Source: Leucoraja ocellata (lineage: Eukaryota). From it: a stretch of 64,000 nucleotides of DNA. A model generated the notes under the pieces. It was not told the DNA's origin. It saw only the letters and a program-made list of their open reading frames with translations, and did not search any database. Positions 1 through 64,000 of the stretch are shown piece after piece (within the stretch, counting starts at the first letter, position 1; each line of letters begins with the position of its first letter). The position numbers and the translations under genes are program-made. The stretch is from NCBI GenBank assembly GCA_036785375.1, contig JAWMAR010000118.1:5456001-5520000 (forward strand). Direction: 5' to 3'.

Positions 1-290
1 GGTTGGCATGGACTTGGCGGGTCTAATGCCCCTGTCCCAGTTAGGAAACCTGAACGAAAACCTCTGGAGACTTTGCGCTCCACCCAAGGTTTCCGTGCGG
101 TTCCCGGAGGTTGCAGGTGGTTGCTGGAGGTTGCAAGTAGTGGAAGCAGGTAGGGAGACTGACAAAAACCTCCGGGAACCGCACGGAAACCTTGGGTGGG
201 GCGCAAAGTCTCCAGAGGTTTCCGTTCAGGTTTCCCAAGTGGGACAGGGGCATTAGGGTCTGATCCGTGATGTATCTTTTAATCAAACAA
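1..290 (+). mobile_element. 3' tail of an HE1-like V-SINE, interrupted by a MITE
   Basis: ggttggcatggacttggcgggtc...gggtctgatccgtgatgtatctttaatcaaac matches the tails of intact SINE copies in this window (e.g. 9400-9469, 17490-17552). Confidence 0.7.
27..252. mobile_element. Non-autonomous PIF/Harbinger-type MITE
   Basis: 86-bp TIRs (27-112 and 167-252, 4 mismatches) starting TGCCCCTGTCCCA; flanked by TAA (24-26) and TTA (253-255). Removing the element plus 3 bp restores the host SINE motif gggtc-twa-gggtc. Confidence 0.85.
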
Positions 291-1267
291 AACCAGCTGG
301 CCAGCAGAGGATCCTTCCCCAGAAACCTCTGAGAAGGGTATCAATGTAGGAAATGTTGGAGATAAGTATATTTTGACCTAATGGTCAACAGTTCCATTAT
401 AGTCAAAACCATTGTTATCTCTCACCTCCATGAAACCCATTGGTCCCAATGTTGTGTTATAACCACTTAGCAGACTGCGAATGAGTCTGGGTATCTGCGT
501 ATATGTGTTTATTTGGGTGCAGGATAATTGGGCCAGAGGATGTGGATATTTACATTATATTGGTTGACAAGGAGTACATTTGCCTCTTTATTTTATGGGT
601 TCAGGAGAAAGTAGTCATTTCCATGAGCTTTAAAATTATTTATGGTGAAGAGGTTTTGCTGTCATTGCCAGACAATTTAAGGCCGTACCTAATTATTGTT
701 TTGGTGGAAAAGTCCATCAATAATTGATGCAGCAATTGAGAATTTGAACATATGAAAATGGCCACCTCTAAACTAGAACCTGTCATGCCTTGTTCTTTTT
801 TTTATAGCCAGATAGACATTGTTCAGTTTAAATTAGTCCAGTTGCCTTGCAGAATTAATAAACACATTGAGGTTACTAAAGTTTTCATTCCACCTCCAGT
901 ATAAATTCCATTTGGAATATTTTGGAGGACCAAGAAACCAAGAACCAAGTAATATCAATTGCCGAATACAGATCCGAACTTAGACAGTAGTCCCTGACCC
1001 ATTGACAAACATTTTTAAATTTGAAGTCAGAAATTGATTGTCCAGTTGGGTAATTAATCATATCCTTTATTTCAATTGAAATTATGAATTCTTTGTTATT
1101 TTCCACCGACCTTTCATTTTCCCACTTGAACCCTGATTTATTTTTTGGGATTGTTGGAAAGGAATTGTGAGTGTTAGTGCAATTTTCCAGTATTAGTCTA
1201 CATCTCTTCCAACCTCCAAAACTGAAGACCTGCACAATTGTTCAACTAAGAGAGCTATTCTAAGTTT

Positions 1268-1484
1268 GTGTGAGGGAAGGAACTGCAGATACTGGTTTAC
1301 ACCAAAGATGAACACAAATTGCTGGAGTAATCAGCGAGTCAGGCAGCATCTCTGGAGAAAAATAAATTGTGACATTTTGGGTGTGATGAAGGTTCTCGAC
1401 CCGAAACCTCTCCTTTCCTATTCCTTGTCTCTGGAGATGCTGCTTGACCTCCTGAGTTACTCCAGCATTTTGTGCCTATCTTCG
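1268..1484. mobile_element. Penelope-derived fold-back short element with hammerhead-like motif
   Basis: Inverted arms ctgcagatactgg...gctggagtaatcagcgagtcaggcagcatctctggag and ctggagatgctgcttgacctcctgagttactccagc, around tgatgaaggttctcgacccgaaac. Confidence 0.75.
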
Positions 1485-1998
1485 TTATTGTACAGAAATT
1501 CTTCTGGCTGTTAAACACCTCACAGAGAAAGGCATGGCGAAAAACTAGTGAAAAACCATTGAGTTTAATAAATGGGTGTTTTTCTGTGCTCCTAATCACT
1601 ATTTGCCTAATTTGTAACTAATGGCTACCAATCTTGCACTTTGTCTCTCATCCCCTTTCTTGCATCCCGTCAACCTCCATTTCTTATTTGCAGAAAACAA
1701 CTGCGCCTGAAGGTAAAAATTACCACAAGTTTACAAAACAGAAATGATTGAGTGAACAAAAGCAATGACAGTCTGGTGAATCAGGTACCGGGCAACCTAA
1801 AAGCTAATAATCAAAACTCCCACTGGCTGCAGTTCAAACCTATTTGGAATTGGAATGATGCATGGATCCAGTGCAGGCTGTGTTCTCTCTGATAGACAAG
1901 CAAATGAATTATTTGAATGTTAGTAGATAAAAAAAAACATTGATCTGCGGGGAGAGACACCTATAGTCAGAGACAGGAGAGCCCTGTGAGGATGAGAT

Positions 1999-2226
1999 GA
2001 TGTGTACCAAAGAACTGCAGATGCTGGTTTACACAAAGATAGACAAAAAGTGCTGCAGTTACTCAACGGGTCATGCAGCATCTCTGGAGAAAAGGAATGG
2101 TTGATGTTTCACGTCGAGACCCTTCTTCAGATTGAAGATAGGCATCAAGCCGAAAGGGCACCTATTCCTTTTCTCCATAGAAGCTGCCTGGCCCTCTGAG
2201 TCACTCCAGCATTTTGTGCCTATATA
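1999..2226. mobile_element. Penelope-derived fold-back short element
   Basis: Same inverted arms; minus-strand CTGAAGAAGGGTCTCGAC.TGAAAC motif at ~2105-2131; flanking 12-bp direct repeat tgagga(t/a)gagat at 1987-1998 and 2227-2238. Confidence 0.75.
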
Positions 2227-2419
2227 TGAGGAAGAGATTAGATTGGGGAAGAGAGAGCTGTTGACTTGTTTGTGATCAGGCATGAGATCTTCCATTATGG
2301 CCCAAAATTTGTTCTAACCAAAACAAATTATACAAAACATTATGGCCTGTTTTAGTCTATTGACTCTTCCCTGTTGTGGGAGGGAGATGCACACAGTAGA
2401 GGCCTTAAGAACAGAGAAG

Positions 2420-2690
2420 GTAGAACAGTACATCAACACAGGAGCCGTCCCTTCAGCTCACATTGTGCCAATCATAATTCTTGTCTAATTAATCCATCTG
2501 CCAGCATATGTTCCATATCCCTCTATTCCCTCTTTGTTCATGTGTCTGTCAAAATGTTTCTTAAACGTTGTTACTGTATCTGCTTCTGCGATCGTCTGTG
2601 GACCATCTCCACAAGTCTCCAAATCCCTCTTATGTGACCAGGCCCGCATACAATAAACAGGCTTCTTTGACATAATCTTAAACTGATGTT
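2420..2690 (-). mobile_element. Decayed CR1-type LINE 3' end
   Basis: Minus-strand translation TIAEADTVTTFKKHFDRHMNKEGIEGYG matches the CR1 ORF2 C-terminus and tail seen in other copies here. Confidence 0.65.
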
Positions 2691-3916
2691 ATGACTGATG
2701 ACCATATTGGATTGTGACTTTTTAATTTCAGCAAGTCTTCCGTGCTCCTAAATCTGTACCATTAAAACTACGCTACCAAAGAATATAGTCAGATGAAGTA
2801 AAGAACTGAACTTTTCAAATTTCAACATTTTCCATGCACTGTCCTTGAAAAGAGAACCGGGTGTTAAACTTTCAGCTCGAGTCTATATGAGATTTACTTT
2901 AATGTATTGGTTTACTATTAACTTTCCAGGGAATTTTTCCAACTGATCACTTTCTTCTGATGGTTTATTTTAAACTCGGAGAATTTTAAAATGTAAATTA
3001 GTTGAACAAAATACATTTTCACGTGTGTCTCTTTAACTCTGAGAGAATTGTGAATAAGAAATGTACAAATAAAACACAAAATGATTGCACATGAATTGGA
3101 TGGACTGCTGTCCACCTTGCTGGCTTGTGTTGTCTACGTTGTGCCATCTATATTGGCAACTAACTTAGCAAAATACTGAAGCACTTTCCTGAATGAATCA
3201 CTTTCATGACAGAATATAACCAATTCCATGTTGCATTCTTATGACAAAAATGTTCTTAGTAATTGCACGCTGGTACGTTTTTGTAACACTTAGCATTTTA
3301 TCAAGAAGCTCTGATTTTCTTAGGATGATGCCTGCCAATATATTTTTTAATTAATTCCATAAAATATATACAGGTTTATAGAGATTATACTTTCTGTTTC
3401 AGAACAATTTGGAATTTTTTACGTTAACATATTTTTCAGTCATTTGGGTTGCAGTATAAACCTAATCAGAACTTTATATTCTTTTACGCATTGGATAAAC
3501 CTTTTGATATTTAAATTAAAACTAACATTCCAGTGATAACGAGAACAAGTGAGTTGTAAAGTGCATCCTTTTGATCCGCTCCAAGCATGTATTGTAAAAC
3601 AGTTTATTTTAGATAAGTGCATAGGAAAAATGAGATTTTATTTATATATTTGATAAGTGCGTTAATTGCATCGAGGCTATGAATGCTATCAGTGTGCTTT
3701 TCCTATCAGCATTTGAAAGCAATTCCACAAATTTAGTGATAATATTTTGAACTATAGTTTTGCGCAACATTCATGGTTTGCCATTAGGTGCACAAGACCA
3801 GTCACTTTTGATAAGGCCAACTACTTGGAGTCTGCTGTCTGTGTTTTTGTTCAACAAATTTAAAAAGGAACAGTGACATGCCACACATATATAAGTGCAT
3901 TTTCTATTATGACTCT

Positions 3917-4223
3917 AGAAACATAGAAACATAAAAACAGAGAAAATAGGTGCAGGAGTAGGCCATCAACCCTTCGAGCCAGCACCAATGATCATGGCTG
4001 ATCATCCAAAATCAGTACCCTGTTCCTACTTTTTTCCCCATGTCTCTTGATTCCGTTAGCCAGTGGCTCTATGTGGATAGTATATGCAAGTTTGTCAAGT
4101 CAAGATATTTCTCCTGCACTGGTACATTTATACCAATGGATGATCAGCCATGATCATATTGAATGGCGGTGCAGGCTTGAAGGGCCGAATGGCCTACTCC
4201 TGCACTTATTTTCTATGTTTCTA
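3917..4223. mobile_element. Two CR1/HER1-like 3' tails in inverted orientation
   Basis: 3917-4070 is the reverse complement of the tail at 4138-4223 (gatgatcagccatgatcatattgaatggcggtgcaggc...ggcctactcctgcac...ctatgtttcta). Confidence 0.8.
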
Positions 4224-5157
4224 TACGATATTTAGACATTTAGGTAACTGATGCCTGTTGATGTTTTCAAAACTGAAAGGAGGCTTAGTCATATTTATAT
4301 TATTTAATGTTGTACTCAGAATTAAAATTAGTGATAGTACATCTGAAAAGTAAAATTTAATTTTATTGCTATTCAATACTTCACTAGAATTTTATGTTTT
4401 GTAAATGACTTTGATCACTACACTATTAGTTAAATGTGTTCTCTTTTCAATTCATTACCAACTAAATCCAAAAGCATTTGGTTATTCTATCCATTGTAAT
4501 CACATGTACAGATGAATGCCAGGCTTTTATTTTCCATAAGATACAGTTTTCTTCAGATGTCTGTATCATTTGAGACTTCAGTAGCATGTTGAATATTTTG
4601 TCTTTAAAATGGGAGCTGCACTAATCAACATTAATGAAGCTATTAATCAGGAGTGGTCAATGAATTTTGTTGATGGCATTAGGCAGAGGAGCGATATCAT
4701 TAATATAAATGAAGAACCTCAGGGAAAATAGACCAGCGGGCTTGTTGAGGTTGGCTAACTTCTAGATGGAGCCCATCTTTGTCATCAGTGGAGAGATACA
4801 GCTAGACAGTCAAAAGGTTGGCTGATCGAATGTTTAAAATGGATCCCTCTGCGGACTCCAGGAACAAAACAATGCGGGAGCTGTAACTCAATGATGAACA
4901 GCAATAGAAAAGGCTATCTTCAATGCCCTAGAAAACTATTGTTATTGAACACGTGATTTACCCATGTTCCAGTTCAATGCCCCGTGTCTTTTAGTGCGGG
5001 CAGAAGTATAAAAAAGGAGTAGACTTTACAAAGTAACTACAGTGAAGGTGTTAAGCTAATTTACCTGTCTTGCATCTTTACTAATAGACAGTAATACAGT
5101 ACAAGATCAGGTGGGAAGTAAAATTTGTGATCACTTCGTACTACAAGCAATCAAAAA

Positions 5158-5406
5158 GGATATGGAGAGGAATTTCTATAGTCGGAGGGTAGTGAAGCTG
5201 TGGAATTTGTTGCTATAGACGGCTGTGAGGCCACTGATGGATATTTTTAAGGTAGAGATTGACAGATTTGTAAAAGTGTCAGGCTTATGGGGATAAGGCA
5301 AGAGAATGTAGTTGAGAGGGAAATATCGATTAACCATGATTGAATGGCGGAGTAGACTTAATGGGCCGAATGGCCTAACTCTGCTCCTATAACATATGAA
5401 CCTATG
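5158..5406 (+). mobile_element. CR1/HER1-like LINE 3' fragment
   Basis: RVVKLWNLL...DIFKVEIDRF-type C-terminus, then gggccgaatggcct tail and atgaac repeats. Confidence 0.75.
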
Positions 5407-6915
5407 AACTACTGCCAAAAACCAATTTAACCCATAGGAATTCTTACTAATTTAATTTATAATGGGAAAACAGTGAGGAATAACAAATATTTTTCACATT
5501 CCATTTTGCTCTGACATCAACATTGATTTTTTGAGAGGGTTCTTTCTGAGTCAGATTCTTGACTCGCCAATCCTTGGTCCCTTTGATAAACCTCTGCTGC
5601 GTCCCCCAACCTTTCTAGAGAGGTTCCCTGCAAATTATAACTAAACAGAAACAAAATCATGAATTCTGTATTCTGCTAAATATTGCGGGTAAATGAATTC
5701 CTGATGGATCGGTGTGTTTGAGTCGCCCTCATGAGATGAGCAATATTCTCAAATGGAAAAAAGACATAAAGATAATGTTTAAACACAAAAAAATCTCATC
5801 AAGGAATATAAAATCAAAACACAAAGCTAACTTCCCACAGAAGAAAACAAAGATAATGCTTAACATATCCAAGACCCTGAATTGTCATAGATGTAGTCTT
5901 TCATCAAACCAAGAAAGTGAATTGATGATCCATTGGAACTGAGATGCAAGCAGCAAAAACAAACAAAAGTTGGCAAGAAAAATTAATTACGTATAAAATC
6001 CGCATTTAAAAAAGATAACTATTTGACCAACTAAGCCCTTTCCATCACTTTATGAACCACAAACGATCTGTTGTTTTAATCCCCGATTCCTACCTTGCTC
6101 CATATCCTTCAATAATCTTATTTCCAAACAAAACTGGCAAACATGAGTTAGTTAACTATTAAGTACCTTGTAAGCCAATTTAACCTTGACTTTATTTCTA
6201 ATTAAAGAATAGTTAAGGATACCGTTTCCAAGGGGTCAGGTAATGCTGCGCCTATATGTTATGTACATTCATAACTTGTATTAATCTTTATTCTGATTCC
6301 ATGCTTATGGCTATTAAGGGGTACAGCTGCGAACCAAGGACATTAATTGTCTGTTCCAAGCACTCAAAATCAGTATGAGCTGATAAAAAAAAAAGTCCCC
6401 TCAAGATTAAAATGTGTTAAAATAGTAATATGTGCCAGTTTGTTCTAGTGCCTTTATTGTCTGAATCTCTTTCATGCACCTTATGCACTTAGAAGGCAGT
6501 GATTGTGAAGATTCCCCTATTAGCATGCCCAGGAGCCCTGTGCATTCAGCTGAAACTAACCCAAACAGGCTGGCATGTTGCCTGCACCTCTTAAACTGAA
6601 ATCAGCTACTGAATCCCACAACAGTTTGGTTAATGTGTAGCTTGAAAAATAGTCAAGAGTGTTTTGTTGTCATATGTCCCTCCAGGGAACAATGAAATTC
6701 TCACTTGATAGCTGTACATACACCAGACTCCTACTCGCATATGCCAATCTGTGAGAACCTGGTGGATCGATTGGAGGACCTGCAGATGAGATGCTCCTAG
6801 AAGCCACTGAGGACTGAAATAAAGCTACAGTGGGAGAACATGTCAGAGAGATCGCAGCTTGCAGAGATGCCCTGGGGATGAGGGGGAAATAGGATGTGTG
6901 AAGGATTAAGTAAGA

Positions 6916-7024
6916 ACAGTCTCAGTCTGAAGACTTAGTCTGAAGAAGGGTGTCAACCCGAAACGTCATCTACTCCTTCTATCCAGAGATGCTGCCAGAA
7001 TTACTCCAGCATTTTGTGTCTGTC
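6916..7024 (+). mobile_element. Penelope-derived short element with hammerhead motif and 10-bp TSD
   Basis: CTGAAGA-A-GGGT-gtca-ACCC-GAAACGTC at 6940-6967; direct repeat ttaagtaaga at 6906-6915 and 7025-7034. Confidence 0.8.
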
Positions 7025-7516
7025 TTAAGTAAGAGCATACCGTGATCCTCAATAGTATTGAAAGTGCCACTAGCTTTTGAAAATAACCTTGTGCTTGGTT
7101 AAGAACAATGAAATTAGCAACAAATTTCCTCCATTAAATGTGAATTTCACACTAAACGAACACAATTTTAGTACATTTACATACATCTCTCATCTTAAGC
7201 ACACCTACCATTAGTCATTTCTGCTAGGTATATCATAGGAACACATTGTAGCACAGTCACTATTACTTTCCCCTCTCTCTTGCAGGGCATGGTTGCTTGC
7301 AGCCACACGCTGCAACAGCATGTATGGGGTTGGGGACCTTATCGTGGTCATTGGCCCTTTTATTTGGCAAAGAGTGTAGTGGCCATGGGCTCATTTGTCA
7401 CTTTGAATAATATTGAGGATTACAGTATGCTCTTATTTAGTCCCCCTCATACCCCACACTCCCATCATCCCACAATTCATTTTGGGTTTGTGATATCTAC
7501 TTGATTCAAGTACACG

Positions 7517-7810
7517 TAGAAAATAGGCGCAAGAGTAGGTCATTCGGTCATGGCTGATCATCCAATATCAGTAACCCATTCCTGCTTTTTCCCCACATCC
7601 CTCGATTCCGTTAGCCCTACGAGCTAAATCTACCTGTAACTCTCTATTGAAAACATCCAGTGAATTGACCTCCATTGCTTTATGTGGCAGAGAATTCCAC
7701 AGATTCACAACTCTTTTCCTCATCTCAGTCCTAAATGGCCTACCCCTTATTCTTAAACTGTAATCCCTGGTTCTGGATTCCCCCAACATGGGGCCCATTT
7801 TTCCTGCTTT
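7517..7810 (-). mobile_element. CR1/HER1-like LINE 3' fragment
   Basis: ORF 7568-7798 (GESRTRDYSLRIRGRPFRTEMRKRVVNLWNSLP) is the CR1 ORF2 C-terminus. Confidence 0.85.
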
Positions 7811-9187
7811 TCATACTCCTGCCTGCCTCTTCCACCATCAATTTTTACCCTTCTTCTCACTTTAAATACTCAAGATGTAGGAGCTGTCCAACCCTGGCAG
7901 CAGAGCTGTGGTATTCGGAGGAGGAAGTGAATCCCGCATTCAGTGCATCCACAATTTGCATCCACCATCTGGGATCCTGACACTGACTGAATATAGAGGA
8001 CAGGTTGAGGCAGAGGCTGCATGTAGTAAATCGCCCGCAATGACTATATCACCTTGCATGAGTGGATGGCAGACAAAGCAGAAGAGAAGGTAGCTTGTAT
8101 GGTGGTTCCCACAGGGACAAGGTCACATTCCAGTTCTGATCTTTAAGAATCTCAGATGAGTCCCACTTTGGGGCAACCTACAGATGCAGATTGATGAGCC
8201 TTCAAATAGAGATGCTTGGGGCACTGAACCATCCACTTGAAAGCCTTGGAGAATGCCAAAGAGCACCAGTAGAATGCAACCTGGCTCTCTCCTCTCAGGG
8301 TAATGGCACACATGCTCCCAAAGCTGCAAGTCCTACAATCAATTTGCCCAGACTGATGCCACTCATAATGAGATAGTGCAGTCAGAATCAGGGTCCTGGA
8401 AGCCCAGAGCTGTGCTCATTCACTGTTATTTGCTCATTTGATTGGTTTGCAAGGATGAACACGTGCTTTTTGACTGCGCATCTTTGTATGTGATCAAAAC
8501 ACACCATTTGCTCACGACAAAACCATTTAGCAATTGTTGCTGTGCTGCAAATGCATAACACAAAAAATCGTCCTTTACTTGATTGAATTTCTCAGCCCTG
8601 CTGTTTTGCTACCAAACTGCAGACAACATTCTCTTCCGCATAATAAATTATTCCATGTTTTGCCGCGATCTTTCTGACCTTCCATATTACCAATTTTGGC
8701 CAACTTAATAGTGATAAGCTGTAGATTATGGCCACTTTTCTGCTGTGGACTTGCAAAAGATCAGAACATAAATTAGGTTTCCTAAATTCACTTTGCATCA
8801 AAGCCTGCAAAGGCAAGAGAGATTCCTCTCCTCAGAGTTAATTGATTAAAAGTTCCTCCGAAAGAAGAAAAGAAACATTTCAGACCCCACTCTTTTTTAA
8901 TAGGGAGCATAATGTTATTGTTCAACCTCCTCTCCCTTTGTTAAAAATATTATTTTCCTCAAACAACGACAGGGGTTTAATTGATAATCCTCTTATTAAC
9001 AATGTATACCAGTGTATGCCTCAACACCGTACAGAGAGCTATAAAAGTGGTGGATACTCAAATGACCTCCTTGATACAGTAGCAGGCCTGCCAGATACGC
9101 TGTATGTGTTCTCAAGGTGGAAGGGAAACATACAACTCTCGCCATGCTCAGAGATTTGCGTGGAATCCAGGACCCATCCTTTCAAGG

Positions 9188-9469
9188 GAGGCACAGTGGC
9201 AGTTACATCACCAGAGACTTGGGTTTGATCCTGACTATGGGTGCTATCTGTAAGGAGACATACGATCTCCCCGTGGCCGCGTGGGTTTTCTCCGTGTCCG
9301 GTTTTCTCCCACATTCCAAAGACGCACAGGTTTGTGCGTTAATTGGTTTCTGTAAATTGTCATTAGTGTGTAGGATAGAACTAGTGTACAGGTGATCGAT
9401 AGTCGGTGTGGACTCGGTGTGCCAAAGGGCCTCCTTCCATGCTGTATCTCTAAACTAAACTAAACTAAA
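9188..9469 (+). mobile_element. HE1-like tRNA-derived V-SINE
   Basis: tRNA-like head (gggtttgatcc B-box-like), V-domain ctccccgtg..cgcgtgggttttctcc..ccggttttctcccaca, CR1-like tail ending (taaac)n. Confidence 0.85.
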
Positions 9470-10309
9470 GTGCACAGGTGGTGTCACAGCTGTTCCATGC
9501 TTATTTATCATGAAGAGACCTGTGGTCAATGTCTCAGCTCCCATAACAGGAGAAGCAGAATCTATCTGCAGTGTAAGTCTTCCCCCATTACCAGGGCACA
9601 GGGCTCAATGTGATCTTGGGATGGGAGGATGGGGGTGGGCAAGAAACAACAGTTCAGCATTCTAACCTCCAGAGATGGCAGAAAGGCTACTTTGGGGGAA
9701 AGACAATGTCTTTGTGGATCATGAATTAACTGTTCTCCAGTCGGGTGATGACGTTTGTGATCCTAGAACTTCTCCAGAGTCTTGTTGCAGCCAGTTAACC
9801 AGCCAGGCCAAATAGCTGCTGTCATGACATAAGGGGTGCCTACCTACAGGGCAGCTTGTGTGTCTTCCTCCAAATTCACCTGCCGTCTCTTTCTTTGTAA
9901 GCTATGTGGCTTCCAGCTGTCACCTGCATATATTGGAGAGATTCTGCAATGAATTATCAGGCATTTCTTTCCAACCCAACTTTTCCATATGATGACATTT
10001 AAGGCAATTAGTTGATATTTGTGTCAGTGTTGTTGAAATTGGACTTTTTAGAGATGATTTGGAATGTATATTTAGAATGGTTTTCTTTCAACGATGTCAA
10101 GCAGATGCTAAGATGATCGGTAATAGACAATGGTAAGATAGAAAGAATTGAACTATTTTATTGAAATTGCACCTTGTTTAACGAACACTTTGCACTTTGT
10201 TTGGGATACCATCCCAACTTCCGCTTCATTACTCTGTGCAACTCTGATAAGTCCTCCAATAATTAAATAATATTTCCCTGTCACAAACCCTCCTTTGGGT
10301 GTGTCAGCA

Positions 10310-10410
10310 AGTCTGAAGAAGGGTCCCAACTCGAAACATCACCCATCCTTTTTCACCAGAGATGTTGCCTGACCTGTTGAGCTACTCCAGCACTTTGTGT
10401 CTATCTTTAC
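10310..10410 (+). mobile_element. Penelope-derived short element with hammerhead motif
   Basis: CTGAAGAAGGGTCCCAACTCGAAACATCACC from 10313, followed by the family arm gatgttgcctgacctgttgagctactccagc. Confidence 0.75.
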
Positions 10411-13400
10411 CACACTGCAATAATTGAGGATCCATTTAACTAGAACAAGTGGGGGTGCCTTTCTGCAACCAAATGAACACCAGGCTTTAGCTGTATAATT
10501 AGATCCAATCTGATCACATTCCTGCCTATATTGCACATCAGTTGCTGCTCGCATCAATAAATGTGGTCGGGATGGGAAGCAACAAAATGTGCACGCTGTG
10601 TTTAAATTTGAGCCAAAGCAGCACCTGTGATACCCGGACAACGGACGTTACGGAGCCCAGTATTATGCCCTGCAACTGTTAAGTTATTTAGGATGATATG
10701 ATTTGAACTGAATGCGAGTCCTATGTCAACGCAACTTAAGAGGCTTATTTCCCAAGCTGTTCTTTATTAGCTGAAATTATTGTCCACCAATGTGCACGTT
10801 ACAGCTACACAGCATGCCACTGCCAGAGAAGAAATAAACAGCAGAAATTGCGGAAGCATCTCCAATAGCAGGGCATGGAGTTCAAATGCAAAAATATTGG
10901 CAACTCGTTTTTGCAATACCTCCTACTGCAATAGAGGCATTTATTCAGGTACCCAATTACAGTAATGTGGTATGCAGTATGTACTGTAGATAGGTGTTTC
11001 TGCAGCATGCCAGAAGAAACAATTGTAATCCTTTAAATGCACTTAGGAAATTGATGTTACAGCCTACAATCTGTTGCCGGACTTGCTTCCTGGCTGATTG
11101 CAAGCATTTCTATCTTAATTGGATCACTGGAATGTGATCTGTATTTTGGTTTTAAGATTATGTAAGACTGTGACTTTGTTGTGACAGTCTAAAACAGCTG
11201 CTGAATTGATGGATATTCTGACCCTTAATGTAGATAAGTGGTATTTGCAAATCTGTCCACATAGATCCTTGGAAAAACTGCTTAAAAAAGACAGTGTCCA
11301 TCTTATGTAGGACCTTTAACTTAATTTTCATTTCTTTAATTTAATACCATTGCTACGCAGAACTGCCATCGATCAGCCCAACAGATTCTGAGATGAATTG
11401 TTTATTAATCCATTTTTAAATTGTACTGAAAGTGGATTTATAGCAATGACATTTTTATGGTATCGTATGTGGTATTTGGTTTAGTTTATAAGCTATATTG
11501 ATTTTCTTACATCATCAGGCCCAAAAGTACAACATATGTCCAGCTATTATTAATATCACCCCCACAGCATAACTAGTCATGAAGTATACGATCGGTGTCA
11601 GACTTAGATTTGTTTTTCATGTCATATGCAGTTTTGTTAGGGCTGGATATTAACCTTGCCTATTGTCATGTTTGAACAGAGCAATGTTCCAGTGTCTGAA
11701 ACAAAACTCACTGCTTGTTAATAGAATTTTGAAGAACTAAGGAGAAAACATCACTGCTGGAATTGTAAATGTGAAAAAGTTCATTTAACAGCTAGTTTCA
11801 TTATGAAATACCGAGAATGAACATGCATGTGTCATGCTTATTTGAACTATTTACAGCCATGGGTCAGAGAAGATGAACAGAACTGATAGGTTTACTCCTT
11901 AAGAGCTGGCATAGCCCCGATGGGCTAAATTGCCCTTATCTCTGCCTTAACAATCCTATATTTCTGTGAATAAAAATTACTCAACAATATAATTTAGTGT
12001 CGCACAAATCTGAAAAACTTTGAAGAGAAGGAGTAGCAATGAGATTGTACTCAAAACTGAAAGGAATGTTTTTTTTGTATTTTCCATTCAGGCAGTCTTT
12101 GGCAACAGGTCCACATAAGAGTACCAGGTACTTTATTATTTTAAGGCCACTTTAAAATTAATAGACGGCACATTGGACACACTGCAACAATCAATTTAAC
12201 TGTAGACTTAATCTAAGATGCATAATTGTTATCAGGTTCCAATCCGTTATAAAATGTATTCCATTAAAAATATTGATATGATTTGACTCCTTACCCTTGA
12301 AATTAGGCACTGTTATAAAAATGTGATAAAATAATCTAGGGAGCCAGGTGGTGATAGTTGACTGAACTTTTTCAACGCCAGCTTGTTGTATATACAGTGC
12401 ACCAACATCAAGGGCAATGCACATTGAGTCACATGAGGTTGCAAAAGGTGTGCTAAGAATGCCTTTGATAGTGTCCAAATGATAGACGTGGACCTCATTT
12501 ACTACCTTCCCTTCATCCTGCCCCAGGTCTAGCAAAGACTGCATTATTAAGAGCATAAGTGCAGAATGGTCAAAAGGTAGAAACAGAAGAAAAAGGCAAC
12601 TTGCCATCAGATAGTCAAAGGATGGTATAATTTAATGTTATTTGAAATATAGCTGGAGAAAGAGGAGACCAATTCTGCCCAAACATTAGAAAATAAATCC
12701 AGCAAAAGCTATGTGAAGCTCAGCTGCTGATTTGTAACAGCAAATATCTTGGATAGTTGAGTATTGTTTCTGAGGTATTTTAGTCCATCAACAGACTCAG
12801 TAAAATGGATATTCCTGGTGTGATCCATATGTAACTTGGTGTCTGAAGGCCTTATCTTTAAGATTTTAGACCACCCTTCTTAATGGGTTCCCCTTATGGC
12901 AAATGTGATAACAGGGCAGGATGAATGGGTTGCCCTTGGGTTTACAAATCACCTCACTTTTTTTTATTTAGAAGGATGTGCAAGCTCTTGATTGTGTTAC
13001 AGAGAGTAATCACCTGTTTCTTCTTGTAGTAAATATATAGTTTTGTGGTTTTAAGTCTTGTATCTTATCAATTACTTAAACAATAAAAGCTCTCCTTTTC
13101 TTTTTTTGGTTCATATGAGGATTTTACTAATATTCCCGGTCTATTTTTTCTTGTCATTTCTTACAATTTTTCCATGTTTTCACTCTAAAGCATTTATTGT
13201 TTTTTTGCAGATTAATTAGAGTTAAATAATATAAATATAGTTATTCTATCAATTAATTAATGCTAAATCAATTAATTTGCCTGCCATTAAACTAACAGGT
13301 AGTCACTAGGTACAGGTGTTTAAATACTTTTTTTAACAGAAAGGGCATTCACATTTTGATAAAATGCAGATCATATTAGGTTTAAATCAGTTTGTTATCA

Positions 13401-13529
13401 ATTAAATGCGACTTTATTCTCTGGTGAGTAAGGTACCATTCATTCACCTGTAATGTTAACAACTAAATGATCAATAATCCATTGGATATGTCAGAATTGC
13501 CACACGTGGGACAAATCTCATATATCCCT

Positions 13530-13795
13530 GTACCATCTGAAAATGGGCTTTGTCCCACCCCGTCTCTTTTCCAGTTTTCTCCCTCCCTTCCACAATCAGT
13601 CTGAAGAAGGGCCATGACCCGAAGCATCACCTATCCATGTCCTCCAGCGATCGGTCTGAAGAAGGGTCTCAACCCTTCACCCATTCCTTTTCTCCAGAGA
13701 TGCTGCCTGGCCCACTGAGTTACTCCAGCATTTTGTGTCTATCCTCCAGAGATATTGCCTGACTTGCTGAGTCACCCCAGCAGTTTGTGCTTTGA
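13530..13795 (+). mobile_element. Nested pair of Penelope-derived elements
   Basis: CTGAAGAAGGG cores at 13601 and 13656; the second copy sits inside the first with tcctccag on both sides. Confidence 0.75.
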
Positions 13796-14691
13796 TCTGA
13801 ATCCAGTAACAAGCTTTACCTCCTTTCTAGATTATATACAAACATTTTTAATGAGGTAAAGTGTTAAAGGTGTGGAACTAAAAGTGAGTTGTTTTTCTTT
13901 ACCATTAGGCCTACAGAATAGAAGCTTCAGAACGTGAGTGAAGCTATTGCTAACACAAGGCAGGGTCGCCATTTTCCTGCGGGAGAATCCCTGATTTCTT
14001 TGAAACATTATAAATCGCACTAAATAATTACATAATTATTTTATGGTCATTCTAGATGAAAAATATGTAAATTTCCTTGTCATGGTCTGCTACAGAAATA
14101 AATCTTTGAACTTATTAACTTATACTATGATATGAGGAACATGACTGATCTCACCAACTAAATTTATGTAGAAAAATGATTCTACTAAAATGATTGTGCT
14201 AAGTAGTTTAAATTGCACTAATAAACTATTAACCAGATAATTCAGAGAGGATTTTTTTCCTTAAATGTGTAATAGCATGTAATACATTTTCATTTTTCAA
14301 ATTTGGTTTTCTGTTTTTATTTTCAAATTAATTTGGGATGAATAAGGCAATGGCATTACCATTATTGGTTTATTTAATTATTTCAGCACAATAATTTGTT
14401 TGAGTTAAGAATGTAAATAAATTTATGTAACATTTAAAGATGCAATGATTGCAGCTTTTTTTAGATGGATGAAACTATAATATATTTTATGCCCAATGTT
14501 TTCTTTGGAAATTGCAAATATAAAGTATTCTGTTGCAGACATCAATCTATTAAAACAAAATACTGACTGGCATTTTATAATCTTAGAAAATTTAAAGTAA
14601 AGAAGACGGCCATTTAATCCATCTCCATGCTACTCTAAAAATAATTCCACTGACTAATCCCACCGTCCAGCAATAACAAAGCAGATCTCAG

Positions 14692-15077
14692 CTCACACCT
14701 CCGCTCAGTCCGTCTTAACATATCCGGTGGCCCAGCACTTCGACTACCCCTCCCATTCCCAATCTGACCTTTCTGTCCTGGGCCTCTTCCACTGTCAGAG
14801 TGAGGCCCAGCGCAAATTGGAGGAACAGCACTTCATATTTCGCTTGGGTAGTTTACACCCCAGCGGTATGAACGTTGGCTTCTCTAACTTCAGATAGCCC
14901 TTGCTTTCTCTCTCCTTCCCCTTCCCAGTTCTCCCATTAGTCTTACTGTCTCTGCCCACAGTCTATCTTTGTCCTGCCCCCTCCCCTGACATTAGTCTGA
15001 AGAAGGGTCTCGATCCGAAGCGTCGCCCATTCCTTCTCTCCATAGATGCTGTCTCACCCACTGAGTTACTCTAGCAT
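14692..15077 (+). mobile_element. Penelope-like element 3' fragment: GIY-YIG endonuclease C-terminus, 3' region and hammerhead motif
   Basis: HLRSVR at 14696, then 14724-14897 encodes PVAQHFDYPSHSQSDLSVLGLFHCQSEAQRKLEEQHFIFRLGSLHPSGMNVGFSNFR*, typical of PLE GIY-YIG ends; CTGAAGAAGGGTCTCGATCCGAAGCGTC at 14997. Confidence 0.85.
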
Positions 15078-15099
15078 GTAGTTGGAGGTTTCTGTCTAT

Positions 15100-15855
15100 C
15101 TCTATTTCAGGCAGTGAGTTCCAGATTCCAATCTCCATTGCTACCTGAGTGGAAATATTTTCCCTCATCTCCTTTCTCATTCTTTCATCGCTTAATTGAA
15201 ATCTATGCCCCCTTTTTGACCACCCTGCTAAGCTAAACATTTCCTCCTCATTCATTCTATCCAGTGCTGCTTTAATTGTAACCACCCCAAATTAGCCTTC
15301 TCTGGTCCACATAAGCCGCCCTAGCTTATCATAACTTTCCTCGGAGCTCATTTTTTTCAGTGCTGGCAACATCCTTATAAATCTCATCAGCATTCTCTCC
15401 AATGTAATCATATATTTCCTGTAGTGTAGGGATCAGACCCATTCATATTACTCAAGTTGCGCTCTGATTAGAATTATGTGCCACACTGGCATGATCAAAC
15501 TGCTCAAACATTCTATTCCTCAGAATTTCATTTGCTTTCTAATCACCTTCTTGACCTTATCACTTTCATTTTTAAAGATCTTTGGATGAACACTTTTCTA
15601 GATCACTCAATATCCTCCTTATTTATTCTTTCACATCACCACATACCTACACTACCTTACACTACTCTGAGTTAAATTATATTTGACATTTTTCTATCCA
15701 AATGACTGTACATTTTTGCCATCTGTCATTATCATTTTCAATCTTAGAGACAATTTCTGTATCTTCTGCAATCTTCATTATCATTGCTCCTATAGTTAGG
15801 TCCAAATCATTAACAGATATGGTAAAAAGCAAGGAACTGAGTACTGAGCATAGTT
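15100..15855 (-). mobile_element. Old decayed CR1 LINE (RT C-terminal region)
   Basis: Minus strand SVLSSLLFTISVNDLD (QGSVLGPLLF-like), KIAEDTEI (FADDTKL-like) and ...RGHRFQL...IWNSLP. Confidence 0.7.
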
Positions 15856-17246
15856 ATCAAAGGAATGCAAGTCCAAATCCTTTGGTTAAACATACTCTGG
15901 GAAGAATGTTGCTTCTCTGGAGTTGTTTTAGACTTTGTAGATTAAAGTTGCTGCAAGAAGGTAACTATTTTCTCTTAGATTTGCGAAATCACTTTCACCA
16001 TTGACAATCTCCTTTGTCTCTCTACCACTCAAAGTATTCCAACCCTATGCCAATTCTCACGTGGCATAATAGTTTCTGTTTTGCTGGTGCCTTGTCAAGT
16101 TTGATTCAGCAACACAAGAGCTTTAAATTAGCTGGGACGTTACCATGCAGGGTTCCTGTGCTGCCACAGATAGCTGTAGATCTGTTGAACCACTCGACGT
16201 ACACATTGATGATTACACTGAAAGAATAAGAAATTGCTAACGGCTGACACCTTTATTCATTCAGGTTCGCCCAGCTAAAAACAAGGGAAATTCCTTTCCT
16301 TTTTTGCTGCCTTATTGCTTGTCTTATTGTGTTGCTGCCAGCTTCCTGCCATGTGATTACAGCTTGGCTGTGGTGGGTAGTTCCTTTCAATTTTGATTCA
16401 AATGGCTTTTACAAGCGTGCCACTAATTTCAATACTTGCACCACTGTTTTCAGGAGACGGACCATTTATCAAGGCTATTATTGTGATTTTTAAACTGGTG
16501 GGGAAAATGCACATTTCATTGGAAAATATGTAAAATTGTTCTTAAGTTAAGTATAGGAAAATTCATTGCAATCAAAGGTGGTCATTAAAAAAAAAAAATC
16601 TTGCTGACAATAAATGCAAAAGTCTACAATCAATATAATTCATAAATATGCACTATATCAGTCACATATACAATTGGACAAACTTCAGTAGCCAAAGCCA
16701 AAGAAAGATAATAGTCAGCAAAATGTTGATTTTATTTGGCAGGTTTATTTGAAATTTGGTTTTTCAGAAAGCCACTAGCCAATAATGTATCTGCAGTTCA
16801 TCTCGGCAACATTTGTTTTGTATTAAGAGTATATAGTAAGTTATTTAAAATGACCTCCTTTCCTCATTGGCAAATTATACTTCAACCAGCAATACAAGGA
16901 TACAAGAATATATTAGAAACAAGAATATGTTTTTGTAGACAAATCAGCCACTTGGTTTGCGAGTCAGTTTTATTAGAGACTCGTCTCTCTAGCAGTTAGT
17001 AAACTTCAATATTGTTTCTTGAATTAAATCCAGTTTATTTACATCTAACTCTCACTTGGCTGCTGTTGTGGATCGCCAGGAAAGCAAACCACAACAGAAA
17101 ACAATCTCAATCTCAAGGCTAGTTATTAATTTGACTAGTATGCTTTGAAGGAAGATACAGGTTGAATTGAAGTCGAACCTACAGTGGAGTTAACAATAGT
17201 CATCTGACTATATACACTGACTCGCCTCAACTCTTTGAACACCGCC

Positions 17247-17552
17247 GGGCAGTACAGCGGTAGAGTTGCTGCCTTACAACGCTTGCAGCGCCAGAGATAC
17301 AGGTTCGATCCCCACTACGGGTGCAGTCTGTATGGAGTTTGTACATTCTCCCCGTGACCGAGTGGGTTTTCTCCGAGATCGATTTCCTCCCACACTCCAA
17401 AACCATGCAGGTTTGCAGATTAATTGGCTTGGGTTTGTATACTTGGTGTAAGTGTAAATTGTCCCTAGTAGCACGATGAGCGGGGATTGCTGGTCGGCAC
17501 GGACTCAGTGGGCCGAAAGGCCTGTTTCTGTGCCTAAACTAAATAAACTAAA
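17247..17552 (+). mobile_element. HE1-like V-SINE
   Basis: A-box/B-box-like head (cagcggtagag...ggttcgatccc), V-domain, gggccgaaaggcctg tail, (taaac)n. Confidence 0.85.
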
Positions 17553-18516
17553 CGTGTCACTTTTGAGCTGCAATGGACAAACTATTTAGTCAATAAATAT
17601 ATTTGATAGTTTATAAAACTGGCAGGCAGATTTTCTTCATTTGATATTCAATTTTGAACTGAACAGTTATTTTAATGTACAATTTTATCCCAGATTTTAG
17701 GTAATTGGATTAATCACTGAGGAAGTTATTTTCTTGAGAGCTTGGGATAAAATTGGCTCCAAGTCATTTTAGAGCTATTGACAGTACAACACTGTTCAGC
17801 CAAATGGAGTTGTTCTTGGAACATAGTAAGTGGGTCTTTGTTTTTTTACGCTTGCTCTAGAATTGTAGGAGCCAAGTGAGGTGTTACAAGCTACAAAGTT
17901 CCAGCATGGAAGTAATAAGTAAGATTACGTCCTAGTGTTAAGAATTGTCACCGTAACAGCGCATGTAGAATGGTGGATCTGGAACTCCGATTGACCAAGA
18001 AAAGAAGCACAGACGAACTGGCAACGTGCTCTTTGCTGTCGTTCAATATATTAGAAACCTGCACCTGCAGGACTTGTAATCTTCCACCGACATCACCAGT
18101 TCACCATGACTGCATTTTAGTATGCCCTTGAATTAGTTGGAATTTCTCCAAAACGTTTAGTGTTAGCACCACTTACTTCCTAAAGGGTGATTATCAGAAG
18201 GAAAATTATCGAGCATCCTGACAAGTCATTTCATCTCCACTGCTTGTCCTCTGATTTTACTTTCATTCACATATATCCCGTGATTCCGACATTAATTTAT
18301 GCTGTCGTCAGTTGGTTTGTGTTTTTCTATCTTGCTCAATCTAAGTTCTAGATCTGCCATCCTAGATAATCTGTAATGTAGATTCTCATTTCATTGAAAT
18401 TAATTCTTAATAAACAACAAAATGATCAATTCTTAGTTATTAATTCTTAGTTAAATTCTTAGTTATTATTTTGTATGCTAGAAATTAGTAGCTCCTAATT
18501 CTTGCTTGGCAATACT

Positions 18517-18689
18517 GCTGTAATTTCTACATAGTGAAACCAAAATGTATAAAAATGGCCTTTATTTAAAATCTAACAATGTGCAATTTAACCACATGTG
18601 ATTATTTCTATTACACATCTCAAATTGTGGAGTACAGAGGCAAATAAATAAATGATTGGTCTGTGTCCCAAACATTATGGAGGGCACTG
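18517..18689. mobile_element. Solo terminal inverted repeat of the Tc1 family found at 22929-24520
   Basis: Aligns with 24349-24520 and ends cccaaacattatggagggcactg followed by TA (18690-18691). Confidence 0.85.
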
Positions 18690-18691
18690 TA

Positions 18692-18850
18692 TGATTGTGG
18701 CATTCAAGAGGTTTTTAAATAGGCACATGTATGTGTAGGAAATGGGGGGATATGGATCATGCCCAGGCAGAGGGGATTAGCTTAACTGACATCATGTTCG
18801 GCACAAACTATGTTGGCTGAAGGGCCTGATCCTGTGCTGTCCCTTGTTCT
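18692..18850 (+). mobile_element. CR1-type LINE 3' tail
   Basis: gcattcaagaggtttttaaataggcacatg...gggatatggatcatg...ggctgaagggcctgatcctgtgctgt. Confidence 0.7.
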
Positions 18851-19064
18851 TTAAGGCATAACTTGGGAAATTATGAACTTGTTGGTGTCCAGTTACATTT
18901 TTTAATAGAAGACGTGTTTACATAAAAGCCATAACAATCCTTTGAGATCATCAATGTTTTTTTCTTCAATTTGCCTTGCAAAAGGTTCTGTTCTTGTAGG
19001 AAGTTTGAGGTCTTATCAAATTAGAAGCATACTGTAAATGGCTCAACAATGAAGATAAGTTTTG

Positions 19065-19712
19065 CTATTAGAGAAGGTGCAAAAAAGATTCACAAAGATG
19101 TTACCAAAATGTGAGTGCTTGAGTTATAAGGAGAGACAAGATAGGTCGGGACTTTTTTCTGGAGACCATGGGGCTGAGGGGTGACCTTATAGAGCTGTAC
19201 AAAATAAAATCATAAGATGGATTGTCACAGTCCTCTTTCTCAGGCAAGGAAGTCTAAAACTAGAGGACATATGTTTAATGTGAGTGGGAAAATATTTAAA
19301 GGAAATCTTACAGGCTAGTTTTTCATGCAGAGAGTAGTTTGTATACGGAATGAGCTCGTCAGAAGAAATGTTAGAGAAGCAGTTGCGATCACAACGTTTT
19401 AAAACATTTTAAGGCATATGGATAGAAGGGACCAAGTGCTAGAGTAACACAATAGGTTAGGCAGCATCTGTGGGGAGAGTTAGAGAGAGATAGTTAGAAA
19501 GAGAGAGTTAGATAGAGAGAGAGTTAGAGTTAGAGAGAGAGAGTTAGAGGAACCCCTGTAGGATGACATTTTGGATCGGGACCTTTCTTCAGATTTTGAG
19601 CGATATGGGCCAAATGCAAGTAGATGGGACTCACTCAGGGAGTTACGTTGGTCGACAAGGATGAGCTAAACTGTGGGGGCTATTTCCATTCTGTGTAACT
19701 CTATGACTCTGA
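19065..19712 (+). mobile_element. Decayed CR1 3' fragment containing a minus-strand Penelope-derived insert and a (GA/GAGTTA)n microsatellite (19475-19550)
   Basis: EKVQKRFTKMLP...LSYKER...LRGDLIELYKI-type translation; tail ctctatgactct; insert at ~19425-19595. Confidence 0.75.
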
Positions 19713-20361
19713 TGCTTAGTTCTTGAACACTGAAAATATTCAACTCAATACCTCACGAAGAGTTTATGTGCAAATTTCTAAATTTCCTTTTGAAACAAAA
19801 CATTTGACAGCAAAGACTGGTGTAAATGCAACTCTCGTTCTATATTAGTGATAAAGGCTACAGCTGGTAAATATGGTTTTAAAATAAATCAAGATTGAGA
19901 TTTAAGTAAATATGGTTTCAAAATTACTTATTAGAGGGGAGTGAAAGGAAATGTCTCATTTCAGATTGATTTATGGAAGTTTTCAGAAAGGTACTGGATA
20001 GATTTTTGTTGCAGATAAATTGCCAATTTCTAGACAAGATAGTGGTGTAACAGAGTATAGTCTTCCACATGAACTAATTGGAGGACAAGAATGAATTGCT
20101 ACATGAGCTGAATCAATAAACTGACTATGAACTGAATGATTATTTCTGGTTATGAAGATTTATGTACCATAAAGCTCCCCAATGCTAACAGCTGCGTAGT
20201 TATCACAGAATACATTGCATCTCAACTTCTCACCTGAAAACAAATTAGACTTGTTTCTGCGATATTGCTTGCATTGTTTGGTTATCACCGCACTGCACAG
20301 AATTCTGTGTTTTACATTCTTCCTTCAACACAGTCCCCTCGTTATTGGTCATCTCAAATAT

Positions 20362-20985
20362 TAAACCAGAAATACAGCGCAGAAACAGGTCCTTCAGCCC
20401 ACCGAGTCCGTGCCGACCAGTGATCACCCTGCACACTAGCACTATCCTACGCACTAGGGACAATTTACAAATGTTATCAAAGCCAACAAAGCGTTAGGGA
20501 AGTCCAGGACAAGGGGTCACAGCTTAAGGATAAAGGGGAAATCCTTTAAAACCGAGATGAGAAGAACTTTTTTCACGCAGAGAGTGGTGAATCTCTGGAA
20601 CTCTCTGCCACAGAGGGTAGTTGAGGCCAGTTCATTGGCTATATTTAAGAGGGAGTTAGATGTGGCCCTTGTGGCTAAGGGGATCAGGGGGTATGGAGAG
20701 AAGGCAGGTACGGGATACTGAGTTGGATGATCAGCCATGATCATATTGAATGGCGGTGCAGGCTCGAAGGGCCGAATGGCCTACTCCTGCACCTAATTTC
20801 TATGTTTCTATGTTTAACCTACAAGCATGTACTTCTCTTGAGTGTGAGAGGAAACCGGGGCATCCGGGGAAATCACAGGCAGTCACAGAGGGAACATACA
20901 AACTCTGTACAGCCAGCACCCATAGTCGGGATCAGAACTCTGGCACTGTATAGCAGAAACTCTACCGCTGCGGCACTGTGCCACC
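20362..20985 (-). mobile_element. HE1-like V-SINE split by a CR1 insertion
   Basis: 20362-20490 and 20815-20985 join into the reverse complement of the SINE consensus. Confidence 0.8.
20493..20814 (+). mobile_element. Young CR1/HER1-like LINE 3' fragment
   Basis: GKSRTRGHSLRIKGKSFKTEMRRTFFTQRVVNLWNSLPQRVVEASSLAIFKRELDVAL, then the tail ending ctatgtttctatgt. Confidence 0.9.
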
Positions 20986-21199
20986 CCCATTGTAGGGGCT
21001 ATATTACAGAAACGTTTATTCACAGGCAAAGCAAGTGAACAGCTTTAGACTGATGATTCTCACCAGATTTCCTCACATGGCTAGAGAATCCTAATTGAGA
21101 ATAAATATTGCAATACGTTTTTTAACTTACCTGTCCCTATACTATCATCTTAAGTATATTGTCATTGTAGCATCGATCCAGTGTAATAATCATAAACAT

Positions 21200-21512
21200 T
21201 TTAGATGTTACTGGCATCCATCTCTGTGGCATCTTCCAGTCCGACAAATCTTTTCTCCTTAAATTTTGCTTTCTCATGTATTTGTGTTTAATTGCTCCAC
21301 TATGGGCAGCAGAGCTATTTGCTGTCAAGACCCTAATTTAGGAATTGCCTCCCAGAGAATCAGTGGTCCTGCCTTTTAAAAGTACAACCTTATTAACCAA
21401 GCTTTTGATCATCAGTCCTAACGTCAATTTTATGGCTTGATGTTCAATTTTGTCATAATTTTCCTATGGGGTATTTTGGGACATTTAACTGTGTTGAAGA
21501 TGCTATGTAAAT
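21200..21512 (+). mobile_element. Old L2-type LINE 3' end
   Basis: Ends ttgggacatttaactgtgttgaagatgctatgtaaata, resembling the L2/Deu-SINE 3' tail. Confidence 0.5.
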
Positions 21513-22928
21513 AACGCATACACCATTGGCAAGAGTATGTGTTTTACTGTATACTTACTTGTAAAGACCATATCCTCTCCCACTAATTCAATTTTCTTAT
21601 TATTTTGAGTGAGAACTATGGAAAGGAAATTCAGTACATGATAGGGTTAAATTAATTCAGATTAATGCCCTAGCTACCAGCCACATTTATTGCAGTTGTT
21701 GTGGTTCAAGGGCTGACTAAAGCAGTTGTTGAACAGTTGTTTTTCACTCTAGAGCTTTCCCACTGTCTTTAATTTGTTAAAATCATCAAGAGCTGGCTGT
21801 TTGTGGTTCTCCTCATAAATTCTGTACATCCTCTTGTTAGCAAAGTGTTGTGTACACTAAATACAAAAGTGCCTTGTGTCTTGGGCATAAATTACCTCTG
21901 TGCGTTACTGTCTCTGAATGGGCTCCCCAGTTATGGATTACTTTGTTCTAGACTTGACAGGAACATAATTAGAGCTGTTGATGAAATCTACAAAATTGTT
22001 CCTCAGCGGCTTCAATGGTTCAGAAATTCAGCACAGCTATATTTGTCAGCACCAAAGGGCTCTAAACAATTTATATTAACTATATTATTATGTACGAGTC
22101 ATTATTCTTGGCTAATATTCTTTGCATTTTCTTGCCAGCGCACTTGATCTATTTGTTCACATGTAGTTTTTCAGTTTGTAATTTTTATCATGTAGACGAG
22201 GGCTATGCAGATGGATCGATAATGCTGATGGTTCATTTGTCTAAGTGATGCATTTTCTTCGGATATCTCTCAGGCATGCATTCTTGTTTTCTTTTGTTTC
22301 AGTCATTATAGAATTAGCATTTTTTCTTTAGCAGATAAAGATTTCCCTGATCAAACCCACTTTTGAATTCATACTGTCACAATAGAAACAGCAATATAAT
22401 AGAAATCCATTTTTCAAAAGGCATATAATCCTCAAGCCTTTCAGAACGGAATTTCTCATGGACAGCATCTATCTTGTAATGTACAGTTTGAAACACTTTT
22501 TTAAAATAAATATCTTAACGTATGTAGAACAGGAAGGGATTATCTAAATTACTGGCCAATGCTCTGCTTATTAATCTCAAGTGGCTATGTAGCATGGTGC
22601 TTCCGAAACAGTAAGATCTGCAGTACCTACTGGGTGCTAGGGTTGCATGTGCCCACTTTGACGTTTGAATTTTTTGTTGGGTGCTTATAAATTCTTGGAT
22701 GCAATCAGTGGTTGCCATTTCAGTGGGGGGAAGGTAAAGAAGTTCTGGTATGTTCCATTAATTTGTTTGAACGTGGCAGAGCTAAAATGGCCTTCATTGA
22801 AATATGCAGAGACAGCTGAGCTGTGGATCAAAGAGGCTTGGGCACAATTTGGTATGCAGCAAAATGAATTTTGTTACTGCCCTGCATTTAAATGAGCTTC
22901 ACCGCACAAATGGCTGTTTCCCAATGTA

Positions 22929-24520
22929 CAGTGCCCTCCATAATGTTTGGGACAAAGACCCATCATTTATTCATTTCCACAATTTTAGATTTGTAATAGA
23001 AAAAAAATCACATGTGGTTAAAGTGCACATTGTCAGATTTTATTAAAGGCCATTTTTATACATTTTGGTTTCACCATGTAGAAATTACAGCTGTGTTTAT
23101 ACAAAGTTCCCCTTTCAGGGCTCCATAATGTTTGGGACACATGGCTTCACAGGCGTTTGTAATTGCTCTGGAGCGTTTAATTGCCTCCTTAATGCAGGTA
23201 TAAAAGAGCTCTCAGCACCTAGTCTTTCCTCCAGTCTTTCCATCACATTTGGTAGCTTTTATTGCTGTTTATCAACATGAGGACCAAAGTTGTGCCAATG
23301 AAAGTCAAAGAAGCCATTATGAGACAGAGAAACAAGAATAAAACTGCTAGAGACATCAACCAAACATTGGGCTTACCAAAATCAACTGTTTGGAACATCA
23401 ATGAGAAGCGTACTAATCGCAAAGGGACTGGCAGGCCAAGGAAAACCTCCACAGCTGATGACAGAAGAATTCTCTCTATAAAAAAGAAAAATCCTCAAAC
23501 ACCTGTCCGACAGATCAGAAACACTCTTCAGGAGTCAGGTGTGGATTTGTCAATAACCACTGTCCGCTGAAGACTTCATGAACAGAAATACAGAGGCTAC
23601 ACTGCAAGATGCAAACCACTGGTTAACTACAAAAATAGGATGGCCACGTTACTGTTTGCCAAGAAGTACTTAAAAGAGCAAGCACAGTTCAGGTAAAACG
23701 TCTTGTGGACAGATGAGACGAAGATTAACATATCAGAGTGATGGCAAGGGCAAAGTATGGAGGAGAGAAGGAACTGCCCAAGATCCAAAGCATACCACCT
23801 CATCTGTGAAACACAGTGGTGGGGGTGTTATGGCCTGGGCATGTATGGCTGCTGAAGGTATTGGCTCATATGGTAGTAGCATAATGAATTCTGAAGTGCA
23901 TAGACACATTCTATCTGTTCGTTCAAACAAATGCCTCAAAATGCATTGGCCGGCGGTTCATTCTACAGCAAGACAATGATCCCAAACATACTGCTAAAGC
24001 AGCAAAGGAGTTTTTCAAAGCTAAAATATAGTCAATTCTTGAGTGACCAAGGCAATCACCCGATCTGAACCCAATTGAGCACACCTTTTGTATGCTGAAG
24101 AGAAAACTGAAGGGGACTAGTCCCCAAAACAAGCTTAAGCTAAAGATGGCTGCAATACAGGCCTGGCAGAGCATCACCAGAGAAGACTCCCAGCAACTGG
24201 GGATGTCTATGCATCGCAGACTTCAAGCAGTCATTGCATGCAAAGGATATGCAAAAAAATACTAAACATGACTACTTTAATTTACATGACATTGCTGTTT
24301 CCCCAAACATTATGGTGCCCTGAAATGGGGGGACTATGTATAAACACAGCTGTAATTTCGACATGGTTAAACCAAAATGTATAAAAATGGCCTTTATTAA
24401 AATCTGACAATGTGCACTTTAACCACATATGATGTTTTCCATCACAAATCTCAAATTGTGGAATACAGAGGCAAATAAATAAATTATGGGTCTTTGTCCC
24501 AAACATTATGGAGTGCACTG
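22929..24520 (+). mobile_element. Full-length decayed Tc1/mariner transposon, IR/DR type
   Basis: TA|CAGTGCCCTCCATAATGTTTGGGAC ... GTCCCAAACATTATGGAGTGCACTG; ~210-bp TIRs, each with an inner repeat (ctccataatgtttgggac near 23121; cccaaacattatgg near 24302). Confidence 0.95.
23277..24264 (+). pseudogene. Tc1 DD34E transposase with stops and frameshifts
   Basis: GRPRKT, VLWTDETK, VKHSGGGVMAWACM, QQDNDPKH and E*PRQSPDLNPIEH motifs; 34 residues between the second D and the E. Confidence 0.92.
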
Positions 24521-26404
24521 TGTGTGCATTGTGTAAATGCAGTTGTTACCATGTAAGGTATAAACCTTCCAAAAGTGAAAACAAACATGAAATCCGACCA
24601 CAAGAATTTTAAGTGAATCATTACCAGGACACCTGGGAGACGGCTCTCTACATTATACATTAGATATTTAACTTTAATAAACTGTAAGTAAATGAACAGA
24701 ATTAGGAATTCAAATTTGACCTGTTAATTTTGCCACTGTACCCTTTATGTAATATTGCAATTATTTGTTAATCTGTTTCAATTTTAAAGAATCTGAGAAT
24801 TTTCCATTATTTTCTGTAGCAGCAGTTGAGCTGATTGTGTCCTGATTTAACCAGAAAGGATTAAAGGTGCAACAGCACAGTGAATGATCTAGCTCAATAG
24901 CAGACAATATCCTGGCAAACATCTGTACCTGATATTGATATTCAATATGTTGTTTTTCCCCGAAGTGAAAACGGATGGGGACCAAATGTTATTTTAGATT
25001 TTGAATTCACTGACAAACATAATGTTTCAATATATTATTTTGTTTAAGACACTGCATTGTGGTCCCTTCATTTCAGCTGGAGAAAAAAAATGCTAACCTT
25101 GTCATATTGGATGCGATGGTGCGGAAATGATAACTGTATGTTTTAGAAAGACATCTTATTTAAATCCTGAATACAGGCATGCCTCATATTCATTGCTCAA
25201 CAGCTCCTGAAAAAATGCATATGGATTAGGAGGATGAATATTCCATTATTTCAGTATATTGAGCTGATCTTCTTATTGGGACTTTATGTTAAAACAAAAT
25301 CTGCAAGGAATTTAGCCTTTCAATCTTAGACAGTAATTTTGACTGTGTCTAAAGCACTTGATATTGTATTATTTGCGTGCTGGGGCATCTTATTGTGCCT
25401 GAATTTGCACTTGTTAACTTTCTTTAAAACACTACTTCAATATTTCTCGATATTAAAGATGTCAGTTATTACCAAAAGTAAATAAAAATGCAGAATGGAA
25501 GGAAATGTAATATTGAACCTTTCTTTAGTGTTAATCCTTATTGAGTAATCACAAAAGATGATTAAGTATTGTGTAGTTCCCACATTGGTGTTTTTCTGTA
25601 GCCTTTAAGCCCATTTGTCTTGTGGTTTAGAAAAAAAAAGTTAATCTTATTTGCTTTTAGACTTTGTGCGTGAGCATGGGTTGAAATATCTTTATTTGTA
25701 TTTTACGCACATATACATTCCTCGTGTTTATTATGCATTCCTGATCCATAGGTTATCTTGAGCAGGTCTGTGGCGATTAATTGATTATAATTGATTGAAA
25801 CATTTTAATCAACAGAAATTTAATCAATTAATTGACTTGTTATCGAGCAAGCTGGTGCAGATCCAGACCGGTACTGTCTGCTCATTTGTTTTTGGCTGTT
25901 CTGATACTATTCCTCAAAGGACTATTATATTTGTTACAATAAAACTCCAGGACAAATATAATTTTAGACCAAAGACTTCAGTTTATTAACAGCAAAAGGG
26001 ATCAGTAACCCGTCCATTAGTTTCAATACTGCTGATCCACTGCTAAGTTAATGCTTTTTTGCAACATTTGGTGTTTAAGAAGTTTTCTCCATATTATAAC
26101 ATCTAGTGCAATCTTCCTTAAATGTGGCAATTATCAAGAGTTTAATCACCAACAAAAAGCAGCGGGAACCACCTTAATGGTAAATGATACCATTGTTGAA
26201 ATTTAGGCCGAACTAGTTTCCTATTGACATTTTTATCAACCTCTACTTCAGTCCACTCCTTCTTTTCTTTGCTGCCATCTTCATGGCAACTGCCTTTGTC
26301 ATTCAGTTTTTTATTAACAAGGAAAGGATTTCATGATATTGCATGACCCCCCCCCCCCCCCCCCCCCCCATCAAACATTGTATTCAGATCTCTATCCTCT
26401 GATT

Positions 26405-26608
26405 TATGTGCAAATTCACATAACTTGTGAGAGAAAGACTTTGCCTTCCATCACAGTGAGGAGGAGATTCACTGTGATGGATGTTGGTGTAAATTGAATT
26501 GTTTGTATGTCTTGTAGGAATTGTTTTTGTTTGTATGGCTGTGGAAACGGAGTTTCGTTTGAGCCTCACTGAGGTTCAAATGACATGTAATAAAAATATT
26601 GTATTGTA
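26405..26608 (+). mobile_element. Probable non-LTR retroelement 3' end with stem-loops
   Basis: 13-bp stem 26447-26481, second stem 26558-26580, then aataaa and (attgt)n terminal repeat. Confidence 0.5.
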
Positions 26609-26699
26609 AGTTAATAACCTTTGGTCATCCAAAATGTGCTAATTTGAGGATCAGATCACGGTATTTTTTACGTATTATTATAGAATTCATAAATAGTCT

Positions 26700-27031
26700 T
26701 TAGTGCGGCTGGTAGACCTGCTGCCTACCAGTGCCAGATACCCAGGTTCGATCCTGACCTTGGGTGCTGTCTGTGTGGAGTTTGCATGTTCTCCCTTGGA
26801 CTATGTGGCTTTCCTACAGGTGCACCCTTGTCCTCCCAAATCCCAAATATATGTGGGATTGTATGTTAATTTGTCTCTGTAAATTGCCCCTAGTGTGTAG
26901 TGGGTGGGAAAGTGGGCTAACATGGAACTAGTGTGAACGGTTGATCAATAGTCGGTATGGACGTGGCAGACCAAGGGCCTTGTTTCCATGCTATATCTCT
27001 AAACTAAACTAAAGTACTAAGCTAAACTAAA
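26700..27031 (+). mobile_element. HE1-like V-SINE
   Basis: ggttcgatcc head, gtgtggagtttgcatgttctccc V-domain, (taaac)n tail. Confidence 0.85.
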
Positions 27032-27721
27032 ATGCTCATTGGAACTTTGCAGCAAAGGAATATTACAATGTCAAATGCTGATTTATAGTGCAGCCATTTT
27101 GAAACACAGTGCTCCAGCTAATACCATCTCATAATGGTGCACTGCTTAATGTACAGTAATCAGAAGGAAGGACTCCCAACCCCACAGTGACCCCACCGTA
27201 CCATGCCATTTAAAAAAAAAAAAAGATGATAAGCTACTTATGGGTCAGTTGCTAGTTTATTTCTTCTGGTAGCTGATTTGATTCCGCAAGCATTTGGTGC
27301 TGTCTTTCATTATTTCAAGTTGCAAATTCTACAGGGAGCAATGCGGCACTGAATGACTTTGCTGACTTCGAGCCTTTTGTACAAATGAGTTGCTCAGAGG
27401 TATGAGTACATTAGTAAATAATCCCCACGCATTGCCGCATGACAAGGAGAATGAATGAAGGGCACGCAGATCAGGTCTAGCTCCAGGAAGAGGCAAGAGC
27501 AAGAGATGGAAGAGAAAGATGTGCACAAATCTTCTTCACAGAGGGAGTCTGAGGAACAAGTCACCGACATGAATGCATTACAACATGTAAGCTTTGTTGA
27601 GGAGGGTTTTTATTGATGGTTTCCATACTGCAGCCACAATTGAGACTTCAGAAGAGGACATGCGCTGCATTTCATGGGACTATCAATGTGAGTTGGGCAG
27701 TGAACTCTTGTCTTTCAAGAG

Positions 27722-27803
27722 ATTTCCAGAGATGCTGAGTTACCCACTCCAACACTTTGTGTCCTTTTGTGGAAACCAGTATCTGCCGTTTCTTGTTTCT
27801 TCA
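27722..27803 (+). mobile_element. Penelope-derived arm inserted in the TNFR-like relic
   Basis: ccagagatgctgagtt...ctccaacactttgtgtccttttgtggaaaccagtatctgccgtttc matches the family arm. Confidence 0.7.
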
Positions 27804-28594
27804 CAGTGCACAAAGTTTCCAACTACTTCCTTACAGTAAGATGAGCTTGAATCAGTGCACAAGGCTTGATACCATGACCATTTTGAACTCCACTGTGCTC
27901 CCGGACAATGAATGCAGGTGTCAGGCAGACTACCAGGTGTTGTTCGCACACACTTTGCCTATGGAAGCACTAAGCTGAGCCCTCTGGATTAGAGTTTCAC
28001 CTCCACTCTAAGCCAGCACAGTTCTTGTTATTTTTCTTGTATTGTCCATAGGTCATTTGTGCTGGAAATCACACCATACGCAGATCTCACCTTCCCAAAT
28101 ATGCAGTCGATGAGGGAATGTGAAATAGAGAGATAGTGTGCCTTTAGATTCGCTGCTTGCTTTCTTTTGTAGCACTGCTAATACTCCTTGTGTGTCTGTA
28201 AGGCAAAAGATATCAGGGTAGTCTTGTAGCAAATTATAACATTCCTTCTGACAGAGACAAGATTGTTTGACTCTGACCCACTTGTTTCATATGTCTCAGT
28301 TCTACACTCATCAGGATCTTGCCGACTGAAGGAATTGGGGAAGTACCAATTAAATGTAGTGAATTATTGAAAGTCTTCACCAATATGCAATGAACAAGAC
28401 TGAATTGCTTTAAGCATTATTGATGAGGCATTAACGGGCTCACTGCTAAATAGTCTTCTGAGTGTTTGGAGCAGTTTCAAAGAATTTGTGCATTTATTAT
28501 CAGTAAAAGGTTTGCTTGAATACTCGGTACAGATAATGAAAGTTAAATCAATGATTTGGGTGTGTTTCTGTTAACAAGATTAGATAATATAAAC

Positions 28595-28982
28595 TGGGGA
28601 CCCAAAAGTTAGCAGATGCTGGAATCCGGAGCAAAAAAATGAACAGCTCGAGGAGCGCAACGTGGAGGGAACTTAGAACATCAAACAACAGTACAGCACA
28701 AGAACATGCTCTTTGACCTACAATATCTGCCAAACACCGATGCTGTTAATCTAATCCCCTCTGCCCGCAGGTGATCCATATTCCTCCATTCCCTGGATAT
28801 CCATGTGCCTAACCCAAAGTCTCTAAAATGATTCTATCACACCTGCATCCAAATGGACAGTCAATGGTTTGGGTCAAGACCCTTTCTCAGCACTGGAGCG
28901 GTCTCAACCTGAAAGCCCAACTGTCCATTTGCTCCACAGATGCTGCCTGACTCGCTGACCTCTTCCAGCAGTTTACTATTTG
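28595..28982. mobile_element. Penelope-derived fold-back element with a nested minus-strand CR1 tail (~28674-28850)
   Basis: gcagatgctggaatc left arm; ctccacagatgctgcctgac right arm; internal agaacatcaaacaacagtacagcaca... Confidence 0.7.
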
Positions 28983-29195
28983 AGGACATGACACATTATG
29001 AGGAGATCTTTAAAGAGAGAATGTCAAAGGAAAATAGAGGCAAGGGCAACATTATGTATCAGTCTATTTAATTCTATACAATAAATGTTTCTCAATGGAG
29101 CTGAAAGGTTGGGACAGCGAACCTGCAAACACATAAGGCCACTGGTGCCTATGTCAATTGTCAGGTTCATTCTGTAAATAGTTGAAAAAGACATG

Positions 29196-29381
29196 NNNNN
29201 NNNNNNNNNNNNNNNNNNNNNNNNNNNNNNNNNNNNNNNNNNNNNNNNNNNNNNNNNNNNNNNNNNNNNNNNNNNNNNNNNNNNNNNNNNNNNNNNNNNN
29301 NNNNNNNNNNNNNNNNNNNNNNNNNNNNNNNNNNNNNNNNNNNNNNNNNNNNNNNNNNNNNNNNNNNNNNNNNNNNNNNNN
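29196..29381. other. Assembly gap (186 N)
   Basis: Run of n. Confidence 1.
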
Positions 29382-29385
29382 TGCT

Positions 29386-29768
29386 TCTGTGTGTGCGCGT
29401 GTCTGTGCTTGTGTGGGTGTGTGTGCAAGTATGTGTGCACGTACGTGTGTGTGCCTGTCTGTGTACGTGTCTGTGTGTGTGCGCGTCTCTGCGTGTCTGC
29501 TTGTGCGTGTGCGCATGCATCTCTGTGTGTGTGTACATGACTGTGTGTGCGTGCGTCTCTATGCGTGTCTGTGCTTGTGTGGGTGTGTGCCTGTGTATGT
29601 GTGCACGCGTCTCTGTGTGTGCGCATCTGTGTGCGTGTCTGTGGTTGTGTGGGTGTGTGCGCGTGTCTATGTTTGCCTGCATCTGTGTGTGAGTGTGCGT
29701 GTGAGTGTCTGTGTGCACACATCTGCATGTGGGTGTATGCATGTGTGTGAGTCTGTGTGCATGTACAC
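29386..29768. repeat. Degenerate (TG)n microsatellite
   Basis: TG/CG/TC dinucleotide array adjacent to the gap. Confidence 0.95.
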
Positions 29769-29919
29769 ACATTGCTCTATTTTACCTACATGCGTATTTG
29801 TGTTTCCCTCATCCCTTCTTTTGATCTTGCCTTTCAAGTTTTCTCTTGTAATTATGCACCTTGTTTTAGCTAATATATTTCTTGTTTATACCACATTGCT
29901 TCCTTCAAATTTTTTTTGA

Positions 29920-30232
29920 CCACACCTTACCAACAGTGCACAAGGCTTGATACCATGACCATTTTGAACTCCACTATGCTCCCTGACAATGGATGCAGGC
30001 ATCAGGCAGACTACCAGGTGTTGATCAGCACACACATTGCCCATGGAAGCACTAAGCTGAGCCCTAGGGATCACAGTTTCACCTCCGCTTTGAGCCAGCA
30101 CAGTTCTTGTTATTTTTCCTGGATTGTCCATGGGTTATTTGTGCTGGAAATCAAACCATACGCAGATTTCATCTTCCCAAATATGCAGTCGGCGACTGGG
30201 AATGTGAAATCGAGTGATGGTGTGCCTTCAGA
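29920..30232 (+). pseudogene. Second, partial copy of the TNFR-like CRD plus TM segment
   Basis: 29934-30232 aligns to 27853-28148 at roughly 90% identity by manual count; reads PYQQCTRLDTMTILNSTMLPDNGCRHQADYQ and STVLVIFPGLSMGYLCWK. Confidence 0.55.
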
Positions 30233-30639
30233 ATTAAGTCCCCACTCTGCTCCCACACATCAACACCCCCTTCAACTTTGATTTTGTGTGAAACTTTCCT
30301 CTTTGTTTTTTTTTATTCATGTTTCCTCATGTCCCATCTCTGACCCGGAGATGGTACGGTTGAAGCTTTCCACTTCATCAAGTAGAGAGGCCAAGAACTG
30401 ATGAAACTTGATGGAAGCAGGTGGATGTGAGCCTTGGGAATCAACATCACAAAGCCAAATGCAGTATTACTTCTTTGTTATTCAAGCTTATTCTGCTGCC
30501 AGCTGAAGAACACATTTTTTGGCACAATATTAAATATGTTGTAAAAAAATAACTGCGATTGGGGGAAAAAAAACTAAATATTTTGATATATTGTTAACAT
30601 CTTTTTTTTGCATTTGGCCCTAATTAGTAAAAGACTGTG

Positions 30640-31092
30640 TTATCAAATCCATATCTTTTCCATCTGGCAGGCCAGGTTTCCTTTATTTCTGCCAGCTTTT
30701 TTCACAACTGATGGTTGGAAATCTGAATAAGATTTCTGAATGAGCATTTGGTGTAAGGTGACTGCCGAGATCCCTTTTTCTCACCGAAGCAAGTCGAAAA
30801 AATAAAGAAGAAACTCTTTGCAAAAATGTTGCCAAAATATGCTTTGTTATTAAAAGAATTATAGACAACTCGAATCATTGAAAACGCAAATCTGAGACGC
30901 GTGCAAAGGAGTGGGTATTTTACCAGCACCAGTGAGGGTGGCTTCTCCTTCACAAACGCAGTGGGGACATGCACAGTGCGTGGCGCAAGTGGATGTCCCC
31001 ACTGGGAGCCGCTGGGACTCCCACCTTTCACACCTCTACGCTGAGAAGTCCTTGTATTCTGTGGGCACCCCGTTCCTTTCAAAGATGTAAGC
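30640..31092 (+). promoter_or_regulatory. Candidate alternative promoter / 5' exon of ESRRG
   Basis: Repeat-free, locally CpG-enriched block ending in a donor-like site aaagat|GTAAGC (exon end 31086); same strand as ESRRG; contains ATG 30969 (MHSAWRKWMSPLGAAG...). Confidence 0.45.
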
Positions 31093-34000
31093 TTTTCCGT
31101 TTAAATTTAATAGTGCAGCATGCTGCTGCTGACACTTAAGTGTTTCACATGCGGGAGTTATTTTTCGATTTGTACACTTATGAAATGATGGTCCCTTTAG
31201 GCAGTGAAGTGATCAGCCATGCCCACAGAATAAACTGGTTAGTATTGGAGCTGAGTAGTGATCATTGCCTGTTCACGATGTCACTGCGGCCCCACCATTC
31301 CCTGGGAACTGACCTATCTTTTCGCAGTCATTTCCACATTCTGTTTCCTGCTCTGAATCCCCTTTCTGTGTCGTGGGGGGGGGAGATGATTTGAAGATCG
31401 CCCAATTTGTTCTGACATAAAGAGATGTTTTGCTTTGTGAGAGAGGGTGGCAGTGGTGGTGGGCTCTGTGTGACTGACAACTGAACAGTGTGTCTGCCGG
31501 GCCAGTTCACCACATGTCCTTTCATATTCTCACCATGTCCTGCATGAGTGGTGTTTGATCTCTGCGGCTAAATATCAACAGACCCGGGGATTTCAGCGGA
31601 AAAAAAAAAATCCTGGAATTTAACACCTCGCTGTGCTGCGATGTGGGCTGAGAATTTGCAGGGAAACACCCAGTGAACGTGCAATCCTGATCATTTAGAG
31701 AGCAGCAATGCCGCACTAGATTCTTTATTTTGTTTCTTTTGAGAGTCGCGTTAAATTCAGGTCAAACTGATTCAGATTTGATCAGTCAGTACAGGTTTCT
31801 CTCTCTCCCAGTTTACAATAGAAAGTTAAGTGTTTGCAAGGAGCGATCCAGTTGAATATCTCAGGGCTACACAGCCTTTCAACCACAGTGCTGTTGTGTG
31901 TATGTCACATGCTAGTTTTGTTTTAAGAGTCTCATTTCCTTATACGGGTGCATGCAGATATCCATTTCCAAACCACTTGTCAGGCCTGAAATTATTTCAA
32001 TATTTTTTTTCTCTCTGGAGGGGAAATCTACCTTAGAATTCTCGTCAAGACTCAACTGATATATATTAAGCATATTGAATCCAAATAAATAAGTTATGAA
32101 AATATAACCGGCAGAGCTTTATTGTATTTCTTTGTGCCTTTTAAACTAGAGAAATTATTTGGAGTCCGTTTTAAGTGATCACATTTTATAGTAATCTGTT
32201 ATGATATAAAAGTCGAGAAATAAGCTACCAAAAATTGTAAGAGAAGATTTTTTTATTTATTTATGTAAATTGGAAATGGGCCGTGTAGCAGAGAAATGTA
32301 AAGATTCCTTCAGTGTTAGAATGTGTTGAATAATTTAAGATCTGACATAAAAAAAACTTGGTTACTTTTGCCATTTAAAATATGTCCGAAACTCTCTGCA
32401 ATACACAAACACATTGTAGCCTCAGATGTGTCCTTTTCTTTAAAGCTGCAAGACATAAAATTACTTGTTGTAAGCACTAAGCCAAATGGTCAAACCAATC
32501 TAAATCATGCATTTTAGACAGTGTCTGTTTTCTTTTAATTGGCTTGTTGCAACATGACATTTTGAATCATCTGGTGAAATTATATAGTACCTTACTGAAA
32601 GAAGCTTCTTTAGTTTGTTTTGATGGAAGAACAATCAATTTGATAAGTGGTAGCACATCTCATTGTCTCAGATTAATTATACTAATTGCTTGATGTTAGC
32701 CTTCAGAACAAGCCGAGCCTGAAGAGGAGTGAGGCTGTGGCCCCCCTTTGCATGCAGTGTGAGTGCCAGTTCCAGTTGCCTGCACACAGGCTGGATACAG
32801 CATTGTTAGAATTCAGGTCTACACCTTCGCTGTCAGTACTGGTTCTGCTGTAGTCAAGTTCCTGCTCTGAGCAGAGCAAATCTTTGCTCAGTTAAGTGAG
32901 CCTCAGTCACTGTTGCACTTTCAAAAGGCTTGGCCAACAGCCCAGCTTTGTTAGGCTTTTGGAGCTTCACCTGAATGAGATATTGACGGAGCTTTGTTAC
33001 CTGAACATCTCCAAATAACACAGGGGGAAAAAAAGATTTGATAATTAAATTGTTATAGAATAACAAAGTCTGCGGATTTCGAAGCCTGTGGCCTCCAGAG
33101 GGATTGTCATAGAAAATAGGTGACTATTTGGTCCTTCGAGCCTGCACCGCGTTATGGTTAATTTTGACTGGAATTTGCTTGTGAGCCCTAGATTCCAACA
33201 TTTGTACACTTTTGTTGATTTTATTCAACATTGCTTTATTTTCTTGAGGTGAGCCACCATTGTGATGACACTATTCGTTGCATGAGGGACTCCCATTTAA
33301 AAAAATAATAATTCTGAAGTGGTGTTTGCAGCCTCACACAGTATCTTATGAAGCATCAAAGTGTTGATTAGCAGAAAGACAAACCCATTCTGGGTGTGGC
33401 ACAATTTCCTGCCCTCTTGTAAATTCAGAACAGCTGAGCAACCCTATACATCTGAAGCACCTGGTCTCTAGGATTGGGTTACAGCAACTTTATTGTGTTG
33501 TTAAAGGTCAGTACTCGGCATATGCTGCATCTCTTCAGAGGTGCTTATCTAGCAGCTTATTCCATGATAACACATTTGCCGACTGAAGTCACAACTAACC
33601 ATAAAGAATGAAAAGCATTTCAAGCATCTCACCTTCCCCAAAACAAGCGTGCAATAGTAACGAGCTCTGCCCCTGACATGCAGCCCAGTGCCTTTAAATT
33701 TACTGTATGAAAGGTGGGATTGGCTCTTTAAAAGTTACAACTGGCATCTAAATTTGAAATAGAAACAATTGGAAGAATTGTTGTATAATTAATGTATTAT
33801 CCCTTGCTTTCATGTGCAATATTGCAGCTTCACGCCAGGAAAATTTTTAATTGGAAAGCACTGTAGCAAGCAAAAACTTCCCTTATCGAATCATCTTTGT
33901 CGATCAAATATCAGAATGTACCAGGGAATGAATTCATGCCTCAGCAAATGCACTGTTAATTGTGCATAAGCATCAATGGAATGTCAATTAAATGACATGA

Positions 34001-34689
34001 ATGGTGTCTATGAAAGTTTTTGATATTTTCACACCTTGGTTTACTTTCCATAGTCTCTTCTCTTATTTCACCCCTTCCTCCTGTAGTAGATGAATTTTTA
34101 AACAAAGCTGTGAACAACCCTATCACCATAACTTTTTTTAAATTTGCTTAAATTTAACCCAGGTCAGATTACCTCAGGTTTCACTGTGAATAAGATCGAC
34201 AGGTTGTTTGCTCTGCTTCCCTTTAGCTTCCCACTTGATAGAATGTGTAAAAATTGCTTCCTGATATTCTAAAGTCAAATTTTTGATGCAAAGGACGATA
34301 ATGTGCTTTAGGAACAGTGGGATTAGCTGTGGATTGCTGTAAAATAAAATTAGTATAACCGTGATATACAAATGGCCTTGTTCTTTGCGTTAAACCTGCA
34401 TGCTCTACTTTTCTTACTTGACGCTTGCGTAAGACTGATAGCAGTCAATGCAAGCTGGTAATCTGAATCGCGATCCTTCAGCTCAATATAGTCATAGAGT
34501 TATGAAGAGATACAGCCCAGAGTCAGGCCCTGTAACCCGGCGTGCCTGCAATGAACATCAAACACTCAATTACGCTAATAAATCCTTTTTTTTTTAAAGG
34601 ATTTTAAAGCCTATTTCCTTCGCTCCATGGATGCTGCTGCCCCCGCTGAGTTTCTCCAGCTTTTTTGTCTACCTTTTTTTTAAATGTTG

Positions 34690-35232
34690 GTTTAGTCTTA
34701 GTTTTGAGATGCAGCGCGGAAATAGTTCCTTCAGCCCACCGAGTCCACGCCAACCATCATTTACCTATTCAAACTAGTTCTATTTTAGGGGCACTAGGGG
34801 CAATTTTACACCGGCCAAGTAACCTACCCATACATCCTTGGGATGTGGAGGTTAACCAGAGGAAACCAACGGGGTCACAGGGTGAACATGCAAACTCCAC
34901 ACAGACAGCACCCGAGGTCGGGATCCAACTGGGATTTCTTACGGTGTGAGGCAGCAGCTCTACCAGCTGTACCACTAAGAAGCCCCTCTTCTCACATTCC
35001 CATGAACTCCCCATAGTTTCTACAACTCGTCGACACTGTAAAGCCAATTTGCAGTGGCCAATAAACTGACTGACTCGCACGTCTTTGGAATATGGGAGGA
35101 ATCAGAAGCATCTGGAGGAAGCACACGCAATCACTGAGAGAACATGCAAACTCCACACAGTCAGCACCCTAGGTCAGGATTGAACCCAGGTCACTGATGC
35201 TGTGTGTTAGCAGCTCTACTAGCTGTGCCACC
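34690..35232 (-). mobile_element. Two adjacent HE1-like V-SINEs
   Basis: Two copies of gaacatgcaaactccacacag.cagcaccc...gcagctctac.agctgt.ccac. Confidence 0.85.
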
Positions 35233-35454
35233 TAGTTTGTTGGAGTAAAGACATAAAAACATGTACAAATGATTCTCTTCTCTAAAGATTTAGAGGTTTT
35301 GCTGTTTGAACCTGGTCAGGAATTAGCAATAACCTTTTCAAGGGATAAAACTGAACTCATAATCCTCTAGGCGAAGAAACCAGTGTTCTAGAATAGAGTT
35401 TCCACTGCAGACCACTGTCATAGGAATAATCCTTTGCATCTGTATGGAAATACT

Positions 35455-35745
35455 TAATTTAGTTTAGTTTAGTTATTTCGTTCATTGTCACGTGGTACAG
35501 TGAAAAGCTTTTGTTGTGTGCTAGCTAGTCACAAGATTACAATCGGGCCATCCATGGTGTACAGATACATGATATAGAGAATAACGTTTAGTGCAAGGTA
35601 AAGTCCAGTAAAGTCCAATCAAAGATAATCCACTGGGCTCCAATGAGATAGATAGTAGCTCAGGACCGTTCTCTAGTTGTGGGTAGGATGGTTTAGTTGC
35701 CTGATAATAGCTGGAAGAAACTGTCCCTGAATCTGGATTGCGTTT
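35455..35745 (-). mobile_element. Retroelement 3' end in reverse orientation
   Basis: (tttag)n then ttcattgtcac...tacagtgaaaagctttt...gctggaagaaactgtccctgaatctgg; related starts at ~6653 and ~43400. Confidence 0.55.
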
Positions 35746-37282
35746 GTTCTTATTGCAAAGAAGATAGATATATTGTAAAATATTTTACCGTTCAGCTCTG
35801 TCATAGAAAGAAATTAAACATAAAATCTTATCTCCATTTGGCCATGAATGAAGAGAGTTTTAAGCGTAAACAGTTTAGCATGAATATCCTTACATCACTG
35901 TGGGCAACCTCGGAGCTCTAACACATTGAATCGGTTGCAGTATCCATGTTCCACCTCTGAGGTCAGTATGCATTGACATGGATGAAGCTCCATCAATCCA
36001 CCCTGGTTATTTTGACAGTTTACCTTTTGTATTATTTCTACAGTGCCCTGCCTAGCTCTGTCTTGTCTGTATGATTAAATTTGGCAGATGGCACTTTTCA
36101 GGCCAATAAATTAACACTGTGTTGAACTTTGATACAGTGTGTGGTGCAGGTTATAATTTAACAGTACTTGCTCAGAACTCATTTTCAATTACGTTAAGTG
36201 TGATTGCGTTTCTTTTTATTAATTTTGCCATAGTTTTAATTTTGTAGATCTAATATACAGTATATCTACTAGTTTAAAATTCTAACGGTTCATCTGTCGA
36301 TTGAAGCACAAAATAGTGAAAGTAACTAAATCCATAGCTGAGGACATATATGTCACTTAAATTTGTAAATTTAGAAGTACTTGGATTAGTGAAGATTTGG
36401 AGTATCTAATACTTGACTTGAGACTTGATTCTAAAGTTAAATATATCAAATGAATTTGAGTGGAGAGAACTGGCAAACCTTCTAAGATGGCATCAAAAAT
36501 CCACCAGAACTGTCGAGATTTACAGCACATAAACCCACTCAGCTGCTTTCGCCTGTTGGCTTTGTGTCGGTTTGTTGGCTTCAGCAATCCAAAAACAAAT
36601 CTCTCTTTCCACAGTTCTATTTGTTCTGGTGCATCAATTTTTTTTTTCCAATTTTCCCTTCAAAGTTTCAGTAGTTTCCTCCAACTATTCACTTGCAGCA
36701 GAGTACATAGTCTCCGTGTAAAGAGCATCTGCCTGTTATCTTCATTTATTTGCTGTCATGTTCAAAATTATTGATCCTTCGTGAATGATTCCACACTCAG
36801 AAAATAATCTTTACTGATTAGCTCTTTCAAAATTGTGGAAGAAAAATTGGCACAGGGGCTGAATTTTCCGTAAGCATGGATCTTAGTCGTAGCATTTCTG
36901 CCTGTTATACCAACGTCTCCATAGTCCTTGATCCCATGGTCAGGAATACTGCAGAACGGGCCCTGGTCAAATCCTTGCTACATGAACAAAGTCTGCTGAT
37001 GTCCAAATGTATGTCTTAACCCCACTATTAGCACATTCTCAATGGGGCATGAAGGAGGGGATTCAGAGAAGTTTCTGAAATCTGCTTCCCTATCCTTGTT
37101 TACATGTAAAGAGTTACTCAACCTATTGGACACATAAGAGATTGCAGATACTGGAATTTTGCACAAAATCAAGCTGCTGGACAAACTCAGTGGGTTAGGC
37201 AGCTCAGTGCTGGAAAATGTTAGTCCAGCAGTCTGTTTGGATCCATTAGCACTTGTTTAACAAAATAACCAAAGTTGTTTTA

Positions 37283-38095
37283 AACCCGGGAAGATTATCT
37301 TAACTTGGGTATTTTACAACTTAACAGTATAAGCATTGAACTCTCTGACTTTAGGTACCTAATCAACTATAACCCTCCCCCCCTTTTCTCCCCCTCTTTT
37401 CCATTTGTCCACTATGAAGCACATCCATTTCTCCCACTATCTCCCCCCCCCCCCCCCCCCCCCCTTCCCCATCCACCTGTCACCCTTCCTCTGACTTCAC
37501 ATTTGGAACCTCTTCTCTCATTACCTCACAGCGTTTTGTCTTTTCATCTGTGGCCTTTGTTCTCCCAGTTGCCAATCAACTCTGAACCCCCTCCCCCGCC
37601 CTGACTTGTATCCACCTATCACATGTCAGGCTTTGTCCCACCCCCACCACTATGTACATTCTAGTCTCTCCCCCACCACCAAAATCAGTCTGGAGAAGCG
37701 TCTTTACACTTTGGACTTTAAAGATACAGAGCGGAAACAGGCCCCTCAGCTCCTCAAGTCCGCACAGACCACTGATCCAGCATTAATAAACCAGCACTGT
37801 CGTACACACTAAGGGCAATTTACAATTTTTAATAAAGCTATTTAACGTACAAACCTGTACGTCTTTGGACTATGGGGGAAAACCGGAGCACCCAGAGAAA
37901 AACCCACGCAGTCACAGGGAGAACGTACAAACTCCGTACAGACGGCACCTGTAGTCAGGATCGTACCCGGGTCTCCAGCGCAACAAGGCAACAACTCTAC
38001 GGCTGTGCCATTGTTCTAACCCAAAACATTGCTTACCCATGTTTTCCAAGATGCTGCCTGACTTGCTGAGTTACTCCAGCAGATTTGTGTCTTTT
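37283..38095 (+). mobile_element. Penelope-like 3' fragment whose hammerhead motif is split by a V-SINE (37703-38012, minus strand)
   Basis: LGILQLNSISIELSDFR resembles the PLE end LGSLHPSGMNVGFSNFR; cagtctggagaagcgtct [SINE] aacccaaaacattgc...gatgctgcctgacttgctgagttactccagc. Confidence 0.75.
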
Positions 38096-38639
38096 TTCAA
38101 AGATCGCTTTAACAATCATTTCCAGGTGAAATCGTGTATACCAGGAACTTGGGGGAGGTACATTTGCACACAATTCACCCGAGCACAGCTGATCTATTCC
38201 TCTGTGTCAGTTAGTCATCTAATAACATCACAAGAAGAGTTTCCTCCATTGTCGACATCAATTGAAGCTCCTGGCTGCAGCCTATAATTTGCGCTGAACA
38301 CTCGCAATGCAACTAGAATTACATTGTGGTGCTTTGTAGCATTTGTCTCCATTTGCAAAGGGAACTCTGCAGACTGCTGGTGATCTAACTGGGCTCACTG
38401 CAGGCTCTTCAAGCAGCTTCCAAAGTCTGCAGAATGTGGTTAATCCAACAGGGTGTGTTTCTTTTTTCAGCATTTAGTGCTGAGATACTCATTCCGTTGG
38501 TTCAATCTGTACAGTGGTCAGTTTATATCTGCACCTAGAAGAATGTAATTTTAACATGAATAAAAACCCATTTCAACCAGGCTAGAATTTAGAATTAATT
38601 AAGGCAGAAAAAAAGGCAAATGTAGGGAGTCATAATGTA

Positions 38640-38800
38640 CAAACACGAAACTGCAGATGCTGTTACCATAGAAAATAACAAAGTCTGAAAAAATCTGAAG
38701 ACGTGTCCCGACCCAAAACAATACCTATTCATGTTCTGCAGAGATGCTGCCTGAACCGCTGAGTTACTATATACAGCAATGGTTTCCAATATTTGTGTTT
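38640..38800. mobile_element. Penelope-derived short element
   Basis: ctgcagatgctg arm; ctgaagacgtgtcccgacccaaaac; gagatgctgcctgaaccgctgagttact. Confidence 0.7.
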
Positions 38801-39077
38801 TAGTGCCTTTAATACTACATTGTTTCAGGTGAGGGTTCTGAGGTCCAGGCACCATATCTGCAATGTCCTGGATGACTTCAGGCTGACTCTTGAAAAGTTG
38901 CCCCTTTGACTTTGACCTACATAGATGAATTTAATATCCGTTGAAGGCTCTTGTACCAAGCGTCTAGGCTTCAGACTGTTGCCCTGGGCAGGTCGAGGAA
39001 GCGGTCTGGGGTGGCTGGATATTGGGTATGGGTGCATATTCTTTCTAAAGGATGTAGACTAGAATTAATACAGAAAA

Positions 39078-40044
39078 TTAATTCAATGTAACATTAGCAA
39101 ATTTGCAGATGACACAAAGCTGGGTGATAGTGTGGACTGTGAGGAGGATGCTATGAGAATGCAGGGTGACATGGACAGGTTGGGTGAGTGGGCGGATGCA
39201 TGGCAGATGCAGTTTAATGTGGATAAATGTGAGCTTATCCACTTTGGTAGCAAAAACAGGAAGGCAGATTACTATCTAAATGGTGTCAAGTTGGGAAAAG
39301 GGGAAGTACAACGGGATCTGGGATCCTTGTTCATTAGTCAATGAAAGTAAGCATGCAGGTACAGCAGGCAGTGAAGAAAGCGAATGGCATGTTGGTCTTT
39401 ATAACAAGAGGAGTTGAGTATAGGTGCAAAGAGGTCCTTCTGCAGTTTTATAGGGCCCCAGTGAAACCACACCTGGAGTAATGTGTGCAGTTTTTGTCCC
39501 CTAATTTGAGGAAGGACATTCTTGCTATTGAGGGAGTGCAGCGTAGGTTTACCAGGTTAATTCCCAGGATGGCGGGACTGTCATATGCTGTGAGAATGGA
39601 GTGGCTAGGCTTGTATACTCTGGAATTTAGAAGGATAAGAGGGAATCTTATTGAAACATATAAGATTATTAAGGGTTTGGACACGATAGAGACCGAAAGC
39701 ATGTTCCCGATGTTGGCGGAGTCCAGAATCAGGGGCCACAGTTTAAGAATAAGGGGTAAGCTATTTAAAACGGAGATGAGGAAACACTTTTTCTCACAGA
39801 GAGTTGCGAGTCCGTGGAATTCTCTGCCTCAGAGAGTGGTGGAGGCAGAGAATTCTGAGATTCCAGAGGTTCTCTGGATACTTTCAAGAGAGAGCTAGTT
39901 AGGGCTCTTAAAGATAGCGGAGTCAGGGGATATGGAGAGAAGGCAGGAATGGGGTACTGATTGGGGATGATCAGCCATGATCACATTGAATGGCGGTGCT
40001 GGCTCGAAGGGCCGAATGGCCTACTCCTGCACCTATTGTCTATT
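39078..40044 (+). mobile_element. 5'-truncated CR1/HER1-like LINE (RT C-terminus and 3' UTR)
   Basis: SKFADDTKLG, WADAWQMQFNVDKC, IEGVQRRFTRLIP, RGHSLRIRG...WNSLP; tail ending ctattgtctattg. Confidence 0.95.
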
Positions 40045-40047
40045 GCC

Positions 40048-40266
40048 TAAAATGCTGGAAATACTCAGCAGGTCAGGCCACATCTGTGGAAAGAAATAAT
40101 AAAGGTAATATTTCAGGAATAAAATCCTTCCTCACCCTTGTTCTGATGAAAGGTCATTCACCAGGAACATTAACATTGTCTCTCTTCCACTGATGCAGCC
40201 TAAACAGCTGAATGATTTTTAGGGTTTTCTGTTTTTTCTTAAATTTTGGGTTTCCAGCATCTCCAG
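40048..40266. mobile_element. Older Penelope-derived fold-back element
   Basis: aatgctggaaatactcagcaggtcagg left arm; CTGATGAAAGGT at 40143; right arm ending ccagcatctccag. Confidence 0.7.
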
Positions 40267-40517
40267 TTTTTCATTGGATTTTCACTTACATGATGCAAAT
40301 TGACGGTTTTCTCATGAGGAAGGTTGTCAGTGGTCTGAATCTGCACATTGACGACTTCTCAGAGGAAGATGCAGTAACCTGCTGACACTCCATCATTATT
40401 TCAATATCAAGAACCAGGGCTGAGCTAGTTTACAGTCTCCCGGCCATAGGTCCCTTCAACCTTATTCTTTTCCTTGCTCTCTGTGCTCTCATTAAAGTGT
40501 AGTGCGTGAATTGAGGG

Positions 40518-41266
40518 TGGCATGAGAGGAATGGATCGGGTAGATGCACAGAGTCTCTTGCCCATAGTAGGGGAATCAAGAACCAGGCTTAAGGTGAGGG
40601 ATGAAACACTTAATAGGAATCTGAGGGGTAGCTTTTTCACGCAAACGGTGGTATGGAATGAACTGCCGGAGGAGGTAGTTGACGCAAAGTTTAAGAAACA
40701 TTTAGACAGGTACACTTTTAGAGAGATACTAGACCAAGTGCAGACCCGTTGGGTCTGCTCCCCCAATGGTGTGATCCCCCGACCCAATATTGCACCATGC
40801 ACCCGTCTCCTCCAACGGAACTGAACCCGTTCCTAAATGTAAGATTCCAGCACTCCCCTGCCTCCCTCAGCAGTGGATTGAAAAAAAATTCCAATTGCAC
40901 CTTCCCTGCCTGCTGCAGCAGTTCCAATTGCAATACCAATTGGCCCTCCCCCTCCTGTTGAAGCACTTGCTGTGATATCCCATTGAGGTGAAAAGTTCAG
41001 AGTGTTCCTGTCTTGCAACTTTGTTTTGAAGTGTGTTGGAAGCTGATAGGAAGGAGCAGCGAATCAAAAGGCAGCCGGATGCCAGGCGGCAGGCGGCAGC
41101 CGGATGCCAGGCGGCAGGCGGCAGCCACACAGTTTTAATATATAATAGATAGATGGGCCAAATGCAGGCAGGTGTCGTGTAGATGGTACATGTTTTCCGG
41201 TGTGGTAAAGTTGGGCTGAAGGGCCTGTTTCCATGCTGTTAGGCTCTATGACTCTATTACTCTATG
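40518..41266 (+). mobile_element. CR1 3' fragment hosting a Helitron insertion
   Basis: MRGMDRVDAQSLLPIVGESRT...WNELPEEVV...FKKHLDRY; tail resumes at 41154 tgggccaaatgcaggc and ends (actctat)n. Confidence 0.85.
40729..41153 (-). mobile_element. Non-autonomous Helitron (425 bp)
   Basis: Minus strand begins TC (41153-41152) and ends CTAG (40732-40729); 8-bp GC-rich hairpin gcagaccc-gtt-gggtctgc at 40740-40758; inserted between A and T without a TSD. Confidence 0.88.
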
Positions 41267-41614
41267 ACATGTCTGTGCTACTTCTGCATAGCATCTCTCT
41301 GCTCTTTCACGAGAACTAGCTGTTCATGTGCAGCATCCTTTCGCTCCTGTGGAACTGTAAGCTGCTCACAGGTAACGGCCTTCTGATCTTTGATGCTGCA
41401 ATCTGCTTTCTCCTGGCATCTCTTTGCTCAATGAAGTCATCAAGCAGCTCGCTGGTGTCTTATTGAGTGTCAAGATGCTTCTGGGTGTCTGGGACCAGAC
41501 CTCTAATGGATCAGAGTGAGACTGCATCGAATCAGCCAAATTGTGTGTGGCTTTCATCTCTGCATTCAGATAGGCACTGAACATGATTGTAGTTGATACC
41601 CAGCAAAGAAGTGT

Positions 41615-41955
41615 GCATGGACAAGGAGCTGCAGATGCTGGAATGATAAGTAACAGTGTTGGAGTAACCCAGTGAGTCAGGCAGCATTTTCGGAGAACAT
41701 GGACAAACAACTTTTCAGGTCGGGAAAGGACACAAAGTGCTGGAATAACTCAGCCGATGAAGCAGCATCTCTGGAAAACAGGAATACACAAAAGGACATA
41801 AAATACTCCCGAGATGTTGTCTAGAGGTGCTGCCTGATCTGCTGAGTTACTCCACGCACTTTCTGTCCTTTTGTGTATTAATCAGCATTGCAATTCCTTG
41901 ATTCTATATTTCAGTTAAGGACCTTTCTTCGGACTCCATCACTTTGTGTTTTAAA
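41615..41955. mobile_element. Nested Penelope-derived short elements
   Basis: Two successive left arms (gctgcagatgctgg..., gacacaaagtgctgg...) and a right arm gctgcctgatctgctgagttactcca. Confidence 0.7.
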
Positions 41956-42418
41956 GAAGTGGAGGTTATTGGGTCTAGAGTGAAGGACATGGCCTCTTGG
42001 CAATGCAGAATCCTCTGTGAGAAATTGTAGACTGTCCTCCAGGTTCTTAACGCCTCTTGCATGAGGCCAGGGCAACTGTCAGATCACTGACCATTTCCAC
42101 CCGTACTTGTGCATCAGCTTTGTCATTAAAGCATCCCAATCATGAACCTCACCTGAATCCGTTCAGGTAGGATGAATGTGTGAGTGCTGATATCAGATTC
42201 CCTGCACCATGCGACAGACTGGAGTCACTGGTGCCTGGTTTATCTTCTTGTGTCCTGCATCCCTCTAACCTTATCTGCTTATACCTTTGTGAGAATGAAA
42301 GAGCAGCATTTCTGTTAGGCTGAACATTACCATGATATGAATTGAGAGATAATCAAGTTTCCTCGAGATCTGGTCTATGGATTTTGTTGTTCTGGAGAAT
42401 ACTGTAACCGCTTTCTGC

Positions 42419-42468
42419 CACATTCTTTAATGTTGACCCCTGACACATTCTTTAATGTTGACCCCTGA
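42419..42468. repeat. Perfect 25-bp tandem duplication
   Basis: cacattctttaatgttgacccctga x2. Confidence 0.95.
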
Positions 42469-43494
42469 TATATCTCATGGCCGGGACCCCCTTCTTCTCA
42501 TGGCCACCAAAGCCTAACATGAATATCACCGAGCCTTCTCCCTTTTGCCTGCAGCCTCACCCTTCACCAGAACTGCCTTGCATGTGTTGCAGTTTAAGGC
42601 TGTGAAGGGGCATGTGCCTTCAAGGGATGTGCCCCTACTCTGTTTTCTTTTGCACTATATAGGAAATAAGGTCCCGTGCAGATCCTGATTTGATGCATTA
42701 ATTCAGGGTGCAATTAGCGAGGCATTATTTCCCTTGGCCGTTATCGGGAATTTTTGCAGGTGATCTAGTTGAGGAGTAGCACCGTAAACAGCATGTGTTT
42801 AGTGCACCAATAAAGGGCGAAATTCAATTTCTAGCATACAAACTTAATCCAATAATAATTGATTGCTTCATTTCAACTTCGACTCCAATTCATGTTGATT
42901 TCCAATCAGAGCCTATGACTGTCAGTAACTTATGAATAGCTTTCACATATCAGCACCAGAATGGTTAAGAAGTCTTTAAACTCTGCTTACTGCTTTATAG
43001 TGGAGAGCCATAGGTCAGAGCAGACCTTACGGTTGTTCTGATTATAGGCTTAAATAATAAATTCCCAAAATACCCAATTTTAAGTCCAAAAAGAATCTTA
43101 TGTTTTGAGTATTAAATAGCTTCAACAGAAGACAACATAGCTTAACTATGTTATTTCCAGACTTTGGTCTTTAAAGTGTTTAAGAGTTTGTGTATTTTTA
43201 GTTGACCCAGGTCAGAGATCTCAAATTAAAGCTTTTGGTTGTATCCGAAGAACAACTGGCAGACACAAATCATATTCCTAACTGCATTTTGCACTTACTG
43301 ACAACAGAGCTCTATTTATCAGTTTTCACAGGAATGTCAGCTCTTCACACCAATGCGTATTTTCTTCTAATATCGAAAACAATGATATATAAATTTAAGA
43401 TCAAGAGTCAAGGGTGTTTTACAGACAAACATATGTCCCGAAACTGAACAATAAAATTCTTACTTGCAGCCAGCACAACAGATATGTAAACATA

Positions 43495-43680
43495 AGTTTA
43501 GCACAAAAAGCTGGAGTAACTCAGCGGGACAGGCAGCATCAGAAGGGTCATTCTTCAGAATGGTCTCGACCCGAAACGTCACCCATTCCTTCTCTCCAGA
43601 AATGCTGCCTGCCCCGCAGAGTTACTCCAGCTTTTTGAGTCCATCTTCGGTTTAAACCAGCATCTGCAGTTCCTTCTTAC
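43495..43680. mobile_element. Penelope-derived fold-back element with 17-bp TSD
   Basis: Inverted arms around gaatggtctcgacccgaaacgtcacc; acagatatgtaaacata at 43478-43494 and 43681-43697. Confidence 0.85.
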
Positions 43681-46600
43681 ACAGATATGTAAACATAGTA
43701 CTCAGAGGTTCCAATGGACTCCCTGAGCATATAAAAAATGACACTTTGCTCGTAACTGGAGCTTCACTTCAGCGAGTGTGAAATTCAAATAAAGCGTGGT
43801 TATTCATTGGTTCTGATTTCACATCTTTTTCTTCCATCTGTCTGTGAATCAGGTGCTAATCCGTGTCCTGAGTAATGTCGGAACTACTGTGACAGCGTGC
43901 ACTTATAACCGTTTTGTATTGCTGCTGAAATGCCGGTATGAAATTCCGTCAATTCACCACAATAGTTTCAAAAGTTAGCAGTGGCTTCTTAATGATTTCA
44001 ATAAATGTAATTATATTTTAAAACCTCTCAAAAAGAGCATGCGTATTTATATCAAAACCATACTACCACATATAGTAACATGAATAATAATATATATATG
44101 TTCATGTGAGCTTTACAAATAATAATTGATTGAATGGATGTAAGGAAAAACTTTAACCAAATACAATAGTTGGCACTTTCAGCAGCTTTTGACTCCCTGC
44201 AAGCCAAGTACATATAATCATACAGTTAACTATAAATATTAGTCCCTTTCATGAAATGTAATTGACTGTTACTTTTGAAGATCACCAGTGGAGTTCCTCT
44301 AATAGGTAATCTCTTAACGTTATTGGAAACAAAGTGATTTTCAGGTTTATTGTGAATCTAGGAATTAAAGCTGCAAAATAAAGTCATCGTTCCCCCTGCG
44401 TCTCACTGAAATAATCGGCAATTTGATGTTTCTCTAAATATAATGCAAAGTCGGCATCTGCCTAGATATAAAATTATGGGACTCTTATAAACTATCAATC
44501 TTGCAGACCTACCCAAATAGAAGAGACTATTTGAATTGCTGTTTCTTGATCAAGAAACACGAAATTGCTTAAATATGTATATTGCTTGAGAAGAATGCAG
44601 GATATGCCCAGCGATGGTAAAAAAAAAAGGCTGACGCACACACGATGGACAAAAAATGGACTTGTGTGAGATACAGGAGCCTGCAAGGACTTTAGATGGA
44701 AATCTGCACTGTCAGGGTGGAACGAAAAGAACACACAATTAGAATCGTCAAGTAAGAGTATTCACATGCACAGTGAAGTTATACAATAAACAGCCTTTGT
44801 CGATAATTACAGTTATAAATACGCGTACTGTTTCAATGCCAGGATTTCGGAATATTAGGAAAACCATTATGTCTTCATTTTTTTTGAAGAGAGGTAACTA
44901 CTTTGATAAAAATGCACATCTTTCTTTGAAAGCTTTTTTTTAAACAGAAACGTTCAATGTTTTAAAAACATATATTTTGCAACTCATAAGTGAGCCTTTG
45001 CATCAATAATGTATTTGCTGGGCATTTTGACATTGTTGAAGGTCAGTAATAATAAGAAATATTGATACAATTCAAAACTTTTGAAAATGCTTATTGCTTA
45101 AGACAATTGCGTTTTGGGCTGGAGCATGAAATTCCATGCATTCTCCCTTGAATTGAATAGACCTGTATAAACGATCGAAAGCATAAAAGGTTAAAGTTAG
45201 AGCACTGTGCAAGAAACTTTAATGGCATTTTCTTGTAGAACACTTATTCAGTGGGTGGAGCATTGGTGACTGCATGAATGCTCTGCAGTTCGGCTGTGAG
45301 TATTGAACTGACAAGCTTTATACGGGATTAACAGAGAAACCCTAGAATTTGAGTGTTGTTTATCATTTTAAAAGAGTCAAATGCAGTAATCTTTATTGTT
45401 GTGGGGGATTAGGGTTAATTTGGATTTGCTTGATCTTTTTCCAGAATTCTCTTATTCTTAATTCTGCAGCCACTGTAATGCCAAAACGCTTCATTGTGTG
45501 ATCTTGTACATTGGCCCTTTCAGTGCATATTGTTATGTGATGCAATCAGGCTCTGTGGTGTACAGATAAATGCCTGTTTAATATTGCAAGCCAAGTTGCA
45601 AAAATAGCTTTTAAATCAAAACTACAGTATGACTTTTCAGATTTGCTGCTAAACCTGAAACTCCTTTTTCAGGGCAGATACCTTTTCATTCTGGTCGATT
45701 GGAGCTGCTTGAGCTGTTTATACAGTGGTCTCTCTATATTTATCCCATTGTACAATGGTTGCACTCATTGAATTGAACTGGCGAGAAACAACTTACGTTG
45801 GCCAAACTTATGAAAGACAATTTAATTGTATTACTTTAAATGAAAAATTGAACAGATTGAAAAATATTAATAATCTGAGAGGCATTATTTTGTGTTTTTT
45901 ATTTCAATTGTTGCTTGTTTTCTATATTTTCCTGCAATGTTGTATATTGATGGAGCTTCTGTGATCATGAAAAATCATAACTCAAACAACTTAATGCTGG
46001 CAAGGTAAACAACAGTGGTTTTTCTGTGGACTGATGTGGTCCTCTCCCCTTATCCATCTTCGTACAAAGTTTATTTTTTAATATCTTTCCCTGTAAACAT
46101 TTATCTTAAAAATGATTAATTATATAAATATTAATCGCTGATCAAACAATTCTGGCTTTGAAATAACAAATTAATTCAAGTATTTAATTTTTTTACATAC
46201 ACTTTAGATAAGTTTAAAAAAATCGTAAATTGAATTTATACCAGGAGTCAATCGATAAATTAAAAAAAAAAATTAAATGGTCTACATTACGGTTAAAATT
46301 TGGCCTGACTTACCATCATTTCCTCTTTGATGTGTGATCCATCAAGTTAACCATGAATGGCAAATAAAGGAATGTTTTGCTTCCAGTACATTAAGAGTTC
46401 ATGTTGCACCTTTCAAACCTGTTTCACCTTTCTCAGTCATGCCCAAATCTCTATTGACAATACAAACATTGGCTGCTGTTTGGGAGCTCTTGATTATTGA
46501 CCCAAAGGTTACAGGAAGGTGCCAAGGTAGTTTTAACATCTAGTGCCAAAGAAGGAGGGCATTTCTCCACACTTGAGGTCACGTCCATAAACCAGAGAGA

Positions 46601-46800
46601 ATAGTTTAGCAACCGCAGCCAACAAATTGGAGCCCATGAAATCTTATTGCCCACGATGTACAAGTATTTTCTAAAGAAAAAGTGTTTTTGATTGCTGAAG
46701 CCAGGTACTGGGCAATAGTTTGCAACATATCAGTGGGTAATTAGGAAATTATGTGTACATATTTGTTTGCCTGGACATATTGTAAATCTAAGAGACCTAA

Positions 46801-47322
46801 AGTGCCTGTCCCACTTGGGCGACCTAATCCGCGAGTTCTGGCGACTTTGCCCTCGACTCATACTCGCTACATGGTCGACACAAGGTCATAGGAGGTCTTC
46901 GTAACTCTCCTTCATGCTCGAGAGTGGTCTCCGCGTACTCAAGGCCTCAGCTAGGTTGCGGCGTTTTTTTCAATATGTTAATAAATGCCTGCGAGTTAAC
47001 AAAAGGTCGCTATAGCAAAAATCAATACTCGTAGGTTTAGTCGTAGTAGGTCGTAGTAGGTCGGCATGTTAGTCATAGGTAATCCAGGGTAGTCGAAGGT
47101 AGTCATAGATAGTCTTCATCATAGTTGAAGGGAGGTCGAAAGAGATCGAAGGAGGTCGTCTTCATTCTCCACTATTCGGTGTCCAATTTTCCCGAAGTTA
47201 GTCGTAGCTAGTCGAAGCTGGTGTTCAACATAGTCGAAGGAGGTCTCCTACATAGTCGAAGGAGGTCTTCAACATGTCATTTTTTCAAACTCTGCTAAAC
47301 TCGCCCAAGTGGGACAGCCCCT
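46801..47322. mobile_element. Non-autonomous PIF/Harbinger-type element
   Basis: TAA|AGTGCCTGTCCCACTTGGGCGA ... TCGCCCAAGTGGGACAGCCCCT|TAA; internal CpG-rich tagtcgaagg/aggtc repeats. Confidence 0.88.
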
Positions 47323-47954
47323 TAATACTGACAGAAGTTAGTCCACAAGCCTCATTCAGGAAAGGTGTTGACTTGACTTCATCACTCTTCGGTCCTCCCA
47401 GATTGGGGAAGTTAGAGTTGGAATAGAGTGTGGGAAGATTGGATAACTGCCCCTCGATCCAGCAGGAAGGGAAAAAAATCAAATTTCTAACACCTTCCTT
47501 TCATTGCATATTAGTATAAGCCGTCCCAGATAATATGTTTTACACCTAGTTTACACCCATATATTGAAGGCAGCCCAAACAAGTTTATGTTATCCCTAGT
47601 ATCCAATGCTTTCACTTACACCAGGAGTTCCCAACTGTAGTTGCAACATAACCAGTTAAAGAAAAAAAATACAAAGTTATCAAACAAGCTACCTTCTAAG
47701 GCCCACATTTAGTCTTGGATATTGGCCACACATCCCACCCCATCCAGTGAAAAACAACACGCTGACTACTCCCAATTGCCCACTCTGTCAGATATCCCAT
47801 CTCTATTCACGCTACATCAATGAAGCACATATAAGCTCAAGGCACAGGAGTGAAGACAGCACTGGCCTAATGTCTTACTGATACCCAGTGATTGAAGACC
47901 ATGATGCACTTCTCTAACTTGTGTTGCTTTCTATGTGCAAGACTGCAGGAGTTC

Positions 47955-48250
47955 CCATGGGGAAGAATGGGGGAGAGAGAAAAGGTGAAGAGTGAAGGCA
48001 GGGAAGCAAGGGGAGGAGGGTGAGAGAAATGTTAAAGAAGCCGATGGGGGAGGAGGGGAGGAAGGAAGAAGGAGCAGGAATAAGTAGAGAGGAAGAAAGG
48101 AGGACGACAAGGAATTGTGAAGGAAGGAAAGAGTAAGGAAAGGAAGATAACTGTGTGGAGATGGACAAAGGAGAGACAGCGAGAGGGACTGGAGATGAGA
48201 GGAGGAAGAGTGAGATAAAAGGGGAAAGAGGAGATAAAGAGAAAAAGGAG
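47955..48250. repeat. Purine-rich (G/A) low-complexity tract
   Basis: About 300 bp almost entirely G and A on the + strand. Confidence 0.85.
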
Positions 48251-48621
48251 TGATTGAACAATCAGACTTTATTTGAAAATGTTCACACTTTAATAATGAC
48301 AACTAATGTTTTTACATTGTTGTTTTGCTTTGGTCAGCATTGTGGTCATGTGAGATTTTAGATATTAAAATTGGATTATAATGAAAGACACTTTGGGGAA
48401 AATCAGTTAAAGGTTTAAGCCCCAGGTCAGGAATATTTTCACATCTATGTTCTTTCCAATTGTTTTGTGCTTATTATTGAGACGAGTTATGCCAAATTTG
48501 AGATCTGGAAATATATTTTTCTCGGATTTGAACATTTCTCAGGTAAGAATTAAATGCCTGAAAAATTAAATTCCTATAATCTGTGTGCCTTAACCCTGAT
48601 TTCATAAACTTCCTCTGATCA

Positions 48622-48900
48622 GAGGTGTAGTGGTACAATTGTAGAGCTGCTGGCTCACCGCACCAGTGACCCTGGTTTGATACTGACTACATGTGCTGTC
48701 TGTGCAATGTTTGTACGTTCTCCCTGTGACCTTGTGGGTTGACTCAAGGTGTGCTGGTTTCCACCCACATCCCAAAAACGTGTAAGTTTGTAAATTTCTC
48801 ATGTGTGTAGGGAGTGCTGAGAAAGTGTGAATGGGTAATCGATGGTCAGTGTGGACTCAGTGGGCCGAAACGTCTGTTTCTATGCTGTAACTTTCAATCA
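48622..48900 (+). mobile_element. HE1-like V-SINE
   Basis: gtagagctgctggctcaccgcaccagtgaccctggtttgatac head, V-domain, gggccgaa tail. Confidence 0.8.
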
Positions 48901-49624
48901 TTAGAGACACAAGATACACCGACATTCTAAATGGTAACAGGCAAGAGATTCATCAGAATGCGGAAGGATCTTTCAGTTTTTCATGGAGACTTTAAGAACA
49001 TCCTCAAAGTGTTTTCTCTGTTCTCCCGGAAATCTCTTGCCATGACGGAGCATGGAGTAGAGTGCTTGTATTAGGCATGTGGATCATATGCCTATGCATT
49101 AGCATGTGTGAGGAAACAGGCCTTATTCCATTTATCTACCTTGCCAATTCATTTCGAGGATTGTACAAAAACAACACTGGCGATATCTCTCCAATTCTTT
49201 GAGGTATCCATTAGAATGTTTAAGGTTTTAGTAATTGCACACCATTTTCCTCAGTCAACTGAAGGCTCTCTGGCACATCGGTGGGACATTGATCAACACT
49301 TAACTGAGAGGTCACTCCTGAGCTATGGAAGTTATCATTGTTTCCCTGTGTCCTAATTATGGACCTTCATTATTGGATGGGGCAGTTGCTCAAGCAGTAA
49401 GCTATTATACCCTTTCACCTGTTTAACTCCTTCCTTTCTTTAATGCAACTGTGCGCAGGTGTCAGTTGAAATTAGGCATCACACAGCAAAAAATGTCAAG
49501 TATCAGGGAAAAATCCTCTTTTATTCTGAAAATAGTGAAAATACAAAACACACTATTCAAAGGAGTTGATGATTTTAAGGTCATAAAAGAGAAGGGAATG
49601 GAATGGAAGGAAATGGTGATGGAT

Positions 49625-50050
49625 TCAGAAAACAACAAACACTCAGCAGGCCATGTAGCCTATGTGAGAAAAAACACATTTCAAATCTGGGGCTCTTCAT
49701 CGGAACTGGGAAGGAGGCAAAGCATGTTAGTTTTCACTAGCAGAGGAGGTGTGGGGGGACTGGTGAGAACAAAGGGAATATCTCTGATAGAGTGACCAAT
49801 TACCTAATTTAGTTCTTATTATATCAAAGATATTCCCTTTGTTCTCTCTGCCCACCCCCTCCCACACTGTTCCTCCAACACTGCCGAACCCTCTCTGCCA
49901 CTGAAAACAAACTTGTTTTCTCTCCCTTCCAGTCCTGATGAAGAATCCCAAAACTGAAACGTCAGTTTCTCTTTCCACAGATGCTGCCGGACTGGCTGAG
50001 CTATTCTTTTAGCATTTTTTCTTTTTATTTCCGATATCCAGCATCTGCAT
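49625..50050. mobile_element. Long, old Penelope-derived inverted-repeat element
   Basis: gagaacaaagggaatatctctgata / tatcaaagatattccctttgttctc inner inverted pair; CTGATGAAG...GAAACGTC at 49935-49963 with a decayed inverted counterpart near 49690. Confidence 0.7.
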
Positions 50051-51059
50051 TTTCTCTTTTATTTTGAAACTGTGATAGAGGTAGGTGAGGAAGGATGGGA
50101 GTGGGGCAATGAACCAGTGGGGCAGAGTGTTTTTCTGTGCTGTACATTTTAAGTAATCGATGTGAAGTTGCATCACCATCAATAGCATTGATCCATAAAT
50201 GAGTGCTCTATATTTAAAGACTCCAGCATATCCTTGGGAGAGTTATATCTGTATTCTGTGCATTTGTATGCAGTGCATAGTAAAATTCCTCAAAACAGAT
50301 TTTTAGATATTCACAGTAACAGCAGTGCTATTTTGTGTTGAAAGTTAAAATCTGTACTCTATTATCTTCATATCTAATTTCACACATAATTTAGATTTTC
50401 TTACTTCAAGAATGTAAGCACAGTGGAGAATTGGTCAACTATTATTGGCCGTTGCCACCTTACATAGATTTTGTATTGTCAGACAAGTGGGGCCTTTGAA
50501 CATATAGTAATGGCCTTGTACATATAGTAATGAGTACAAGGCCATAGGAAAAAAAACATGCAGTTGTATCAGAATGAAGTAAGCTGCCATTTGAAACCAC
50601 TTAAAATGTCAGTGACTACATTAAAGCTACCTAAAAATTGATTTTTATTTTGTACCAGGTGACTTAATAAAACTTTCTTTTCTGCTTTCCTTCTTTCCGC
50701 CTCACATTACAACTGTAAAAAGATTGTCATTTAATACATCCAAAGAAGTTGAAAAGGTTAATTGATTTATTCAATAAATATATACAAGGTGATCCAAGTC
50801 GGAAACTATTGTATTTTCTTCTGTATTCCTTCCTTCCATTAATGGGTGTTATATGTTGTCTTGTCCACGCCCACCCAATTTCACATTCTGCATATCTTTT
50901 TACTGACTTCCATCTGAGTGAAAAACATATTTTGCCTCCAACCATTGATCACAAATTCACCACTGTTATAGAGAATCATGCCATTTATAATAAGTGAAAT
51001 ATCAAAACTATATTTTTAATATATCCTTTCTTCCAAATGTAAAAGCATTTTTGCTTTCA

Positions 51060-51382
51060 CAAATTCACAAGTTATATGAGTAGAATTAGGCCATTCGGCC
51101 CATCGAGTCTACTCTGTCAGTCAATCATGGCTGATCTCTGCCTCCTAATCCAATTTTTCTACTGTCTCCCCATAACCCTTGACACCCGTTCCAATCAATC
51201 ATTTGTTTATATCTGCCTTAAAAATACCCACTGATTTGGCTTCCACAGCCCTCTGTGGCAATGAGTTCCACAGATTAACTACCCTCTGACTAAAAAAAGT
51301 TCCTCCTCACGTCCTTTCTAAAAGAGCGCCATTTAATTCTGAGGCTATGGCCTCTGGTCCTAGACTCTCCCACCAGAGGAAA
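51060..51382 (-). mobile_element. CR1/HER1-like LINE 3' fragment
   Basis: aggccattcggccc tail; gagttccacagatt..accaccctctg; ctggtcctagactctcccac. Confidence 0.85.
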
Positions 51383-53709
51383 CTCCCACCCAGATCTCAG
51401 GATTCAACATGAGGAAATGTGCAAAATTTAAAAAAGACGGATTGTGTGTAAATAAGCTTCCACTCGTATATTCAGTGTGTAAAAAAATTAAACAGTAAAT
51501 ATAAAATGGCTTTCAATCCATCTCCTCCTAACTATTGATGTTCCTCAACCACTTTGTGATCAACGATGGCATATTTTTATGCATCTCTGCCTCTTCCTTA
51601 GCACTAAATCTTTGTTGTGGGCATTTTATTTCTCCTGCGTCCCAAGTCTAATCCTCCTTGTGAGTGCTATTTATCTGTGCTCGTGTCAGATGGTGATACT
51701 TTTCAAAACTCTGAAATGATTGCTGTATTTATGTGGAATTTTGCGAACAAACTCCTGTGAGAAAGTTAATCAACTGACGGATTTATTTATCAACTTATTT
51801 GCATTTGTTGTAATATGTTTCCAAAGCATAATTTGCCGTAACATCATTCAAACACTTCATATGTTATCGTGTAAAAAATATTAATGACAGTGCGACATAG
51901 AATGTTTCTTTCATTTATTTTTTAAGCGAAGATCCTTTAAATTACAACATTTTTTTTAAGAACCTTGAAAGCCACTTCCAGAATGCAGTGTAGAATTCAG
52001 TTTAAAACCCAGGGATTCTTCCAATTTTGGAATACATATTTTGTATTCTTTAGCACTTTCTCTTTTTCTCTTTAGATCTGGTAAATAGAAATTTTATTGG
52101 CGAGTAACTGTATTGTGATATTGTTTATTGTACAGTACATGTATTTTCAATTTGAATTATAAATATATTTTGAGACTGAAAGTGCAACATAGGATGAATA
52201 AATCATTTTAAAGTGCATCCATAAATCTGGCAGTTTCAAACTGGCGGGATAAAGCTACCCTTCATTGGGGAAAGGTGGCGAAGAGTTATAGTAATTAACC
52301 CATTACTGCTATTGCATTTGGACATTTCATCTTGAGCATCTCTTAGTGTGTCTAGTTAGTATTTAAACCGTGCCAGATGTGGTTTCATTATAGGTATTGT
52401 GACTATTGTGCAGCATACATTTTATAATAATGTGTTGGATGGGACATGACGTTAAATTAAGTTTATAGAACACACTGAATATATAACTAAGTAAGACCAG
52501 TTGATTCTTAACAATGTAAAAAATAAGTTGTCAGAAAAGATTGCAGAAATGTTGCCAAACAGATGCGAAAGGATTAAAGGATTAACTTCAGGGTCAGGCC
52601 TATTCACTTGCTAATATATTCATGGCGCTAATGATAGGACAGTTCACACCTACTGTCAACTAGAAGCAGAAAACGGTTTAGCGTGTTTGTGTGCATTGAG
52701 GTTTTAAGTCACAACTAGTGTATTTTGACATTTGATGAGACCCAGCCATAATGGAAAAAAAGAATAAGTCGTCTCAAAATACTGTCTTTTGAAAATGGGT
52801 TGACATTTGGAAATTATATACTAATCGGATTAAGAAGCATAATAGTAGGATGAAAAATGGTTTTCAGTTTATTTCTGTAATTTCTGATTTTCAAGTTAAA
52901 ATAGCACAAAAATGTGCACCATCATAGATTTCAGCCTAAAGTATTTAACAGTGAAGAGGAGACACTTAATCCCAGTGGATGGCAGTATGCTGCTTTTGTA
53001 TGAAATCACTGTAACTAAAACCCTAGATTGATTTGGAACATCTTATCTCATTTGTTATGTATATTGCAATTTCCCATCCAATATATTAACAGCAACATGG
53101 TATTTGCAGCAGACTTGGCCCTTGCGTTTCTCAAGAACAATGGTGCATGCTAATTATCTCCTGATATTAAAGTATAACATTGTAAAGTTCCTTGTTAAAA
53201 AGTGGTGAAAACTATCAGACGTTTTGAACAATGTTATAAATAAGTGGAAAATAAAGCGATACTTAAAGGATAACTTTTGGTGCTTTGGTATCGTGTTGCA
53301 AACACAAATAGAATGGACACACATCTGATGTCATTGTAGGTTTCATTGATGCACAAGCATTGGAGGATATGGGTCAATGGTGCTGCAGATTCACCCAGGA
53401 AATTGGACACTGCTCTTCCTTAATTTATGGAGCTACATAGACTTTTTGTTTGGAAGACTGGTGCTCTGAAAATTGAATCGATAGTAAACCTGTTGTGGAA
53501 AAAGTATGATTTCACAAGGAAATGTAGGCGATATGCTTCCATGGCATTGTGGTGTTGCCTTACAGTAACGAGTGGAATTGTATTTGTTGTAATTTGCTGG
53601 AGGGATGGAGGTAAATCCATATCCAGAATCTCCTTTCCGTCTTGTTTTACTCATAAGCTGAACTCTTCACAAAGGTGCTATAATCAGTAAAAGAATAACA
53701 ATGTGCACC

Positions 53710-54022
53710 AAAAGCAAGAAGCAAAACACTAGAGGAATTCAACAGTTTAAGAAGTAACTGCAGATGCTGGAAAAATCGAAGGTAGATAAAAATGCTGGAG
53801 AAACTCAGCGGGTGGGGCAGCATCTATGGAGCGAAGGAATAGGAACTCAACTGGTTAGGCAACATCTGTGAAGGAAAATGGACAGGTGGGGTTTCAGCAT
53901 GGGGTAGGGTCCTGGCCTGAAACGTCACCTATCCATTTCCCTCCACAGATACTGCGTGACACGCTCTGTTCCTCCAGCACTTTGTTTTGCGCTCAGGATT
54001 CCCGCATCTGCCGTCTCTTGTG
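53710..54022. mobile_element. Nested Penelope-derived short elements
   Basis: Arm ctgcagatgctgg...gcagcatctatggag inside an older fold-back copy containing gggtcctggcctgaaacgtcacc. Confidence 0.7.
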
Positions 54023-55455
54023 TCAACAAAATGCACTTACATATATTGTAAGTTGTATTTTGTATTTGCTGTTGTGGCTTGTTCCATGCAACAAATGTGC
54101 TGAACATTACCCTAACGAAAGATTTGGAGATTGTTTCTAAGTGAATTCAGTATCATTTTCATATTTTGTAATGAGGGAAAATGTGTTTTTTTTTAAATAA
54201 CGATCTCATTGGGACAGGGGAGAATGAGATACCAAGCTAATTATTTTTTCAACCAAATAGTGAATATTCAAAGTTCATTTATCCTCCCCAGGGAACCTTT
54301 TTGCCGCTACAATTAAAGTCAGTATTTTTTTTTCACATTGTATATATGTTAATTATTACATTTACAAAGTAACGGAATTTGTTGTATATGTGCTGCCTGA
54401 TGGAGCAGAGAAATAGTGGCAATGTTCCTATGAAGGCCTATACTGTTATCAAGTAACGAGAAATATCTATTTTTGTAAGCCATATCATCAAATGTAAGAT
54501 GCAGACCCCTCTACAATTACTGGCTGTGACCAGGAGGACCGTGTTCATCCAGGCTCGCTGGGAGTTCTCCAAGGTAATTGAAATTCTACCTCCATAGAGT
54601 TCAGATGAGAAGTGATATGAAGATGTGGGAAAACCTGAGCTGAATTGATTTTTTTTCCCCTTAATGTTTGGACAAAGAAATAACTTAGCTAAGTGTAGCA
54701 GAGATGATAAGCGCATTCAGTAATGGTAGATTAAGAGGCCTGCATCAGTTAACACAGACTGTATTTTATTCTCCCTCTATGTGCTGCCATGTTTAGATTG
54801 GAGATTAATTGCAATAGAATTACTGTACGTCTGTTTGTTTTTTTAACAATTGCAAATTACATTAAACAGCCAATGTGTTTTCTAATATGATTGTTCTTAC
54901 CTGATAATTGGGATGGCGCCACAAGAGATTTTGATAAGAAATTCATAAACACTCTTTTATGAAGCCCTCGTGACTTCATTTTGTGACTATCTAGAGTGAC
55001 AAATTATTTGAAGAAAGCAGACATACACACAAAACACAATGCTCTGTTTCTTTCAGCGTTATGGCTCTTTGTTTATTTTTTCAAATATTTGCCCTGTGTT
55101 ATCTTGCATATGATGAGGAATATCATGAAATGCTATACAGCAGCAATGTTTCCTGGCTAATTTCTTTTTTTCCTGCTCCTCCTGTAGCCTGATAGCTGTA
55201 CATGGGCAAAAAGTATGAAATTGTTATCTGTTCTTGCAATTAGAGATCAGCCTTTTTCATTCCAATCCTATTTGAAGATTGATTTGATTTTCGTCCAATA
55301 ACAAAAATATACCAGAACACAGCTTGGGTTTTGTGGAGATATCTGTAGCTGTGAAGTGTTAATTGCAATTTAGATAAGGATTAGAAGGACCATATCTCAG
55401 TAGACCACATTTATTTGCAAGTGCTGTACTGTAATGCATCATGATTTCTTGGGGT

Positions 55456-55550
55456 TGTGTGTGTGTTTGTTTGTGTGTGTGTCTGTGTTAGATGGTCTGT
55501 CTGTCTGTATGTGTGTGTCTGTGTCTGTGTCTATGTGTGCGTGTGTGTGT
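55456..55550. repeat. Degenerate (TG)n microsatellite
   Basis: TG/TC array. Confidence 0.9.
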
Positions 55551-55917
55551 TTACAGAGTGCCCACATTTAGATAATGTGGATCTGGCAAGCCCTCCTGCC
55601 AGCATCACCACACTACATGCAGGGGTTTGGAGAATGGTAGAGCAGACTTCTTAAATGTGCAAAATTTCTAGTTCTAAACTAACTTCGTCTGCTGAATTGA
55701 CCTGATTTACATGACTTTTCCCTCACTGTCCTTTCTATCTCAACTTCTTCGGCTCTGATTCATTATCTTAACTGCTGTGTTACCTGCTTTATAGACAATA
55801 GACAATAGGTGCAGGAGTAGGCCATTTGGCCCTTTGAGCCATTCAATGTGATCATGGCTGATCATGGCATTCTTCAACTCAGCTGGGTACTTAGTGACTG
55901 ACCAGTTGTTTAAGTGA

Positions 55918-56077
55918 TGTTTAAGAAAGAACTGTAGATGCTGGAAAGATCGAAGGTGAAGTTAGACCTAAAATGCTGAGTAACTCAGCGGGTCAGGCAG
56001 CATCCCTGGAGAAAATGGATAGGTGACGTTTTGGTTCGGGACCTCTTTGCGGACTGGTCATGACCCAAAATATTCTT
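55918..56077 (-). mobile_element. Penelope-derived short element with 15-bp TSD
   Basis: cagttgttt(a/g)agtga at 55903-55917 and 56078-56092 flanks the family arm. Confidence 0.8.
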
Positions 56078-56674
56078 CAGTTGTTTGAGTGAGTTGGGCA
56101 GAAGGTGTATTCCACTTTCCTAGCACAGTACAGTTTTATTTACATGCAAAATGCCATAGAAATACCAGTTATTGTGTCCGATGTATGTTTTAATCTGCTA
56201 TTGAATTATTATTTGAGGATTGTCCATTGCTTCTCTTGCCAGAAAATAAAAAAAATTACATATGTACAACTAATAAAATTTACATTAATTAAATTGAACA
56301 TTACAGTAATTTTTTTCCTCTGGTCCCCAAGAGATAATAATGTCTGAACTGATTTTATCCATTCGGTTAAATCTGATCTACGCTCTATTTGAGAAAGAAC
56401 TTCATAATTTTAAATCCAGCCTCGTGAGCGTGCCCGTTTTAAATAGGTTGAGACCGTCGTGTGGCACTAAACAGGGTAGAGGAGAGTGTAAACATAGGTT
56501 TCTGTGGGATTGGGGGTCACAATGAGCTTACAACGTACAGTAATTGAGGGGGGAATATCATCATGATGGTTTTGATGGCCGCTCAGACATGAGAAGGTTG
56601 AGAACATTGGGTAAGGGGCTGGGGTAAATCCAACACTACCTCCCTGAAGATAATCACAAAGATATTAAAAGGAA

Positions 56675-56868
56675 ATTGCTGGAGTAACTCAGCAGGTCAG
56701 GCAGCACCTCTGGTGATGTTATGGTCGAGATCCGAGTCTGAAGAAGGGACTCGACCTGAAATGTCACCTATTAATTTTCTCCAGAGATACTGCCTGACCC
56801 ATTGAGTTACACGAGCATTTTGTATCTATCTTCGGTGTAAATCAGCATCTGCAGTTCCTTCCTACTAC
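56675..56868. mobile_element. Penelope-derived fold-back element
   Basis: gctggagtaactcagcaggtcaggcagca left arm; CTGAAGAAGGGACTCGACCTGAAATGTCACC at 56738; right arm ending gcatctgcagttcc. Confidence 0.8.
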
Positions 56869-59800
56869 ATATTTTAAAAAGTACCTCTAACTTAAGCTTA
56901 CAACTTTGTATATTTCCATATTTTATTTGAATTATATATTACTTATGAGTGAGGTTATTTTGTAAACGTGAATAAAAAAAACTATATCCAGATGGTGAAG
57001 TATGGTACAGAAACTTGTAGTTTGTACTCTTGGAAATGCAGCTAAGGGAATTCCAGGAAGCGGAAAGATTTGGTTACCCTCTGTAAATGAAATCTTGCAC
57101 TTTCCATCTTAAACATGTTTCTATAACGTGTCAGAAGTAACATCTCTTTCAAAATCTTCAACTGCAACAGACGTTTAGATCAGGGACACGCAAATAAAAT
57201 GATCTGTGAAATGTGGCCTGGGAGAGAAGGTGCTGGGCTCTGCTTGATTCCTAATTAATTGACTTTTTTAATTACTCGCATGCTATGCATTATTTGGAGC
57301 GCGTATGGAGTGCGGAATTAAATGTATTGTAGTGGTTAAAGAGTTATGTCTCATGATTAGCTGATATGAAATGGGAAACCACAATTCACTTTGCCAGTTT
57401 AAAGAAGCTAAATGATGCATCTATAAAGGTGATGTATAGTGTACTGATATAGTGCATACAAATGCACTGCATTAACCCTGCAAATACTACATGGTCAGTT
57501 TGAGAAATCACTTTTTTATGAAAATCCTAAAATTAAATTAACATGGTATGCAAGACAGAATAATAGCAAGTCGGGTTCTGAAATCCCTTTGCTGCCTTCT
57601 ATAGTTCCATAGTGCCATAGCGCTGGTTTATCAAATCATCATGATTTGTGGGGATTTCTCTATAGTCAAATTAAGAAAGTTGCACAATACTTTTACCTTA
57701 AATATATGTAGATTGTTTTTCCTATTATTTTAGTATTATCATAGGGTTTAAATGGGGTGAAGGTTTTTGAATCTATTCCCCTGAACATACCCGTCACTTG
57801 ATTTAGTGTTGAAGTTGTTAATAGCATCAAAAGCAGACCACCCACAGTCCACAAAGAGCTATTAACATATCAAAATGGTAGGGTGCCTGAGACCTGTCAC
57901 CTTTTTTTTTTGCTATGTGACAATTGCATTGCCTGATGCACATGGAGATTATTTTATCAGTTGCTCATAACAGTTGGGCAGCAATGTGTCTTCTGAGGGT
58001 AGGCTGAGTATTTGATGCTAGTGGGCTTCCTTGAATTCTCTCCACTTTCTAAATACAAGTGCATGTTGGCAGAGCCTTGGTTGCAGCATGAAACATTGTG
58101 TAAATTCATTGTGCCCTGGAAAGAAGCTTAGAGTCACTACTGCCCTCTATTGTCAGAAATGGAACGGCAGGACATTTTAACGACCAGTTTTAAAATTCCC
58201 CACGATGTTTCCTAGCACAACGTTCCTGGAATGCCTGCTGCTGTTTTTTTCCCTGAAATAAAAAAAACAATAGTGCTCATAATGCCTTTGACCAAATAGT
58301 TCCTATTACTTTTCATCAATGAGATACAAAACATTTCAGAGCATCACATGAGACCTAATTATTGGTGATTATTAAAAAGATGTATGGCTTACTTAGTCAC
58401 CTGTTTAATAGCTACAGAGACTACAAGGTGTAGATCAACATTTCTGATGACAACTCTGGCATTGCGAGTAAAATGGATATGAATACACATTTGCCGAATA
58501 TACTGACATCCATCTGCAGACTCTTTCGAGAACTCTGTCATCAACAGAAACATTCCACAAATCCACTGGTTACAAAACAAGTTGAAAGTACTTTTCAAAA
58601 GCACAATTTTAGATATCAAGTCTTTTTTTTTTTTGTGCAGTGATAGCTTCCCAAAATGCTTCAAAATCCTGATGAAATGACATCAAGAGAGTACGCAACA
58701 TAATATTTTTCTTCCAATAATTTACTGCACAAGGATAAAATGGAAGGAACAAAATGTTTAAAATACATAATTTGCCATTTGAAATACCTCCGTATTTTTT
58801 CAATGGTCGGGTAATGTTCACACGTGCAGTGGGTGGAAGTGATCTAAATCTTTGTACATGTATATCAGTCTTAACATGAGGTGTGCTTAGAATGATTCTC
58901 AAGCTTAAATGCCTTTGATCTTGCAAAGGTAAAAACAGTTAGTAAATGCTCTTCAAAATGTAAATTTACATAGCCTTTAATATTTTTCTTGCTTGGTTGC
59001 AATGATCTACAGTATATCACCAAGTTAAAATATTTTTCTGAATTGCATTGCATCGCACTGAATACTTTGCATTAATTTTACAGAGAACCTTGAGCACCTA
59101 TGAATAGTTCTGCGTCTATTCTAATCCACAGCAAGGATGGCTGCAGGAGATTTACAAGACAAAGCATTGTATTTACATCCATTGGAATGAAATTTAGTTT
59201 TATTTGAGCGATTATTGTATCTAGTTAATGCTTTGCTCTGTGTTAGGTTTTTGAATGTACGCATCAGTAGGGCACAGGAGCAAAGAAGCGAAGTTAATTT
59301 TTTCAAGGAACATTCAGTACATTACCTGTTATGATGACTTTGCCATTAATGGAACAATCAAAATTAATCTGAATAAATTTAGAAATTAATAACCTATGAA
59401 CACCAGAGAAATATCATATTTGTAGAATTTGCAATCCACTTCACGGTATAAATGAGTATTCTGGATGCTTGGGTGTAATAATGATACTGATATCATACCA
59501 TGCTGATTACATTTGGAAAAATAAAATGCAAGGAAATGCCAATAGATTTCTGAAATCTTGTGTTTAGAGATCTTGTAAAGGTGGCTGGATCCCTGGTTTG
59601 GAAAGTTGCGTGAAATGCTGCATTGTTTTATGTGGTAAATTGCACTGTTTCTGTGGCATTGTGTTAAAATGCATTGTGACCACCTCCCTGCCACCACCTC
59701 CCCATTCCCGTAAAGGAGTTGTTCTGAGCGCAAAAGACATTGCTGTGGTCAGTGGGCTACTTTCATTGTAGCTCTGTCGATCGGTGTTTTGTGTGCACAG

Positions 59801-61929
59801 GCTTTGTGAAGCATTCTGTATACAAATACACAGCACGTTGCGAGCGCTTTCATCCATGCTTATTGCCAAACATTGGGTTAATGTAAAGTTTGTGTTCAGA
59901 AAGGATGCGGAATTCTGATGCTGACAAGCGCAAAGCGGTTGAGTCTAAGACGAGGCAGATTTTTGCAGGTTCTGTTTGTACCTGTTGTGGTTAGTTGATT
60001 CAACCCCACCGAAAATCAGGATTCGACACAAATAAATGTGAAATGGGTCGGGCTGGTCAATACCATATGATCAAGGCCATTGCACATGATAACATTTCTT
60101 CTAAGCAACAAATCATAGACAAAATGGATTGAGGTGTGTACTGTCAGTACAAAATATAACGATATCACGGGGCGGTCATGTGCGATTGATGGAGCTAGGT
60201 GCACTGTTGTTCCTCCTGTTTGTAGCCAGCAAGGATTAAATAAAACTTGTCCTTAACTGTGTAACGGCTCTTTAAAGGGAAGGGTCTGAAGAAGATAATG
60301 TTTCTATTTAAAATGTTCTCTTGGGTGATTTGAAAGTCAAAGGGGCTGGATGCAGTCATGTGGCATTTTATCTAAAGAAGCATAATGTGGTTGAGGAAGA
60401 ATGTGTTTCTGAACTGTGGAAAGGACTATGCTTATACTGATTATTAAATGCTAAGATCTCCTAATAATATAGATTTAATGTGTGCCATTTTTGTGTGTTG
60501 GTGTGGGGGGTTGTGTGTGCGAGGTGAAATCCAATAATATTAATTTACTACATTTAATTTAGTAATTGGATAAGTTGAATTTAAATTATAAAATAAGGAA
60601 GTATGGAACCTCAAAACAATGATGTTTAATTTCTGAATTATTGTTTGTTAATCGTATTAGTTTAGTCGACCCCACCAGTAGTCTTTGATAGCATAATAAA
60701 TATACATAGACATTTTTTAAATTAAGATTAGAGACAATACAATTAGAAATTGATGAAATCCACAAATGTACTTGAAGCTGGTCGGCAGCCATTCGATAAT
60801 TAGGTGGAATTTTTGTTGTTGTTAAATATATTCAACGTGTCCTGACTGATTACCAGACCTTTAGGAAACCCTTTCAGGAAAGCAACTGCCTGCAACACTG
60901 TGCCTGCTGAATGGTTAATTTAACATCAGAAGCAATTCTGAGACGGCCTTGTTTTTGGACACTAAAAAGGGTTTACATTGGGTTAACGGAATGCAGAGGG
61001 ACAGCCAGCTGTTGGAGCTCACTTTATTTGAAGGAGACCATGATTGGAGGAGCTGTATTTCAGAACAGTTCCTGCAATGGCTTTGACTACGCCGGTTAGC
61101 CTTTCCACAATTGCTTCGAGCCACATTGTCGTATTGCTCTGTAGCAGGCAATTCATGTCAACACAGTAAAGATATCGGTGCTTGCACAAGGGAAGCATTT
61201 GTCATCATACTTCTGGAGCATCCAGAGTTTTCAAATTGGGTATGAAGACGTGAAACGCTCTGATGAGTTTTTCTATCATCGTCATTCCTGAACTCTCAGC
61301 TTCGTGCTAAATTTGCAAGTGGCATTTAAAAAAAAAAAAGCTGTCAGCGTGCAACACTTCAGCAAAATGAAATAATATGTAAGACCTATTATCCAATACA
61401 AACTTAAATTTCAGAGGTAAAAATCTCAAGCCTTCCCTTCAAAATGACCTAAAATTTAGATTTTACTCTATTATATTATGTTTAATACATTTCTAAAAAG
61501 TGTTTGACTTTAAAATATTTAACCGAGTCACATGAATCTTCTCATAGGAAAGGCCATTCAGTTCAAACAGGAATAAAAATGCGATTGCGTTTTATAAAAT
61601 AAATAATGCTAAATAGAAATTGCCATTGTACTTTCAGCGATAAAATATATAAAATGGTATAGAGAAACTGAGGCAAAGTAATGATCGAAACTTGTAAAAT
61701 TATTTGTCAGCTCAAGCTGTCATTTTCACAGAAACTTTTGCAGCGGTATATGAGCAAGGTCCCTTTAAGTTTTCATTTTCGCAGTGCTTTAAGTCTAATA
61801 AAAATTGTGCTTTAAATGCTGTACAACGTATATGGTTGTGGAATTTTGTCTCCCTCCTCCCAGTTTACTGATTTCCCGCCTACTGTACCTGCATTGCTTC
61901 CCTTAGCCAGTGTAGGAATTGTCCTGTCT

Positions 61930-62020
61930 GCAGTGCTTTGCTCTGAGTGGCTACAATCCCACCAATGCGAAGACTGGTGAGGTCGGGGATTGCATATGTA
62001 AAGACCTGCTTCATATTAAT
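61930..62020 (+). promoter_or_regulatory. Putative ESRRG proximal promoter
   Basis: Immediately upstream of the ESRRG 5' UTR; CCAAT at 61962-61966 and AT-rich tattaata near 62014; repeat-free. Confidence 0.55.
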
Positions 62021-62189
62021 AAGCTCCAATCGGGACTTTAAGACCTTGATTAGGAGAGTGCGAGCTTGGTCCCAGCTGGCTTTGCCTATAGGCTGTCACC
62101 AGAGAACATTTGTGTTAATTGTGCCACTCTGTCAGGGAACTTTGATTTATTGCCAGGAGTGTGGACTCGAATAATGGTGCTGAGCGCAC
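62021..62189 (+). other. ESRRG: ESRRG 5' UTR of the long-isoform first coding exon
   Basis: aagctccaatcggg.ctttaag.ccttgattaggagagtg...gcctataggct...gaacatttgtgttaattg...actttgatttat...aataatggt...cgcacATG closely follows the mammalian ESRRG UTR as recalled; the 5' boundary is approximate. Confidence 0.8.
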
Positions 62190-62245
62190 ATGGATTTTGT
62201 AGAACTTTGTCTCCCTGAATCTTTTTCTCTCCGCTACAACGAAGA
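62190..62245 (+). CDS. ESRRG: Estrogen-related receptor gamma, first coding exon (56 nt, phase 2); rest of the gene lies beyond the window
   Basis: Encodes MDFVELCLPESFSLRYNE(E), versus human ERR-gamma N-terminus MDSVELCLPESFSLHYEEE; followed by donor GTAGGT at 62246. Confidence 0.93.
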
Positions 62246-62509
62246 GTAGGTACCCTTTTCTTTCCATTACGGGCTTTTTTTTTGTTTTACAGGGCTACTG
62301 GGGATTTGTTGTATATGTGTCTGTCCCTGTGTGTCTGTGCTGCCTGCTTGCATGTTTTGTGCCAGGATTATGTCCTACTCTTCTGTGTAACGGATGTTCT
62401 CTGAATTATCTCCAGATTCCCAGAAGCAGTCTACTGTTACTGCATATTGTGCTGCTATTTGTAATGTAGCCAAAGATGTGAAAAAGCCATCGGAATGGAC
62501 AAGGTCTCT

Positions 62510-62575
62510 GCTGTGTGTATGTGTCTGTGAGTGTGTCTGTGCCTGCGTGTATGTGTTTGTGTGAGTGAGAGAGAA
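62510..62575. repeat. (TG)n/(GA)n microsatellite in the ESRRG intron
   Basis: Dinucleotide array. Confidence 0.85.
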
Positions 62576-64000
62576 ACAGATAATACCTTTTTTTTAAATG
62601 ATGTTTTATTTTATTCTCAAAGCAAATTACTGTGAATGTCTTTTATAATGCACTTGATGTAGTTGCATCCAAATGAAATTTGTACAGCATAGCTTTTGTT
62701 ACTGATTTTAAGCAGAGATTTTTTTTTAACAGGCAGCTTGCCGCAAACGAGGAAAGGGAGAATAAAATCTAGCTGACAACTTGTATCAAGTTCTCTCACT
62801 TTTCATTGTACTATTTAAACGATTGTCCCTTTAAATGATCGCCCCTGTTCAAGGAGCAACAGGCAAGGGCTATGGGAAGAACGTCACAAACCTGTATGAA
62901 AATACCTTCACATCTTGAAATGCTTCAAATAGAGTTTTCTCCCGCTGTTCGGCAGGTTTTGCATATTTGCACGGAGCTTTAAATATTGCAAGAGGTCAGA
63001 TGCTCCGTTTGAAAGATGCAAGATGTACTGTATGACAACCTTGTATTCAAAGGGAAGAGGCTATTTAGTATGTTCATTTGAATGCTTTTTGCTGCACCTC
63101 TTTTGTTGTCAGAGCCTCCAGTGATATAGTAATTAACCTGCAGTAAAAATAAAACCCATGCGACTCCTGATTTCATTCCCACACAAAAAGCTTTTTTTTT
63201 TAAATAAATTTATTCCCTGGCTTTGTGGTCGCTATAAATTACAAAGATTAGAATGCTACAAATGATATTTTAATTGGCGAGACTGTGGCAAAAAGCAATA
63301 TATTTTTGATCTGCTCGGAATGTGTATCTGTGCCTATGGTTAAGCTCTCTGGAGGAAATAGGCGATTACACTGGAGCAGTTTGTGCAGTATTATCTCTTT
63401 TACATTCACTCGCCTTGTATTAAATTGTCATTGTCCTAAACCAAGAAAGAAATGAATTGCAGCTTTCAATACTGCCAGACAGTGAAATATTTACCCTCTT
63501 GTGTCCCCAATCATACTTCACGCGTGTTTGATGGCGTGACTCTGACACCAACAATCTTGCCGGTTTGATGCTCACTTACAGCTTCTTCCTTTGCGTTCAC
63601 CTCCCCGGACTTTACGCCACAGTAAAAAAAAAAGTGACGCGTCAGATTCCCAACATTACTTTCTCTGCTTTGTTTCCTTTGAAGTGCCTGTTTGTTCTTC
63701 AAGGGGGACTCATCTCAGATGGAAGCAAAATATAAATTCATAAAACGCCACATTAAAGGGTGGTGGAGCGGCCGGATTCAGATCTTGCTGGACAAAATGG
63801 CCTTCTCTTAAATGACCACTGTAGGCGTGAGCCAGGCGCAGTTGTTCATTGCAGTGGCTGCTTTACTGTACCCATATGGAGCTATGTAATTGGCTTCAGA
63901 TTGTATTAGTCAGTAGAGCCTTACAGATCAGCACTGTCAGGTTTTAACATTAGTATGAATGACACCTGTCCAATCAATCATGTGGCCAGAGCTCTACAGA

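What the first reader, a model, noticed from the sequence alone, without database searches (positions are those of the whole stretch)
1268..56868. Abundant Penelope-derived short retroelements carrying minimal hammerhead ribozyme motifs throughout the ESRRG 5' region
Seen: well over a dozen related 100-400 bp elements with the consensus CTGA(A/T)GA-A-GGGT-ctcg-ACCC-GAAA-CGTC-acc. Plus-strand cores lie at 6940, 10313, 13601, 13656, 14997, 40143, 49935 and 56738; minus-strand cores near 2105-2131 and 19563-19592. This is the hammerhead core (CUGANGA, stem II, GAAA, UH cleavage site) with a tiny palindromic stem III; upstream ggt can pair with downstream acc as stem I. Known: Penelope-like elements carry minimal type I hammerheads that often act as dimers. 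Inference: this is a retrozyme/SINE-like non-autonomous family in a cartilaginous fish. Sense copies would lie in ESRRG pre-mRNA if upstream promoters are used. Most copies look mutated.
Basis: partly seen in the sequence, partly recalled or inferred. Interest (0 to 1): 0.75.

Follow-up and report, generated by a model that had tools for sequence, protein, structure and literature searches.

The report
Penelope retrotransposon ends with hammerhead motifs
These repeats are decayed end-pieces of a Penelope-type jumping gene in what is likely a skate or ray; they carry a known kind of tiny hammerhead (self-cutting RNA) motif that is damaged in all but one of the copies here that span it, so they are likely ordinary transposon debris and not a regulator of the neighbouring gene.

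Summary
The repeat is real: 33 hits at E<0.01, 4.7% of the window, and all ten cited cores are present. It is the 3' end of an endonuclease-bearing Penelope-like element (PLE), probably Neptune, not a separate retrozyme or SINE.

- One copy runs on from an in-frame GIY-YIG C-terminus (tblastn E 6e-18 to a whale-shark RT+GIY-YIG protein).
- All 10 head-to-head pairs carry the ~30-nt PLE tail on exactly one arm. One pair has a 17-bp target-site duplication.
- The motif fits the published minimal type I hammerhead, and stem I covaries in relatives.
- Here stem I is mostly 2 bp (AGT, not GGT), window copies show no covariation, CpGs have decayed, and only 1 of 18 cores is intact.
- No RNA ends pile up at the cleavage site in two RNA runs of relatives (weak test).
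- There is no strand bias relative to the ESRRG-like exon.

One oddity: 14-16 of 34 copies begin just upstream of CUGA, not at the cleavage site, and genomic contigs show the same boundary. Verdict: new member of a known kind, low interest.

The parts
14724..14897 (+). In-frame C-terminus and stop codon of a PLE GIY-YIG endonuclease; a frameshifted piece (HLRSVR) lies just upstream at about 14688
   Evidence: 79% to P0001, 56% to P0124 (E 6e-18)
14898..14993 (+). Pyrimidine-rich 3' UTR between the ORF and the hammerhead
14994..15098 (+). Hammerhead core (C3 at 14997, predicted cut after 15024; A15.1 mutated) plus 3' part; no tail
6919..7030 (+). Only copy with intact core, stem II and ACGT palindrome (2-bp stem I); small duplicated 5' piece; 10-bp flanking direct repeat at 6906 and 7025
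1273..1489 (.). Head-to-head pair; tail on the minus arm only
2004..2228 (.).
10308..10410 (+). Solo copy starting at AGT; palindrome lost by CpG decay
13540..13808 (+). Partial tandem of three truncated copies; the first keeps about 55-70 nt of UTR; both cores are broken
19429..19595 (-). One copy split by a GA-rich microsatellite
28606..28975 (.). Head-to-head pair; the minus arm is interrupted by another repeat (its two pieces are weak hits, E 0.016-0.021)
38645..38795 (.). Pair: minus-strand tail fragment (E 0.03) and a plus copy without tail
40047..40272 (.). Diverged head-to-head pair; tail on the plus arm
41621..41935 (.). Compound insertion of four pieces (tandem plus inverted)
43487..43680 (.). 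Head-to-head pair; tail on the plus arm; exact 17-bp target-site duplication at 43478 and 43681; folds as a long hairpin (z -9.4)
49641..50057 (.). Long head-to-head pair in which both arms keep UTR sequence; tail on the plus arm
53748..54024 (.). Pair plus an extra tandem minus copy
55922..56073 (-). Tailed copy with a short inverted stem II fragment at its 5' end
56668..56864 (.).
27723..38098 (.). Further solo fragments lacking the 5' half of the core, at 27723 (+), 34615 (+), 37134 (-) and 38015 (+)
62190..62247 (+). Short coding exon with a GT donor; ESRRG identity is recalled; not part of the element

Best explanation
The repeats are 5'-truncated, decaying 3' ends of an endonuclease-bearing Penelope-like retrotransposon, likely of the Neptune clade, and the hammerhead motif is the one such elements carry just downstream of their protein gene. 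Shown: the order GIY-YIG end, ~100-nt UTR, hammerhead, ~65-nt 3' part, optional tail; head-to-head pairs with one tailed arm; one clear target-site duplication; CpG-biased decay. Inferred, from the in vitro work on the anole PLE (PMC11167929): the element's protein would nick both DNA strands and prime cDNA at the two ends of the tail; the two short cDNAs would be joined at their truncated ends, giving a hairpin with one tailed arm. Inferred: the hammerhead would be kept only in active master elements, where it would cut weakly, as a dimer through ACGU or with protein help. The genomic copies would be inert, and in pairs the opposite arm is predicted to sequester the motif. The boundary at AGT likely marks the 5' end of the uncut template RNA, possibly a transcription start (about 0.4), or else a reverse-transcriptase stop or template-switch point.
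For:: in-frame GIY-YIG C-terminus about 100 nt upstream of the core; its shark relatives P0124-P0127 have GIY-YIG (and three of them RT) matches, and P0124 has a CX4CX2C linker, which PMC8557442 (passages) ascribes to Neptune and Nematis. P0125 reads through into codons matching the hammerhead region; 23 of 126 metagenome matches to the core have a PLE endonuclease end upstream on the same strand, 21 of them at 80-153 nt; stem I pairs 1-3, not part of the search pattern, pair in 23, 23 and 20 of 25 clusters (shuffled means 10-13; 0 of 5000 shuffles); 10 of 10 pairs have exactly one tailed arm, as described in PMC8557442 and PMC3846280 (passages). CpG mismatch 80/209 against 387/2027 elsewhere; 1 of 18 cores intact; rare variants hit the core (19/197) as often as other positions (229/1869), p 0.36. 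RNA reads and contigs cover both the endonuclease end and the hammerhead unit.
Against: Only 1 of 34 copies keeps any ORF, and no RT is present in the window, so the clade rests on homologues. Clear target-site duplications are few: 1 of 20 insertions has 17 bp and two more have 10-11 bp, one of them a T-run. Arms of a pair are only marginally more alike than other copies (median 0.715 vs 0.68, p 0.08). Random 5' truncation does not predict the sharp boundary. Counting all variants, the core is more conserved than the rest (19/197 vs 387/2027, p 0.0007); I attribute this to subfamily masters and to seeding the profile on the motif. Two of the 10 pairs use weak hits, and one tail-to-tail neighbour exists (41816/41908).
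Confidence: 0.85

Rival explanations
1. The short units are a separate non-autonomous family (SINE- or retrozyme-like): short master copies starting at AGT are transcribed and mobilised by the PLE protein.
For: Of 34 copies, 20 reach the start of the core and only 4 continue into the UTR. Loose ends peak at 14994-14996 in both DNA runs. RNA depth over the hammerhead unit is about 4.5-7 times that over the ORF end. PMC3846280 (passages) reports that pLTR sequences suffice for mobilisation in trans.
Against: No tandem arrays of intact units. No Rfam family reaches its gathering score anywhere in the window, and no tRNA, 5S or 7SL match is listed. Copies also start at many inner positions (+6 to +49). 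Short and UTR-bearing copies occur side by side in visibly different sequence variants (by eye). Summed contig depth over the ORF end is of the same order as over the hammerhead (not a copy number).
Confidence: 0.12
2. The hammerhead-like core is functionless in this lineage, kept by descent or as a protein-binding or promoter signal, and never cuts.
For: Stem I is 2 bp in the majority. No covariation among 15 window copies: 96 to 485 of 500 shuffles reach the observed measures, and no stem II pair changes on both sides. The profile consensus does not favour the hammerhead fold (stem II probability 0.16 for the short form, 0.01 for the whole unit). No RNA ends pile up in two RNA runs. Cleavage is dispensable for insertion in the anole PLE (PMC11167929).
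Against: Core bases are uniform across subfamilies while loop II and the flanks vary. 23 of 126 relatives also have only 2 contiguous stem I pairs, and D. virilis PLEs have a 2-bp helix I (PMC4209133). The anole ribozyme cuts only with protein, which folding cannot show. This rival concerns activity, not origin, and is compatible with the best explanation.
Confidence: 0.35
3. Sense copies are co-opted ribozymes that cut or regulate ESRRG pre-mRNA.
For: 13 of 18 core-spanning copies are on the plus strand (p 0.096). The single intact copy (6935) is sense. Mouse Esrrg has transcripts with upstream untranslated exons (10.64898/2026.05.02.722410, passages).
Against: All hits: 19+/14-, p 0.49. 17 of 18 cores are broken with a CpG-decay pattern. 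The family is genome-wide (66,724 and 76,423 contigs laid). The intact copy has no intact partner within the window, and its stem I has probability 0.0 in its native context.
Confidence: 0.02

Closest known systems
EN+ Penelope-like elements, Neptune clade (PMC8557442, PMC3846280; shark proteins P0124-P0127)
   Same: C-terminal GIY-YIG, hammerhead downstream of the ORF, 5' truncation, inverted 5'-truncated partner, 30-40-nt tail on one end, occasional target-site duplication.
   Different: Only a 57-codon ORF end is in the window; most copies are 50-130 nt; many share one 5' boundary just upstream of the core.
Minimal type I hammerheads of metazoan PLEs (Cervera and de la Pena 2014, PMC4209133)
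   Same: CUGANGA and GAAA-UH core, extra base between A9 and 10.1, G10.1-C11.1 pair, palindromic 15.2-16.2 with no loop III; mostly single dispersed motifs, some pairs on opposite strands 100-700 bp apart.
   Different: Helix I is 2 bp here against 4-5 bp in the Schistosoma motifs (2 bp in D. virilis). No shark, Callorhinchus, Leucoraja or Raja term was found in the supplement text searched (file 1 was not searchable).
Poseidon element of the green anole, PAc (Frangieh et al. 2024, PMC11167929)
   Same: Tail bounded by two RT start sites, both DNA strands nicked and extended, unprocessed RNA used as template, no RNA-seq reads ending at the cut site; all fit the anatomy here.
   Different: Different clade; its hammerhead overlaps the ORF start. 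None of this biochemistry was tested for the present element.
Non-LTR retrozymes of animals (bioRxiv 10.64898/2026.07.22.740005)
   Same: Type I hammerhead, related to PLE pLTRs; reported in one chondrichthyan genome.
   Different: Defined there as tandem repeats with at least two consecutive complete hammerheads; none exists here.

Membership tests
EN+ PLE | C-terminal GIY-YIG endonuclease collinear with the repeat | tested here: met
   (14724-14894); homologue P0124 passes the Pfam GIY-YIG cut-off. The window piece alone has no Pfam match.
EN+ PLE | PLE-type RT in the same ORF | tested here: inconclusive
   Absent from the window; RVT_1 matches below cut-off in P0124, P0126 and P0127.
EN+ PLE | Head-to-head inverted truncated copy | tested here: met
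   10 pairs; opposite-strand joints at 14994 in contigs of both DNA runs.
EN+ PLE | 30-40-nt tail at one end only | tested here: met
   10 of 10 pairs.
EN+ PLE | Target-site duplication (optional) | tested here: met
   17 bp at 43478/43681; 3 of 20 insertions have >=10 bp against a null of 0.8%.
Neptune clade | CX2-5CX2C linker between RT and EN | tested here: inconclusive
   Present in P0124, P0126 and P0127; this part is not in the window.
Neptune clade | Placement in an RT phylogeny | not tested
   No RT in the window and no named reference set at hand.
Minimal type I hammerhead | 11 conserved core bases and a UH triplet | tested here: met
   Majority sequence; 5 of 18 copies keep all 11.
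Minimal type I hammerhead | Extra base after A9, stem II with G10.1-C11.1, palindromic stem III | tested here: met
   (closing pair GC 7, GU 4, other 4 of 15); ACGT intact in 5 of 18.
Minimal type I hammerhead | Stem I of 4-5 bp | tested here: not met
   2 bp in the majority; 3 bp in 2 of 18 copies. A 2-bp variant is described for D. virilis PLEs.
Minimal type I hammerhead | Covariation of stems | tested here: inconclusive
   None among window copies; strong for stem I among 25 clusters of relatives, which are not independent.
Minimal type I hammerhead | Self-cleavage as a dimer or with protein | not testable with these tools
   Table of molecule ends is empty in two RNA runs of related organisms; a weak test.
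Non-LTR retrozyme | Tandem array with at least two consecutive complete hammerheads | tested here: not met
   both cores of the 13596-13808 tandem are broken.
Non-LTR retrozyme | Circular RNA intermediate | not testable with these tools
   No suitable library was laid.
SINE | Head derived from tRNA, 5S or 7SL RNA | tested here: not met
   No such Rfam match listed at E<=10; the unit starts at the hammerhead.

The most novel reading that the evidence does not exclude
The fixed 5' boundary at (C)AGT, three bases before CUGA, is the element's own transcription start, an initiator-like YCAGTCT. The element then mass-produces 'mini-PLEs' by priming at the tail of the upstream pLTR and running off the 5' end of the uncut RNA. 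Thousands of genomic junctions would be a fossil record that hammerhead cleavage takes no part in insertion, and that the 5' ribozyme copy is disabled by having only three bases for stem I.
Probability: 0.3. Interest if true: 0.5.

Novelty: new member of a known kind. Interest (0 to 1): 0.22.

Why it matters
As a family it is ordinary: minimal hammerheads occur by the thousand in animal PLE remnants (PMC4209133). It is a practical annotation nuisance, since two public gene models have absorbed this endonuclease end (P0003, P0128). The one useful point concerns an open question, what PLE hammerheads do (PMC8557442 calls it unclear). A very abundant vertebrate family whose copies start just before the core, and rarely at the cut site, offers a large natural data set on the template used for insertion.

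Tried and rejected
- Rfam scan of the whole window: no hammerhead family at E<=10.
- No whole genome is held, so no genome-wide consensus or tree was built.
- Searching with full P0001 returned other RTs in its top 120 rows, because that gene model joins an unrelated RT to the endonuclease end; the search was repeated on residues 136-236.
- P0124 against metagenome contigs: 74 pattern matches, 0 confirmed. Core pattern in viral contigs: 0.
- Splice-acceptor idea (pyrimidine tract plus AG before the core, as for the D. virilis intron): none of the 15 joints shown is an RNA-supported GT..AG skip to 14996; 117 joints were not shown. Unsupported, not excluded.
- DPE idea: ACGT lies at +27 to +30 from the A, about 3 nt off the spacing I recall for Drosophila; rejected as support.
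- Hammerhead cleavage as the source of 5' ends: 2 of 34 copies start at +29 to +32, 1.2 expected.
- Strand bias of single-cell run X24 (about 7:1): library chemistry unknown, so not interpreted.
- 5'-boundary count in the metagenome families: discarded, because the largest cluster (64) merges several families.
- No RNA holder was listed for the locus itself.
- ESRRG exon against the PDB: no match.
- Three look-ups of earlier findings: nothing.
- Lunse et al. (dimeric PLE hammerheads) is not held; seen only as cited in PMC6765202.
Full report
Observation. A profile built from 14 window copies finds 37 hits at E<=1 and 33 at E<0.01 (19 plus, 14 minus; 2,985 bases, 4.7% of the window); the reversed window gives one hit at E 0.16. 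A 28-nt core pattern matches 8 times with up to 3 mismatches, against none in 100 shuffles. Copies are 65-93% identical to the profile consensus, median 79%. The unit is a hammerhead-like core, about 65 nt of 3' sequence, and an optional tail of about 30 nt. Rfam lists no hammerhead at E<=10.

Origin. The copy ending at 15098 continues upstream through a pyrimidine-rich stretch into an open frame that ends at 14897. That peptide matches the C-terminus of a little-skate gene model at 79% (P0001) and 356 representative proteins at E<=0.001. The endonuclease part of P0001 retrieves 6 proteins. Three are shark proteins and one is unnamed (P0124-P0127); all four have GIY-YIG Pfam matches and three have RT matches, mostly below cut-off. 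The other two are host gene models that have absorbed the same piece. P0124 aligns to 14724-14894 at 56% (E 6e-18), and no other part of P0124-P0128 matches the window. P0124 has a CX4CX2C linker between RT and endonuclease, which PMC8557442 (passages) gives as the mark of Neptune and Nematis elements. The clade call therefore rests on homologues. The host is inferred to be a skate or ray from the best-hit names.

The same layout recurs elsewhere. A core pattern scanned over 24 of 64 parts of the metagenome collection gave 120 loci, of which 80 had flanks fetched. Of 126 oriented matches, 23 have a PLE endonuclease end upstream on the same strand, 21 of them at 80-153 nt; the window copy has about 100 nt.

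Anatomy. Ten minus/plus neighbours lie head to head, and in all 10 exactly one arm has the tail. Two of these pairs use weak hits, and in one I assigned a separated tail piece by hand. There is one tail-to-tail neighbour and four same-strand tandems. This is the arrangement described for PLEs in PMC8557442 and PMC3846280 (passages). The pair at 43487-43680 has an exact 17-bp target-site duplication; 3 of 20 insertions have a flanking repeat of 10 bp or more against a null of 0.8%, one of them a T-run. All nine paired regions folded give hairpins (z -3 to -12 against mononucleotide shuffles; z -9.4 against dinucleotide shuffles for 43487-43680). PMC11167929 (parts 1-2 of 4) showed for an anole PLE that both DNA strands are nicked and extended and that RT starts at the two ends of the tail. 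Twin priming therefore explains one tailed arm per pair; this is inference. Arms of a pair are only slightly more alike than other copies (0.715 vs 0.68, p 0.08, 8 pairs).

Is it a hammerhead? The majority sequence has all 11 core bases, the extra base after A9, a 4-bp stem II closed by G-C, and the ACGT palindrome. These are the traits listed for minimal PLE hammerheads in PMC4209133 (parts 1-2 of 4). In relatives, stem I was not part of the search pattern, yet its first three pairs form in 23, 23 and 20 of 25 clusters (from 119 of the 126 matches), with A-U/U-A/G-C swaps; none of 5000 shuffles reached these values, while pairs 4 and 5 were at chance. The clusters are related, so the shuffle result is not a true probability. 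Against activity here: GGT precedes the core in 2 of 18 copies, stem I is usually 2 bp, only 6935-7030 is fully intact, and the ACGT palindrome survives in 5 of 18. Fifteen aligned window copies show no covariation beyond shuffles. Folding does not favour the hammerhead form for the consensus. CpG positions mismatch at 38% against 19% elsewhere. The core looks more conserved when all variants count (9.6% vs 19.1%, p 0.0007), but not when only rare variants count (9.6% vs 12.3%, p 0.36). That fits conservation among master elements and neutral decay after insertion; the profile was also seeded on the motif.

Genome-wide and RNA view. On 14450-15250 at 80% likeness, 66,724 and 76,423 contigs from two genomic-type runs were laid, plus 12,117 and 40,667 RNA reads from two related organisms (4 of the 24 runs listed; 6% and 3% of the RNA runs were read). 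The family majority restores GAAA and ACC and has C at 14993. RNA depth over the hammerhead unit is about 4.5-7 times that over the ORF end; summed contig depth is similar in both places but is not a copy number. The table of places where many molecules begin or end is empty, so there is no sign of cutting; fragmented libraries, other species and many dead copies make this a weak test. Contigs of the second DNA run span both junctions of this copy with few differences, so the insertion is shared with a related organism.

The 5' boundary. Of 34 copies with a mappable start, 14 start inside the unit (+6 to +49 from C3), 20 reach the start of the core, and only 4 of those continue into pyrimidine-rich UTR; 2 of the other 16 match the core poorly. 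With the inner truncation rate, 14 of 18 stopping within 12 nt has p about 2e-10, provided no unrecognised UTR variant was missed. In the DNA runs the largest listed upstream loose ends are at 14994, 14995 and 14996 (814, 481, 320 and 937, 545, 377 contigs) with heterogeneous flanks (agreement 0.32-0.33). No row at the cut site (15025) is among the six listed per run; 1,996 rows were not shown. Two caveats apply: this copy has a private T at 14993 that pushes clipping to 14994, and in the single-cell run the loose letters are pyrimidine-rich, so many there are UTR variants. Starts near the cut site are no commoner than expected (2 observed, 1.2 expected). The boundary sequence resembles an initiator (YYANWYY, recalled). 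PLE pLTRs hold internal promoters (PMC2377424 and PMC3846280, passages), but in D. virilis the start lies 46 nt before an intron that ends at helix I, so a start at the hammerhead is a guess. I did not see this boundary described in the texts I read. The searches were made, of which I saw listings and read only the papers named; Repbase, Dfam, Lunse et al. and file 1 of the PMC4209133 supplement were not available and may bear on it.

ESRRG. A 19-codon exon with a GT donor lies at 62190-62247 on the plus strand; I recall it as the first coding exon of ESRRG, unconfirmed by tools. Mouse Esrrg has transcripts with upstream untranslated exons (10.64898/2026.05.02.722410, passages), so an intronic position is possible but was not tested. 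Copies show no significant strand bias (19+/14-, p 0.49; core-spanning 13+/5-, p 0.096).

Comparison and verdict. It works like, and on the features testable here belongs to, the EN+ PLEs with minimal type I hammerheads. It fails the tandem-array definition of a non-LTR retrozyme in bioRxiv 10.64898/2026.07.22.740005 (parts 1-3 of 5), where 1 of 9 Xenopus dimers cleaved in vitro, and it has no small-RNA head. PMC6765202 was seen as passages. Verdict: a real feature, a new member of a known kind, interest 0.22. The shared 5' boundary is the one part worth following up.

Noticed in passing
window 23-256: Inverted repeat with 90-nt arms, 96% complementary and 54 nt apart; MITE-like hairpin.
   Followed up: no
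window 39102-39898; related 88-nt repeats at 4137, 5318, 20724, 39964: Remnant of another non-LTR RT (tblastn to the RT part of P0001; ORF); the 88-nt family is probably its 3' end (CR1-like by recall).
   Followed up: no
window 17286, 26729, 34859, 35115, 37896, 48658: A second dispersed repeat family of 87-190 nt on both strands, SINE-like by eye.
   Followed up: no
P0003 and P0128 (public gene models): A little-skate myocardin isoform and a Rhinoraja neuromedin-U receptor model contain this element's endonuclease end; exonisation or annotation error.
   Followed up: partly
P0125 C-terminus: The zebra-shark PLE model reads through its 3' UTR into codons matching the hammerhead region, like the frame at window 14994-15030.
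   Followed up: partly
window 6919-6940, 38681-38695, 43536-43552: Small duplicated or inverted pieces of the first bases of the unit at 5' junctions, suggesting repeated template switching at the boundary.
   Followed up: partly
window 27946-28109 and 30028-30191; 18511-18693, 23002-23112, 24328-24524: Young repeats (86-94% alike) unrelated to the finding.
   Followed up: no
window 29196-29381: A 186-base N gap next to a long GT-rich microsatellite.
   Followed up: no
L009, L013, L039, L077: Metagenome loci with two hammerhead matches on opposite strands, the same inverted layout in unrelated hosts.
   Followed up: partly
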